A stretch of 64,000 bases of DNA, taken from contig CAJINV010000012.1 in assembly GCA_905178155.1 (NCBI GenBank), positions 615,271-679,270 of the forward strand. Direction: 5' to 3'. The DNA comes from Amoebophrya sp. A120 (lineage: Eukaryota; Protista; Dinoflagellata). This document shows positions 1 through 64,000 of the stretch, in pieces. The notes under the pieces were generated by a model, which saw nothing but the letters and a program-made list of their open reading frames with translations, was not told the origin of the DNA and did no database searches. A program made the position numbers and the translations under genes. The first letter of the stretch is position 1; each line of letters begins with the position of its first letter.

Positions 1-3000
1 GTTGTAAATCTCATTCGTACCGGCCAAATTTTGCTGGAACTTGGGGAAATTTACCGCGGCCCGATTAGGATTTCGTGCCGTCCGCGTGGCGCTGCCCGAT
101 GGCCGGGTGGAAATCGCGAAACTGTGGTTGGACTGGTGAAAGTTTTCCCCGCTGGCGGCCTTTTGACGAGCAGAGGGAATAGCACCAGTCATCGAGTTCT
201 TGCTGGATGGTGCAGCAGAAGTCGTGAAAGCGATGGTAGACGCCACGACAGGTGCTGGGCGACGCTCTTCCTGCTCGCGGTCTGCACTATGTTCGTGTAT
301 TCCACCACCAGTCGCGGCAGAAGAAGTTGCAGCACTTTCATCCTTCAGCAAACTCGCCGCAGCCGTGGCGAGAAAAGAGTCGTTTCTGGCTGCCGGCGCG
401 GTTTTTGTGAACTTCTGTGAGGAAAACAAGTTCTGCTTGTTGAAAATCGCAGGCATCTTGTCCACCACGCCGGGTTCGTCACGGTGATTTGCGGCTGCAT
501 CAACGCAACTTTCTCCGTCAACAGTAGCCACAAGTTCTTGCGCCCGATCTTGAACCAAGTCGGAGGTCAGGAGAGGAAGAGTCGCTCTTATTCCTCCTGG
601 AAGATCACCCTGAAGATGAACATGTGCCTGCCTCTCGTTTTGCACCACAGCGCTCGTGGTCGTCCCGCTCGTTTTGCAATCCACCACATTCACACCACTG
701 CCGTGTTCGATCTCAGGCAACAAGATACCGGAACACACTGGCTCTGCGCCAGTGGGTATCAAATGTAAAAATGTCTGGGTCTGGAAGATTTCGAGATTTG
801 TCATGCCTATTTGCCATGATCGATGATGTCTGTGATGCATGCCGTAGCATCACAGATTTTTGGAGCGCTTTGTGATACCTCTACCGCATGAGAAATGCCT
901 TCTCCGCGTAGCACAAACTGGAGTCCTCTTGCTGTTCATGCAATACAAATTTTTTCAGAATCCACAGACAGCATCACAAGTTTACAATGTTCCAGACCCA
1001 GACATTTTTGCATTTGATAGCGGGCTGGCTGTGATCTTCCGCTTGTGAGTATGTTGTTGCGTCTTTTCCTCTATCACCTTGATTTATTTCCGAATCTGTT
1101 TTAGTATTCCCTCCTGGCGGTTGTCCAACAGCAACTCCGTTGCTGGCATTCGAAAACGATTTGTTCAGATTCAGCTTCTATCAAGTGTAAAAATGTCTGG
1201 GTCTGGAAACTTGTGATGCCGGGCGGCGTCTCATGATGAGGCTACAAATGCTGGCTCAGCATGACAAGTTTCTGAGCTCCTAGGTGTTGCCTATTCTGCA
1301 TGACAAACTGCGCTTCTGCATCACAGAAAAGCGCAGCTCTTGGGGAACGTGCATGACAGATTTAAGAGCCATGCCAGACAAGCATGACAAACATGAATTC
1401 TTCCAGACCCAGACATTTTTACAGTTGATAGCTTCGTGTTGGAGCTCGCACGCAAACTCGAGCTGCAACGGTTGAGGAAGCTGCTGAACATCCCTGCTAT
1501 GCGGTTGCTGCTGCGATTCAAAGTCGGCATTGGCGGTTGTTGCTGCTCGGAGGAACTGCCTTCTGCCGATTCTACTTCTTCTTCGCAGCTGCTGTTATCG
1601 GCTCGTTCACAGGCGGCCTGCTTGTTCCCGTTCTCTACCATGAAGTCAGGCGGCGATTCCGGGCTGCTGACAGTCTGGGCATTCATCTCAGGAAAATCCT
1701 GCTGACAGTGCCCCTTGCAGCTCAAATCCGTGTTTTTTTCGTCACAGCTGCTCGACCCGCTTTCTTCGCCTAGTTGGGTCGAACTGGAGCTAGCACCGCT
1801 CATGAACCGCAGGAAAGAAAAAGACGAGCTCATCTTGTGCCGCGGAATCGTCGGGCTCGGGGATCCGGACGTTTGCGGCCGAACTAAAGTGGTGCCCAGA
1901 ATGTTCTTTAACGGCGTGGGAGTGGTGGTTCCACGGCTGTTGGGCCGGAGAAGCTGGAGGTCTGGTGGTTGGAAGTTGTTGTGTGGGCGGTTGTTAAGGT
2001 CGACGTAGGGAGCAGTAGTAGTCGTGTGTTCTTCTTGTTGATGTTCCGCAGCTGCACTACTTCCGATTTGGTTCAGGAAAAGGGCGGAGTTCATATCTCC
2101 TGGAGACGAAATGTTGCCAACAGTGGCATGATCTCTATTCCCAACGCTGTTCACCGCCGCAGCCGCTGCGTTCGCCACAGACGCAGATGCCCAGGGGGTC
2201 AAGGGGCTGGGAAGCATAATTTGCTGCTTTCTGGCGTAGTTCTTCGCACCGTCTGCAGAGCTGCTGCCAGTGCTTGGATTGTTGCCTTCATGGCTGTTGA
2301 TTTCCCCGGGAAGTTGCATCTGCTGCACGCCGATTGGCGTCACCGGTATAATCCTGTTCGCGAGGACAGGCGGGGAGGCAACGGATAAAACGGAGTTCGC
2401 AGCTCCGTTTGTAGTGCTCGGCCCGCCCGGTGGTCCAGTACAAATTGCGCCTCCACCACCACAGCTCCCAATCGGTGGCGGCGTCCCGTTTGGAATGTGG
2501 ATTGCGTCGGTTTGGATGGGACTTGAACCCGCGGCACTGGTTATCGGAAGTTGCTGCTGTTGTTGGTGGACAACAGCCGGCAAGACCATCGGTGCAGAAT
2601 CAGCAGGAGCAGCCGCATATGAACTGCAAAAGCATCGCACTCGTATAAATACATTACAAATATCCTCAGCATGAGAAATAAAGTTTGTAATGCGGATTTG
2701 CCTGAAGAACTTCTTGAGGAAAATCCGCATCACAGATTCCATTTCCAACGCTTGCAGAAATGGAATCTGTAATGCGGATTTGCCTGAAGAACAAGATTTG
2801 TAATGCATGATTGCAATACGAGTACGATACTTTTGCACAGGATACCGCAGTATCCGTGACCTGCGCCTTGTCCCAGCCACTGACTGCGGCTTCGAGACTG
2901 TTGTTGATGAGATTGTTGCAGTGCAGCACTGCAACAATCTCCTGTTGTTATCAAAAGAAAAAAGTTCGTCGCGATCACTCATGGGCATTTTTGCAATACA

Positions 3001-6000
3001 AAATTGTCTGTCATGCGTAAAAATGCATCACAGCCACACTTCATAAGGGATTTCCCTAGTGTTTCTGCAATACAAGGAGAAGTTGCGATGCTAAAAAAAT
3101 TTGTAATGCAAAACCTGCAACTTAGTGACTGTGACAAACTTTTTTCTCTCCATAGTTGTTGCTCTACTTGTACTATCCCAGGCGTTGTCGCACAAGCCGG
3201 CGCACAAGCCGCTACCGTCGCAACAGAAGACGCTGGTGTGTGAACCTGGGACAATAGTGGCAGCTCGTCACAAACCGTTTTTGGTGTGAAAATTGTCGTG
3301 TCCGCCGGATTGCTCAGCATCCTGCTGTTCTGCTGCTGCAACTGGGAATTGTAGTGCACACCACGTGAAGATGAAAACACATTCCCGAGACTGTAGTTGT
3401 TTCCAGTTCCACTTATTGCACCATTCGCACCGATAATATCCGGGAGAGGCGTTCTTGTCGGCTTTGAATTATTTCCCCCATGGACATCAACGACAAACTG
3501 CCCGTTTGGCGTCACGATGGTTTCCGCTTGCTGATCTTGTAAAAAATTGCCGTCACAATCCTCCATATTTATCGCGATGGGCGACGGTCGAGGTTTCAAT
3601 CTCTTCCGATGATCGTTCGCCCTACCGGCGCTACCCGGGTTCGGGGTTTTCGAGGATCCAATGAAAGTGGCCGTCATGTCACTTTTCGCCAAAATGTCTC
3701 CCTCTGCCTCCGTCGCTGCGTGAAGACCCTGCTGCTCCCCCTCGTGGTTTGATTCTAGATCAAAGAACTCATTTTCCTGTTCAATCTCCATTCCGTCATT
3801 CACGGTCAAGCCGCTGAAGGTTCGGTGTGATCTGCAAGTCATCACGTCTTCGGACTTTTCGAAGTTGTTAGACATCAAACCTCCGCCGTTTTTTATCATT
3901 TTCAAAGACGTCGACCGTAAATGGTTTTCCAAGTCCCGACTCAGGCCACTTTGACTGCTGTTGCCGCCCCCGCTGATTTCGTGAAGATGTTGGTGATTTT
4001 ATGACAGTGCACAACTCCCCCTCCCCTTTATTTGAATGGCATAAGCAGCAACACAACGAGCTCCGCATGAAAAATCTGCACACGGATTTTTGTAGTACTG
4101 TTTGAGGCTCCAAAATTTGTGATGCAAACTATGCTCAGAGGCAAGATGTGGACTGAGTATTTTGCATTTACAAATGAGGGAGAGGGACAGGGGGAGTTGT
4201 GCACTCTCATAGATTTTCACCACTTCCCATTTCCACTTCCACCGCCGATTTCAAAAAATCGTCCAGCGCATTCGCCAAGTCCGGCGTTTGTGTATTAAAA
4301 AGCAAAACCTGCTCCTGTGACCCATCCACTTCAACGTCCAATGGACTACTAGGCGGGATCCGCTTCTTCCGCTTAGAAGGTGCCGCGGTGGACAGTTTCC
4401 CCCGGTCGGCACTATTCGGCGGATGAGGTGCGGGTAAAATTTGGCTGTGCGCGGTGAGGTTGACATCGTGAGCACTGATATCCGCATCGAGCGAGCCCGT
4501 GTTCGTACCCGTTCCGCCGGCGGAATTTACCGTCTTTGCGTCGTCATCGACATTTGAGGAACCACTTCCACCATACTCGGAATTGTTTTCTTGAAAGTAC
4601 ATTTGGTAGAGCTTCTGTTCCTCCAGTTGTTTTTGGTGTTTCTCCTCCTCCTCCTTCTCTATGTAGTAAAAAAGCTGCTTCCACTCCGCAATGTCATCCG
4701 CGCTGGGGTGGAGCGGGTTCGCTGTTGCTGTGCCTGCGGCTCCATGCTCTACGTCGTGAAGATGGTGGTGATGCTGAGCCGCAGTGGTCATGCTACCGTT
4801 TTGATGAAAATTTGAATCACTCTGGCCTTGTTGCGTCTCCCCTCCTCCTGCTCCTCCACCAGGATGTTGTTGAGCAGCTGCTAGTACACCATCCGGTCCT
4901 ACCGAAGGCCCAACGCCAGCAGGCGGCTGCAACCTCGCAGACCTTGGGTGGCTTGGATTCGCACCAGTTTGTCCCCGCAGGTACACCTGGCGCAACGTGT
5001 TGCCGTGCGAGTGCGGGTTAGAAGAGGTGTGCTGTTGCGGAACAAGAACATTTTGAACAGGACCTCCTACGCCAAGCTGTTGCAGACTCCCGGCGGCCGC
5101 GCCCGGCTTGTTCGCAACGACCCTGTTCGGCGATTGCGACGCCGATGCCGCAGAACGGGTACGCGGGAAGTGGTTTTGTGGTTGGGTATTTTGTACCTGT
5201 TGTGCTTGCGGCGGCGCCGGGTTCGTCGAAGAGGTCGCTGGGTTGGTGCCAACCACAATGCCACTCACCACCAGACAGCCGTTGAGGTCAGAAGCTTGCT
5301 GCTGCTGCTGCTGGTGCTGCTGTAGCTCTCCCGGTGTTGGGTCTGCATTGCAGCTGTTGACAACTACTCCCAGGGGCTGAAGCAGGAACGGGGGTGGGGG
5401 AATTACAGTGTTGGCTGATGTAGTTGCGCTATTAGAAGTTGTGCTGGTACCTGGTGGTACAACGGCTCCTATTTCTGATTGATCTCCCACTTGATCCACC
5501 CCACCTGCGACTGTAATCATCGGACTACTTGTTTTGCTGGCAGTAATGTTCGCTCCAGCCGCCGCCGCTGCCCACGGAGCATTCATGGACACATCTTTTC
5601 TGAATTGTTCGAAGTCACCTTTGCTCTCTTTATTCCCTTGATCATGATGCCCGGAAGTTTTTGTAGCCCCTGCTTCTACTTCTGCACGTTGATTCTTCTG
5701 TGTCTGTCCGTTCGATGCCGTGCTGGACGTTCTCTCCAGCATGGAGTTCGAGGAAGACAGCTTCCGGTGTGCTGTCAAATGTGCTGGAAGTGGAGCCCCA
5801 AGCTGCTGCCCACCGAGTTGCTGCGAGGCACTGTGTTGATTATTCGCCAATACAGCTGCATTGTTCCCGTGTTGGTGCTCGACAGCCCCCGTGCCGCCGC
5901 GCAGGCCATTCGTACTCGGCGGTCGTATTATCCCGCTTGGTGTCAGGCTCGTGCCGCTGTGCCTTCTTGTAGGCCTTTGGGGCGTCCGGGGTAACACTTG

Positions 6001-8181
6001 GTTGTTGACCAAATTGATCTGCATGTTGCAAGACCCCGTTTGCTGGTGGTGGTTTTGATGTTGGCCATTGTTCACACTGTAGCTCATGATCCCGTTGTTG
6101 TGATGCTGATGCTGCATCAGAGCTCCGGTGCTAGCAGCGATGTGCTGGACTCTTGGCGTCGTTAAGGAAGACGTGGTGATCATGCAATTCTGCGCGTAGC
6201 TGTTGATCTGGTGATATTGATCACCGTTCATGCCGCCACTTCCTGAAATGGAACTACCACCGCCTGCGTTACTTCCGTAGAAGTAGCTCTGCACTTGCGG
6301 TAGTCTCTCCAGCACGTGCTTCGCACTGGGCCGGTGGGCCGGGTTGGGCTGCAACATAGAGCTGATCAGCATCGAGAGCACAGAGTTGTAGTGATAAGCG
6401 ATCGCGTTGTTGCCGATAGTACCCGGCGCGCTGCTGTTGGAGTTGTTGTTTGTGCTGCTTCCGCCACTCGTCGTCCCAGAGGAATTTGACGCGGTTCCGC
6501 TGCTCACACTGTTGACTACATTATTCAGCACATTTTCGATTTTCGGAGGTCCCCGGTACACTTGCCGACAAATCTCCACCAGATTCCGCCCGTCAAACGG
6601 GGGTTTCGTCGTGCACACTTCGAAGATGCAACACCCGAGGGAGAAAATGTCGATCTTGTTACTGTAGCTCTTGTTGCTCCAGACCTCCGGGGCGGCGTAG
6701 ACTGGTGAGCCGACGTTCGTATTCGCCATTCCCCGGGTTGACTTCAACATTCGACACACCCCGAAATCCGCCAGGTACACCTGTTTCTGGTCGTGGGACA
6801 GGAGAATGTTGGAGGGCTTGATGTCCCGATGGAGAATGGAGAGAGAATATCAAGCAAAAAAGTGTTAACGTTAATGGTTTTGGGGCATTGCAGTCATGCG
6901 TGACAGATTTTCGCTATCATGCATGCTATGCAATACAAATTTGGGCATCATTTATCGTGCATTCCTGCATGCCAAATTCCGTTAACGTTACCACTTTTTA
7001 GTGTGATAGAGAATGGATGTGGGAGAGCGCCTCAAGTAACTGCTTGAACCACGAAGCGACTTTCCGCTCTGGGATCGGCTTTTTGCAGTTTCTGTTCCTG
7101 CGCTCGTTCATATGACAGTGCACAACTCCCCCTCCCCCTCATTTGTCATGCAAAGTGCCTAGTTTACGCCTTGGCTCTTGGCAATGTTTGCATGACAAGT
7201 TCTGGCAGCCCAAATAGCACTACACTCCTGTCCAAATTTGTCATGCAAAACCTGTACTCTTACTGACGCTTGTATTGCTGTTCATGCAATACGAATGAGG
7301 GGGAGGGGGAGTTGTGCTTGTGCACTCTCATAGTTCAAGAAGAGGTTCAGGTCGCCGCCGTCGATGTACTGTGGAATTTGTCATGCGAAACGTGGAACAA
7401 AGTAAAGGGATGTGATGGCACAAGCACTATCTAGTAGATATAAAAAAGCGCATGAGTGACAGACTTGCAAGCCGGTATGAAAATAAAACTATCAGGACTG
7501 AAGTAGTACCTGCAGCAGCAGAAATATCGTGTAGTTTGTCACTTGGACCCAGTAGCACCGTACGATGTTGGGGTGTTGGATTTTCTGCAGAATCGACCCT
7601 TCCTCCAGCGTATGAAATGCAAAAGCATCGTACTAGTATGAATTGCAATACAAATTGACTTATAGCACTACGAAATAAAATTTGTAATGCTCTTTTACCT
7701 TGGCAAAGAGATTTGTCATGCATAACAGCCATGAATTACTACGAGTACGATACTTTTGCAGAGCATAAAGCGCCAGGTCCTTGTGTTTCTCTGATTGTAG
7801 ATCCGAAAAACAATATTGTTTCAATGCGTACTGCTTCTTCCGGCCATTTTGAATCAAATCCACTTGACCGAAGGCGCCCCGGCCAAGCGACTTGATGGTC
7901 TGGAAGCGGTCTGGGGGTGGGGGTGGGGGGTTTGCAACTGCGTGATCCACTGAAGCAGCTGCAGCTGCTTCTGAAAGTTGGTGGTGGTGCTGGGCCGGAG
8001 GCCGAGGCTGTTGGGGACTGCTGGCGCCATTATTTGTGGTCAACATGATCTCAGGGTCAGGTCGTTGTGCAGCACCGGCTCCCGGCTGTTGTAGATCTCG
8101 GGCGCTTGTTGTTTCGAAAGGACTTGCGGCACCAGAGGTTCTTGAGGACGAGGGTGGATGTACAACTTCGGTGAAGGTCAT
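1..8181 (-). CDS. NEK/NIMA-like Ser/Thr protein kinase with very long low-complexity C-terminal tail; spliced, 3' end runs off the window start
   Basis: After removing 8 introners and 1 GT-AG intron the kinase motifs join in frame: LGRGAFGQV, YALKQ, LQKIQHPNIV, LLQ|YIDGGDL, ILHRDIKPSNILL, LADFG, VGSPVYAAPEVW, DIFSLGC. The frame stays open to position 1. Confidence 0.9.
757..1019. mobile_element. introner family A (TIR TATCAAATGTAAAAATGTCTGGGTCTGGAA), interior type A2
   Basis: TIRs; TSD gtggg/gcggg; removal restores the frame. Confidence 0.9.
1179..1430. mobile_element. introner family A, interior A3
   Basis: TIRs; TSD gcttc/gcttc; similar to 55925-56176. Confidence 0.92.
2618..2844. mobile_element. 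introner family B (TIR TATxxxxTGCAAAAGTATCGTACTCGTA) with an extra internal hairpin
   Basis: TIRs; TSD ccgca/ccgca. Confidence 0.92.
2949..3154. mobile_element. introner family C (TATC..AAAAAAGTTCGTCxCGATCACT)
   Basis: Imperfect TIRs; TSD gttgt/gttgt; near-identical copies at 55539 and 60004. Confidence 0.92.
4000..4211. mobile_element. introner family D (TATGAxAGTGCACAACTCCCCCTCCCC)
   Basis: TIRs; TSD gattt/gattt. Confidence 0.92.
6848..7008. mobile_element. introner family E (TATC..AAAAAGTGTTAACGTTAA)
   Basis: TIRs; TSD gagaa/gagaa; lies just upstream of the kinase HRD motif. Confidence 0.9.
7111..7332. mobile_element. introner family D
   Basis: TIRs; TSD gttca/gttca. Confidence 0.92.
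7369..7509 (-). other. canonical GT-AG intron in the kinase gene
   Basis: cag|GTACTA...CCACAG|tac joins LLLQ to YIDGGDL. Confidence 0.85.
7611..7767. mobile_element. introner family B
   Basis: TIRs; TSD cagcg/aagcg. Confidence 0.9.
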
Positions 8182-8909
8182 TTTGTTCTTTCTCGAGAAA
8201 GCAATTGCAGCTGTGCTTCCGAGGACACCAATGTGGCTTTACCCCATCATCTCTCTTGTCCGAGACCGGACCCTACTAACTAGTACAAGCTCCACGGGTA
8301 ATAATTTACAGTGAAAACAAGCACGATAAAAAGCTAGTTCGTTCAGCTGAACAACATACACTTCACACAGCCATCGATTTCTATACGACCGGAGACTACA
8401 TCGGAAAAGCGGTCTGCTTCCCATCAAGGGATTCTCTTCAACGAAAACAACACTCTAGCTTTTGCAACTTTTGTCACTCGCTCGAGCTTGAACTTTGACG
8501 TCGCTCTGCAGTTCGAAACTGCTGGTGCTGCTAGTCCTTCGCAAAACGTTTTGCTGATTCTAGCACTATCTTAGACGGCAAAAGATAAAGAAGTCGCTAC
8601 GAAGAAAGAGTCTGAAGCATTCCAAATATTTCTACTTTCGCTCACGATGGAGAACCATGAATCTGCCTCAAACTGTCAAGTCTGTATGCCGTACTATAAT
8701 CAATGATGCTCGAAATCGAAGATAGAAATGCTGCTTCTTTTTACTCCGAAAGAACGAACAGGAGATAACCAAGACAAGAGCACTTACGACGAAAGAACGC
8801 CAGCACGACAAGTAAATCTCGTCCACAGCAGTTTCTTTTCTTTTCATGTCTGTATGTGTATTTGTTCCGCTAATTTTATTCAGTCGCTTGAAATTTTGAT
8901 TCTTCAACA

Positions 8910-11900
8910 TCAGACGTAGACTGTCGCGTCCATCTGCATGCAGAAGTCTTCAACTCGCGGAAAACAGTTTTCTCTCGGCACCACCAACTTGTTGTGGTGT
9001 ATCGTCAGGTACCCCTTCATCCCCCCGTAGCTTATCAGCTGGCTCAGCACCGTTTCGACCTCTGCAGCAGAGTCGTACTGGGCCGTGATATCCTCCGTTT
9101 GGACCTTCGTCGGGCACTCCGAGATCAAAAACTGTCGGAAGCAGGAAACGACCAAAGACAGGTCAATCTTCAGGGACTTCGGCGGCGCGGCGGGTTTGGG
9201 GTAGAGTTCGGGAAACTCAGTCTGCATCTGCGCCGTGCAGAGCTCGTGACACTTGATGATTCTGCGAATGAACTGCCGAGTCACAATGTGCTTCACTTGG
9301 GACATCAGATTCACGATACCTGGATAGTTTCACAATTCGGGGAAAGTTGTTTTTGCCTTGTAAGGAAGTAGTCAAGAAGAAGCATAGATACCACTAGCAA
9401 GGGACTGATGCTTTCTTGCAGTGTCGTGGGGGCTACAGCAACAGCAACACAATTACGACAGAACCATGTCAGAATCATGAATCAAACACCACGACAAGAA
9501 GAAATCATCTAAAAACTATACCAAGTTTGACAAAAACCAGTGTCTGGTCCTGGCTGGCCTTCTCGTATTTCACCAAATCCCCCGCTTTTATCGCGTTGAT
9601 GATCCGACCGAAAATTGCCTCCAGCTCGTACTTTTTCAAAAGAGCCTTCGACGGCAAATACCCTTTCCGTATCCTCAACGGGATCAAGAAATGCAGCATC
9701 TGCCTTTTCTGCTCGTAGTGGTCGTTTCGCGTCGCGCCAGAGATCAAGTTCATGGTGGATGAGGTTTGGGGAAGCTATGCACTGCAAAAGCATCGCATTC
9801 GTATAAATGGAAGTCTTGCATGACAGATCTGCTCTTTTCATCCCTGAAGCTGCATTACAAATTTCATTGTCGCTTTTGGAAAAATTTGCCATGTGATTTC
9901 TACTAAAGGCGATACTTGTGCAATGCATAAAAACATGTTGGAGTTGAAACTGTCCCGCATCAGCTGGCTGTAGCCCCAGGAAATTTTCCGCTCCGCCTCA
10001 GCGTAATTGCCGGATTGGACCTGGAGACCAGTTTCGTTTGATTTCAACGCGCAAAACATCACAACATAACACACAGCGCTACTTCTCGTACTTTACAAGA
10101 TATCATGATACAACACCAGAGCTACTGTCTCCGCGTTTCGATTTTCATCAAAATGAACAGCTCCGATCGAAAATCAATAAAGGTAGAATAAACACCAAAA
10201 ACTTCTCAGTTTACCAGACAAACACCCCAGTAGTAACTGAGCGTGACACTGACAGCGGGAGGAACTCCGGCCGTTGGGAAGCCCGGTCCCATCCTCTTCA
10301 GGCTCTTGTATCCTGACTAAAACTGTTCCCACACCAGAGGCAAGATGGGAAATCTGCTAGACAAATCCACCAGCTTTGGTTGTTTCGCATGACATGTCTG
10401 TCCCCGTATTGTAATCCTGTTTAGCTAGTTCCGAAGCATCACAGATCTAGCCCAGCATGCTAATTCGAGCATCACAAATTCCACAACACGACTAGAAAAT
10501 GGCTCTCATGGGGCGTCGCATGAGACACTTTTTCGGCATGCAGATTTGCATGACAACTCTGGGGGGTGGGAACGTTTTTACTCAGAATATCTTGTCGCCC
10601 GGTTTTATGCCCATCTGCTGCAAATGCAGCTGCTCGAGCTGCTGCACGTTTCGCAAAATTTGCTCGACTAGCGACACCTGGAACATCGCGAGGCAGCACC
10701 GAACCAATTCTGTGGTCGTCGACAAAAACCCGGCGCGCTTCTGCTTCTCCCGGACCATCTCTCCGAAGATTTTTCGGAGGTGCTCAACCAGCTTGTTCAT
10801 GTTTTCATTGGTGTCCGTTGATTGGGAGTTGAAGTGTAAGTCGATGTTTTCCGCCTGCTCCCGGGCCCAGGCGAGAAGCACTTGGAAAGCCGGTATCATC
10901 CAGATGTGGTTCTCGTACTGGTCTCTGGTGTTGCAGTACAAGGTCGACCAGTCCCGGAGTGCGAGGTAGCAGTGTTCTGTTATTTGGAGGAAATTATAAA
11001 GGCCGCTTTTGCTACTTTTCAGTGAATACATACAACTAGTGAGGAGGCAACATCAACATCGGATCAAAAAAAGAAGACATTAGACAAACAACGCTTATTT
11101 CTAGATAAAAGCTAGCATCATAGTCTGTAGTACGCAAGCTCTCGCACATCAGTGGTTTTGCCTTTGGGTTCAGACCGTAGTGCAGCGCCTCGCAGTAGAT
11201 CTTGACCATCTTCACGTAGTTTACGACAAAAGAGGACAACGGCTTTTTCATTTCTTTTGCGTCCTCGAAATTTTTCGAAAACGGGGACCCATCATGAAGT
11301 GCAAAAGTATCGTACTCGTAGCAGTTATCGCAATCGTGCATGACAAGTCTCTTCCTCAAGGCAAATCAGCATGACAGATTTCCTCTCTCATTCTGAGAAG
11401 ATTTGTATTGCAAGTACTACTAGTACGTCAATACTTTTGCAGTTCATACCCGTTCTGCGCGAACGAGAGCTGGTCAATTCCCCGCTGCACGCTTATGGAG
11501 TTCTCAACTGTTACATTCTCAACTGTTGCATGAATTTGTAATGCAAGAATGGGATGAAAAGTCAAAGAGGGGAGGTTGCACCTGTAGCATGACAAATATC
11601 TAGTTGCTGTTTAGCCTTTCGAAAATTTGTCATGCGAAGTAGCTTGACTGTGAGAATGTTGGCCGTCATTTTGCATGACAAATCATGTAACAGTTGAGAG
11701 TGTAACGTTTGAGAATCCCATAACGCTCGCTTCTATTGCCTCCTTCGTTTTTCCCCGGACCATTTGCTGCTTGTCCCCCCAGTCCGGGCCGCGGATGGAG
11801 ACACAAACCGCGAGCTCCTCACGGCGTTCCGCCGCCATGAGATTTGCGAAGTTGAAGGAAAACTGGGCAATTTCGTCCTGGTTCCGCTGGTTGTACATCA

Positions 11901-12051
11901 TGTTAGGGTTCCGCGTGTTGTATTTGTTGAGGGTTGGGTAGGGATGCGCTTTGTTCATGTTGTTTCGGTTGCCTCCCTTCCCACCGGACATACCGCCCCG
12001 GGGAAAGGAGGAGCTCGAGCTCCCGCCGGTCATCTGCTGCTGGCCCCACAT
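8910..12051 (-). CDS. PCID2: PCI-domain protein PCID2/Thp1/CSN12-like (TREX-2 subunit), about 582 aa spliced
   Basis: Motifs VTLSYYWG, KRQMLHFLIPLRIRKGYLPSKALLKKYEL and GGMKGYLTIHHNKLVVPRENCFP resemble PCID2. Removing 4 introners (+1 TSD each) and 3 GT-AG introns leaves 1749 nt, which is 583 codons. Confidence 0.85.
9320..9521 (-). other. canonical GT-AG intron (PCID2)
   Basis: g|GTATAG...TCCAG|gt joins VKLG to IVNLMSQ. Confidence 0.8.
9776..9929. mobile_element. introner family B, diverged
   Basis: Partial TIRs; TSD gaagc/aaaac; frame restored. Confidence 0.8.
10021..10214 (-). other. canonical GT-AG intron (PCID2)
   Basis: ctg|GTAAAC...TCCAG|gtc joins YYWGVCL to VQSGNYAEA. Confidence 0.8.
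10309..10589. mobile_element. introner family F (TATCCTGAGTAAAAACGTxCCCACxCC)
   Basis: TIRs; TSD tcttg/tcttg; inverted homolog of 19270-19548. Confidence 0.9.
10977..11133 (-). other. canonical GT-AG intron (PCID2)
   Basis: c|GTACTA...AACAG|aa keeps the frame. Confidence 0.7.
11293..11448. mobile_element. introner family B (left end CATG)
   Basis: TIRs; TSD cccat/cccgt. Confidence 0.85.
11494..11722. mobile_element. introner family G (TATGG..TTCTCAAxxGTTACATTCTCAACTGTT)
   Basis: TIRs; TSD acgct/acgct; homolog at 27009. Confidence 0.92.
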
Positions 12052-12128
12052 AGTGTTGTAGAAAGGATTTACTTACTTTCGTGTCGCTTAAGGTAGAGGG
12101 AAATTATGTGTCTCAGGCAATAAATTAA

Positions 12129-12251
12129 ATTGAAGACGTCAAACTCATGTCGCCCATTAGGTCTAGATTGAAGACGTCAAAACTATTAGGTCTAGTAAAT
12201 ATAAATTGAAGACGTCAAACTATCATAGAAATTATCGCCCATTAGGTCTAG
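12129..12251. repeat. modular short repeats upstream of PCID2
   Basis: 3x ATTGAAGACGTCAAA interleaved with 3x ATTAGGTCTAG. Confidence 0.75.
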
Positions 12252-13150
12252 GATTAGAAGTGTGATTTCATAAATAGCGCTTTTTTTGTCGCCTGATTTC
12301 AGAAAATCATCAAATAGTGTGTAGTTGCCTGAAACTGGTGGCATTTGTGTCTACTCAAGTACTACATGATGCGGAGCCTCTACTTACTTCGGTTTCGCCT
12401 TCGACTGGCTTGTGCTCAGGAGGTAGTGGGGCAAGCAGGTCGTAAAGACTTTGTTACTTCTGGGAACAAAGAGGATCGCGCTTCCATCTATCAATTATTG
12501 ATCAAGTAGTCGGCTCTCAAAGACAGGTGCGATACATGGACCGGAACCACGATAGCTGCGAGATTGTAAGTTGAGGTCGTTCATCAATTTCCAAATCTAT
12601 TGTTGGGTGCCGCTTCATGCACTCTGCATGTTGAGCAATATCGAAAACAGAAACAAGAGTTGCGATGATTGAACATCGTTTGACGGTGCTATCATGCCGC
12701 TCCAACAGAGCGCAGATAGAGATGAAGTGAGCGAAAAACTGCTGCGCCTCAGCACGTTCTGGTGGTTCCAAATCTTTTTTATGTCATCAAAGCAAAAAGT
12801 ACGTCATCGGGAAGTGGTGGTGAAAACATCTGAGCTTGTCGATTGAAATGGCGCGGCAAAACGTGAAGTTCTTGTTGTTCTTCTTCGTGTATACCCTCTT
12901 GAGCGGTGCATGTCTGTATTCTCGGGGAGAGAGTGAGAGCAAATGTCTCAACGAACTGTAGTAGTCAAACTCAACATAGTGGAGTTCAACTTGTTTGTGC
13001 TGGAGACCTAGGTCGCTTGGTGTTTCATTGCATCTCCACAACACCAACTCCACTGTCTTGTTCCTTCTACCCCGCGGCAAGAACTTGGTCCTTGTTACCT
13101 CCACACGCGGCTCCTCCACACACCATCTCCGTTTCAATACTACATTTCCA

Positions 13151-13515
13151 CTACGCGCCGGTGTTCATAATCAATGTGATGTTGTCCCCTTTCAGCAGGA
13201 TCTTCCCGACACTCCTGCGGCTCTGCTTCTTCACGTAGAACTCCTCTGCCTCGTCAAGCACGACATTCATGTACTCGTCGAATCCTGTTGTAAAAAAATC
13301 GTGTATTATTTCTCATGCGAGAGAACAAATAGAGCCAAGAACTGTCATGCATAGAACCAAAATATACATCCTATACCGACGATTTTCCCCTCCAATCGCA
13401 TGTCGGTTTGGTCGTACAGCCAAATCTGCACTTTATCCTTGTTCCTCAGATGTGTGAAGATCTGATTGATGGGCAGAGTCATCATCTTCTGCAACTTCTT
13501 GTTGGAGATCGCCAT
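13151..13515 (-). CDS. SNRPE: small nuclear ribonucleoprotein E (SmE), two exons
   Basis: Spliced translation [47 protein letters not shown]|[43 protein letters not shown] is a typical SmE. GT-AG intron at 13285-13376. Confidence 0.95.
13285..13376 (-). other. canonical GT-AG intron (SmE)
   Basis: g|GTATAG...AACAG|ga restores GFDEYMN. Confidence 0.92.
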
Positions 13516-14558
13516 TTTGTCGGTTTTTTTCTTGGAAAACTTTTACAACGGGGAGAAAGTAGTAAAAAAGGAAAAGCGAATCTTCTGTGAGTCGCTCGAG
13601 TATAATTTTTCCTGAAGATGAAAGGAGCTGCTAGTCTGTCGCACTACAGAACACCTTAATTGATTCTCTCGGTTCTTACAAAGGGCTAGAGAGAATTCTT
13701 CTAGACTGGAAAAAATTGTGATACTACACTAGTAGAGATAATTTTCCATACAGGATGAAACTCTGAAAACACAGCCACCCTGTTGTTGTTTGAATTAATT
13801 TATTGACTTGGACCAGTAAAGCTGACCACGACTTCGTGTCGTTTGGTGTGCGTGGTGTGAGCTTCTTTGATTCTTGATCTTGTGTATGATGAGAAGCCGT
13901 GTAATAATACCTATACTTTTTCATGAGAGAAACGCCTCAGGATCATGGAATAATTTCTGGAAATAAATTCTGATCCGAGAAAACATTCCGGTCTTCGCTT
14001 TGGAACAGGCAGAAATATATTTGCAATCACGCTACCAAATTGGAGGATCGAAACCACTTCAGGAACGTCATGAGTTGGCGAGTCTCATGATCTCTTTTTT
14101 GAAGATGTACACAGGCACTAGAAGACCGGGAGAGAAATATCAACTGAGACCAAGGCCAAACCTACGTCGACCGGTGTACTAACTACACCGCGATGCTATG
14201 TTTTTGTCGCATGAATCATCTTCAGAGAAGAACACTATATGGAAAGCACGACCACAACTGTCCAATTCCAATCTAGCCCTTATTTGCTCGCATACACGAC
14301 CTAATCATCTGCAAACATCATTACGTTCAAGGGGCTATTTAGGACTTGAGCAGATGAAACTCTTCCGAATGAGAAAGAGAAATCCTAAACCATGTTGGGT
14401 TTCTTTTCCTTCTCGAATTTTCTTTCAGCAATTATCGTAGCCGCCCTTGTTCATCAACGAAGAGTTATCACCTAACTGCAAGAAAATGAAGATTCACAGC
14501 TAGTACGAGGAAGCAAGTTGTAATCGTACTACAGATCAACTACAACTTGACCGCCGTC

Positions 14559-17500
14559 TTACTGCCAAGCCACGATTCTGGCGACGATGGGACTTCGCTC
14601 CAGGGGGCCGACTTCTCGGCGACAGTCTTCACCCGGCCCAGCACGACGAGCTTCTTGTTCCCGGTGATAGTACGCGTCATCGGCCACGGACAAAAACCCG
14701 AGATTGCTCGATGGGCTGTACCACACCGCCGGGTCCTGGTTGACGGACTCAGTGTCCGCCTGAGGTCCCGAGATATTTCGTCCTTGTTGCACCTGATCAT
14801 TACCGTGCTGAGTCGAGTACGAGTTGTTGTTCACCATGGTCGTGTTAAAGTTGCTGCTGTTCTGCCTCGTCCCGCCAGAAAAAGCTCCTTTCGCACTACT
14901 ACTACAAATGAACTGGTTATCATCCTCGTGCCCGAGCAACAATTTCGACAACTTTTTCGGAGTCGTGTACTTCCAATTGTAGGTGATTTGAAACAGCGAA
15001 AACTGCTTCTCGTTCCTTTCCGCCACCCGGTTCTGGAAAAAGTCCCGAATCGTGGCGAGCTGCGATAACGCTCCTTCTTGCTCTTGTTGATTCTCCTGCT
15101 TTTCATGCTCCTGCGCTAAAAGCCTCGACTCCGTAAAAGTTGTAGATTCATCCTTTCTATCCGCGTAGAGTTTTTCTTGCAGCGATCTTCTGCAACTCGT
15201 CCTCCTGCTACTCTCGCGACGTTGTAATTGGTCATAGCGGGGGTCGTTTCCCCTGCGACGTGTCCCGCCCCCGCCTGTGGCTGATGCACAGCGACCACTT
15301 CGCACGCTTGTACTGCCACGACTTCTCGTCGACGTCTCCGTGGAAAAATGTCTACGCGGCCTTCGGATAGCGGATCGGGACCTGCTCGTCCTGAAGATGT
15401 TGTCATCTTCTTCCGCAAGAACATCATCTTCACGTAGTAGCCCTCCCCGACGTTTTTCATGATCGTCCTGGTCTAGTACAACTTTGTTCAGAGAAAGAAG
15501 ACTATCGTCAGATACAGACTGCCCGAAGAGGAGGAAGAAAACCTGGAAGGAAGAGTTTGCTCCACGATTTATTGTCTGGCTGTTTTGATGTGATTTTTCT
15601 TCGTCGTCTTGGTGTTGTGTCGCTTGATGTTTTGCATCAGAATATTTGTCGTCCCTCAATGCATTTTCTCCGTTCATCAGCACATTTTTCGTTGTCGTCT
15701 TCGCTGGGAAACCGTACATGTGCAGGCGCGGCTTCGTGAAACTCTCGAGCAGGGACCGCAATTTTCGAGGAAGGTGCTTGTTGGAGGATTTTGGTTTATT
15801 TGTACAATTGTCGGAGGACGTGGACGAGGACGAGCTGCTGTTCTCGTCGTTCCCAGCTGTAGTTGGGTCCTCCCCGGCGTTTATTTTCATCCGTTCATAT
15901 CCTCGTTTTGCTTCTCCGACTCCCGAAGAAGCAGCTGCCACACCATCGTATTCGGATTCCGCAAGGAGAAAATGGGGATGTTGGGATTTATGTTGCAATT
16001 TCTTCCTTAGCTGAATCTTCGCCGTCAATTGAGCTGCACGACTTCTGATTCTGTCGTTGGTTAGATGTTGAACATTGTCTCCATCTGCTTCGCTCGACCT
16101 TTTTAGCAGGGAAAAATTGGTTCTTATTGCCGTGCTTCGGGACCTAAGCTGCAGGAGATCTTCTTTATCATTCCGGCGAGTTCGAGATTCAGCATAATTA
16201 CAGGTAGTCGTGCTCATTCTTGGCGTGGTCCCTCCGCTTGACGTCCGTCCGCGGGGAATCAGCAACGATTCCGGAGATGCAGGGATAGACCACACGAGAC
16301 CTCCAGGTTCGCTTTCTTGCATGACTACAGATTTGCTGTCCATCTCTTGATGGTAGTTTGGGTTGTCCACGACGAGTTTGGGGTTGCTCGTCGAATGTTG
16401 AGAATTACCGAAGTCGAAGTCTGCATTTTTGTCATTTTTTGTTCCCGGCGCCAGCATGTCGTATTGTCGCATCACCTTTTCGAACCGCGGATGACAAGCC
16501 TGAATGTAGCGCGGGTCGGGTTTGTAGGTCAGCAAAGGCCGGACCTCTTGCATGATCAGTGGCTTATTCATTTCGATGCCGTGGTCCAACAGACTTGTCG
16601 TAACATCCGAGTAGTTCCTGCCTCTGCAGCGGTTTTCGCCTCGGTCTGGTACTTTAGAACAACTCGTAGGCCTAGAGTAAGACAGCTCTTTGTTTGTGCT
16701 GTCTACTTCTTCAAGCTGCGGGGGCGATGGTGCGAGCGTGTTCATCTTGTCCGACTCACTGTCGGAAGATGTCGTCCAGGTGGAAAAGCTGTCCTTTTTC
16801 TTTCTTCCACAAGTGCCATTAGAACAAGCGGGGCTCGAGCCCTTCAGCACGTTCACTTCGATCGCTGCGTTTTTCGGCAGCCCGGGGACGAACTGAATCA
16901 AAACGGTTGGCAGGTTGTCGATGGTTGCAAGGGGTTCGTTCAAGATTTTCTTGTTCATCTCAGCAGGAGAAGTTGTAGCCGTGTAGTCGCCGTCGCCTGT
17001 CATAGAAGATGAGTTGTCTCTTGTCCTCGCAGTACAACAACTTGTACCATCTGCGTTCTTATCAAATGTAAAAATGTCTGGGTCTGGAAGATTGCAACCT
17101 GTCATGCTAAATCTGCAGCATGCAAAAATCTGTGTTGCATGATTACCAAAAGTCGTCCAGTTTTGACCAAGTCGGGAGGGAGTTTCTCATGCAGGATAGG
17201 CATTAGAAAGGTCTCGCTGAATCTGTCATGCTAGGTCCTGCATTCCAGACCTCATGGGTCATGGAAAAGCAGCATGACAAATCGCGCATTCTTCCAGACC
17301 CATACATTTTTACATTTGATAGTTCTCATCGCAGAACGCAGCGAAGTCGGAAAAATCTACTTTCCGGCGGCCATTATGATTGTTCCCACCGTGCTGTTCC
17401 TTCGTCCAATTTCCATTACCGCCTTGTTGATGCAACAACATCTCGTCCTGTTGATCTACTTGATGCAGGTCCTCGGTGGGCTGTGCGGCCAGCCACATTT

Positions 17501-20500
17501 CTCGGTACTTCCAGTAATCGTCCATACCGAGATCTGTCACTTTATTTTCCTCCCTCTTCTCCTGCTTCAAATACGTCGCGAAAAATGCCAGCACCATGCG
17601 CTCGATTAACGGAAAGATGAACGCCTGGAGTTCCTCGGCCTCTGGGGAAAGGTATTTATTCTTCATATTGTTCCGAGATGTTGGTGATGGTGAATTCGGC
17701 GACGTAGTAGAGGGAGCACCAGGGGAAGAACTTGCAGCGGAAAACACGCTGCTGGTGGTACTCCTTTGGAGCTGCTGCTGCTGGTGCTGCGATTTTTGCG
17801 AAGAACCGACTCCGCCACAATTCATGTCGAAACCATGATTGGCATTTCCACCGCCACTCGCCTGTGACAGTTCATGCACATCCGCCTGAAAGATCTCCTC
17901 GGAGACGAAAACGTTGACAATGTCCACGGTTTCTATCTTATGCGTGTCCTGTTTCATGATCTGAAACAAGGAGTACATCGCGTAAGCCAATTCCTGGAAC
18001 CACGAGCAATTCTCCGGCTGGTAATAGGGGCTGCAACCTGGAAACGATGTCGATTCCGAGTTCTGTTTTTGGAGGATTTTCGTGAGCTTCTTCTTCTTGG
18101 CGGAATCATACCCCTTGATGGACTTCCGTTTGGCAGCTTTTGTAGTCCCGCTGGTGTACACTGAAGTAGGCGCTGTTTCGCTATTATTTATGTTCCTCGC
18201 GGAGTCCTCTTTGTCTTCTTCTTCGGAATCGGTCCCGTCTTCATCGTCTGTCTCGGAGAAATTCTTACCTTGTACCGCACTGCAACTCGTTGATGATCGC
18301 TTCTGGCCCACGACCTCGGAGGTTTCATCAGTAGACGCAGCCTGATCATCTTCGTCCGTCTTGACATGATTCCGGTTGTAGTTGGGCCGGTTACGCTCCT
18401 CTGTAGCTGTTTTTTTCGCGGTTTCTTCCTCGTCCTCTGTTGAAGAAGCACACGCTGTCTCACATGTTGATGAATCCCCCACAACACTTGTCCCAACAGC
18501 CAGCACAGCTTCGCTGCTCGAAGTGGTCGTACCGTCTTTACTCGGACTGTTTCCGGCGGTGCTGTCGTCAGTTCCTGTGGAGGGCGTGAGTTCTAACGTC
18601 GAAGAAGAAGAAGTGGGCGCTTTCTTTCCCTCTCCACTCGCAAGAACTTCTTGCAGCTGGTTCTTCTTCTCTACTTCGGAGGTACAACTACTACCTGTGC
18701 TGCTAGTGGGACTACAACTAGATGAGGCGCTACTAGGAGTACACAGCTCGTCCTGCAGTTGTATTAACTCCTTCTGGGCCCGCCCCACCTCCTCCACGAC
18801 ACCAGCTGCGCCACGATCTTCTGCGTTATTTTTTCTTTTCGTTTTCCCCACACCTCGACCAGCACGGAAAATAAAATCCTTGATCATCCTTTCCGCTTCG
18901 GGAACCACAAATCTGTCATGCCATCGCGGGAACTCCATCAGATGCGGCACTAAACCCAACACGCCCGCAGAGAAAAAGTACTGGGTATGATTTTTCTCTA
19001 ATTCCTCCTTCTCACCATCCCACAACGCCGACTTGGTCTGGCTCGCCTGCCCATACGGACCGATGCACGCCATTGCCCAGGAAGAGATGGATTGCACGTG
19101 GGTCACGACCACTTTCGTTTGCTGCTGATCTGGGATTATTTTCATAGCGCGACCCCGGGCGCTCTTGTTTGTTGTTTCTGCTGTGGCTTTATTGTTTTGT
19201 GAGCTGTTGATGTTGTTGTTTTGGAGGAAGGTGGAGGGTCCTTTATCTTCGTAAACCTCGTGAAACTTGTATCCTATGTAAAAACGTACCCACCCCAGAG
19301 TTGTCATGCAATTCTGCATGCCAAAAAAGTTTCTCACGCGGAGCCCTATTAGAAGCATTTTCTATTCGTGTTTTGCAATTTGTGATGCTAGAATCAGCAT
19401 GGTAGGCTAGATCTGTAATGCTTCTGAGCTAGCGAAACAGGATTACACTACGAGGACAAACTTGTCATGCCAAACAACCAAAGCTGTGTGATTTGTCTAG
19501 CAGATTTGCCAACTTGACTCTGGTGTGGGTACGTTTTTACTCAGGATAACTTGAAAATCGTGTTCTCGTCGTCGTGTCGTGGGCCGATTTCGTCTTGGGC
19601 TGAAATTGATATGCATTGCAAAAGCATCATACTAGTACAAATTGCATTACAAATTTTGTCAGAAAGAAAAAAAGAATTTGTAATGCTAATTCAGGTAAAA
19701 AGGTAGGTTTGTCATGCAAGATTGCAATTAGAAGTACGAGTACGATACTTTTGCACAGGATAATTGAAATTCTAGTACAACGACCTTGACTAGCACGAGG
19801 AGCAGAAGAAGTTGACTCATCTGCCAGGAGTGTGGTCGCGCCCCCGACACCCAGTTGTACTGTTGATTTTTCGCATGAAGGAGAAGGGTGACAACTAGTT
19901 TTTTTTGTGTCTACTTCCTTCTCGTGGGTTGGTTCATCTTCTTCAGACGACTCATCTTCAGAAGGAGTTAACCGGTTCTCAACGCTAAGGACAGCAGCAT
20001 CGCCGTTTTGTCTTCCTTCGTCTCGTCCTCGTCCTGCTTCTGCTTCGACGTCTTGCAAGGCTTCTCGATCACCTACTGCTAGGGAAGTCGTAGTAGCTGC
20101 ATGATCAACACGTGCACAATCGGTGGTAGATCTTGATGGTCCGGTGCTAGCACCACTACCACCGACAATCTTATCATCTACTTCTTGTTCCAAGGAGTTA
20201 CTCGTCCCAGCAGGAAGTGCTGGAGCCTCCCCAGGCCAGCCGGTGATGGTCGTAGTAGAGAAACTATTTTTGCCTGCTGCCATGCCCGAAAAAGTAGAGG
20301 ACACCGGTGCAGATGAACTGCTACTACAGAATCCTCCCAAGAACATCCCCGATGATGATCCCATGGACCTCAGATTCCAGTCCGTTTCTGCCGAGGAATG
20401 CGTCACACAGCCGAAAAACCGCAGTCTCACTCGCACCCCCGCCGGCAGGTCCGCCTCGACACAGACCCGGGCCGGGGGCCCGCGCCCGGCGGAATTGTTG

Positions 20501-23500
20501 TTCGAATTGACAATGTTGAGAGGGAGGAATTTCTGGCTGTACATATCCTGAGCAAAAACGTCCCCACACCAGAGCCACGTTGGTAAATCTGCAACACAGA
20601 TCTCCAAGTTTTGGAAATTGTGCATGACAAGTTTCCATCTGCAGTGCAGTGCTTGTTAGCACGGGGAGCCGCATGAGAAGGCCAGTTTCTGATCGTGCTT
20701 ACAGCGTGACAAATACCAAAACACGACTGGAAATGCCTCTCATGGAGATGCGCATTACAAATGTTCCCGCCATTGCACATTTGCATGACAACTCTGGGGT
20801 GGAGACGTTTGTGCTGAGGATAGTACAGCTTGTTCACCAAGGCGAAATCCTCACTCACGTCCTGCAAAAGGATATCCTGTGCAAAAGTATCGCACTCGTA
20901 TTGCAATCATGCATTGCAAATCTTTTTGTTAAGTCAAATCCGCATTACAAATTTTATTTCTCATTCTGAGGAAATTTGTAATGCATTTTTACGAGTACGA
21001 TACTTTTGCAGTGCATAAAGGAGTTCCACAAACAAGATTCTCCCCTTCTGCATCTTCCCGCACGAGGGGAGAAATTCGTGCTCCTTCAGCCACTGATTCG
21101 CAAACTCGAAAACCAACTCCGCTTGGATTTCGTATCAAATTCAAATATGTCTGGGTCTGGAAGATTGCAATATTTGTCATGCTAGTCTGGCATGACTCTG
21201 CACTCTGTATTGCGTGATGCCATCGGAACAGCATCTCTCGCCTGTCATGCAAAAACGCAGATTCTCATGCGGGATACGCAGCACAGAAGCGTGAAAAGAC
21301 GCGTCGTGCTTGGCTGCGCCTGCGCATTGCAGTTCACTTTATTGTTCACTGACTTGCATCACAAGTTTCCAGCACACCCAGACATGTTTGCAATGCATAT
21401 CTCCGTGGATTTCTCGATTGTTGACCGGTGCTCGTCGAGAAATTGCTGCTGGTTTGCTTTTATCCTGTGCAAAAGTATCGTACTCGTACTAATTGCATTT
21501 ATGCATCACAAATCTCTTTCTCAAAGCAAATCAGCATTACAAATTCAATTTGTAATGCTGGGCCAATTTGTAATGCAATTTATACTAGTACGATGCTTTT
21601 GCATTGCATAGCTTTTTTGTTATGTAGTTCGGATGTAGAAGATGAATTTCTGTTGCTGCTGGTTGTTTTCGTTTTGTCAAGTAGAACTACGTCGGGATCA
21701 TTTCTGCAGGAGCTGGAGCTGCTGTTGTCCTCTTTATTACTTCGGTTCTTGTTTATGTTTTTCCCACCTGCAGAAGATGAGAAGATTTTGTCGCAACTCT
21801 TCGGCAGAATCGTGTCGATGTCTAAATCGTGGGGGAAAAACCACAAATTCTGCTTGATTACGGGCTCCTTGTCCAGGAAACAGCTACCCAGCGCTTCTTT
21901 CGTCTCCTCGTCGTCCTCCTCCGCGGCAGCTTCAAAATAAGTGTACGTGGGCGCCCAGTACATTCTACCTAAGTTCAAATCTGGACTGCCCGACCGGCCG
22001 CGAATCTGGATGCAGTTGTTCTTGTTGGCATGATTATTGTTCATCAACCAGCACGTTGTGTTGGTTGTCCGGGTGGTGGTTGGGGTTTTGGTCCCTGAAT
22101 CGATTCTTTCAACATCGCAAGAGGATGTGGAGCTGCCGAAATTATAACTGGCGGACGCGGACGGCGACGAGAGGTCGTGGACCTTTTTCTTGCTGTCGGT
22201 ATTTATTCTGTAGTTGGTTTGTGCATTGCTGGAGATTTCATTGTCCTCCTGTGCTTGTTGTGGTTGTGCTGCATTTGCTGCAGACGCAGATGTTGTTCCA
22301 GCAAGAATTTTTACCCCGGGCATTTTTTCTCCGCGTGCAAAAAGCTGCTGCGGCTGGTGATGAACCTCCTGCTCCGCGGCGTCGTCCTGCTTGTGTCCTT
22401 GCTGTAGTTGTGGTCCACACTCTTCTTTAGCACCACGGCACTGCTCGTCCTGCTGCACAACCACGCCACCAAGAACTACTCCTCCTGCTTCGTTATACAA
22501 CCGTTCTTGATCTTGTTCCGCCGTCGGAGCAGTAGATCGAGCGAATGTAAAGTGCTGACCAGGTGGATGCCCTTTCTTTTCGCAAGGTGCTGGTCCTCCA
22601 CCCTCGTCTAGCCCCGCGAGAACAAGTTCCTCACAACTGCCGCCACTCGCAAACAGGTTGTCCAGATCGGTGGAGTTGGAACAGGCGAAGATGTGGCTCG
22701 GGTACGAAAAGTTCGGGGAAGAAACGCTGCTTTTTCCGGTGGCCGGAAGCTGAACTAGAGCCGGATTTTTTATATCAACGGTTGCACTTGCAGTTGTGTT
22801 GTAATGCGTCCGCGCGTTGCGCTCATCGGTGACAGCAACATTCTCTGCGTCAAAACTCTTTTTCGCAGCGACATGCGCCGCACAGAGTCCACCTTGTTCC
22901 TGAGGTAGTTTTGGATCATTTAGATTTATGTCGCCTTGGATCATCATTTCAGATGATGAGGTTCTGCTTCCTCGTCCCGTGCAGGAGGAGCTAGTGGGGC
23001 CGCTCCTGAGGACCTCAGACCCTGCAGATGACGCAATTGCACCTCCATCCTCGCCCCCGAAACGGGGAGTTCGGTCTTCTTCTTGCTGCTCTTCCTCCTC
23101 GCCGAAACGCAAACAGGGAGTTCGGTCTTCTTCTTGCTGCTCTTCCTCCTGCTCTCCAAATCTCCCGGATGTTGAGGGTGGTCCGGTTATAGAGGGGATG
23201 CTAGGCTTCCGTGCAGCTGTTGTTGTACCTGAAGCAGGTGGACCAGCATCACGGTGAAACAGGCCAGAGCCACCAAATGGAGCTACTGCTTGTTCTACAT
23301 CTACACCGGTAGTTGTACTAGAACTAGGATCATAATTTATCGAATTTGATAAACTACTACTGCACGATGAACTGCTCGTCTGGATGTTGCTTGTTCCATC
23401 CGTACCACCACACGGCGCGGCGGGGGCGCGTCTGGCTTTATCGTTTTCATCTTCTGCGACTAAGGAAAAGCACAAAGAAGTGTTATCCGCATCTCCACCG

Positions 23501-26500
23501 ACCACTGCCCCTGCGCCCCCTCGTCCCGGAGGTGGTCCACCTCGGTTGTAGTGACCATGTAGCTGCTGCTGCCTCGAGTTCTTCGTGAATGTCGATGTCC
23601 TCGCTCTGTTTATTATCCGGTGTCGATCATGTGCAGCGGCAGCGGCAGCCTTTCGTACCTCCATCATCTCCAGAAAAAGCAGCTCTTGCTTCTCCCTCTC
23701 CGCCTTTGCCTTCTCGATGTCTGCGTGATTCTTTTCCAGTAGCACTTGCAACATTTCCGGAAACGAATCCAGTCGGAAGTTCGATTCGAAAAACTTTTTA
23801 TACCAGGACCGGTTCGCCAGCGCCTGCGAAATTTTCGTCGGCGGGGACGGTTCTTTTTGGTTGTAAATCAGGTCCTCGTAGCCGAAGAGTTGTTGTTGAT
23901 GTTGTACATCGGTAGTGTCATGCTCTGGTGGTCCTCGGTTGTTGTAGGAGGTCTGGTTATTATAGTCATAGACTGGGAAGAAACAAGCCGCGTTTTTGTA
24001 GAAATCGTAGTGGTCGTCAACTCCAGACGGTGGACCACAAGTTGAGCTTCTCGTCCCCAGACGACCAGGTTGTAAAAACGAGTAACAATCGTAGCTGTCA
24101 ACATCGTCGCGGCCGTAGCCCCCGTTATAGAAGTTGTTGCACGGGCGGCTGCTCCAGTTGTCGTCCAAGCTGTTAAAAACCTCCGCCGCCGCCCGCCGCA
24201 GCTCCTCCTCGGCCTTCTCGCGCTCCCTTTGTGCTTTTTCCACAATGTATAAGAGTGCACAACTACTCCCCCTCCCTGTCATTTGGATAGCATTCACAGC
24301 AACACAAGCTCTGGCAAATATGCAGCTTCTGCATGACAAATTGACGGCCGATAATTCTAGTGCTGTTTTGGCTTCCAGAGCTTGTCATGCAAACAGTGCT
24401 AAGGGGTAACGGGTAGACTTGGCATTTTGCATGACAAATAAAGAGGGGGAGGGGGAGTTGTGCACCCTCATACAATGTCGAGGCTATCTTCTTCCTCGTC
24501 GTAGACGTCCCGCCAGTCGATCGGCTGGTTGTCGTGCTCCTGGTCGGAGCAATAACTTGTAGGAGCTCCTCCAGGAGGGTTATTGTTGTTGGCGTACAAG
24601 TTCTCATCGAGTTGGTGATGCCCAGGTTCTCCTTCATCGTGGTCGTGCGGATTATAGATGTATAATTCATCTTGTTCGCGACCGCGACCCCGGTTGCAGC
24701 TGTGCCGACTGTTGATGTTCTCCTGATTCTCCAGTGCGTGGTCCCTTTCTTCTTTTCTTTCCTGTTCTCGACAGAACAGGAAGGAACTGTCATCGTTTTC
24801 TTTGTCGCGGCGGCCAGTTGTTACTTTCGTCACCTTGTTCTTCTGCTCATTAAACAGGCCCTCGCAGCTGTCTCGTGCTTGCTTCATCGTGTAGTTGATT
24901 GCTGTGTCATCTTCTTCATCCGACGAGGAACTACTCGAACTACAAGACCACACGAAGCCACGACTATCTTCGCAGTTGTGGCCCATCGAGTTTCTACTCT
25001 CCCGCGGCTGCAGTTCGGCTGGTGGTCTTTGTCTTTCCCGACCTGCATTATAGGAGGTGTGAGGGCTACTTCCACGAACGACCGGCGCAGCGGCACCTCC
25101 TCCGCCGATAAAAATCCCATTCATGTCCAAGTCGTTCATCTTGGCGATGCACAGCAAAAGCTTCGGAATCTCCCTCTCCAGCGCTTCGTTTTCGTCCAGG
25201 ATATGGATTGCAAAAGTGTCTGGGTCTGGAAGAATGCCAGATTTGTAGTCATGCAGGTTTTCCATGATTCATGAGGTCTGGTATGAAGGACATAGCATGA
25301 CAGATTCTGTGAGACGAGTTCTATCATGCCTATCCGGCATGAGAAACTGCCTCTCGATCAGGTCAAAAGTAGACAGCTTTTGGTAATCATGCAACACAGA
25401 TTTTTCCATGATTCAGATTTAGCATGACAAGTTGCTTTGTTCCAGACCCAGACATTTTTAAGTTTGATACAGGAGCTTCTTCTGCTCCGCGACCAGCTCC
25501 GACAAGAAGGAACCATCGCCGTCCCCATTTGCATTACAAGTGGGTGATGTTTCGACGACACCTGAATCGCCATCTGCACTAGCGGATGAAGATTCTTCGC
25601 TCTTTGGCCCGCAAGCAGAACCTGGCGCAGAATTACTGCGTGGGTCTGAAGAGCCAGCTGTTGAACCAGAGCCAGTCGCGCTCCTGCTCCCGCCTTGTAG
25701 CTCTACGCCAAGTTGACCCGTTCGTCCCGTTACAGAAGAGCTTGCCAACTCATTTGCGATCTGGTTCTGTAGGGTCTTCAACACTCTTCTATTCCTCCGC
25801 TGCTTGCGCTTCAGGTCGGCGAGATTCCGCTCCAGAGTGTAGCCCTCATCTGCACAGGGATAGGCGGGGCCGGGGGCGATTCTATTTACTGTTGCTGCTG
25901 TGTCATTCAGATGGTCGTCGTCTTCTTCCTCCTCATCGCTGACATCGCGTTCGGACGGTCTGGGGGTCGGCCGTCTTGCAAAGCTGCGAGAGGTGGTGGT
26001 TTTTTTTTTCCTGTCTATTTCATCCACCACCGGCTTTTTCCAGCTAAACGTTGGCTGTGCAGCTGCAGTCCAGTTTTGTACTGTCTTTGGTGCGGTTGCA
26101 GTAGGAGCGGCAGTAGCTTCAAGATGACGCATCTTGCTGTTGCTGTTTCTCGTCGCAGCTGCGTTCGTTCCAGTTCCAGCATCTGCCTGCTTGTCAGGAG
26201 TACTTTCGCGTAGTTGCTCATCATCCTCTCGACGCTGCACCTTCCGGAAGATGTCGCCAAATTGGAAGTTGTCGTGCTGCTGGTCGTCCGGATCATCAGT
26301 GTGAGAAACGCTTGTTTTTGCTGGTCTATTATCATCAACATCTTCTCGCTTCATCAAATGGTGAAAGTCCATCACACTGGCGGACCTGGGCCGCGCAGAA
26401 GAGTTGCTCGTGGCGGTGTTGGCAGGGTCGTGTAAAGGAGATTCCTTCGCTCTTGGGGAGGACCATGACTCGTCCTCCTTCTGCTCCTCGTCGTCGCCGG

Positions 26501-29500
26501 GGTCTACTACTTCGTAACACTGCTCATCTCCACGACCTTGTTCTTCATCGTCCAGGTGACCCTCCTTTTGCGGATTGAGAGCAGGAGCATTTGGTTTTGG
26601 GCCATCAACATCACGATTTGATGCCGAGCGTGATACACCCGAGGAAAGAACTATGAAAGCCTCAGGTTGGAAATCCTCAAAGTGAAAATAATTTGTAATG
26701 CAAAAAAACGACTCCAGTTGGAGCACCATTTATAGTCGGCGCATGACAAATTTCCCGAGCACTCAAAACGTGTCTGTCATGCTAGTCAGGCAAAGCGGTG
26801 CCCTCCTCTCATGCTAATTAAGAGACCAATTCTGAACCCGTAGAAGCACAATAGTCGGCCTCCATTGCGTTCTCTGCAATACAGTCTTTTTGGTGTCGCA
26901 TTTCATGCATCACAAATTGTTTCCACTTTGAGGATTTCCATTCTGAGGATGTCATAAGAACTCCTGTAATCGGAATCGAAGTATTCCGGCGACCAATCTC
27001 CAGAACCTTATGGCATTCTCAAACGTTACATTCTCAACTGTTACATGAATTTGTAATGCAAGACTAGCACAGGTGAGAGGGAGAACCTTGCGCGTCTTGC
27101 ATTACAGGTTTGGTGCGCATTACAGTGCTATTTAGCCCTCCGGGAATTTTTCATGCGAAGCAGCTTGATCGTCTGGCGGGTCATGGTCATTTTGCATGAC
27201 AAATCATGTAACAGTTGAGAATGTAACGTTTGAGAACCCCATAAACCTCGACTTCCGAGTCGGATTGCTCCTGAGAAGAGGCGGAAGACGAAGAGGATGT
27301 TCTGCTTTGATGCAGCTCCAGCATATCAGCCCCCGACCTGCCCGGCGATCGTTTTTTGAAGGAGTCTTGCTCTTGGGAGATCAAAGCAGATTTCTTCTTC
27401 ATCTCAGAGGTTCTTTCACGCCCAGCGGAGAGCCAGCTTTCGTTTCCATCGCCCGCTTGCTGTGGTGCGTCAGCGTCGGTGTAAAAATCTTCCATAACTA
27501 CAGTTGTAACTTGATGTCCCTCCTCCAAAGCGGCGGCTTGCGCAGGTTCCCAGTTCTGAAGTGCTGAGCCACTCGTGCTGGTGTCACATGATGCATCACG
27601 GTCTTGTTGCGGATTGTTACTTGTTTGCTTCTGTTCTACGTTTTCATCTTCAACTTGATCTTCCTCTTTCCACGATTCTCTTCGATTTGTTTCTGTTTCA
27701 TTCTCGTCCAAATGTTCATCCCTTTCCCGCCTCACCTTCTCCTGTTCGTCCAGCCACTTTTGCCGCTCTACCTCCGGGTCTTTCAAACGTAGGTAGTAAA
27801 CCCCAGCGCCATGGTTCACCACGTCAAAAACCTCATTGAAACCCGCACGGCGCCCCGTCTGCGGGTAGTCGAGAAGGGAAGGGTTCGCTTTATTTTCCCA
27901 CGGATTCTTGTTGTAGCCATCATCTGCTTGTTGGCGAGCGGCACCAGGCTCTGCATCTTCCTCTTCAGTGGCGCAGTTTATTTTCCCCCCGTCGGACGAA
28001 GATGAATTCGAATTGTAGTACAGCTGTAACCGACGATCCGCGGCCTTGGCCTCTTCTGAAATCTTTGCGCTACCGTCGTCGTTCTTGTCTCCAGCAGAAC
28101 TGCTCCACTTATTGTCCCACCGTGGCAGATTCTTGTACAATTTGGACCGCACACAGAGCGTCTCATACTCGCCGCCCTCTCCGCACACATGGAACCCAAA
28201 CTGCTCGTTTAACTTCTCAAACACGCCGGGAGGTGGGGGAGTGGCTAGAGTTCTTGCGTTTTGATGTTCTACTTCTGCGTGAGAAATTTCATTGGACTTG
28301 TAGTAGTAGTACGGCGAGGAATTATAGAAGTCTTCATCATAAGCTTCATCACGTAGTTCACCACCAGCAGACCGCCCACAAAGTTTGCCGTTCGAGCTCA
28401 AGTCCCGCAACTCCTTCCCGAGATGTTCCTTTCCCAAACCCATGGAGCACACTTTCACGACGATGGCCTCAAAATCTTGGTCGCAGTTTGTGTATCCAGT
28501 GAAAATATGGCTGGGTCTGGAAACTTGTGATGCAAGAAAGGAAATGTTAGTGAGCACACTGTAATGCGCTGCCAAGCATGACAAGTTTTTCCGCGGTTCT
28601 GAGCTGCGTACTACGCATGACAGGCAAGAGGAGCTCTTTGCAGCTTTGACGCAACACAGAGTTCAGAGTCATGCCAGACTAGCATGACAAATGTCGCAAT
28701 TCCCAGACCCAGACGTATTTGCAGTGCATATCATGCTGTTCAGCACGATCTCCTGGGGGATTTTCCACAAGTAGCTATACGACGTCAACCCGAGCCGCTG
28801 GCACACGTTCTCCACGCGCAGTCTCTGGTAGTCGGAAAAAATCGCACCGCAGCACACCCCGTGGAGCTTGTTTTCTTCCGTGGAAAAGCGGGCGATAGCG
28901 GCTTGGAGAAGGCGGTAGAGGTCCTCGGTCTCGTCGTGGTTATCGTCTTCATCAACATCGGAGTTATTTGAGTTTTCATCTTTCTTATCTAGTGTTTCAG
29001 ACTCAGAGCAGTCGCCCTCGTTATTGTCGTAAAACAAATCCGTGGCGAGCGCTCTGCCCTGGATGGGGCGCTGAAGGATCGGCAGCCCCATGGCCTCCGC
29101 AATCTTTGGGACCAGATTGGTGCAGACCGTTTGGTTATGCTGTGCAAAAGTATCGCACTCGTAGTAATTGCAGTCATGCATTACAAATTTCTTTGTCAAG
29201 GTAAATCCGCATTACAAATGTTATTTCTCACGCAGAGGAAATTTGTAATGCATTTATACGAGTACGATGCTTTTGCATTGCATATTGGTACATCCACGAG
29301 TCCAACTCGTCCGTCCCCGGCATGGCAGACCGGAGGGCGTCGTATTTGTCATGAGTGGCGCCGCCCTGTGCACCAGAAGCGGGACTGTACAAATTGCAAA
29401 TCCCCACGATTTATGGATTGCAAATATGTCTGGGTCTGGAAACTTGTAACGCTAAAAGTGAATGAGATTTCCACTTCAATACGGAGCCAAGCATGACAAA

Positions 29501-32202
29501 TTTTTGGGCTCCTATGTGTTGCGTGTTCCGCCTGGCAAACTGCGTTTCTGCATGACAGGTAAGAGGACAGTTTCGTGCCCATGCATCACAGATTCTTGAG
29601 CCATGTCAGACATGCATGACAAAAGTAGTAATCTTCCAGACCCAGACATTTTTACTTTTGATACGATTTCGAAGTCGTTTTCCCGAATTTCCTGCAAAAT
29701 TTGCATGTTGAACAAAGAATCCTTGCCCCCGGAAACCAGGCCGACAACCCGTTTCTTCGCCGGAGTTGCAGTTGGGTAGTTCTTCTGTTGAAAAAAATTC
29801 ATTTTCGATGGCTGTTGTGAAGTCGTGGAGGTGTTGCCGTTGTTGTATCCCGTAGGACAAGAAGAGGGCCAGTAGTTGTTGTGGAAAACTTGCTGCTTTG
29901 TATTATTGCCGGACGAGGAAAAGGCCGAGTAGTTTGGCTTTTGGTTTTTGTTTTGTGGAGAACCCCCTCCTGCTGTCCCTGTGCCGCGACGAGGGCTTGA
30001 TACTCCGGGAAACAGCCCCGAAGGTGTAGTGCTGCTGTTCTCGTATAATCTCGGAGTCGGACCACTAACTCCTGTCGCATAATCATCCTTGCTGTTCCGA
30101 TTGTAAAAATTGGTGCCGAGGACATGATCATTTTGATCTTGACAGAAATTATCGTACTTGTTCTTTCGGGGACTAATCATTACCGGTGGCAAGTTGATAT
30201 CTTCGTAGTGATATGGGCTTTTGTTCTCACGACCTTGTCGTTCTTCTTCGTGGTCTTCTGCTGCCGGCTTCATTCCAGTTCTACTGTCTTGAGCTTCTTG
30301 CGGCCCGCGTGGTGAAGAGGACACACACTGCTGCGAGGAAATTGTGTCCTCACGACCATGATTTATTTTCCAGTTAGAATACGCATCTTCCTCATCCACG
30401 GAGAAGTTCTTGTCGTGATGACTGAATCCCCATTTTTCATACACGTCGTCCTGCGGCGCTGGAGGACTCTTCTTGCCGATGTTGCCAGCACAGTCGGATT
30501 TTGATGTGTTGCGGTGGCCGGAAGTAGCACTTTCGTTGCCCTGGGCAACAGATGGACCACTACATTGCTCCACCGTAGTACTACTAGCATCAGTTGTCTT
30601 AGTCTTGCCACCGGACGAGCAGGATCCGACCCTCCCGCTGTGCTGCCTTACTAGACCAGACCGCGGCGTTGCCGGGGGAATTTCTCGAACAACGTCATTT
30701 GAATTTCTACTAGTAGAAGTTGTAGCAGCTTCACCTCCTCTCATCTTCACGAGATCAATCCCAGCTGCACTAGCGGCCTTCGGGACGACGACCGGCGGGG
30801 GAGCGGAAGGGGATGGTGGTGATGTAGTAGCATTTTGATTTAGTTTGCAGCCTTGAATGTAATCGTAATCGTCGTCTCCATCCTTGCCACTTCTCCCTAA
30901 CCCTAACGTGCTGTCCGGATTAGCTACACAACTTCTACGGAACGGGGAAGAAGGTGCTGGTCGTCGCGTGCTTGGATCATAGACAAAATTGGCAGGGTAT
31001 GGAATGTAAAACTGTCTGGGTCTGGAAGAATGCGCGATTTGTCATGCGGCTTTTCCATGACCCATGAGGTCTGGAATGCAGGACCTAGCATGACAGATTC
31101 TGTGCGATCTTTCTCATGCCTATCCTGCATGAGAAACTGCCTCCCGACTTGGTCAAAACTGGGCGACTTTTGGTAATCACGCAACACAGATTTTTGCATG
31201 CTGCAGATTTAGCATGACAAGTTGCATTCTTCCAGACCCAGACATTTTTACATTTGATACAGGCGGCCCCACACGACCGCAGCTCTCGTCATCGCCAGTA
31301 GCGCCACAATCATGATCTTCATCTTCATCTGCTTCATAATTTTCACTACCAGTAGTTGCAGATATACTGCTGCTCCTCTTTTCCCTCCGCGAAGGCGGTG
31401 GTCCAGCAGCGCGTGGCGCTGATGGCGTGCGGTTTTTCACGTCTACTGCTTCAGCAGAACGACCATCGGATGCGCCGGTACTAGCTGCTGCACCAGCTGT
31501 TCCCCTGGAAATTGTACGACCGGCATTTTTCGCGACTCCGGCTTGGGCTTCCTCATTCGACGCAGCTTGTTGCTTGGTCCCACTTGAACTTGATGAGGGC
31601 CAGGCATTGGTTTTGTTCCCGCTGGTGCGCATTTTTTTTACCAGTGAAAGACCCCCAGATGTTGAAGTCGACTTTCGCTGCGCCGGTACGGATTTCGGGC
31701 GTGGGCTTTTCGCGTGAGAAAGCAACAACCCAAAGTTGGCAATCCGCCGGGCCTCGCTACCCTGCTTGGCGTAAGATTTGTTCTGCTCGAGGAAAAAGAG
31801 CCGGTTTTTCTTGGAAAGATGATAATCTCGGCTGCACGACTGGTCGTTATCTTTACCAGAAGAGGGGTGCACCTGTTGGGAAAACGCACGACCGCGGGTA
31901 GTTAATGTAATATTGCCAGAGCTCATGTTGCTGTTGTGGCTGTCCTGCAGCTGTTGTTCTTCTTGCGGCTCTGCTCCCCCCGCCGTTGTGCTAGAGCTAC
32001 CGGAGGAACAAGCGCCGGCCGTTGCTTTTGCCTCGCGGCCCACAAATAATTCCATACTGTCCTCCGTCTCTTGGCTGGGGTCTTGCACTTCTACAGGTCG
32101 CCGCTCCACCTGTGGAGATTGCTCCACTTTACTTCCAAGACCCGCTGCTGCACACTGTAGCGCTTCTTGCGGGTCGTGACCTTCTTGCTCTTGCGTCAAC
32201 AT
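14559..32202 (-). CDS. DPH6: diphthine--ammonia ligase (DPH6) with C-terminal RidA/YjgF-like domains, hugely expanded (about 4700 codons)
   Basis: PP-loop VVGLVSGGKDS, DSWMYQTV, GAIFSDYQRLRVENVCQRLGL and CGEGGEYETL, then Rid-like DFALVNKLY, PPARVCVE, HVQSISSWAMACIGPYGQA and LPKNAAIEV. Span 17644 minus 15 introners and TSDs is 14100 nt, divisible by 3. The start codon is less certain. Confidence 0.85.
17060..17321. mobile_element. introner family A, interior A1
   Basis: TIRs; TSD gttct/gttct; near-identical inverted copies at 30998 and 60530. Confidence 0.93.
19270..19548. mobile_element. introner family F
   Basis: TIRs; TSD acttg/acttg. Confidence 0.92.
19610..19762. mobile_element. introner family B
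   Basis: TIRs; TSD attga/attga. Confidence 0.92.
20544..20822. mobile_element. introner family F
   Basis: TIRs; TSD gtaca/gtaca. Confidence 0.9.
20873..21017. mobile_element. introner family B (opposite orientation)
   Basis: TIRs; TSD aagga/aagga. Confidence 0.92.
21133..21399. mobile_element. introner family A, diverged
   Basis: TIRs; TSD degenerate tttcg/tctcc. Confidence 0.82.
21461..21610. mobile_element. introner family B (opposite orientation)
   Basis: TIRs; TSD gcttt/gcttt. Confidence 0.92.
24248..24472. mobile_element. introner family D
   Basis: TIRs; TSD caatg/caatg. Confidence 0.92.
25202..25469. mobile_element. introner family A (A1-related)
   Basis: TIRs; TSD cagga/cagga. 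Confidence 0.92.
26652..26956. mobile_element. introner family H (TATGAxAxCCTCAGxxTGGAAATCCTCAAAGTG)
   Basis: TIRs; TSD agaac/agaac. Confidence 0.9.
27009..27243. mobile_element. introner family G
   Basis: Long TIRs; TSD aacct/aacct. Confidence 0.92.
28493..28730. mobile_element. introner family A, diverged
   Basis: TIRs; TSD ttgtg/tcatg; removal gives IVLNSMNCDQDFEAIVVKV. Confidence 0.85.
29136..29284. mobile_element. introner family B
   Basis: TIRs; TSD ttggt/ttggt; splits the conserved DSWMYQTV motif. Confidence 0.93.
29412..29663. mobile_element. introner family A (A3-related)
   Basis: TIRs; TSD cgatt/cgatt. Confidence 0.92.
30998..31259. mobile_element. introner family A, interior A1
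   Basis: TIRs; TSD caggg/caggc. Confidence 0.92.
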
Positions 32203-33850
32203 CTTGGGTACTTACTAGCACTTCTCCGGTGGAGAGACTAAACAGCAAGATGAACCTGCTGCACCGCCGAACTTCTACCTGCTTCAGACTAATCTAAAAA
32301 TGAGAGGGACGTCGAGTCGTGGTAGTTAATAAACAAGTAAGGGGTCAGTGTCAGAAGTAGAAGTTGGTGCTGGACCATCGAAGAACGAGGAAGGGTAAGA
32401 ATCCTCCGGCTCATCTTTTGTTTGTGATGTTGAAGAAAGGAAGTAGATTATATTTTCCAAAGGAGTATGACAGTAGATATGCTCGAGAATTGTGTGGCAG
32501 TTCTTGTACTCCTTAGAATACGTAGAGGGTATTAGCTGCTGTACTACAAAAGGAAACCATAGAGACCATAGCGACCAAACAGACCATAGTGCCCGTCTGT
32601 ACCTCACACTTCTTTTTCTTACACGACACTATCGTAAAGAAAAGCGCCTTCTCAGGCGGAAAACATAAACGGGTGAAACGAGCAGGTCGTAAGAGAGGAC
32701 TGTGTGAAGCAGTGCTTAATATTACCACCTTGGAGCATGACGCTCGTGCTTTGTGTGTTTTGGGACGGCAGGGTAAAAACAAGCTGTAAAAAACTAGCTC
32801 GCTGCTTCTTAGGTTGACGTTGATCTGAATAGAGAATAAAACAAATAGCCAAAAAGCGAATTATACTAACCGTACGTAAGTAGAGAGGCTTTTTGATGAC
32901 CTATCAGACCATAGTGATACTAGTCCAAAGACAGCCGGAGTCGCCTCCTCGACCTGGAGAGAGTAAGTAGGCAGGTGAAGATCTTCATAATGGAATCAAT
33001 GAAGCGTTTGACCATTTTTGCGGCATTTAGAGCATACGGATAATAATTGGAAGAAGTTGTTGAACCGGTCTAATTGTATTCTAGCTCCTCCATGCCATTG
33101 AAGACACGACTTGGGATCTTCGACATTGGAACAAATCTGAGTGTTTGTATACTACTCAGAAAAGTCGTTTGAAGGTTGATCCGCTTTGTTCCTCTTCGTG
33201 TGTCACTGTGGTCTCGATCATTTTCATTTATGTAATTTCCCTGCTGATAAACATACTCACATCCTGGATCTACTAGTACTACACCCTCCAAGCAAAAGCT
33301 CTTCGTTCTTCTTGCTTCGCAAGAATCTTTGTTCCTGTTCAATAACACAACAGTACAAAAATACAGTATTTTACGATCGCCAAGTGCAGTTTTCTGGGGA
33401 TCTTCGCGTGCAGCTCCGTAGAAGACCAGGGTCAAGGAGGCGGAACAGAAAGCCACTTCTATACTGGGCGCACGAAAGAGCGAGAACTTCTCCAACTACC
33501 GGAGAAATAGAGGCTGATCCGTCATCTACACAACAAAGAAAGAAGAGAAAACAGCTTTCAAGTGCGTTGCATGGAGGGCCAAAGCTAGATGCGTGGCAGT
33601 GTTAACTTCAATCCCTGTCAACCTGTCAGAATTTCACACAAAGACGAAGCTTTTCGTGTGGGGAGTTTTCGGAGAGTGCCAGTGCGAAAATTGTACAGCA
33701 CGCTAGTACAAGTCGTTCGTCGTTGTTGTAAAAATTCAAAAGAACTACGTAGATCACGAGCACAGTGGAACAAGGCGAGATGTATGAAAATGCTCAGAGC
33801 CTAAAGATCTTGGGTTTTTGTCGATCTTCAATCACGTCGAGTCAGGTACT

Positions 33851-34045
33851 AGGCGTAAACTGGTCAAACGTGAAAGCAGCGAAAAAACTAGTGAAATTCC
33901 CAGGAAGGTGCGTGCTTTACACGTACAAATCAACGGACTCAGGTCGTAAACGGCTCGAACGCGAAAACAGCGAAAAACTAGTGAAATTCCCATGAAAATG
34001 CGTGCTTCACACGTACAAATCGACAGACTCAGGTCGTAAACGGCT
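33851..34045. repeat. intergenic tandem repeat, about 90-bp unit, just over 2 copies
   Basis: AGGTCGTAAACGGCT...GAAAAACTAGTGAAATTCCC...CACGTACAAATC..GACTC repeated at 33851, 33941 and (partially) 34031. Confidence 0.85.
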
Positions 34046-35496
34046 ATCAAACAAACAGGAACAAAGCCACGTGGTCATCTACTTTAGAACTCAAAGCTAT
34101 TTGAAACAAAGCGCTGCATCATTCTCGCACATCTTCGAGTCCCCTCGTGGTCATGCTAATAGAGCATGATCATTAAGTATGTAAGATCAACAACCTCCAC
34201 GAGTATGGAGAACCAGTAGAGCGGGGATGTCACCCTTCTCGTTTTAGATGTATGATCAACACGGGCAGCACATTGTAGTTCCGGCCTTGTAAGGAAGAAG
34301 ATTTTATTCGATGACTTGCGTTCATACTGACCGATGAAACAACTGTACAGAAAGTCGCCGATGAAGAAGTGGGTCGACTCGTCCGTCGGCTACAGGAAAT
34401 TAATACATCACGACAAGGCAGCGCCCAGTTTTTTTATCCTGTGCCTGTGGCGGAAGATCCGAAGGGGTTTGTTCCTTTATCTGAATTAAAACAAAAACGC
34501 CACTCTTTCTTCGAACTGAGAACAAAAACCGCAAAAAGTCCATATAGTATTGTTCTTTCTGGATTTTATAATTCCTGTTGCTGCTACTTCCTTTCGCACA
34601 CTGTCCTCTTCTTCGTAATCATACAGGCCTCAGCTTCTTGGTGCGCTGCCACCTTGAGTTTCAGTTTCTTGTGCAGAACATATCATCTGCTGAGTTCTTT
34701 GTGAGGTGATGGCGAAGCTGGTTGTACATGAGATTTTCTGTAGTTTCTCACGTCACAGTGCAACTAGACGAGAATCACAGCAGCAGTTCTTTTCCCCTCA
34801 ACAACATGAAAATTGGTCTACAAATGCGAACATTTGCGAAAATTGAAAAAACGCTGCTTTGCGGAAATCATTTGTTGAACATTCTACACAAGAAAGTTCT
34901 ACGCCTGTGATAGCATTATTTTACACGAGTCTGGATTTATACGCTATTTAGATCATGATAGCGGTGTAGCTCCTCTTTCTAGAAGTTGTTGTAGACGCCG
35001 TTTATTAGTATAGCTAATTGCTTATGCTCAGAAGCACAGCAAACAAGTCATGGGCCGAAATCCTGAAAAAAATGAAGTAGAGCTAGTAATTGCACTAGCA
35101 CTATATGTAGTAAATTGTCCGCACTAAAAACAACTTTCGTCCGCGACTTTCTTTCATCTTTTTGTAGCTTCCATACCTGACCAAAACGAAGTCCGGCGCT
35201 TCGGATATTAATGCGACCGCCCACACAAAATCAAAAAAACGTATATATAGAGGATTCAAATTATACAGCTTGCTGCAAACTTATGCTGTGCTTGCTCAAA
35301 AAGAGGCGGATTCTTCCGCAGTTTCAAAGAAAGGGCTCGTCTTTTTTGTCACACAAAGCTGTACGAGGGCGGCTCTTTCGTCGCCTTCTAAAGTAAGCAG
35401 GGCGGAGGCTTTATATAAATCTTCTCGGTGGCAGAGCATCTTTACCGAACGCGTGCTGCTGGGCCCTCGTAATGCTTCCTTCACTTAGTACGGCCT

Positions 35497-38400
35497 TCAA
35501 GCCTCACGCCGCGCGCGGTTGCCACGCGGGGAGCGAGATCGCGAGCCAGATCGCGAGCGAGATGGCGAGCGAGATGGCGAGCGAAATCCCGAGCGCCGAG
35601 ATCCCGAGCGCCGAGACCCCGAGCGCCGAGACCGCGAGCGCGATTGCCTTCTCTGTGGTGAGGAAGAAGAGGACGGCGCCGACTGGGGCCGCGTGGCTAG
35701 TGGCGTCTTAGACATAGAGGGATCGGGCGCGGGGCGTCTAGTATCTACTCCGGCGGAAGAACCCGGAGGCGATGCCCGCCGGTAAAACTGTCTGGAATCA
35801 TCCGAGTCGGGTTCTGGGCTTCGAATCTCGTCCCCGCCTCTGCTGGGAGAGAACGGCGGAGGCCGCTTCCTGTTGCTGGAGCCGAGACGTGCTTTGGGCT
35901 CGAACTTTCTTCCTTTCGCCGGTGCGCTCGGTGAGTCTGGACTACGCAACTCCCAACTTTCTTCTGAGCCTACGAGGGCATGCTGGGCCTGTGCATACTC
36001 CATGATGGCGTCTGCCAGAGGAGAAGTGAAGTATGCATATCAAATATGTCTGGGTCCCGATCTTTCTACTGGAAAAGAAGAAGCGCAAACCTGTGATGCA
36101 GCTTCCTATGGAAACAAGAATGCACAACGGGAACCTCGTCCAGCGTTGTATGAGTAGCAAAACAGAACCTCTCACTTTTGATGGTCATGATGAAAGAAGA
36201 TTCTCAGTGCGGCTGAGGAACAAAGCTTGCTATGCGACAATAAACATCTGAACTCAGCGTCAACATCAGGTCGGACGACCCAGACATATCTGTGTGTGAT
36301 ATGAAGTCCTCAAATTTGAGGAAGTCCTTCAGACTTCTTTCCACTAGGAGTGCGAGATCGTGCAAACAAGGCCCATGCTTCCCTCGGACTACGTCGTCTA
36401 CGTCCAGTTTTCTCCAATCCACGAATAGCGATAGCGTTGGCGTACCGTCACCATCTACGCGTTCGCGACGTTCGATCAAGCCTAACTCCCGTATTGCATC
36501 CCGGTGTCCACAACTATGAAACTTATGAACCGCCCCGTGGTGCCCAGTCCAATTCAAACAGGATGGCCCAAGCCCACCATTGAACCAATCCGGCGGGTTT
36601 GTGTGACTGTAAGACGTGGTGATCAGGTGCGGCAGGTGGCTCCGAAGTTCTTGGAAGTCGAGGTCTGGAGAGCGAACCTGGTTAGGGGCGCCGGTTCCGT
36701 TAACATGGGTAGTAAAACTGCGTTCGCTGACGAAAATGTTGGCGTAGGGCACCTGTTTTAAACATCCCCTCGATACAGCGAAGATTGAGTCGTGGCAGGG
36801 TTGATTCGGACCGAATTGTCTGTACTTGTTCAGCGGAATATGAGACCTCTCGGTTTCGGGGTCGTTCAGCATGTGAACCAGGCCTACCGGCTGTCGCCGG
36901 CCTCCGGGTTGATGGCGATCAAACGGTACACCGATGGTTGACTTTATGGCCCGAATCGCTTGCAGAAACGCAGTTTGAAAATCTGGTGGTAGCTGCCCCT
37001 TCGCACCGCTCGCACCGTGGAGGGCTTTGGCCTCCTGCGGTAGCTCCGTGGTGGAGCTCTGACAGAAAATGTCACCCTCATACGTGCCTGTTTTGTCGCG
37101 CAAGGTCCCAGGGTCATAAAATTGTCCCGGCGCCCAATTCCGTGCCCCCAGGCAGAGGCTGTGCACGCAGCAATTGTGATGGCATCGGCAGTACTCTACG
37201 TGCGTGCACGTCTTAGGAGTGGGAATTTGATCCATTACGTGATGAAGCCCATCCTTATCTTCATAGCACAGTAGGCAGTGGCGCTCAAGTGGCTGGAGCT
37301 GAGCAAGTAGGCGCCGGATGTTGGTTTCGTTCCAGTGCTGCAAAAACAGCGCCATAAAATCGCGAAAGAGGGGGCGCTCCCAAGATGTAAAATCGTCGTC
37401 CCTTATTTGCGCTACGTCACAAAGCACCGAACCCTGCCGGACCTTGGACATTGCGTCTTGCGTGCAGGCCCACTTGTGAGCGTACCATGCCCCCTGTCCA
37501 TGCCCAGGGCCGGACGCGGGGGAATTGGATTTCCATTTCCTCCACCCCTGCCCCTCATACTGGTTACTCAGCCATGGCATTTCCCGGAATTTCTCTGCGA
37601 CCGGTTCGCGTACGTGTTTACTTTTCCAGGGAGAAGACCACGGAGTCTCTACTCCTCCTTGGTCAGTCCCGCTACGAATCTTTTTATTTGCTGACGATTC
37701 CGATCCCCCAGCTGCGACGCCGTCGCAGAGGTTTGGTTGTATACCAGTACCACGGGAGGTGGCGTTACCTTCAAGGAGATGAGACGCGCACGCGGTGGTT
37801 GCGGTCGACTCGTTCCTGCGTTCGTGTTCCCGCACGCGTTGCCTCAGCAATTCCAGTGTGTCATTCACTACCCGCGACAACACGAAGTCGGCAACTTCGT
37901 CGGTAAGGGTCTTCTGATACCGCTTTTGCGCCTGGGAGTAGTGAGCCTGGCCCATCATGTTGAAAAAGTGCCCCGCTCCCGAAAGTTGGAAATGCTTCTG
38001 ATGCAAAGTTTCCATAAAACGCAAACTTTTTCTCTTGCTAGTCCGATCGCAACCCCACACGCTACCACCTACTGGAAGCCCACAGCCAAACCTGTCAACT
38101 TTTTGTCTTGCATGGAAGGACTGTATCAACGAGTCTTCCCGGGGATCCAGAGTCTAGTCGTGGCGCAAAGCAACCGTTACAACACGACAAGTTGTCCGGC
38201 TCTTGGTGGGACTTTTTTAAACACTATATACTTTGGTAATGGTTGTATTCTGAAAAAAGGGAAGTTTCCTGTGACGCTGATGCATGCAGCTATGGGGAAA
38301 ATATTTCCATCGAAAGAAATTGGAATTACTACTTCCGCGTTCTAGAGTAGAGGCGTTCTTCAACATGGTATGAGCCGTCTTTTCCACGTCCGTTTCTTGA

Positions 38401-41400
38401 GGGAGCACAAGGCCAACGCCGCGAACCCCAACAGAGAACTTCCAGAACCTATTAGTATTCTCCGACCACGCGTCCATGGAAGCCGGGTGCTCCGACTCCA
38501 CCAGTTTCGAGAGGAGGCATGGAGGATACTTTCTTATGTCGAATAGCGAACAAGAGTATTCCTCGATAATATCACACAGAAAAGCACAGCACCAGTAACA
38601 GCACCTATACAATATTCGAAGTAAAAATGATAATTCGCCATTATCATTCTTGTATACCAGTTTCTTTCAAGGCCTCGTATTAGAAATTCTTTCCCCGCTT
38701 CTCTGATTCCACCTGGTCCGCATCGTAGTCTCAGGCACAGGCTGCATCTTGCATAAACGAAAAAGTGCCTGTCCTGCTGAAGCTAACTCAGCATCATCAA
38801 CACAGCGAACTACTTAGTGATGCCAGCACATCATGCACAACTGCAGGCCGAATAATCTCGAACCAATCAAGGTCGTGCTGTGAGTGTACATGTTGTCATC
38901 TCTGTGATATTCCGGCTCCAACCCCCCCGGTTTGGAGGAGGACATGGACGACGTGCTTCTTCTCGACATGAACTTCTTGTGGTCATCCAGCCACTGTGAC
39001 GGAAATGCCTGGTCTAGCTTCATCCCGAACGTTTGTCGGGGGAAACGTGCTGCCTTACCTGAATTCTGCAAAGCGTCGTCGCTGAGAAGCCCCTGCTTGA
39101 CCAGTTCATACGCAGGGACGTATCGGCCCCAGATGGCTGCGAACTCTCTTGCCAGGTTCGCGACGGCGTCTCTCAAATTTCGCAGCTTCTCCTGCGGCTG
39201 AAGAACACGAGAGTTGGCGCGAGCGATTAGCGAGGACATCGCGTAGTTACCTGCCCCCAGTGCTGGCTCCGCCCTGCTCCCTGGCGTGTGCAGTATGTTT
39301 GCGCCGCCTAATACCGGGCTTGATTCCACTTCGCCTTGATCCAATTCGAACCTGAAGCGCCGCTGCCATCTAGTGTTTTTATTCCCTGTGCCTTTCTCGA
39401 CAGCTTTCAGACCCCCGCTGCTTTCGTCATACTCCAAAACGCAACGGCGCTCCACCACTCTTCCGGCAGAAGACGCGGAGGTACCCTTGGTCATTCTTCC
39501 GTCACTCTGCGCAACCTCCAGGAAAAACTCATCCGAATCCGTGATTGTCGGGCGGCTTGAATCACGTACGATGCGACCAGGCTCCAAATCCCCGCTGCCG
39601 CTCCTGGTCCGCACGATGCGAAAAAACATCCTCGCGTCACGCCCCTTCTCCGCTTCAACATCGCTCTCGGTGGGACTGTATTCTTCCTGCAGTGCCTTTG
39701 CTCCGCTTGCAAGGAAAGCGTCCCAAAAGACCTTGAGGTGTCCGCGCGCACTTGGAGGAGGCACAACAGCCAGGGCACTAGACGCTGGCGCACTCCTATT
39801 GGCCCCGCTGGGGGAAGAGGCCTGCTCGCCCTGCTGCCGGGATGTGGATGCCTGCTGATGGGTGCTTTGTTCCATATTCAATTGCAGAACAAATCCACCG
39901 GCCGGAGAATCGTCTTCCCCGTCCGCGTTCTCGGGCGGCGAGATCACCAGCACATCCTGGTCGCTTATGTCTTCGCGCAGGGCGTCACTTTCGTCCTCCC
40001 CTTCGTCTCTGCCCCGCCCAGCTGCTGCGGAATCCTGGTACGGTTTGCGCGAAATCGTCCACCAAACAGGGTCAGTTGTGGACTCATGTGCTTCATCCAC
40101 ATATTCCGCAAATTGGGCCTCCCCATTCTCTAGTGCGTGCAGGCAGTGCTTAATCGGCTTAGAAGACCGGCCAAAAGTGTCTGGTGCACTGCCAGTGGAG
40201 ATCCCAGCAGCGCCTGGCGTCGACTCCGGAACGGCTAAGCAGATTTTGGCCTTGCCATGGTTCGGTAAGGTGAGACCGATTTGCGATTGAATTACGCCGT
40301 GGGGATATCCAGGAAAAAAACTGCGTAAGTGTAACTTTGTAGGACAAACAGCATCACGATCACAGTTTGGCTTTGCATTACAGGGAAAATCTGTGATGCG
40401 CCGATAGCACGTGAAAACACGCATGAAAATAGCCTATGACGCACATCCAGCATGACAAGCGTATACACTTTTGCATTTCCTGCATCACAGACTTACACTT
40501 ACACAGTTTTTTTCTTGCATAGGGGAGCACGTACGAATAGGTAATCGGTCGTGTACACATGTCGGAAAACCTCGATGAGGTGGATGACAAGGAAGTCCCC
40601 TCCTGGGGTGGCCAGCTGCGCTGCCAAGCTCTTTCCGACCTCATCGTCGGAGGTATCCAGTGCAAAAGCAGAAACTGGCATACTTCACACCGGTCGCATA
40701 TCACCACAGAACAGCGCTCTGCGAGGAGAAGTGTAGAAGTTCCCTTCTCTTTTACAGAAAACACTCACTATCATCTGTCTGCAGTGGCAAAAACATGTCA
40801 GCCAGTAAAACAAAGCAAAGCAATGCATTCTACTTCTCAGCCCGCAAATCATATACGCGATGCCAAATCAATACAAGGCCAAGTCGCTTATATATTCGCA
40901 AAAATTTATACAAATAAATCCCCGACGAGGGAAGTTTCGCTTTAAGCAGGTATCAAGCAAAGGAATGCACATAATGAAAGGGGTGCGCTGGCGATTGCGA
41001 CACATAGACTCGCCAGGTTTGCTTTTGCGCTCCATAGTACCTTCCGAGGCTTTTGCTGTCCTGGGCCAAGTCACGTTGCAAAGCTTTCTTGTATGGAAGC
41101 AAAACCCTGAAGCAAGTCCTGCGCGTGTTCGTCTTCGTTCGTGCATCATACAACATACTATAGAAAATATATCTTTCTTCTGAATGAGATCATGCCCACT
41201 CTTTTTCAATTCTCTCTTGCTTTGCACTTGCGGCTTACAACACACACATGTCACGCAGCTCTACATGGGTCTCGACCTCGAGGGAAAAAAATTGCGCTAC
41301 CTTTATAGCTGAACAAGCTGAGTCACGCTACGTCCATGTTCACAAATTTGTCTTGGTTTCGATAGGTTTTGCATCTGGGTAGCCTCAGGACAAACTCCGG

Positions 41401-44400
41401 CAGGTCGACGTACCTTGCGGCCCGCAGCAAGGCCAAGTCGCTTGCGTTTGAGGTTGTGGCTTTACGGGATCGTGACAGTCCGGAGTTTGAAGCCCTTTGC
41501 GAGTCGTCGGTGCCCTCATGATTTTCAAGATAATGTCGGGAATAACCACCCCCGCCCTCAAGAGTGATCGGGGCCAAAATATTCCCACCTCCCCCTCCTC
41601 CGGCTGCGGGCGCTGGCTTTGAGCCAGGCGGGTTATGAACGCCCGCCACGGCCTTGGCGCCAATACTAACCGCGGTCGCGCTGTGACTCGCTCTCGTGAT
41701 TCCGACATGAACAGCCTCCCTGGCGGATACCTGAAACTCCTCGGTCTCCTCCTCGCTTTGATCAAATTTACCCAGCTCCTGGTAGGTGGCGTAGTGCGTC
41801 CCGTAGACTTCGAATAACTTGTTGACGCTTTTTCTGATGGCTGGCGCGAGCTTGGTGCACAACTGGATATCATGATCTACGTGTGCTGCTGCTGGATCCA
41901 CTGCGCCCTCACTTCTTCCACTTGCGCTGTGCGCGGCGGTCTTTGCGCTGCTTGCTCTACTGCTATGGCTAGCGCACAGTACTCCGAGGTACCGCATCAG
42001 GCTCGAGTATTTCAGAGAGGGTTCTGTTTTCGTTCTATCTGTTGCCCCCCTCTCTAGCTTCAGCAGCAGCCGCTCCTTCGCGCTTGTGCTCTCCTTGTTC
42101 GCACCAGTGGCAGCCATGTGCTTTTGCTCGACCTTCTTTAGGGCCTCCTGCACGAGGTTGGAGACGCTTTGCAACATCTGCTGTAGACCTTCACTTAGGC
42201 GAATGCGCTTGCGAGCTTCGGCACTTAACGTATCAAACTCGAAGTCATACTCGGGCCTGTGCCCGTTTTCTCTTTGGCGGTCACTATAGCGGTTGCGTCC
42301 GAACTCGTCCCAGCTGTCTCGGATTGTTTCGTCTTTGGAGCCATGGTGTGCAGTGCAAATATGTCTGGTTCTGCATGCGGTGTTGAATGCTAGATGATGT
42401 ACTTAACTGTCAGTCAGACGAGAAAAACTTGCAGTGCCTGGTGAGCAGGAAGAGTCACGCACCCCTTTCCACGCTGCAACGAGGGGATTTCTCAGGCAAA
42501 TTAGGCATGGAAGAGCGCCCTCAGATCCCGTGAAGGTGCTACACCTCGTCCATCACGGACGTCCGCATGCATTTTTGCAGTCCCAGACATATTTGCAGTT
42601 GATATGCGGTGGTACCTGCCTGCAGCCCGGGCTTCCACAGCACCCTGAAAGCCCAGGGCTGTGATGCCGCCATGGCCAGAAGTTTCGAGCTCGGAAATGC
42701 GCGCGTCATAGTATTGAGATCCCGTGCTGAGGGCAGAACTCGTTGCGCCCCGGGTCCTGCTTGTGCGCGTAGTTCTCACACCGTTGCTCGGTCTAACGAA
42801 TCGAGCTCCATGCCTTCGGTTGTTCTCGCGGGTTATCAGCATGAGAAGTGGCCCGAAGAGTTTGATGCGTTGCAAACTTACCATCAAATCATACATTATC
42901 ATGGAAGCTTTATGTATTACGGGGATCCCTATGCGCCTCAACAACCCATGGTCAATCACTTAGGCTTCGCGGCCGAGTCCTTGGGGCATGATAGATTTCG
43001 GAATGGTGATTAGCGCTAACTACGAAGGAAAGCGAGTGTCACTTTGTTTCAAAGTCCCAGCTAGTTTTGTAGCTTCAACGCGACTGCGACAAACGCAACT
43101 GATCTTAGCCCTTCGGCGTCGCAGCTTGTTACTTTCATATAGCGCAACTTTGCATCTTCTCTGGGGTAGGGGCACTTTTCAATATGATACGGGCTTGCTG
43201 CGCTTTCGAACAAGCTGCGTCGAGCTCGTCGTGTTTCCTTTTCGCAGCTTTCTTTCGCTCCATCAAAGTATGCGTGGCAAAAGTTGCATCGCACCGGCAA
43301 AAAATGCATAATGACAGTTTGTTTAATATTTGCCCGGGAAAACACAGGAGAAGTTTGCCACACATTTATTGCAAGTGCTGCGAGATCTGGCACTACTTAC
43401 GATGCAATATAATCGCAAGTACTGCGAGTACGGTGCAGCTGTTGCCATGCATACAAAGCCGTCCTCTCCTGGCGAAGCCTCTGTGCCTCCTGCCCGTCAG
43501 TTTCTGCCTTTGCCTTCGCCTGCAGCTCAGTGTAGTCCTTTAGGCGTTGTTCCGCGATGGCCTCGGCATCTTCGAGATCCTTATACTCGCCTTCCGCCGC
43601 GACTTTTTCTGCTGCGAGAGGGAGTTGCTGTTCGTCATCGGCATCAAAAAAACCAAAGATGGGAAGTCCGCGCATTTCCGGCTTCACGCTGTTTATGACA
43701 GTTCTCACGCGCTGATCGACCGTTTTTCCCCACACCTTGACACCACGAAAAACCCCGGCTCGATCTAGCGTCGCGAATGCGTCTTCGGGAGAGCCTTCCA
43801 TTAGTGTTCTGGTACTACCGATGCCGCAAGCAGGACGATCAGACTTACCACTTGGTGGTTGTGGTTTTGCCGCAGCTCCAGCAGGAGCAGCACCCTGAGC
43901 GGTAGATCCAAACTGCGCCGCATATTTGGCATTGGCCGACTGCAAGAGCCCGCCTGATTTTTCTGCGGATAAGAGATTTTCGCTCGCTATATTCTTCTTG
44001 TCCGTTTCCGCTCTAGAAGGGATATGCTAGTGGACCACTCCTCCTCCCCTCATTTGTCATGCACAATACCAAATTCACATTCAGTGTCAAGAGTTTGGTC
44101 CTTGTGGACGTGGTTGCATCAGAAGTTTTGCGAGTTCAAACTGTCGCTGTCCTACGCGTGCGCGTCGGGCGTTTTCATGCAAAGAGAAACTGCATAATTT
44201 GTATAGCAGGTCGCTTACGTCAACTATTGGTGTTGCTAGAAACTACACCTTCCAAATCAATGGGAGGTGGGAGAGTTGTCCACTATGATAGGGTAAGGAG
44301 GTGGCTCCGCCTTTGGTCTTTGCTTCGGGCTTGGGAATCGTCACCAGTTTAGCGGGAAGTCGGGTTCTGTTGTCCACCTCCGCTGCAGCCTTTGCGCTGC

Positions 44401-44743
44401 TGGACGAAGCATCCTCAGCGTCTGCCCCAGCCGCGACGTCGATGCCGGCTTGCAATTTGTATCCCAAGGCGAAACAGATTTTTGAACGCCCGACTCCGTT
44501 GTCGAAGTGCAGGGACATGCGCAGAAGCATGCTGCTCGCTGCCGCGAGGGCAGATTTCCGCATCCAACCGCGATTGTGGACGATCATTTTGAAGAAGATC
44601 TTAATAAGCTTTTCACGAAAAAAAAATATAATTTCTACTCCCCTTACCACGACAAGGTGAGCGCATACAGAAGTTTTACTTTTGAGTCCAGAAACGGCGA
44701 CTTCTACACGCGAAGGACAAGGAACTACCCTCACCAGATCCAA
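35497..44743 (-). CDS. large hypothetical protein(s) ending in an Arg/Ser-rich tail; exon structure only partly resolved
   Basis: Chain of long minus-strand ORFs (44243-44743, 43397-43945, 42501-42959, 41323-42177, 38814-40424, 38217-38612, 36204-38129, 35497-36003). Removal of elements 36032-36301 and 40306-40521 joins neighbouring ORFs in frame. Could be more than one gene. Confidence 0.5.
36032..36301. mobile_element. eroded introner, family A-like
   Basis: ATATGTCTGGGTC/GACCCAGACATAT TIR core; TSD tgaag/tgaag; removal gives FEDFTSPLADAIMEY in frame. Confidence 0.85.
40306..40521. mobile_element. introner family I (TATxCAxGAAAAAAACTGxGTAAGTGTAA)
   Basis: TIRs; TSD gggga/gggga; removal gives LFVRAPHGVIQ in frame. 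Confidence 0.88.
42347..42604. mobile_element. eroded introner, family A-like
   Basis: TGCAAATATGTCTGG/CCAGACATATTTGCA TIR; TSD barely recognisable. Confidence 0.7.
44023..44290. mobile_element. eroded introner, family D-like
   Basis: TATGCTAGTGGAC..CTCCTCCTCCC / GGGAGAGTTGTCCACTATGATA; TSD aggga/gggta. Confidence 0.7.
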
Positions 44744-45322
44744 AAGGACACGTGATCACGACTAGCCTATAGTGCTTGTACACGAAAAATGAAACGGGCG
44801 AAATCAATTGCGGTGCTCTTGTTGTTGCAGAAGATGTTGATGTGCTGAGAGTACTTAATCTTGTTCAAGTGCTTTATCTTATTTTTTCTTACAATTTTTT
44901 ATCAGAAATAAATCAATGCCAAGAGATGAGAAAAAATTTTCTTCTTTCGAAGTCTCGAGCCTTTCAACAGATGAAAAAGCTCGGAAGTTGTTGTGCGAGA
45001 TATAGCTGTAAAGAGATTTTTTGCGTCATAAACAAGAATGATTCAGGTTTCAAGAGAGACCTTTGATAGTCTGATGTTTCAGATCTTTCTACCTTTTCAA
45101 CGCAAGCAGGAGGTGGTCTACTACTTATTTCAGTTGATACGAGAGGACGGCTTGCAGTAGAGGATTGATTTAGCTTTTACACGACGAAGAATTTTCCTTG
45201 TACTAGCTTTTTGAGAAGCTGCAAGAAAAGCCTGCGAGGAGTGAGGTCAGTTTGTATAGATACTGATTAAAAGCCTGTCGTGGGGATTATGAAAATTCAG
45301 AAAGTGTTGTAGTGACGACGTG

Positions 45323-46040
45323 CTAGGACTGGCTGCAACCACGGGGCGTGCAAGCGAAACGAGAGCTATGAAGCAGCTCAGCTTCGTACTTAATTTTCAG
45401 CACAGTGATCGAGAGCATGATGATCTTCACCGCAAATATAATTGAACTCCAGATGAACACCATCCAGAAACTAAGCCATTCGGGTGGATGAACACCATCA
45501 AATGTTGGGATCCGGGCTGGTAGATCGGAGAGAATAACTGCTGGATCACCATGCTGATGCGTCATCTTGCGGCTTTCTTGATCAAATTCATTTTGCAGAA
45601 CCCGGATCCACCTGGAGGAACTCCTGAACCCCACGAGATCGTCGTACTATACAGGAGACCTCCACGCCCCACGCGTTCTTGTTGGCAGAGTGTAAAAGCT
45701 TGGAACTGCATGGCTTCGTGATCATGATGAAGGTCTTTGGGCTCAAGATCGCAAAGATCTGAAAACGCGTTTGCTGGATCTGCATCTGCATTCTTGATCT
45801 TGTGTCGATCCTCTTGTGCTTCTGCTGGTGTCAGTGTCTCCTGGATCTGCATTGATCACATCTGCTGACGATCTTGATTCTCTTCGCATGCTTCGTTGTT
45901 GGTTGTTAGCAAGATGACGATAATTTCTTTGGATCGGTCGAGGAATATACGCCAGTCTTGCCCGCGAGAGGACATTAGGAGCAGCTCTGCTGGTCGGTGC
46001 TCAGCACCAGCAGCGGCTATTTCTTTGTATCGCTTTTTAA
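45323..46040 (-). pseudogene. fragmented ORF, possibly a retroelement gag-like remnant
   Basis: Overlapping ORFs in different frames (45562-45852, 45323-45634). IPTFDGVHPPEWLSFW loosely resembles the BEL/Pao gag LPxFxG..W..FW motif. Confidence 0.2.
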
Positions 46041-47183
46041 AAATGTCTGTGCTTGCTACTCAAATTCACTTACTTACTTTATTCATAATCTTACACGAGT
46101 GAAGGCCAATGCCAATCTGAACAACATCCTTCACCTAGCAAGCGGATGAAAGCATAAGGCACACATTTGCAGCATTGTTTTTCCATTCAATCATACACGG
46201 AACAAGATCCTCTCCAGCTTATGCAAATACGTGGTAGAGCCTATCCGTATTTGCTCTCCGCAAGTTAACAAAGTTTGAAAACTCAACATGCAGAGCACTT
46301 TTATGTAAAAAAACATCTCTTGACATCTCGTACTCGTCCTAAGTAGAAATTAAAAAAAGTTAACTTTTCTTTCTTTTTTAAAGTTTTCTTTGTAGTAGTG
46401 GCTGTGGCGCGCAACAGAAATGCGGCCTGAGAGTTACTTTGAGCGAGCTTGAGGTACTAAAAGCCACTGCTCGGTTGCATAGAAATCAAAGTCGTGAACA
46501 TGTTGATCACTGGCCAGCTGCTGTTTTCTTCTTTGTCTCCTCCCATCGAAATGGCAGCGATTTGTTAAATTAATTATGGTGGATTTGTTTGATTCGTGCT
46601 ACATCGCCGAGCAAAAAAAAATAAACGTAAAATATTGATTTGCCCGAAGTAATTCATGTCGTACTAATATGTGCGACACCGGTTCATCTCTTTTCCGTAG
46701 ATCCGCTTGCTCATAACTAGGTGCGAAACTTGTAGAAGTGCAACGCACTTTTCGTCTGTACTTGAACTAGTCACGACTGATTTAAGATGCAACTTAGAAG
46801 CACGAGTCGTGGTCAAGACCACCACCGCCTTCAGTTAATACCAGTCGTCAAGACCAACTCGACACTCACCCAGGGATGTGCTATGTCAGTCCTTGTGTTC
46901 AGGTGTGGGTTCAAACTCGCCTCGCAAGACAACCTCGCAGACGTCCCGCTACCCGAAAACGACTGCTCTCCTACGGAAACAATTTGGCCGGTATCCCAGA
47001 GAAAAACAAAGCTAGCAGGGCATTTTTGTACTATTAGTACAAACGTAAATTTATCCATACGTGAAAGCTTTTCTGGTCTCTCTCGCACAGAAACCTCCGC
47101 GCAATTATGCTATGGGCCCTCTGGTGCCCATTGATGTGTTTCGTTTGCCTATTCAATTTATTTTGCATTGCAAATACGCCCCG

Positions 47184-50100
47184 CTAGTAGCTTTTTTCTG
47201 TGTGATAGCCGTTGGAGAGTGGTTGCCGCGACCGGGGCCCGTGATCCCGGTACATCGGCAAGACAGGCACCGCAGCGCCCTCATCACGAAACGCTTGATA
47301 AAAATCCTCAGGCACGTCCACCGTAGCTCTGAGTCGCATGGATTTATTCGAAGCAGTAGGTCGTGCACCGGAAGTTGTGGTCGTCTCAGAGTCTAGTACT
47401 TGCTGCCCGTGTCTTCGAAGCTCTGTCTCGGAAGGAGTAGAGAGAACCACGCTCCCAACCATGTACTTGTCGTCCTCGAAATCCAGCTGCTCATACAGAA
47501 AATCGCGTTTTGTCGAGTGCTGCTCCACCTGCTGTGTCGTGGTCGGAACATGATTAATATCATCCGCAGCAGGGCCGACGGCGGAAGGATACCTGATTTC
47601 GCTAATCGTGTGTGGGTTGGCGAAAGACTTACGAAAAACGTAGTTTTCGAATATGCATTGCAAATGTGTCTGGGTCTGGAAACTTGTAAATGCTGAGTCG
47701 TGAATGGTGAGTGCTCTTGATTGTTGTCATGCACAGCCCCCAACCATGAGAAATACTCGGCAGAGCAGCCGTGTTGCGCTTTCCGCATGACAAACTGCGT
47801 CTTATTTTTATGACAAGCAAATGGGTCTCTGTCGCTCTCCCTTCTTCTTGGAAACGCATCAACACAAGCTCTTCAGTCATGCCAGGCAAGCACGACAGCC
47901 TTGCATTGTTCCAGACCCAATAAACATATTTGCATTTGATATCGAACACGTTGAAACAAGCTCGCAGAGTCGGGTTCAAGTGGTCTCCAATCACTGCCGT
48001 AAACTGCTGGGCTAGCGTGAGTTGCGGCTTCGAGAGAACGTTCACAAGCTGATCGTCCGGAGCCCACGCGCCCTCGGCATAGCAGCCAAACCTGGCCTCG
48101 GGACCGGTCTCGCATGCTGTGTAAAAACGTCCCCACCCCAAAGTCAAGTTGGAATAAAGTATCCAACAACACAAATTTGACAGTTTTGGGAGTCATGCAT
48201 AACAAGTTTCTACCCGACGTATTAGAGTTCAGATTAATAAGGACAGCCGCATCTTCAGCACGAAGCCAGCAGCTCATCCTGTTCAATACAGCGTCACAAA
48301 TGCTGTTGAGAAATGTCTAAAAATACCTCTCATAAGGATGCGCAAGAGCTTCCTGTAGATGCAAACCTGCATGACTACAACTTTGGGGTGTAGTGGACGT
48401 TTTTCCGCACGATACCTCGAGCCATCTGTAAGGAGTGCTGCGGCTCCGGCGGTACAAGGAGTGCTGCGGCCGAGCGGGTAACATGTTCGACCCGACACTT
48501 CGCGCCACTTTTCCGCGGCAAAATCAACCCACGTATCAACTGTAAAAATGTCTGGGTCTGGAAGATTCCGACAGGCGTCATGCACGTTTTGCATGAGCCC
48601 TGATGTCTGTGATGCATGCCCTAGCATCACAGTTTTTTCGAGAGCTTCTTGATGCCTCTTCCGCATGACAAATGCCCTCTCCGCGTAGCAAAAATTGCAT
48701 TCCTCTTGGTACTCATGCAATACAGATTTTTCTGGAATCCAAATGCAGCATCACAAGTTGCATTCTTCCAGACCCAGACACTTTTACATTTGATACCACG
48801 AGGAGGACTGCAACTGTTCCTCCGCCACTGTGCGTCTATCGCGGCGATCATCCGCGTATGGATCTGTCAGGATTGAAATCGTCAAAGTTGAAATGATTTG
48901 TCATGCATAAAATGCAAGGCATGAAGTGCCTGTCTTGCCGGGATGGCAAGCGAGGCAGATTGTGAGCCTATTTAGGGTTGGGGATAGAGCTGCTAAACAA
49001 GCATGACAGAAGCAGTCTTCTGTCCCCAAACAGCATGACAAACTGGATCCCGGTGCTCGGAAAATTTGTCATGCGCCGCTTGGAAATTGGTCTTCCGACT
49101 GGTATCCATTTTATGCATGGCAAATCATTTCAACTTTGTCGATTTCAAACCTGACGCTTCCATACCGCGGTTCTTGTCTGTACTACTAGCATACTGCGCA
49201 CAATATCACCGAAGGGCGCGGGGGCGAGTTGTGCACGCAACCGTAGGGGTTCCACCTCGGCCGCTTGCAGCTTCCGCAACACCGGGAGGAACAGCTGTCC
49301 CAGCGGCTTGCGCGACTTTTTCGGCAGTGTGGCCGGTAAGAATGCGCCGAGGCCGGATAGAATCGCGGCATGCTCGTCGCGAAAGAACTGGCAGTACTTT
49401 GTTGTCTGCGTCTGCTTGCCATCTACTTCAGTAGCCGTGCCTGCTTCAAGTCTGCTCTCCAAAAGAGGCACAGCAACTGGTTGCCCTACCAGTGGCAGCT
49501 CTGGCTCGTCCGCAGCGCCGTGCGGCCCAGCGGATCTCTCCACCCCAGCTGTAGTACTAGTACGGCGGCGCTTGTTGCAGGGGTGCTCCACCGGGGCCGT
49601 GCTGGCACGAGGCCCGCGCGCGCGCCGCGGGTTCGCCTGTAGAAACAGTTCCTGCTCGACCGGATATAAAATTTTCACGCACGAGAGCAGCCCGCGTTGG
49701 TTGTTCGTGTCCTGTTCGGTGGTGCCTCTGTATAAAAATGTCGGGCCCGCCCCTGCAGTTCTTGTTTTTACACGTTGCTGCTCCGTTTGTTCCAACTCAG
49801 CACGTTGCTCATACCTTGCGGCCAGCGCTTTGTTCACGTATGTGTGCAACATCTCAACGGTCCAATTTTCCCAATCGTCCTGTCCCGCCGCCGCCACGGG
49901 GGTGGCCTCGGAAGTAATATTAACTGCAGGACGAGATGATGAAACGACCTCAGCTAACAATTGTCCAGTTTTGTCGTCCAAAATCTGCAAGGCACGACGG
50001 GAAAAATAAAGGTGGTCTTCCTGTCCTGGTTGATCCTGTAGTGCAGAACCTCCGATGTTGGGAGGCGGTCGCGGGATGAATTGCGTCGAAGAAGAAGAAG

Positions 50101-50320
50101 AAGAAGAAGAAGCGGCTGCTGAAGTACTAGACCCGGTCGTGGCGGGTGCTGAATAATGTTGCGTAGCAAGGACACCGGCTGCAAAGGTCGGCAATGGCAA
50201 GAAGGTATTCGTCATGACGAAAACCATGCCAATCGTCGTCGCCATCAGCCCCGCGGCGGGATGAAAACCTCGTTTCGACAACATTTTGTTTTTTCTTTCA
50301 ACGTCTACTGCTTTCGCCAT
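47184..50320 (-). CDS. hypothetical protein with N-terminal hydrophobic signal/anchor; 4 introners
   Basis: ORF 49145-50320 has a hydrophobic N-terminus. Three junctions join in frame; the one at 48113 is off by 1 nt. ORF 46831-47088 may be an extra exon. Confidence 0.55.
47652..47941. mobile_element. introner family A
   Basis: TIRs (right one with a small insertion); TSD tcgaa/tcgaa. Confidence 0.9.
48113..48414. mobile_element. introner family F-like (left end CATG)
   Basis: AAAAACGTCC..ACCCCAAAGT TIR; TSD tctcg/cctcg. Confidence 0.82.
48534..48795. mobile_element. introner family A, interior A2
   Basis: TIRs; TSD ccacg/ccacg. Confidence 0.93.
48857..49164. mobile_element. introner family J (TATGG....GTCAGGxTxGAAATCGxCAAAGTTGAAAT)
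   Basis: TIRs; TSD ccgcg/ccgcg. Confidence 0.93.
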
Positions 50321-51970
50321 CTTATCATGTTTTTTGCTAACGTATCAATCTCTGATGTGTCTGAATGAAATAAGTGATCTAGTACTGTGAGCGTTATGCT
50401 GATTAGATAAAAATTCGAAAAAAAAATGAATTGCTTAACATGCCGAAGTGGAAGTTGACGAGAAATCAAATGCTATGTGGACGACCTAGAAAAATTGGTT
50501 TATTTTCCAGGCTGGTGGCAATTGAATGACAAGAAGTACTGAATTAGGCGTCGAATGACACGAAGTACTGACTTTATTCGCCATGATCAAGATCGCCACG
50601 GTATGTAGACAATAGGCAGGTAAGGTGTCGAATAAATCATAAACATGGAGCCGGGATGAAATCCTGATCCTCCACCTTGATGAGCCAATAAGGTGGCGGC
50701 CTCTAATCTAGGACCTTTCGTTCTCATGGTCTAGTACTTGAGTTACTTTTTTTTTATGCGCTACAAATATAAATTTAAATAAGACCTTTCGATTGTCCTC
50801 GTCCTTTTAGATGATTCTTTCTCTTCTCTTTGTACACCAGAATTATGTCGGGTTCATTCGCTTATATCATGTGTGAGGATCCTTCCGTTCTTTTCCAAAT
50901 CCATCCACTTCCTGTCATGCGAATCTTCGATCTTCGATCTCGATCATGTGACGAGGAGTGTGACTCAGTGACTACTTCGGCCGAAAACTAGAAGCTCGCA
51001 TCGAGTGTCAATTGTGCTGGCGCTTTGGAGTAGAGGCTGAGGCACTAGAGCGAGAAGCTGCATAAAAAAGAACTGTGTCACGACGACCCTCACGACGGGC
51101 TCTTCCTGCTGGTGCTGCCCTTCGCGAGGTCGCTGACGCGTCAGTAGATCATTTTTCTTTACCATTGTGATCAAATGAAGGACGCTTTTATCTGCATCAA
51201 TACAGGTGCTGCATTAATATCCATCGTGGTAAACTACTTAATTGCGCAGTAAGAGGGCATGCTTGGCGAGCGAGTACACACTTAGACGCAGAATGAACCT
51301 CGCAGCATTGATGATGTTGGTTCAACATTCAATCTCCTGGTACTAGCGTCCTCATGATATTATTGTCCGTGTAGAAGTCCCACGCAACCGCGAGAACTTC
51401 TGATTTGCGTTTCTTCTGACATAATGGTGACACAACTTTTTCCCCTCGAAAACCCGGGTGAAACAACCGCACGCTCCTCGTCCTCCTCCTCGTAGTTTAT
51501 TCAACCACCACAGCAGCAGCACTTACACCAAGCAACGCTAATGACCGCTCTCACCGCGGCGAAAAAACGCTGCGTTTTATTTCGGGTCTGGCACGCGGCC
51601 ATCCTTTACTTCCTCGTGGTCTACTTGCGTGGTAGGCTCTGCAGTCCCTGCCCTGCTTTTTTAGTACCCGACACCGTCGGCGCTGCACGGGTGGATTTCT
51701 GCACTTGCTTCCCAGCCCCCGCGGTGTTGCGAATGCAGCTTCGTGGTAGTGTCCGATCACCTGCAAGAAATGCCCGGTCCTCTTCATCCTGCCCCCGGCA
51801 TAGGTAAGTACTTACCTACCACGAGCCAACTTGGTGTCCATAGCCCGCTTGCCCTCAGTGGTACGTACCGACAGGGAGCGGCGTCAAGATTGACAATAGT
51901 CGAACTTTCTTGATGATGTCCCTTACCGCAGCGGGTGTCCGTTCTTCACCGCCTTGTCCGTTCTTCATGA

Positions 51971-54900
51971 TCATGTTGCAACTCCATCACTATTCCACCG
52001 GCTTTTCTTCTGAAACAGCAGTAAAACCTCCCGGAAGTTGTTCCTTACTTCGGACACCAGTTCGAAGTTGTAACTTTTCTGTTCTTTGTTCAGAAGAATC
52101 CGTTTGATTATTCTATCACACTTCACGCACTCCGGCATGATCGCGATGTGAATCCAGAAGACGGACTATCAAGCGGAAAAATCCACCCTCCCCATATCGA
52201 AATGGAAATCTGTGATGCAGGATATGAGGTCACAAATCGACTTGTCATGCTAGAAGGCCAAGAGCCGCAGTCGTGGTCTCGTTTGCAGGCAATTTGTCAT
52301 GCTGTTTCCCACTCTCAGCTACCTCCTAGCGTGCTGAAGATGCAAGGCTCCCACACGCCACCCAGCGCTACAGTCTGCATCTTTTCGTTTTCCCTTCTAG
52401 CATGATAAAGCTGATTTGTGACCACAAATCTGCATCGCAAATTTCTAGTTTGAGTATGGGGAGGGGGGATTTTTCCTTTTGATACGGACTTCAGCGTCTC
52501 CTTCATCCCCCGAATGACCGCGTCTTCTGTACCCGAGACTTTTATCCGTACTCCGATCCGCAGCATTCCCGACTCCAGGAAGGACTCTTGGTACGTCGGA
52601 GCTAGGGCAGCCGGTCCTGCTCGTGGGGAAGGCGGTGGAGCTGCTGCTACGTGCTCGACGACGCCCGGCTTCTCCACACTGCTGGAGGTGGACACGGAAG
52701 TACTAATGTGCTCTTTGTAGGTCTGCGGAAAGCGATTTTTGTGCAAGGCCAGAAAGTTTGGATACACCACTTTCTGCAAGAAACCATCCACCGTCTCAAA
52801 CTCCATGCAGGGGCGACGGGAGGTGGACGACACTGGGGAGACATAGTTCGCGCTCTTCCCGTAGTTCATTGTGCTGATCTTGTTCTCATTGTTCTGTAGT
52901 TGATGTGACGCAGCTCCTGGAGGAGGTGCAGCGGCAGAAATCCCAGCAGCTTCGCCATGATTCTTGTTCAGGACTTTCTCCATCTCCTCTTTATACTCTT
53001 CGTTCTTGCAGTTCACCCACTGCTATGCATTGCAAAACCAAAAGTACTATCGCACTACTAGCATGTTGAATCAATAGCTTAGCATTACAAACTCCCTCGA
53101 GATGAACAAAATTGCAATTTGTCATGCTAATTCAAGTAGAGAGCTGGATCTGTCGTGCATATCTGCAATTAGTACGAGTGCGATACTTTTCTTGCACAGG
53201 ATAACTGCAGGCCGGTGAAGGAGTTCGCGCCCTCCGCAAACTGCTCCGCGATGTTTCTTCCCGGATGCATATCACAGGAAAAAGTGTTAAGGTTAACGGT
53301 TTTCAGTTTCACAGTTGGCAGTTATGCATTACAAGTTTTGCCTTCCATTCATGCAACGCAATACAAATTTGGGCACCTTTTCTGATGCATCAATGCATCA
53401 CAAATTCCGTTAACGTTAACACTTGTTCTTGTTCTTGTGATAATGCAGCTTCCGCTCGACCGGCCTGTACCACCCTGACTTGTCCGAAATGAACAGGGCC
53501 GCGGCCCGAGCCAGAAACTTCCCAGAGTCGAAGGCGTTGAGGGTGATGGGGAAGGAAAATCGGCTGCTGGTTGCGTTGAAAAAAGTCTGAAGGGGCGATA
53601 CAGGACTTATTTTCTCAAGATCATCCTGTGGTGCTGCGGGTGCTGGTGCACTGTCATCCAATAGCTGTACAGCTTCTTCGTCATTTATTTTCGGATGATT
53701 TGATACAATCTCTCTTGGCTCTACTTCTGTAATTCCAACATCCTGCTCCCATGAGCCCTCGTCCCGCCACTTCTTTACCTTCACAGCTAGCGGCGTCTCC
53801 TCCTCCTCCTCCCTGACCGGTATCTATGCATTGCAAAAGTATCGTACTCGTATAAATGCATTACAAACTTCCTCAGCATGAGAAATAGAATTTGTAATGC
53901 AGATTTGCCTTGGAAACGAGATTTCTAATGCAAGACTTGCATTTGTACGAGTACGATGCTTTTGCACAGGATAGTATCGGAGACGCGGCGATTTTGGCGA
54001 ACTTCCATTCTTCTTTATGGGAGTGTCAGGATCGAAGTCGACAAAATCGATAAATTTGCAATGCATAGAATGGATTCCAGTTCGAGCCCAGTTTCTAAGT
54101 GGCGCATGACAAATTCTGGCGGTGCCTAAATCCAGTTTGTTGTAATGCTGTTTAGGCAAAGAAGGCTAATTCTCTCATGCTGCTTTAGCAGCTCGACCTA
54201 TATTATCCCCAAGCAGGCTTTTTGCAATCGGCCTCACTTGCCTGCACTGCAACACACGTATTTCGCGTCAAGCATTTTACGCATCACAAATTTTTTGATT
54301 TTGTCAATTTCGATCCTGTCAGTTCCATATTCATCCTTCAATTTGTAGTCCACGCCGTGCACGAAGACATATTCCGCCGGGTAGTTCTTCACGTACTGGT
54401 TCGTTTTCGCGAACAGATTGTCCAAAGTTTTGTTTAGCACCTTGATTGCCGCCCGACTGCCGTCCAATTCGATTACCCCGTAGCGCGCCCACCCAACCGT
54501 CGCCGCCGCGATCACGCAGTCACCGAAAAACCCCCCGATTTCCAGAAACAGATCCGTGTTTGCGCGGTACTTTTCCAATTCAGACGAGACCGGACAGTCC
54601 AGTGCGTGTTTTCTGCGCACCGCGTCGGCGATCAGATCCCGCTGGGGCAAGACGTAGAAAAAAGGAACGGCGCGCGGCGCGTAAAACCCGTTTTTGTCGA
54701 CGCGATACACCTCCGAGTAGCTCACCGGGATGTCCTCTAATTTGCTAGGGAGCGCGAGCTTTTCGAGAACCGGAAAAAGCGGTGATTCGAGCCACTTGTG
54801 AAGTGCGGGGATGTGGTATGACAGTGCACAACTACTCCCCCTCCCCCTCATTTGTATTGCATGAACAGCAATACGAACGCCAGCGACCCTAGAGCTTGCG

Positions 54901-57900
54901 CAATACAAATTCATGTACTTAATGTAGTTGCACTTGCACTGCTTGGGCGTTCGAAAATTGTCATGCATAATAGTGTCGCAAGGGAGCAAGCGAAATTGTG
55001 GATTTTGCATGAGAAATGAGAACGAGGGGCGGGAGTTGTTGTGCGCTGTCATATGTGGGAATTCGAGAGTTTCGTGACAGGGTCCATGACCGTTTCGAAT
55101 AGGTGCATGTCGTTCAAGTGCATGTACTCCAATTCGTTTCTGAGCAACGTGATCGCGCCGGCTAGGTTATCGAAAGGAAAAATCCCCCCTCCCCATATCG
55201 AAAACGAAAGTTGTGATGCTGTATTTGAGGTCACAAATCGACTTGTCATGCTAGAAGGCCAAGAGCCGCAGTTGTGGCCTCGTTTGCAGGCAATTTGTCA
55301 TGCTGTTTCCCACTCTCAGCTGCCTCCTATCATGCTGAAGATGCACGGCTTCCCAACGCCACCCAGCACTACAGTCCGCATTTTTTCCCGTATAGAATGA
55401 CAAAGCTGACTTGTGGCAACAAATCTGCATCACAGATTTCCGTTTTGATATGGGGAGGGAGGATTTTTCCGGTTGATATAGGTCCGCCCCGTTTTCCAAA
55501 TGGTGGAGAAGCAGAATGTCGAATCTGGACTGAAACAGTATCAAACAAAAAAAGTTCGTCACGATCACTCATGCGCATTTTTGCAATACAAAACTGTTTG
55601 TCATGCGCAAAAATGCATCGCAGCCAAACTTTATTAGGGATTTCCCTAGTGTTTCTGCAATACAAGGAAAATTTGTGATGCTAAGAAAATTTGTAATGCA
55701 AACCCTGCAAATTAGTGACTGTGATAAACTTTTTTCTCTCCATAAACAGTTCGTGAATCACGATCGTGTGGTTCTTCTGCGCGGATTTGTGCTGCTGTTT
55801 CAGAGTTCCCGATGCGGAGCTTGGGTGTAGTTGGGTCGCTGTATCCACTTTAAACGTCGCCTCTTGGGTCCACAGTCGATGCGGCTGCCGGTAAAACTCG
55901 TCCACGAACTCCCGTTTCATCCTGTATCAAATGCAAAAGTGTCTGGGTCTGCAAACGTGTAATGCTTGGCGGCGTCTCCTGATGAGGCCACAAGTGCTGG
56001 CTCAGCATGACAAGCTTCTGAGGTTCTAGGTGTCGCCTATTCTGCATGACAAACTACGTTGCTGCGTCACAGAAAAGTGGAGCTCTTGGGTAACGTGCAT
56101 GACAGATTTAAGAGTCATGCCAGACAAGCATGACAAAAATGCACTCTTCCAGACCCAGACATTTTTGCACTTGATATCCTACGCGCCTGCACGAAAGCCG
56201 CCCAGGCGTCCGCAAGGACCACCCCTTCCGACCGTTCGGTCAGGTGGCAGCAGGTGTCGGTGTAAACCTTATCCGGGTCGATGTGGATTATATTTGGTCG
56301 CTGCTCTTGGGCCGTTTCATCTAGTACATCTGATCCTTGTTGTCCAGTGAAAACTGCCGGCGCATCGCTTGTTTCCCTTTCCGTACCTGCTTCCGCGTGT
56401 ACTCGCCCCGGCAGATAGCAGTTTTCGTAAGTCTCTTCCACTAGATCCTCCTTCGCGAAGCCCAGGTAGCTCCAATGAGCCGACCGGAATTTGGACACAG
56501 ACAAGTCTCCGTAGTAGCTGACGGGGCGGTCGTTCGTGTACAGATAGTCTAAGCCCCGAAGTTGGAACTGTCGCTGGTTTTTGTCCACCTCAAGCTCATT
56601 CAGCATCGCAGTCAAAGCTTGGTGCTCGGAGGTGAAAGAAATGGCTGCCTCCACAGTTGATTCTTCTGACCCGTGATTTGTGCGACTTGCTTGTGCTACT
56701 TCCCCTGTTGCAGCTGGAGGTAAAAACTCAACAGTCGGAAACAGCTTGGACTTCCGATCCCGTTTTGAAATCGTTTTGCCAGATCGTAGAATCGTCACCT
56801 CGTCCTTTTCCGTTTTCGAACTGGAGATGAGCAGTGTCGAGGAAGGGAACGTTTTCTCATCGTTTTCAGGATCATCATCATCGTCGCCTACAGCTTCCTG
56901 CTGAGCACCACTCGCTTTGAGTTCCAGATCGGCTTCTGATGTGTCCTGCGTGCTATCAGCCCCAACTCCTTTCTTTCCAGCTTTCTCTACTTTGTTCGCG
57001 TTCGCAGCGTCCAATGCCTGCTTCCAGCGTTTTCTCTCGTCCTCCAGAAACTTTGCGTGTTTCTCCATCTCGGATAGAGACACACCCGGGTACAGTTGCT
57101 CAAATTGTTTCTGCCGCGGCGATTTGGATTTGTCTTGCTCAGAACTAGAGCTGCTGCCGGTCGTGCCTTCTGCTTCTGCTGGAGAAGTTGCAGACGACCC
57201 ACTCGTACTATCTTCCTCATCCACAGCCCGCACCGCGGACACACACCTCTGAAACCCGATATTCCTTCGCACTCGCGCGATGTGCGACAACGTCGCGAAA
57301 ATGGGCTTTAAAATTTGCGGATGGACGCCGTGAACCAAATCGAAGCGGACGGAGGTCATCATCATGATGGTGAACAGATCGCGTTTATCACCTGCAAATA
57401 TGTCTGGGTCTGGAAGAGTGGAATGTTTGTCATGCAAATTCTGCATGACTCTCGACGTCTGTGATGCACGCCCTAGCATCACAGATTTTGTGAGGGGGGC
57501 TTCCTCCTGATAGTGAGGCCTGTAAGTACCGCATGAGAAATGCCCTCTCGCCGTCGCAAAAACTGGACCTATTTTGCTGCTCATGCAATACAGATTTATC
57601 TAGAATCCAAATCCAGCATCACAAGTTGCATCCTTCCAGACCCAGGAGACATATTTGCAATGCATAGTGTTGGACTCTTTTGAACAAATAGTTCACATCT
57701 TGGTCGTACAACTTCCCCTCGATGGACCGGTGCGTCTGAATCCGCCAGCCGAGCGCCTGCGGGTCGGAGAAGTGGGATAGGAGGTTCAACAAGTTTTTTA
57801 ACACGTTGTAGCAGAAGTTCTGGTGGAGGGGTTTGTGGGTCTGCATGGTCACCGCGTGGAGCGATTCCCGTTGTTTCAAAAATTTCTTCCACTTGTGAAA

Positions 57901-58635
57901 CGATTTGGTTTTCTTGTTAATATTCCGCGTCGTGATGGAAGAGGAGGTGGTTAGCTGGGCGGAGGAGGAGACTGGATCGGACGTGTCTTCCGGGTCTGGG
58001 TCCTCGGAGGTGGATGTTGTGGGAGGCCGCGGCTGTGATGTTCCAGCAGGTGGACCACCTCCTGCTGTTTCTATTCCCATTTTTGGCGTCTGGTCGAACA
58101 GCCCGTCTGTACCAGTTGGAGAGGATTCCTCACCGCAACAGTCTCTTTTCATCTCCCTCTCGGCCGCTTTATCCACGTAGGACATTTCAAACGTTTTCAC
58201 GTACATAAATTCCCCATCCACCGCGTGGCCCTGGCTCGTGCCATCGTCGTATTCTTCGAGAAGTATCCTCGCATTGTTTTTCTTCAGCAACTTGTTCGCC
58301 AGCTTCTGCTTCTCCTCAAACACCTCCGCTTTCTGAAAAATCTGCTCATATGCGTCCCACTGCAACGGAAATGCGTCGAAGTTCGGGTAGGCTTTGGGTT
58401 TGTCCAGAAAGGAGAAAAGCGGCTGGGATACCCACCAGTCGATCAGGGAAACGCAGGGGCGGTCCACCGGGAGAACGTCCTTCCACTTGTAGTTGGTTTT
58501 CAATTTGGTGGTGGGACTCGTGGATGATGAACTTGCGTCTGCGGAAGCGGAAACCGGTGTGGCAGTCGGCAAAAAAATTGCCAGGAAGGAAAGCAACGGA
58601 ACAACGACTATCACAAGACGAAAGCCGCGCATCAT
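51971..58635 (-). CDS. secreted/membrane protein with FkbM-like SAM-dependent methyltransferase domain, about 1397 aa spliced
   Basis: Signal peptide MMRGFRLVIVVVPLLSFLAIFLPTA. Motif I LFLEIGGFFGDC and IKVSGTEDAVIRGMKETL (cf. FkbM IDVEGxExxVLxG). Span minus 10 introners and TSDs is 4194 nt, which is 1398 codons. Confidence 0.7.
52167..52484. mobile_element. introner family K (TATC....GGAAAAATCCxCCCTCCCCATA)
   Basis: TIRs; TSD cggac/cggac; close homolog at 55168. Confidence 0.93.
53024..53203. mobile_element. introner family B, diverged
   Basis: TIRs; TSD actgc/actgc. Confidence 0.88.
53270..53442. mobile_element. introner family E
   Basis: TIRs; TSD atgca/atgca; homolog of 6848-7008. Confidence 0.9.
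53825..53973. mobile_element. introner family B
   Basis: TIRs; TSD gtatc/gtatc. Confidence 0.93.
54016..54329. mobile_element. introner family J (opposite orientation)
   Basis: TIRs; TSD ttctt/ttcat. Confidence 0.9.
54817..55053. mobile_element. introner family D
   Basis: TIRs; TSD tgtgg/tgtgg. Confidence 0.9.
55168..55478. mobile_element. introner family K
   Basis: TIRs; TSD taggt/taggt. Confidence 0.93.
55539..55744. mobile_element. introner family C
   Basis: TIRs; TSD aacag/aacag. Confidence 0.93.
55925..56176. mobile_element. introner family A, interior A3
   Basis: TIRs; TSD tcctg/tccta. Confidence 0.92.
57386..57666. mobile_element. introner family A, interior A2
   Basis: TIRs; TSD gcgtt/gtgtt. 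Confidence 0.9.
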
Positions 58636-59408
58636 CTTCCTCGTTGTGGGTAAACGCTGACGCAAAAAAAGTTCTTCCCTGGTTGTAGCAGGAGGTAAAG
58701 TCTGTACAACTACACGACCTCGATAGAAGCGGAGGACCACCCGTGTTAGAGCTACGGATGCACGCATTGAGCTAGTATTTGCAACGAGGCCAGTGCTACA
58801 CACCAGGACGGAAGACAGGAAACTTACGAACACGAATGCGAAACAAGTCGTCCACACTTGGCCGCTTCATTACACCTGTATGACAGAAACACAAGAACAT
58901 GCGGCAAGGGGGTAGTTTCAGAAAGCTCATGCATCAAGACAGAGAGTTCTGATATTCAGGCTGTAAATAAGGCTTAGGCGCTTCTTGTTTGCTCGATTCA
59001 CAGATCAAAACTGTTGCTACGAATGGTCCCTTCAGCAAGTATTCTTCGTAAATATTGTTCGAGTTTAATACCAAGTTCATCACTACTTTCAACTTACGCG
59101 AACCACTCCTGCTCTTTTCGAAGTACCTGAAGAAGCATCTGCCCCTGTAGAAGCGGTATTCCAATTGTCCACACCCACCACCAGGAAATCTCTCAAGACA
59201 AAAATTTCAAAAACTGTACGGCTGTGGTCTTTCGTGCATCGATGCCATGCACGTGCACCTTGTCATCACCCCTGTTCCTATGATCCTTACGGCACCGCGG
59301 CTGGCTGAAGATGACGCCGACAAAAACTGTATTCTCTTCGTTGGTGAATCGAGACACTAGTCAAACGTTGTTTCCATCATGGTATCACCTTGTTCCTGCT
59401 ATTCCTCA

Positions 59409-62400
59409 TCACACCTGAATCACCACAGTCGTGCCCCCAGGAGCAGGAGCCTGCGGCGGACCGGCAGAACCGTACTTGTTGTACCCCGATGTGGCACCAG
59501 TTGTTGCAGCTCCATAGTTGTTCATCTTCCCACCTCCAAAGCCGTCGCTCTTGCTGAGCGAGTCCAGTAAAAAGATCGTCTGTAATATGGGGGCGTCAGG
59601 ATCGAAATCGTCAAAGTTAAAATAATACGTTTGTCATGCATAAAATACAGCCCACAAAGTGCCTGTCTTGCAGAGTAGGTAAGTGAGGCAGATTGCAAGC
59701 CTGTTGAGGAGTAGAAACTGAGCTGCTAAAGTAGCATGAAAAAAGGCGTCTTCCTTATCCAAACAGCATGACAAACAACTGGATTGCGGTTCTACCCAGA
59801 TTTGTCATGCACCACTTAGAAACTAGGCGCCAACTGGTATCCGTTTTATGCATCACAGATTATCTCAACTCTGACGATTTCGATCCTGACACTCCCATAT
59901 GTAATTCCCGCGTGACGTCAATCAGATTCATGTGGTGCGACTGAATCAGTCCCTCCACACTGGTGGCAACGGCGTGAAAAACCAGTAACAGCAAGTACTG
60001 CAGTATCAAAGAAAAAAACAAGTTCGTCACGATCACTCATGCGCATTCTTGCAATGCAAAATTGTTTGTCATGCGTAAAAATGCATCACAGCCAAACTTC
60101 ATTAGGGATTTCCCTAGTGTTTCTGCAATACAAGGAAGGTTTGTGATGCTGAGAAAATTTGTAATGCAAAGCCTGCTAGTTAGTGACTGTGACAAACTTT
60201 TTTCTCTCCATATGCAGCGTGAACTGCCACCGGTGCGTGACGCCAAACACTTTCAAGACCAAAGCGTCGCTTTCCTGAGCAGGACCAAATGGATCACTTC
60301 CACGACCGTTGTGCCCAGCCCAAAAGTTGTAGTCGTAGTTCGTCTATGAAATGCAAAACCATCGCACCCACTCCCACTCGTACTAATTGCAATCATGCAT
60401 TACAAGTTTTTTCTAAAGGTCAATCCGCGTTTACAAATTTTATTTCTCATGCTGATGGAATTTGTCATGCATTTATACGAGTACGATACTTTTGCACAGG
60501 ATATCGCCCGATCGTCGTACTGCTTGGCCTATCAAATGCAAAAATGTCTGGGTCTGGAAGAATTCGCGATTTGTCATGCTGCTTTTCCATGACCCATGAG
60601 GTCTGGAATGCAGGACCTCGCATGACAGATTCTGCGAGACCTTTCTAATGCCTATCCTGCATGAGAAACTACCTCCCGACTTGGTCAAAACTGGACGACT
60701 TTTGGTAATCACGCAACACAGATTTTTGCATGCTGCAGATTTAGCATGACAAGTTGCAATCTTCCAGACCCAGACATTTTTACATTTGATATGGCCATGT
60801 TCAGGTACAGGTTGAAGCACACGAGAATATCGTGAGAAAAAAGTGTCACAGTTAGAGTTAAGTACACACTCTGATGCATAACCAGCAAGACAAGCAACCT
60901 CTATCATGCAGGAAAAAATGCTTGCCAGTCTCACGTTATGCCGGTTTTCCCTAGTAGTATGCGCATTACAAGTTTTCTTTGCCATACAGAACAACTTTGT
61001 GATGCTGAAATTACAACAAATGTGTAACTGTATACACTTTTTCCCTTGGATAGAGAAGGAACCCCATGTAGTAGGTCAAAAGAAGCGCAAACAGCAGAGA
61101 CATCACGGCCTTGCGCCGCCGCTGCGCGTTTGCGACGGATTGGTATTCATCGGTAGACGTGGTTTATGCATTTCAAAAGTATAATCGCCCACCTAGGAAA
61201 AATCGCATTACATATTGATTTACCCAACATGACAAATTGCACTTGTCATGCTGGTTTACCTGGAAATGCAGAATTGTTATGCATATCTGCAATTAGAATT
61301 AAAACAACTACGAGCGCGATACTTTTGCAGTTGATAGGGTTATATGAACTGCAAAAGTATCGCATTCGTATAAATGCATTACAAATTTCCTCAGCATGAG
61401 AAATAAAATCTGTAATGCTGATTTACCTCAAGAAAAAGATTTGTAATGCAGGTATCGCATTTATACGAGTACGATACTTTTGCACAGGATAGGTTACGTC
61501 GTCTTCGTGGACGGAAGCGGTGCAGGCCTGACAGTTGTAGTAAAGTTGTCATGCATGAATTTCATTTCAAAATTACGCTTCACGCAAAACAAGCATTACA
61601 AAAAGGCACTGTCTTGCATGAAAGCCACAAAACACTATACCGCAGACAGCAGGAAGAACGCGGCGCCACCCCCGCAGAGCAACGGCTATGCAATACAAAT
61701 TTCCCGCACATGTACAACATGCATCACAAATTTCACCAATTTGGAGCGTAAAACTTGTCATGCTAAATGAGGATCGAAGCCAAGTTTTGTCATGCAGATA
61801 CCGTATTTGTACGTCGTGTACGGGAGATTTAAAGTGGATAACGGCAAGAAGAAGTGCACGGCGAGCGAGTGCATGTACAGGTTGTAGAAAGTGATCACGA
61901 ACAGCATCAGTAAGCAGAAGATAAACAACCAAACACTCCAGGTTTGGAAGATGCTCTGCTCGCCAGATTCGCCGATAATTGCACTTCCATTTTTCGCGTT
62001 CGTGTTTCCCATCGTGGATCCAGCAGGCCAGCTATGATCAGAAAGAAGAGAATGAATTTTGTCAATTTCGAATGATAATCCTAGGTTGGAGATGACACAG
62101 GGCAACTCCAACGCGAGGGCTTCTATTAAATTTGTGATCATGTTGTATGGTAGACGCCTGCTCCACATTGAGCTAGGTAGATGCAAGTCGTTTTTCCTTT
62201 CTCATGTTAGCAAGATCTTGGTACTACGTACAAGCATGTATCGCTTCTCTTCCCATACAGCTGCGCTACCGCCCCGCCAGCAATGTACTCTTGTTGCTGT
62301 TGATTCACGGTTGCACCACCCGCTAATTTGCTTTTCTCTTCGAGCGATGAAATGTACTCTTCGGCCCCGTCTTTCCCAACCTTCGAACTGCTCGTGGTTA

Positions 62401-64000
62401 TCACCATACGGAGCAGGCAAACCGTATGCATTGCAAAAGTAAATCGTACTCGTGTAAATGCATTACAAATTTCCTCAGCGTAAAATTTGTAATGCGGATT
62501 TACCTTAAGAGCAAGGTTTGTAATGTATGTTTGCGATTACTACGAGTACGATACTTTTGCACAGGATAAACGGCATTCACGGTCGACACGAGGACGAGAA
62601 CCACGGTCGAAAAGTCGGATCAAATGCAAATGTGTATGGGTCTGGAAACTTGTGATGCTAGTTCGTGAATGGTAGGCAACCTCCGTTAAGGGGCCACGCA
62701 TGACAAGTTTCTGTGCAGCTACTTCTTGCATAACCTGCATGAGAAGCTGCGTTTTTGCATGACACAAAAGAGATGTTGGTATAGCACATCACGCATCACA
62801 GCTTTTGCTCTCCTGTGTGCCAAGCATGACAAATCTCGCAATCGCAATCTTCCAGACCCAGACATATTTGCATTTGATAAGTCGAAAAGTAAGTCCAATT
62901 TGTCGAGTCTGGGCTGGTGTTGAACAAAACTTCCGCTATTCTGCTGCTGATGCTGATGTCCTCTGTTCCTGTTCCCCCCACCGCCACCGATCCGGTCGTG
63001 CGTCGCGCTCTGCCAGTTGATCCGACCACCGTTATTTTGATGATTTCCACCGCCTGGCGTCGGAGCCGGGTGTTGATGATTTGCGCTGCGCAGCCCCATG
63101 AACACCCGGAGGGACTCGCCGTTGTGGTGAAACACCGCGTTCAAAGCCGTGAAGAAAACGAAAAAGGTTTGGAAGAAAAGGAAAAAAACCGTCACCCAGA
63201 GGCCGACCTGGTTCAGGGTGCGAGAAGTGTAGACCAGCGGGGAGGGGTCGATCACGGTCTTTAGATCTGATGTGTGTTTTTTTTTTTTACGTGAGTAACT
63301 GAACTGTTCTTACACGGACGAAGATGTTGTGCCGCAGCATCCGATGATCTTTGAAGGAGGAGGATATCATGCTCATCAACATCATTTTCATCGTACATAA
63401 AAATATACTACCTGAAACTGACTGCAACACTGGGCCCTTGATATTCTGTCCGCCACCGCCCCCCTTCAAATTTGCGGCACGGCTCGTCATCTCGGTTCCA
63501 TTTCCGTTGGCCACCAAGCCGCCCAGCTGCTCCGCGAGCGTCTTCCCAAAATTCGGCATGGCGACCCGCAAGATACAGGTAAAAACACACCAGAGGAGGA
63601 GCAAGACACACCCGACGACGAGAAAAACCGTCGTGAGAGTTTCCCGTGCAGAGTGGGCGTCCAACACGCCGGATACAGCGCTGTTGTTCATCCCATGTTG
63701 ATGACTTCCGCTTGAAGGTGTTCCCCCTCCATAATTTACCGGCCAATTCTTGCTCACATACAAAACCGCCACGTTTCCGATCAGCAAACCCAGACAGACT
63801 ATCAAAGCGTAATTCAAGTGGTGCGCGCTATGGATGTGTCAGGTTTGAAATCGACAAAGTTGAAATAATTTGTCATGCATAAAATGGATACCAGTTGGGA
63901 GACCAATTTCCAAGCGGCGCATGACAAATTTTCCGAGCACCGAAGTCCAATTTGTCATGCTGTTTGGGCACAGAAGACTGCTTTTGTCATGCTCCTTTAG
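59409..64000 (-). CDS. multi-pass membrane protein, 5' end outside the window
   Basis: Several hydrophobic helices (YALIVCLGLLIGNVAVLYV, TVFLVVGCVLLLLWCVF, VWLFIFCLLMLFVITFY, SLLFALLLTYYMGFLLVCF, QYLLLLVFHAV). The frame from about 61520 to the stop at 59409 is restored by introner removal. Confidence 0.7.
59586..59899. mobile_element. introner family J
   Basis: TIRs; TSD tgtaa/tgtaa. Confidence 0.92.
60004..60212. mobile_element. introner family C
   Basis: TIRs; TSD tgcag/tgcag. Confidence 0.93.
60345..60503. mobile_element. introner family B
   Basis: TIRs; TSD tcgtc/tcgcc. Confidence 0.9.
60530..60791. mobile_element. introner family A, interior A1
   Basis: TIRs; TSD tggcc/tggcc. Confidence 0.93.
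60828..61052. mobile_element. introner family L (TATC...GAAAAAAGTGTxACAGTTA)
   Basis: TIRs; TSD gagaa/gagaa; frame restored (GFLL|VCFNL). Confidence 0.88.
61165..61336. mobile_element. introner family B, diverged
   Basis: TIRs; TSD tggtt/gggtt. Confidence 0.85.
61343..61491. mobile_element. introner family B
   Basis: TIRs; TSD ggtta/ggtta; only 6 nt from the previous element. Confidence 0.92.
61540..61800. other. intron rich in introner boxes but lacking paired TIRs (left boundary uncertain, 61528-61540)
   Basis: Many GCATNACA/TGTNATGC boxes; ends GATA at 61800; possible TSD ttgta/ccgta. Confidence 0.6.
62425..62567. mobile_element. introner family B
   Basis: TIRs; TSD approximately aaccg/aacgg (right end +/-1 nt). 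Confidence 0.88.
62618..62879. mobile_element. introner family A (left end GATC)
   Basis: TIRs; TSD agtcg/agtcg. Confidence 0.9.
63267..63411 (-). other. canonical GT-AG intron
   Basis: tca g|GTAGTA...CATCAG|at cta joins ORFs 63287-63817 and 62719-63255 in frame. Confidence 0.75.
63829..64000. mobile_element. introner family J, truncated by the window end
   Basis: Left TIR; interior is the reverse complement of the right part of 48857-49164. Confidence 0.9.

Follow-up and report, generated by a model that had tools for sequence, protein, structure and literature searches.

Inverted-repeat transposons in coding exons of Amoebophrya sp. A120: evidence for their removal as non-GT-AG introns and a proposed fixed cut register

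The window analyzed here, a stretch of 64,000 nt, contains 59 complete elements. They belong to the non-autonomous transposons with inverted repeats, duplicate 5 bp of their target, and are inserted in coding exons in either orientation. Because reading frames are restored and gene models skip the elements, our analysis supports precise removal of each element plus one repeat, likely from the pre-mRNA, without GT-AG. The phenomenon itself is already known: it is the introner system of Amoebophrya A120 (Farhat et al. 2021, PMC7789003), in which intron removal without GT-AG was published from RNA-seq; an earlier note on this DNA had already mentioned such introners in Amoebophrya genomes. Beyond that work, we propose a fixed cut register with a donor-like T, and the elements are probably removed by a modified U2-type spliceosome that would cut 1 base before TAT and 4 bases after ATA.

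The scan retained 52 elements; the one at 38570, which had no repeat, was dropped, and eight were added by hand to give 59. One further element, starting at 63829, crosses the window end. The earlier note had counted about 55 MITE-like elements of 143-318 bp, and this description holds up, with 57 of the 59 inside that range and a full span of 144-383 bp. In five controls generated with a third-order Markov model, the pairs numbered 0, 0, 3, 0, and 0, and in none of them did the repeat reach 4/5. The elements make up 21.5% of the window sequence, and all 59 lie in minus-strand reading frames. TAT[C/G]...[C/G]ATA termini were found on both sides of nearly all, as had been claimed (53/59); the inverted repeat opens with TAT, an A-run follows about 7 nt on, and positions 11-14 are mostly A. 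The "about 12" inverted-repeat families previously described became nine multicopy families and 12 singletons upon grouping, with identity up to 96.9%. That value belongs to the family-A copies at 17060 and 60530, which lie in opposite orientations, and both orientations are used within families (A, 22/16; B, 11/9). Read depth over element bins reaches about 10^5, as compared to about 45 on unique DNA. Thus, the traits of MITEs (terminal inverted repeats, target duplication of fixed length, small size, and high copy number) are all present. The elements are as follows, with the positions matching in the 5-bp repeat:

757..1019, minus, family A (about 260 bp), 4/5; gene model retains upstream base 4 (register at least 4)
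1179..1430, minus, family A, 5/5
2618..2844, minus, family B (about 150-bp type), 5/5
2949..3154, minus, family G, 5/5
4000..4211, minus, family E, 5/5
6848..7008, minus, family I, 5/5; directly ahead of kinase HRDIK
7111..7332, minus, family E, 5/5
7611..7767, minus, family B, 4/5; mismatch synonymous, protein uninformative
9776..9929, minus, family B, 3/5; register 2-4 set by gene model
10309..10589, minus, family C, 5/5
11293..11448, minus, family B, 4/5; ATG replaces ATA at sense 3' end
11494..11722, minus, family F, 5/5
17060..17321, minus, family A, 5/5
19270..19548, minus, family C, 5/5
19610..19762, minus, family B, 5/5
20544..20822, minus, family C, 5/5
20873..21017, minus, family B, 5/5
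21133..21399, minus, family A, 3/5
21461..21610, minus, family B, 5/5
24248..24472, minus, family E, 5/5
25202..25469, minus, family A, 5/5
26652..26956, minus, family D, 5/5
27009..27243, minus, family F, 5/5
28493..28730, minus, family A, 3/5; inside DPH6 domain
29136..29284, minus, family B, 5/5; interrupts DSWMYQTV
29412..29663, minus, family A, 5/5
30998..31259, minus, family A, 4/5
36032..36301, minus, singleton, 5/5
40306..40521, minus, singleton within window, 5/5
40654..41036, minus, doubtful, decayed, 2/5
42347..42604, minus, decayed, 2/5; ACA at sense 3' end
42834..43189, minus, singleton, 4/5
43269..43453, minus, singleton, 5/5
44023..44290, minus, singleton, 3/5
46992..47207, minus, singleton, 4/5
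47652..47941, minus, singleton within window, 5/5
48113..48414, minus, 4/5; sense 3' ATG; GT-AG at register 4; frame ambiguous (+4/+5)
48534..48795, minus, family A, 5/5
48857..49164, minus, family D, 5/5
52167..52484, minus, family H, 5/5
53024..53203, minus, family B, 5/5
53270..53442, minus, family I, 5/5
53825..53973, minus, family B, 5/5
54016..54329, minus, family D, 4/5
54817..55053, minus, family E, 5/5
55168..55478, minus, family H, 5/5
55539..55744, minus, family G, 5/5
55925..56176, minus, family A, 4/5
57386..57666, minus, family A, 4/5
59586..59899, minus, family D, 5/5
60004..60212, minus, family G, 5/5
60345..60503, minus, family B, 4/5
60530..60791, minus, family A, 5/5
60828..61052, minus, singleton within window, 5/5
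61165..61336, minus, family B, 4/5; next element 6 nt away
61343..61491, minus, family B, 5/5; its repeat overlaps that of 61165, net 1-nt exon
61687..61840, minus, singleton within window, 5/5; uncertain boundaries
62425..62568, minus, family B, 4/5
62618..62879, minus, family A, 5/5; ATC at sense 3' end
63829..64000, minus, incomplete, cut by window end

The repeat matched at 5/5 in 40 window elements, 4/5 in 13, 3/5 in four, and 2/5 in two, counts that are biased since a repeat bonus partly guided the choice of elements. An unbiased test comes from a second assembly, where elements chosen without using the repeat carried a perfect 5-bp duplication in 243 of 329 cases, in line with the earlier claim; there, identity at other repeat lengths (2-4 and 6-9) was at chance. 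Genomic loci were compared for empty orthologous sites, and none overlapped the window exons. A homolog that is possibly not genomic (P0002) aligns without gaps over three kinase insertion sites.

The host genes and ordinary introns are the following:

1..8181, minus, protein kinase, model P0001, 8 elements, 1 GT-AG intron; extends past window
8913..12051, minus, PCID2-like gene, model P0051, 4 elements, 3 GT-AG introns
14562..32211, minus, 4702-codon frame, 15 elements removed; includes DPH6 domain
51974..58866, minus, 1474-codon frame, 10 elements removed; no family assigned
7369..7509, minus, ordinary GT-AG intron, donor GTACTA
9320..9521, minus, ordinary GT-AG intron, donor GTATAG
10021..10214, minus, ordinary GT-AG intron, donor GTAAAC
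10977..11133, minus, ordinary GT-AG intron, donor GTACTA
13285..13376, minus, inferred ordinary GT-AG intron of an Sm/LSM gene, donor GTATAG; hand-read

The kinase, DPH6, and PCID2 identities proposed earlier are supported, while the FkbM label found no support from Pfam/NCBIfam on three exon pieces or from the ORF scan. When the frame classes are compared, deletion of the element plus 5 nt comes out best in 40 of the 59 elements; among the other 19, five are shown to be +5 by models P0001 and P0051, and 14 are without direct support. Frames of 4702, 1934, 1474, 781, and 204 codons emerge upon such removal, over 15, 7, 10, 4, and 7 elements, respectively, and the HRDIK and DSWMYQTV motifs become intact again, as the earlier note had observed. 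The two database models skip all 12 of their elements at length plus 5. For these loci, three RNA runs yielded 4, 2, and 0 reads, none of them crossing an element junction. As a class, the elements do not have a U2-type GT or GC donor with an AG acceptor: such a reading was possible for 4 of 59 with all six registers tried, which agrees with the previously reported lack of consistent GT/AG.

At two junctions of the window, an imperfect repeat constrains the position of the cut. The junction at 757 requires a register of at least 4 (P0001) and that at 9776 a register of 2-4 (P0051), while an adaptin junction fits a register of at least 1 weakly. At both window junctions, a different register would have offered a GC or GT donor, which the model bypasses; a preference of the aligner thus does not account for them. 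We infer the one fixed cut register, N-TAT...ATA-NNNN, that fits both of these imperfect-repeat junctions, which come from database gene models. A mutation-polarity test of the register gave no decision either way.

The two ends of the elements differ in constraint at their terminal base. Among 274 strand-assigned elements, the sense 5' T showed no changes as compared to nine at the mirror 3' A (two-sided p of about 0.004), of which six leave a U-G wobble and three a true mismatch. With positions 1-3 of the inverted repeat pooled, the asymmetry was not significant (13 versus 6, p = 0.17); wobble-keeping changes there numbered 8 against 7 A-C mismatches, so pairing alone is insufficient to account for the pattern. 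That the T is invariant on one strand only suggests that the donor is recognized by its sequence. Changes of position 3 at the 5' end gave C in three of four cases. GTA opens all five ordinary introns of the window, and among 56 predicted GTA-donor introns, the +4 base is T in 31 and C in 14. Thus, the 5' end looks like a relaxed donor, N-U-A-Y as compared to G-U-A-Y, a match at +2 to +4 that holds only at register 4. Such a donor-like end would favor a modified spliceosome over pure end-pairing. At +2, as in GC-AG introns, ordinary spliceosomes are more tolerant of change than they are at +1, the opposite of the element pattern. In support of the donor reading, the nine most frequent of the non-canonical sites in A120 are without exception NT-xx, and those of A25 are TT-xx. 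The site tables of large A120 families contain about 26% GT and about 26% AG; these published tables are equally compatible with register 1 or with aligner tie-breaking.

In the mechanism we favor, the intron would be N-TAT[C/G]...[C/G]ATA-NNNN, and the inverted repeat would provide donor positions +2 to +4 (U-A-U) on whichever strand is transcribed, the counterpart of G-U-A-U/C in ordinary A120 introns. The hairpin would place the 3' end within reach of the active site, with the 3' cut set by distance, and would replace the G(+1)/G(-1) and AG contacts known from spliceosome structures. The resulting geometry, NNNN|N...NNNN|N, would be that of the classic AG|G duplication, freed from any sequence requirement. 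A120 retains U2, U4, U5, U6, and 83 of 89 spliceosomal proteins, while U1 was not found (PMC7789003). It is possible, and we hold this more tentatively, that its spliceosome has given up U1 altogether, along with G(+1) and the AG acceptor, and reads only U(+2)-A-Y together with a hairpin-measured 3' cut. A branch-point search covering a single candidate motif led to rejection of that candidate, which showed no sense bias (234 versus 273 in elements, 21 versus 16 in predicted GT-AG introns). The main text of PMC7789003 contains no branch-point or lariat analysis.

The earlier note had instead favored a machinery reading end-pairing rather than dinucleotides. The ends are indeed paired in 144 of 145 predicted folds, as is expected of any inverted repeat; however, G-U and A-C counts (135 versus 119, p = 0.17) gave no signature of pairing in the RNA strand, and the sense 5' T is invariant. 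We consider it less likely that a non-spliceosomal, structure-reading endonuclease, acting with a ligase, makes its cuts a set number of bases away from the terminal stem, so that a circular or linear RNA is freed. The paired ends and the failure to find a branch point with the one motif searched would fit such a system, as would the undetected U1 (PMC7789003) and the MITE-like introns of Euglena, in which paired motifs must stand at a fixed spacing and for which non-spliceosomal factors were suggested (PMC12501133); the invariant T could also be a nuclease determinant. Against it, the sense strand lacks an excess of G-U, and the 5' end of the elements, at register 4, agrees in positions +2 to +4 with the donor of the ordinary introns in this genome. 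Moreover, decayed elements occur among predicted GT-AG introns, and 15% of canonical A120 introns carry inverted and direct repeats (PMC7789003), which suggests one continuous system, while in Euglena hybrids are reported to be rare (PMC12501133). A spliceosome whose cut slides within the 5-bp repeat, most registers giving identical mRNA, would agree with the splice sites described by Farhat as variable relative to the hairpin (PMC7789003), with the mixed registers of annotated family tables, and with a register constrained by only two junctions. Each gene model has a single outcome, though, both compatible with register 4, and the strand-specific T suggests an anchored 5' cut, which makes sliding improbable.

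Two further readings would dispense with splicing. A TA-like end and one retained repeat resemble the excision of internal eliminated sequences in ciliates, and removal from DNA at some life stage had been raised before. We regard this as very improbable: DNA-like contigs of run X1 span 44001-47678, with two elements, at a depth of 43.5 and without difference, and the elements are also in place in the second assembly. In run X1, no exon-exon joint was present among the 15 listed of 855. Both data sets are compatible with a minor or stage-specific excised fraction. A hairpin with a short direct repeat is also a known setting for ribosome hopping and template switching, and any 5-nt repeat spans a whole in-frame codon, which is then present twice, so that ribosomes might hop between matching codons, the spliced cDNA being a reverse-transcriptase artifact. 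Yet the matching codons are not protected: the frame-assigned elements have 55 mismatches in their repeats, of which 17 alter the amino acid of the duplicated codon, 12 leave it the same, and 26 fall elsewhere than in that codon. Moreover, one frame would demand fifteen hops; we give this reading hardly any credence.

As for mobilization, the elements may be moved in trans by an integrase-related, Ginger-like transposase, with the GCATNA[C/G]A subterminal repeats common to the families as its putative binding sites. The mobilizing enzyme had been called unresolved, which is only partly so, as A120 family 38 is already classed as Ginger, with a 5-bp duplication and TA/TA termini (PMC12130899, supplement file 8); according to the main text, it lacks homology to known Gingers. 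Of 130 family-A ends, 22 had no partner within 500 bp, and among partners whose repeat matched at 5/5, the largest spacing was 834 bp. In this search, which looked at the spacing of paired ends, no transposase-bearing copy was found among the 130.

The closest known system is that of A120 itself, from which the window elements are not different in kind. The organism is the same, since the eight exons of P0051 map onto the window, with 100% identity to a window exon, and its sources name Amoebophrya sp. A120. The published introners likewise are non-canonical introns with a mean of about 240 nt, inverted repeats starting with TAT, and 5-bp repeats (Fig. S19 legend), and they make up 17% of the assembly as compared to 21.5% of the window; however, repeats of 3-5 nt and variable sites were described, whereas the duplication here is exactly 5 bp (PMC7789003). 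Family 38 and other introner families with terminal inverted repeats are DNA elements as well (Gozashti et al. 2025, PMC12130899), but family 38 is described as about 810 bp long and as carrying ORFs that resemble Copia/Gypsy, whereas the window elements measure 144-383 bp. The nonconventional introns of Euglena, the majority in that genome, are also MITE-like, with paired ends and no GT-AG (Nomura et al. 2025, PMC12501133). Their code, N3CDG...CH'GN5-6|R, sets the paired motifs in from both ends, while in the window the inferred cuts would fall 1 nt from TAT and 4 nt from ATA, and the 5' end resembles a donor; in place of CDG, the window elements at register 4 read T[C/G]N at +4 to +6 by eye. 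A precedent for the modified spliceosome we prefer is Fritillaria borealis, whose non-GT-AG introns are of likely MITE origin and are processed by such a spliceosome (bioRxiv 10.1101/2025.08.15.670264; PMC11282704). There, AG-AC and AG-AT ends are preferred and U2AF is duplicated, whereas the window elements are unconstrained at +1 and at the two final positions. In the MITE introners of Micromonas and Aureococcus, as here, the duplication gives the splice boundary and the protein is unchanged, but canonical splice sites constrain the target, a constraint absent from the window elements (PMC11282704, PMC9860276). If the more tentative reading of a spliceosome without U1, G(+1), and AG acceptor is true, a single transposon superfamily can insert at any site of coding DNA and in both strands while the protein stays unaltered, through a sequence-free intron code, NNNN|N-TAT...ATA-NNNN|N.

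By scanning the window for TAT...ATA pairs with complementary ends and then searching for more family ends, we identified 59 complete elements, plus one truncated at the edge of the window; a single scan match (38570) was dropped and eight elements were added by hand. The scan of third-order Markov controls yielded 0-3 pairs, none of which carried a repeat. The elements are 144-383 bp long, cover 21.5% of the window, and group into 9 multi-copy families and 12 singletons. TAT[CG]...[CG]ATA ends are present in 53 of the 59 and a perfect flanking 5-bp repeat in 40. All 59 lie within minus-strand frames, which bears out the claim of the earlier note that about 55 MITE-like elements interrupt ORFs. 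Non-coding DNA, which was marked by hand and makes up ~24% of the non-element window, holds none of them (P ~8e-8); this exclusive placement in coding DNA bears on the choice of targets by the elements. All host genes found in the window are also on the minus strand, in agreement with the unidirectional clusters reported for the genus. The loci referred to below, with register denoting the number of upstream repeat bases kept in the mRNA, are as follows.

1..8181, minus strand: kinase gene model P0001
8913..12051, minus strand: PCID2-like gene model P0051
12131-12255 and 33870-34040: short intergenic direct repeats noted on visual inspection, with no relation to the elements
13154-13515, minus strand: Sm/LSM gene, presumably SmE
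14562-32211, minus strand: frame of 4702 codons with long stretches of low complexity and, at about residues 730-1050, a DPH6 domain
48113-48414, in a minus-strand frame: element that reads GT-AG at register 4
61165-61491, in a minus-strand frame: two elements 6 nt apart with overlapping repeats and a net exon of 1 nt

Deleting each element together with 5 bp produced frames of 4702, 1934, 1474, 781, and 204 codons over 15, 7, 10, 4, and 7 elements, respectively, and in 40 of the 59 window elements +5 was the frame class that fitted best. The kinase model, the origin of which is not shown, passes over 8 of 8 elements by length+5, and the PCID2-like model does the same at 4 of 4; five of these 12 belong to the 19 missed by the frame test. 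Thus, the earlier proposal that removal of an element plus one repeat restores frames was upheld, as was the reported absence of a consistent GT/AG, since GT/GC-AG is readable at just 4 of 59 elements when all registers are considered. Together, these data point indirectly to the splicing out of elements at these window loci. The 4702-codon frame may represent one giant protein or fused genes. At 48113-48414, removal of length+4 would fuse two frames and removal of +5 preserves the downstream frame only; alternatively, 48415-48533 may contain a gene boundary or an intron that escaped notice. The 204-codon frame passes through both elements of the 61165-61491 pair, one of which was probably inserted into the duplication of the other. 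Raw RNA runs X9-X11 gave 4, 2, and 0 reads on 44001-64000, too few to test splicing; at 60792, four X9 reads join a family-A end to a flank absent from 44001-64000. Runs X3-X5, presumed to be RNA, contained a 0.55 share of the words from 6400-8200, close to the exon-only share of 0.53, which does not constitute evidence.

A terminal-pattern search of metagenome contigs returned at least 176 stretches, stored as 173 loci (L001-L173), all from one assembly and chosen by an exact family-A end. These loci carry the same families as the window at up to 99% identity, in both orientations relative to the host gene, and have no exon sequence in common with it. Among the matches listed, selection that ignored the repeat gave 329 elements, of which 243 had a perfect 5-bp repeat and 295 a match of 4/5 or better, with other repeat lengths at chance identity. 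Read-through of at least 80 codons on both sides was found for 150 of 388 elements, and +5 was best in 104 of these 150. When window and fetched loci were combined, 122 of 239 frame-assigned elements had a repeat beginning at codon position 3 (p=3e-8), equivalent to phase 0 if the register is 4 or 1; the share seen, 51%, compares with 42% predicted by a symmetric target preference that was fitted to these data.

Because a perfect repeat hides the register, only mismatched repeats show it. The model has Pro-Ala at the 757 junction, which requires register 4 or more, and Met-Phe-Pro at the 9776 junction, which requires register 2-4. Register 4 is the sole fixed value compatible with these two junctions, and both models ignore a GC or GT donor on offer at another register. 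The resulting intron would read N-TAT[CG]...ATA-NNNN. The mismatched junctions 7611 and 11293 of the two gene models are synonymous, and an adaptin junction fits weakly to register 1 or more. A Met at the DPH6 junction, if conserved, would favor register 4 or higher. Likelihood ratios from the mutation polarity of repeat copies, used as a register test, were close to zero, a homolog search with the 41326-42345 exon returned no match, the further database protein P0052 stops before any junction, and the ECH and DPH6 structure alignments end short of the junction residue. Published site tables, in the portions covered, leave the register undecided: the commonest non-canonical sites are all NT-xx in A120 and all TT-xx in A25 (Farhat Table S4, PMC7789003), which is compatible with register 4 but not proof of it, whereas the A120 family tables, over the 40 of 58 rows covered, give near-equal frequencies of GT and AG (Gozashti 2025, supplement file 8, PMC12130899).

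We evaluated which feature of the element ends is read. Strand assignment relied on a codon model for which the window served as the training set; applied to the window itself, it gave 40 right, 0 wrong, and 4 unassigned, and window elements were set to the minus strand. At the sense 5' end, the first T was unchanged in all 274 strand-assigned elements, and its mirror A was changed 9 times. Changes at the 5' versus 3' end numbered 2 versus 4 at position 2 and 4 versus 1 at position 3, and the pooled count over positions 1-3 was not significant. U-G wobble results from 6 of the 9 changes at the mirror A; over positions 1-3, wobble-keeping changes were not in excess of A-C mismatches (8 versus 7), and across the whole repeat G-U versus A-C did not differ significantly (135 versus 119, p=0.17). 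The ends pair in 144 of 145 predicted folds. The earlier reading that end-pairing is recognized is thus half borne out: the 5' end of the element behaves like a sequence signal, and pairing shows no signature of its own apart from the predicted folds. The direct repeat is nearly unconstrained in sequence: its position 5 is G in 83, A in 71, T in 61, and C in 59 of the 274, and AG terminates 29 of 274 register-4 introns.

The motif GCATNA[C/G]A occurs in 188 copies in 13.8 kb of elements versus 20 in 50 kb outside, and two of the five ordinary introns of the window contain it; the ordinary intron of the Sm/LSM gene holds two copies. We rejected it as a branch point because it has no sense bias: the last 55 nt of 145 elements contain 69 sense and 77 antisense copies, and 56 predicted GT-AG introns contain 21 and 16, respectively. 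A subterminal repeat is the better reading; the motif is shared by the families and is a candidate transposase site, and GCATGACA repeats would be the candidate binding target of an integrase-type protein. The Ginger-listed family 38 is the published lead for A120 mobility (PMC12130899, in the tables covered). With family-A ends in the fetched loci, no autonomous copy was found among the matches listed. Longer family-A end spans were seen in L035 (834 bp), L071 (631 bp), L025 (768 bp), and L008 (558 bp), two of them with perfect repeats, and may represent nested insertions or longer elements. Viral contigs gave no match and Rfam no family.

We lean slightly toward a mechanism in which a U2-type spliceosome lacking U1 recognizes U-A-Y at donor positions +2 to +4, with the hairpin placing the 3' cut; the inverted repeat would present this signal on both strands. 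Ordinary window introns begin with GTA in 5 of 5, and +4 is T or C in 45 of 56 predicted GTA-donor introns, in which GTA was imposed by the finder. A spliceosomal step would fit the occurrence of decayed elements among predicted GT-AG introns, the retention by A120 of snRNAs other than U1 (PMC7789003, sections covered), and the precedent of Fritillaria (bioRxiv 2025.08.15.670264; review PMC11282704, both as covered). The introns of AT5, which offers a comparison for the A120 snRNAs and splicing proteins, are canonical. Predicted GT-AG introns resembling decayed elements lie at L019:2636, L032:2772, L045:5274, and L054:2906, which suggests that introners convert into ordinary introns. The main rival, a Euglena-like non-spliceosomal endonuclease and ligase (PMC12501133, as covered), we hold to be possible though rather doubtful. 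Excision from DNA is unlikely, and ribosome hopping is disfavored by 17 non-synonymous differences among 55 repeat mismatches.

For the recognition of these introns, which number in the tens of thousands, a fixed register and an invariant donor-side T lead to concrete tests at mismatch sites and at U6 and Prp8 contacts. If true, the spliceosomal reading would show the extent to which spliceosome rules can relax, and how a transposon renders itself harmless in any exon. The covered open text of PMC7789003, PMC12130899, PMC9860276, PMC12005148, and PMC12787238 holds no statement of either feature, and the Fig. 3 logos and Figs. S19-S25 of Farhat et al. may already show part of this refinement (PMC7789003). 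Because the sources of P0051 give its organism as Amoebophrya sp. A120, and Farhat et al. (2021), in the sections covered, described for A120 inverted repeats beginning with TAT, 3-5 nt repeats, and no U1, with >60% non-canonical introns validated by RNA-seq and gene models resting on transcript alignments (PMC7789003), the element system is an already known one, to which a fixed register and a donor-like T add a testable refinement.

Follow-up and report, generated by a model that had tools for sequence, protein, structure and literature searches.

Which signal, if any, is shared by introners that belong to different families? The genome of Amoebophrya sp. A120 carries about 30,000 repeated introns with no known mover or splicing route, and the available text of the genome report states that its authors found no family-specific signal (PMC7789003). 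The same text (Farhat et al. 2021) reports no transposase in A120, rejects general mobilization by transposases, and records that U1 snRNA was not detected in A25 or A120 (PMC7789003). For one A120 family (family 38), TIRs together with Copia-like ORFs have been described (PMC12130899). An initial sequence-only reading of a 64,000-nucleotide stretch of A120 DNA (the window) proposed that a short internal box serves as a cis-signal common to introner families whose TIRs are unrelated. Here we evaluate that proposal computationally.

Introners of the window and their termini

The window contains 58 elements (Table 1), comprising 56 automatic calls minus 3 that were dropped, 4 elements added by eye, and a copy truncated by the window end (63829). 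The dropped calls (15404, 42834, and 62124) were weak, lacked boxes, and are likely false. In place of a genome-wide comparison, we used the window plus 163 loci of one metagenome assembly (contigs JACKZZ01…), which supplied 344 further copies and might represent the strain of the window or one close to it. These loci were retrieved with a family A TIR pattern, and the sample is skewed to that family (189 of 401 copies). In none of the top 20 matches did a locus flank correspond to the window, so no orthologous insertions were comparable, and a family S TIR had 0 matches in a viral contig set. A kinase exon of the window is 79% identical to an A25 protein, and a Pfam search of 15 window exons returned only a kinase and a diphthamide synthase.

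The elements are short, have TIRs and target site duplications (TSDs), occur in many copies, and contain no ORF, as is characteristic of MITEs. They match A120-type introners in their TAT…ATA ends, 5-bp target duplication, and exact removal from RNA-like contigs. The available text of the published A120 accounts likewise describes ends of TAT plus 7 variable positions plus AAA, direct repeats at the borders, a length of about 240 nt, and noncanonical splicing (PMC7789003, PMC12130899). Family lengths also agree with the A120 list (about 106, 149, 160, 208, 252-262, 279, 305, and 320; PMC12130899). Among the 22 of 58 table rows available from Gozashti et al. 2025, most are classed as “TIR DNA, Unknown” with TSDs of 2-5, whereas the TSD here is uniformly 5 bp (PMC12130899).

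Among 114 ends selected for a near-TAT sequence, the terminal triplet was T in 111, A in 113, and T in 114, and A occupied positions 11-13 in 93-102, which fits the A120 pattern. All TIRs have a common 14-nt end (TAT-S-N3-TGC-AAAA), and only positions 15-30 are family specific. The TIRs of different families are thus not entirely unrelated. Exact 5-bp TSDs were present in 282 of 408 candidates chosen regardless of TSD, compared to 1 with a 4-bp and 0 with a 6-bp duplication. The TSD sequence is random, with no bias within it for G|TAT, AG, or another splice-site dinucleotide, and elements lie in both orientations within genes. The 5-bp duplication was absent from the sequence-only reading, as were the fixed box spacings and helical phasing described below.

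It had also been suggested that pairing is all that is required of the TIR, whose sequence would be a free spacer; this is correct in part at best. The existence of twelve different self-complementary cores agrees with it, but TIR positions 4-7 pair in just 37-73% of copies, the two arms of one copy are hardly more alike than arms from different copies, compensatory changes number 49 of 383 (33 expected), and a 6-bp tandem recurs in 6 of 12 cores (0.2 expected). With its common 14-nt end and 6-bp tandem, the TIR is not a free spacer.

Table 1. Introners and predicted TIR-less GT-AG introns in the window (auto, automatic call; signed numbers, box strand and offset)
Feature	Position	Strand	Remarks
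Family A introner (TIR core GTCTGG x2)	757..1019		boxes -43 -75 +91 +130 +184 +215; auto
Family A introner	1179..1430		6 boxes; auto
Family S introner, long form	2618..2844		6 boxes; auto
Family E introner	2949..3154		boxes +45 -61 +77 +119 -136 -154; auto
Family C introner (CTCCCC x2)	4000..4211		auto
Family G introner (GTTAAC x2)	6848..7008		variant boxes only; auto
Family C introner	7111..7332		auto
Predicted TIR-less GT-AG intron	7369..7509	-	one sense box 10 nt before AG; picked by eye, no RNA joint seen
Family S introner	7611..7767		auto
Family S introner	9776..9929		auto
Family F introner	10309..10589		auto
Family S introner	11293..11448		auto
Family H introner	11494..11722		boxes -44 +94 -135 +180; auto
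Predicted TIR-less 92-nt GT-AG intron	13285..13376	-	two sense boxes 32 bp apart
Family A introner	17060..17321		auto
Family F introner	19270..19548		auto
Family S introner	19610..19762		auto
Family F introner	20544..20822		auto
Family S introner	20873..21017		auto
Family A introner	21133..21399		added by eye
Family S introner	21461..21610		boxes +43 +74 -91 -109; auto
Family C introner	24248..24472		auto
Family A introner	25202..25469		auto
Family D introner	26652..26956		auto
Family H introner	27009..27243		auto
Family A introner	28493..28730		auto
Family S introner	29136..29284		auto
Family A introner	29412..29663		auto
Family A introner	30998..31259		auto
Old family A-like copy, one box	36032..36301		auto; RNA-like contig skips 275 nt (element + one TSD)
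Family J introner (AGTGTA x2)	40306..40521		auto
Degenerate family A-like copy, no box	42347..42604		no RNA cover
Single-copy element lacking internal boxes, with perfect 5-bp TSD	43269..43453		auto; no RNA cover
Family C-like introner	44023..44290		auto
Old element, no strict box, one variant box	46992..47207		auto; RNA-like contigs of two runs skip 221 nt
Family A-like introner	47652..47941		auto; contigs skip 295 nt
Family F-like introner	48113..48414		auto; contigs skip 307 nt
Family A introner	48534..48795		auto
Family D introner	48857..49164		auto
Family I introner	52167..52484		auto; absent (skipped) in RNA-like contigs
Family S introner	53024..53203		added by eye
Family G introner	53270..53442		auto
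Family S introner	53825..53973		boxes +34 +52 -69 -100; auto
Family D introner	54016..54329		auto
Family C introner	54817..55053		auto
Family I introner	55168..55478		auto
Family E introner	55539..55744		auto
Family A introner	55925..56176		auto
Family A introner	57386..57666		auto; skipped in one RNA-like contig
Family D introner	59586..59899		auto
Family E introner	60004..60212		auto
Family S introner	60345..60503		added by eye
Family A introner	60530..60791		auto
Family M introner, clusters with J	60828..61052		auto
Family S-like introner	61165..61336		auto
Family S introner	61343..61491		auto
Predicted TIR-less 113-nt GT-AG intron	61528..61640	-	three boxes arranged as in introners (sense, antisense, sense; intervals of ~16 and ~46 bp)
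Family N introner (GTACAY tandem)	61687..61840		auto
Family S introner	62425..62568		auto
Family A introner	62618..62879		auto
Family D-like introner, cut off by window end	63829..64000		4 strict boxes

A box concentrated in introner interiors

The sequence GCATNACA matches the 64-kb window 178 times (91 plus, 87 minus) versus 9.49 ± 2.84 expected from dinucleotide shuffles, and its base N is G in 91 matches, T in 44, C in 40, and A in 3. The elements span 13,207 bp and contain 167 of the matches (12.6 per kb), while the remaining 50,793 bp contain 11 (0.22 per kb, roughly chance level), and therefore density is 58-fold higher within elements. At least two strict boxes are present in 49 of the 58 elements, one in 5, and none in 4. 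The full motif is W-GCAW-B-ACA-RRTT (15.8 bits), and its sites are spread over the entire element interior rather than the ends alone.

These counts uphold the earlier description of several boxes per copy in both orientations, and all ten coordinates cited for the box indeed hold it. The idea that the motif might be equally frequent outside elements is contradicted by the difference in density. The reported rarity of the box in exons and intergenic DNA was likewise confirmed, but the box is also present in predicted TIR-less GT-AG introns. Three of the 11 outside matches fall in such introns (7379; 13343), as do two further boxes (61547 and 61593) initially scored as outside.

Two candidate identities were rejected. 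The motif TGCATGCA, which we take to be that of an ApiAP2 site, was seen 4 times in elements versus 92 expected, and 14 versus 11 times in other non-coding DNA. The idea that the element terminus is itself a box was discounted for its poor matrix scores, although a few ends do score at +4. We found no published description of the box in the literature searched, which was covered as text only, such that motifs in figures (e.g., the logos of Farhat Fig. S25) could be missed. The single match listed for GCATGACA lies within a primer. An internal box, a spacing rule, a 6-bp TIR tandem, and a 5′-T asymmetry are not described in the available text of the A120 accounts (PMC7789003, PMC12130899).

Conservation and ancestry of the box

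Box cores are more strongly conserved (0.948) than the element interior (0.821), and this holds in 21 of 21 family alignments, whereas the variable base within the box (0.814) is not so favored. The box therefore is not merely as conserved as its neighbors, and together with its density this supports it as a selected cis-signal common to families. Comparison of the 12 lineages with boxes masked gives z < 3 for 64 of 66 pairs, the exceptions being 5.3 and 3.5. Because cores surpass their neighbors in every alignment and nearly all masked pairs lack similarity, it is most improbable, more so than any other alternative considered here, that the box is a neutral leftover of a common ancestral element. 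Ends and TSD length are common to all families, making a remote common origin likely, and families 3 and 4 retain faint similarity after masking (z 5.3). However, cores stay conserved while the inner variable base and flanks drift, and the number, order, and orientation of boxes vary between families while their spacing is kept. Neutrality of the box is thus refuted by core conservation, and a common origin of the families is compatible with the data.

Relative to the interior, cores change at a rate of 0.15 along internal branches and 0.40 at tips. This contrast first resembled a squared-rate artifact and was checked by simulation, with one run per model. Relaxed tips matched it best; a star phylogeny also gives a contrast (0.43/0.17) but misfits interior rates. 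After insertion, cores decay with a slope of 0.0137 per TSD mismatch (CI 0.007-0.022), possibly more slowly than neutral (0.55 of interior, CI 0.28-1.0; 2.5% of bootstraps reach neutral). A pooled TSD-clock ratio of 0.45 for in-place change was discarded as confounded by family mix, since separating families yields ~0.9 uncorrected and 0.55-0.66 in a later analysis. Copies with at most one intact box are not scarce (33 versus 25.8 expected).

Spacing and helical phasing

Spacings first noticed in the window were subsequently tested on consensus sequences to which window copies contribute. In these, 11 of 12 lineages have a same-strand box pair 31-33 bp apart, or roughly three turns of the helix (null 1.6; P < 0.001 with look-elsewhere). 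With these pairs kept rigid, the minus-to-plus distances, 16 in number, all lie between 2.5 and 7.5 modulo 10.5 (R = 0.74, P = 0.001). A scan of periods from 8 to 14 was best at 10.5 (P = 0.004), and 11.0 fits worse. The distance of the first box from the element end is bimodal (33-35 or 41-46 bp), and none of the single spacings 16, 17, 35, and 47 is significant alone after look-elsewhere correction. The same-strand pairs and the 10.5-bp phasing point to a protein on double-stranded DNA.

Tests for a role of the box in RNA

All four listed joints in RNA-like contigs correspond to the element plus 5 nt, without GT-AG, where the runs were taken as RNA by guess. One RNA-like run also skips the GT-AG intron 63267-63411, and X9 reads gave no coverage of exons in the window. 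Branch sites have the consensus yUnAy, which the box may resemble. The box could be an RNA signal (a branch point, with UnAC, or a splicing-factor site) present in both orientations so that an element splices either way, and the last sense box does lie 33-43 nt before the 3′ end in several families. We consider this improbable. Core mismatches are equivalent in sense and antisense boxes (353/6381 versus 403/7234, P = 0.94), with no asymmetry at any of 13 positions, even though the same test detects asymmetry at the terminal T1, which is changed in 0 of 374 copies at the 5′ end versus 11 of 374 at the 3′ end (P = 0.0009). Furthermore, a 109-bp family has just two same-strand boxes yet lies in both orientations in frames (4 versus 2), the last sense box of family S is 70-100 nt from the 3′ end, and the phasing is 10.5 rather than 11. 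The proposed binding site for one transposase or splicing factor thus survives as a protein-binding site, which is the best reading, but not as a sense-strand splicing-factor site.

The further proposal that opposed boxes pair as internal RNA stems that fold the intron is largely refuted, and we regard it as even less probable than an RNA signal. In predicted RNA ensembles (60 sampled elements, both strands), 75% of box bases are paired, 33% with another box, compared to 57% of other interior bases. However, the variable base shows no covariation: opposed partners agree at this base in 31-33% of cases, or 53% for two classes, and of the 6 opposed classes, 5 do not exceed shuffles made within families, with P = 0.03 uncorrected for the remaining one. 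The most common arrangement is same-strand and incapable of pairing, and the 109-bp family has only such boxes.

Boxes in predicted TIR-less GT-AG introns

Canonical introns predicted with a rough parser contain 29 boxes versus 2.6 in shuffles (15 sense, 14 antisense), located in 18 of 62 TIR-less GT-AG introns. Some keep the introner box layout, with 31-33 pairs and 46-48 spacing. Box-bearing introns have no excess TIR trace over box-less ones (IR score 7.3 versus 7.2). Removal of the intron at 61528..61640 plus 7 introners with their TSDs opens a 209-codon frame. The gene holding the intron at 13285..13376 is presumably Sm-like, and a Pfam search with its exon 1 gave no match.

These introns bear on an alternative in which a DNA-binding protein of the host occupies the box, whichever way it is oriented, thus marking introns along the chromosome and helping to recruit a U1-less spliceosome, with families having converged because only well-spliced exon insertions survive. 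We hold this to be possible, though unlikely. It would account for the strand-balanced enrichment and retained layouts in canonical introns, the sharing of the box by unrelated TIR cores, the borderline in-place constraint, and the open-frame context of 371 of 375 copies with long flanks, and it agrees with the failure to detect U1 snRNA noted above. On the other hand, 44 of 62 predicted canonical introns lack a box, all such calls come from a rough parser, and the introns with boxes could hold relics of extinct families. Moreover, copies with at most one box (36032, 46992) are still removed exactly, box-poor copies are not depleted, and the in-place ratio rises from 0.45 when pooled to ~0.9 uncorrected and 0.55-0.66 once families are separated.

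A probable site for mobilization

We favor the interpretation that the box, a selected sequence of at least 12 introner lineages, is probably a double-stranded DNA site for one protein system that mobilizes all of them. A mobilization site is the most likely function because constraint looks strongest on lineages that kept transposing. The box has the features of a subterminal site, in that it is repeated near both ends, selected, and strand-neutral. Several protein copies would sit along one helix face and help assemble both element ends, which would be cut at TAT. The protein might be a DDE transposase of the integrase type, or alternatively a DNA-binding cofactor that the host supplies and the transposase needs. 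The main cues for splicing would be the hairpin and the termini, whose first T is fixed at the intron 5′ end, rather than the boxes. Among TAT…ATA spans no longer than 12 kb, both in the window and at the loci, we found no transposase or autonomous copy and no candidate ORF.

Several observations sit less comfortably with a mobilization site. The boxes fill the entire interior, those in predicted TIR-less GT-AG introns are explicable only as relics if the site serves mobility alone, the tip/internal contrast also arises under a star phylogeny, and post-insertion decay is perhaps slower than neutral.

Multi-site ends are known for Tn7, Mu, and CACTA elements, and hAT elements have 8-bp TSDs. 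Ginger elements have TGT ends, whereas here 973 of 990 ends have A at the second position, unlike Ginger2/TDD. The 5-bp TSD does fall within the 4-5-bp range of Ginger2/TDD; IS3EU/GingerRoot elements share TA..TA ends with the introners but have a 6-bp TSD (PMC10045372, as far as its available text goes). hAT transposases such as that of Herves bind short subterminal motifs that, like the box, are repeated near both ends, apart from the TIR and in both orientations, but the Herves motif is specific to one element, whereas the box is common to 12 lineages that differ in TIR core and occurs throughout the interior (available text of PMC3143072). Euglenid nonconventional introns also have a TIR hairpin, TSD-like repeats, and no GT-AG; they have a terminal CDG…CHG pair with fixed spacers, and the available text of the accounts does not describe an internal repeated box (PMC12501133, PMC11282704).

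Implications

A shared, selected, and helically phased box is a concrete bait for finding the mobilizing protein. Three signals can now be mutated one by one: the terminal T (RNA side), the box (DNA side), and the family TIR core. More speculatively, and with slightly less expectation than for host marking as such, Amoebophrya might mark introns on DNA, with a host or domesticated-transposase protein on phased boxes in either orientation licensing exact removal by a U1-less spliceosome. Any sequence that combines TAT…ATA ends and phased boxes with a self-complementary TIR built on a hexamer tandem would then be able to move and would also erase itself from mRNA. Should a host factor prove to be the binder, the definition of introns at the DNA level would be new.

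Identity and insertion sites of the elements

The elements end in TAT-S-N3-TGC-AAAA, in agreement with the A120 introner signature in the available text of Farhat et al. 2021 (PMC7789003), and their family lengths agree with A120 rows of Gozashti et al. 2025 (PMC12130899), among 22 of the 58 rows of its supplement, so that A120 is the probable strain. A kinase exon in the window is 79% identical to a protein of Amoebophrya sp. A25, whose own introners have TTA ends, and a metagenome scan recovered the same introner families at 163 loci (L001-L163). From window and loci, 408 TAT-S…S-ATA candidates were picked blind to their flanks, with seven overlapping loci omitted. An exact 5-bp target site duplication (TSD) was found in 282 of these, a 4-bp duplication in one and a 6-bp duplication in none, and the 5-bp duplication carries no sequence bias. 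The 344 candidates with four or five TSD matches were retained for further work. RNA-like contigs leave out exactly the element and one duplication copy at all four joints listed, and in further pieces besides. The same removal leaves a coding frame with a callable strand in 292 of 401 copies, and the larger families occur in both orientations relative to these frames.

Among copies with long flanks (window and loci), 371 of 375 lie in an open-frame context, and the window's long intergenic stretches hold no introners. This near-confinement to coding DNA suggests targeting, not selection alone. Codon position appears uneven, with provisional phase counts of 112, 178, and 84 among 374 insertions for 0, 1, and 2 bases before TAT. 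All called genes of the window are on the minus strand; two have Pfam matches, which are absent from the other 13 of the 15 window exons scanned. Intergenic direct repeats at 12120-12260, with TTGAAGACGTCAAACT three times and CCCATTAGGTCTAG twice, are unrelated to introners. Approximately 190 RNA reads of run X9, in which the window's exons are not covered, align with a family-A element's right end (60704-60792) but have other flanks. In a related organism, a family-A-like copy is present and, at one locus, is retained in these reads.

Genes and predicted introns located in the window
Feature	Position	Strand	Basis
Protein kinase gene (PF00069)	6440-7600	minus	Pfam
Diphthamide synthase-like gene (PF01902)	27250-29780	minus	Pfam
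Predicted GT-AG intron keeping introner box layout (among several)	13285-13376		
Predicted GT-AG intron keeping introner box layout (among several)	61528-61640		

Occurrence and conservation of the internal box

The sequence-only reading had proposed a short box common to the introner families and rare elsewhere, and all ten of its examples do carry one. Iterative refinement gave W-GCAW-B-ACA-RRTT, with A nearly absent at the variable base. The window holds 178 boxes versus 9.5 expected, and 167 of them fall within 58 delimited elements (three weak box-less calls excluded, four more recognized by eye, and one truncated at the window end), at least two in 49 of the 58. The proposed rarity was upheld for the window, where the density is 0.22 per kb outside elements versus 12.6 per kb within.

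The seven core bases are conserved at 0.948, compared with 0.821 for other interior bases and 0.814 for the variable base (21 alignments, 333 copies), and the core exceeds the interior in every alignment. In 495 copies from BLAST, whose ends were not used for selection, core divergence is 0.24-0.33 of the interior rate. Shared boxes might be a residue of common ancestry, but pairwise comparison of 12 lineage consensuses with the boxes masked gives z<3 in 64 of 66 cases. Together with core conservation, this makes passive residue a reading to which we give almost no credence. Judging from these alignments, the box is evidently under selection.

The ratio of core to interior change is 0.15 for internal branches and 0.40 for tips. 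Simulations (one run each) gave 0.33/0.40 under uniform rates and 0.17/0.46 with relaxed tips; a star tree gave 0.17/0.43, but its interior rates were wrong. When TSD mismatches were used as a post-insertion clock within families (468 copies), the decay rate as a fraction of that of the interior was 0.55 (CI 0.28-1.0) for the core, 0.79 (0.46-1.48) for TIR positions 15-30, and 0.14 (-0.24-0.51) for TAT. In RNA-like contigs, exact removal persists in old copies with a single box. This evidence favors selection acting on the box at mobilization, with in-place constraint weak or nil.

Box geometry and terminal inverted repeats

A same-strand box pair at 31-33 bp occurs in 11 of 12 lineages (null 1.6; p<0.001, look-elsewhere corrected). 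Of 24 ends, 9 place their first box at a distance of 33-37 bp and 15 at 41-51 bp, whereas the 38-40 bp interval is empty. With the 31-33 pairs held rigid, half of a 10.5-bp cycle contains every one of the 16 minus-to-plus distances within 150 bp (R 0.74, p 0.001). In an 8-14 scan, 10.5 is the best period for all opposed pairs (p 0.004); phasing is weak for plus-to-minus (p 0.14) or same-strand pairs (p 0.03-0.17) alone. The tests are only partly independent, the spacings having first been noticed in the window itself. The arrangement of boxes thus appears to follow DNA geometry.

The TIR had been regarded as a free spacer. It is not free: positions 15-30 are family-specific yet 0.93 conserved within families, and a perfect 5-mer repeats at period 6 in 6 of 12 left ends (null 0.2; 0-1 for periods 4, 5, 7, and 8). 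The two arms of one copy are scarcely more alike than arms from different copies, pairing at positions 4-7 is seen in 37-73% of copies, and 49 of 383 changes are compensatory, where 33 were expected. A requirement for pairing alone is at most possible. Family cores (element positions 15-32) are mostly 6-bp tandems: GTCTGG, CTCCCC, GTTAAC, AGTGTA, and CCCCAT. An extra family outside the library, with a GGGGTGGGGG core (L054:12862, L061:3738, L062:2869, and L065:2913), also has box pairs at 31 and 33 bp.

Alternative readings of the box

The self-complementary RNA stem module proposed earlier is highly improbable, as changes at the variable base of one box are not matched in the box opposed to it. 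Nor was a sense-strand splicing signal borne out: among 374 copies with called direction, core mismatches are equal in sense (5.5%) and antisense (5.6%) boxes. The terminal T is invariant at the 5′ end in all 374 copies, but at the 3′ end it is changed in 11 of the 374 (p 0.0009; one of 30 positions tested), so the test is able to see an RNA-side signal and found it at the terminus only. A 109-bp family has only two boxes, both on the same strand, and is inserted in both orientations. The box does not behave as a simple RNA-level signal, and the RNA-signal reading is very unlikely.

A host DNA factor marking introns through the box is a doubtful but more serious candidate. Among 62 predicted AT-rich GT-AG introns without homology to the element library (at least one of them, in L062, an introner missing from it), we counted 29 boxes (15 sense, 14 antisense), compared with 2.6 in shuffled sequence; 18 introns carry at least one box and 44 are box-free. 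These boxes may descend from families now extinct, or may indicate that a host protein uses the box. GTAT is the predominant donor of the canonical introns predicted across window and loci, being found in 28 of the 51 that start with GTA. It echoes the introner TAT, and L060:4653 (G-TAT-N7-AAA … ATA-CC-AG) resembles an introner turned canonical.

Proposed role of the box

No transposase was found for the introners of the window and loci. TA ends combined with a 5-bp duplication suggest a DDE enzyme of the integrase branch, as far as the available text of PMC10045372 describes it. IS3EU was rejected on duplication length (6 bp in 0 of 408) and Ginger on its ends. Multi-site ends are already known from hAT elements (PMC3143072). 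Introners themselves are likewise known; the box inside them, the way it is spaced, the TIR tandem, and the 5′-T asymmetry appear to be new, none being described in the portions of literature text searched (including PMC7789003, PMC12130899, PMC11282704, PMC11453091, PMC12166617, PMC6482013, and PMC12501133), which lay outside figures and Roy et al. 2023.

The box is probably a double-stranded-DNA site for mobilizing machinery shared by the introner families. Phased copies of a protein would occupy the boxes, either a transposase of the integrase type or a host cofactor that it needs.
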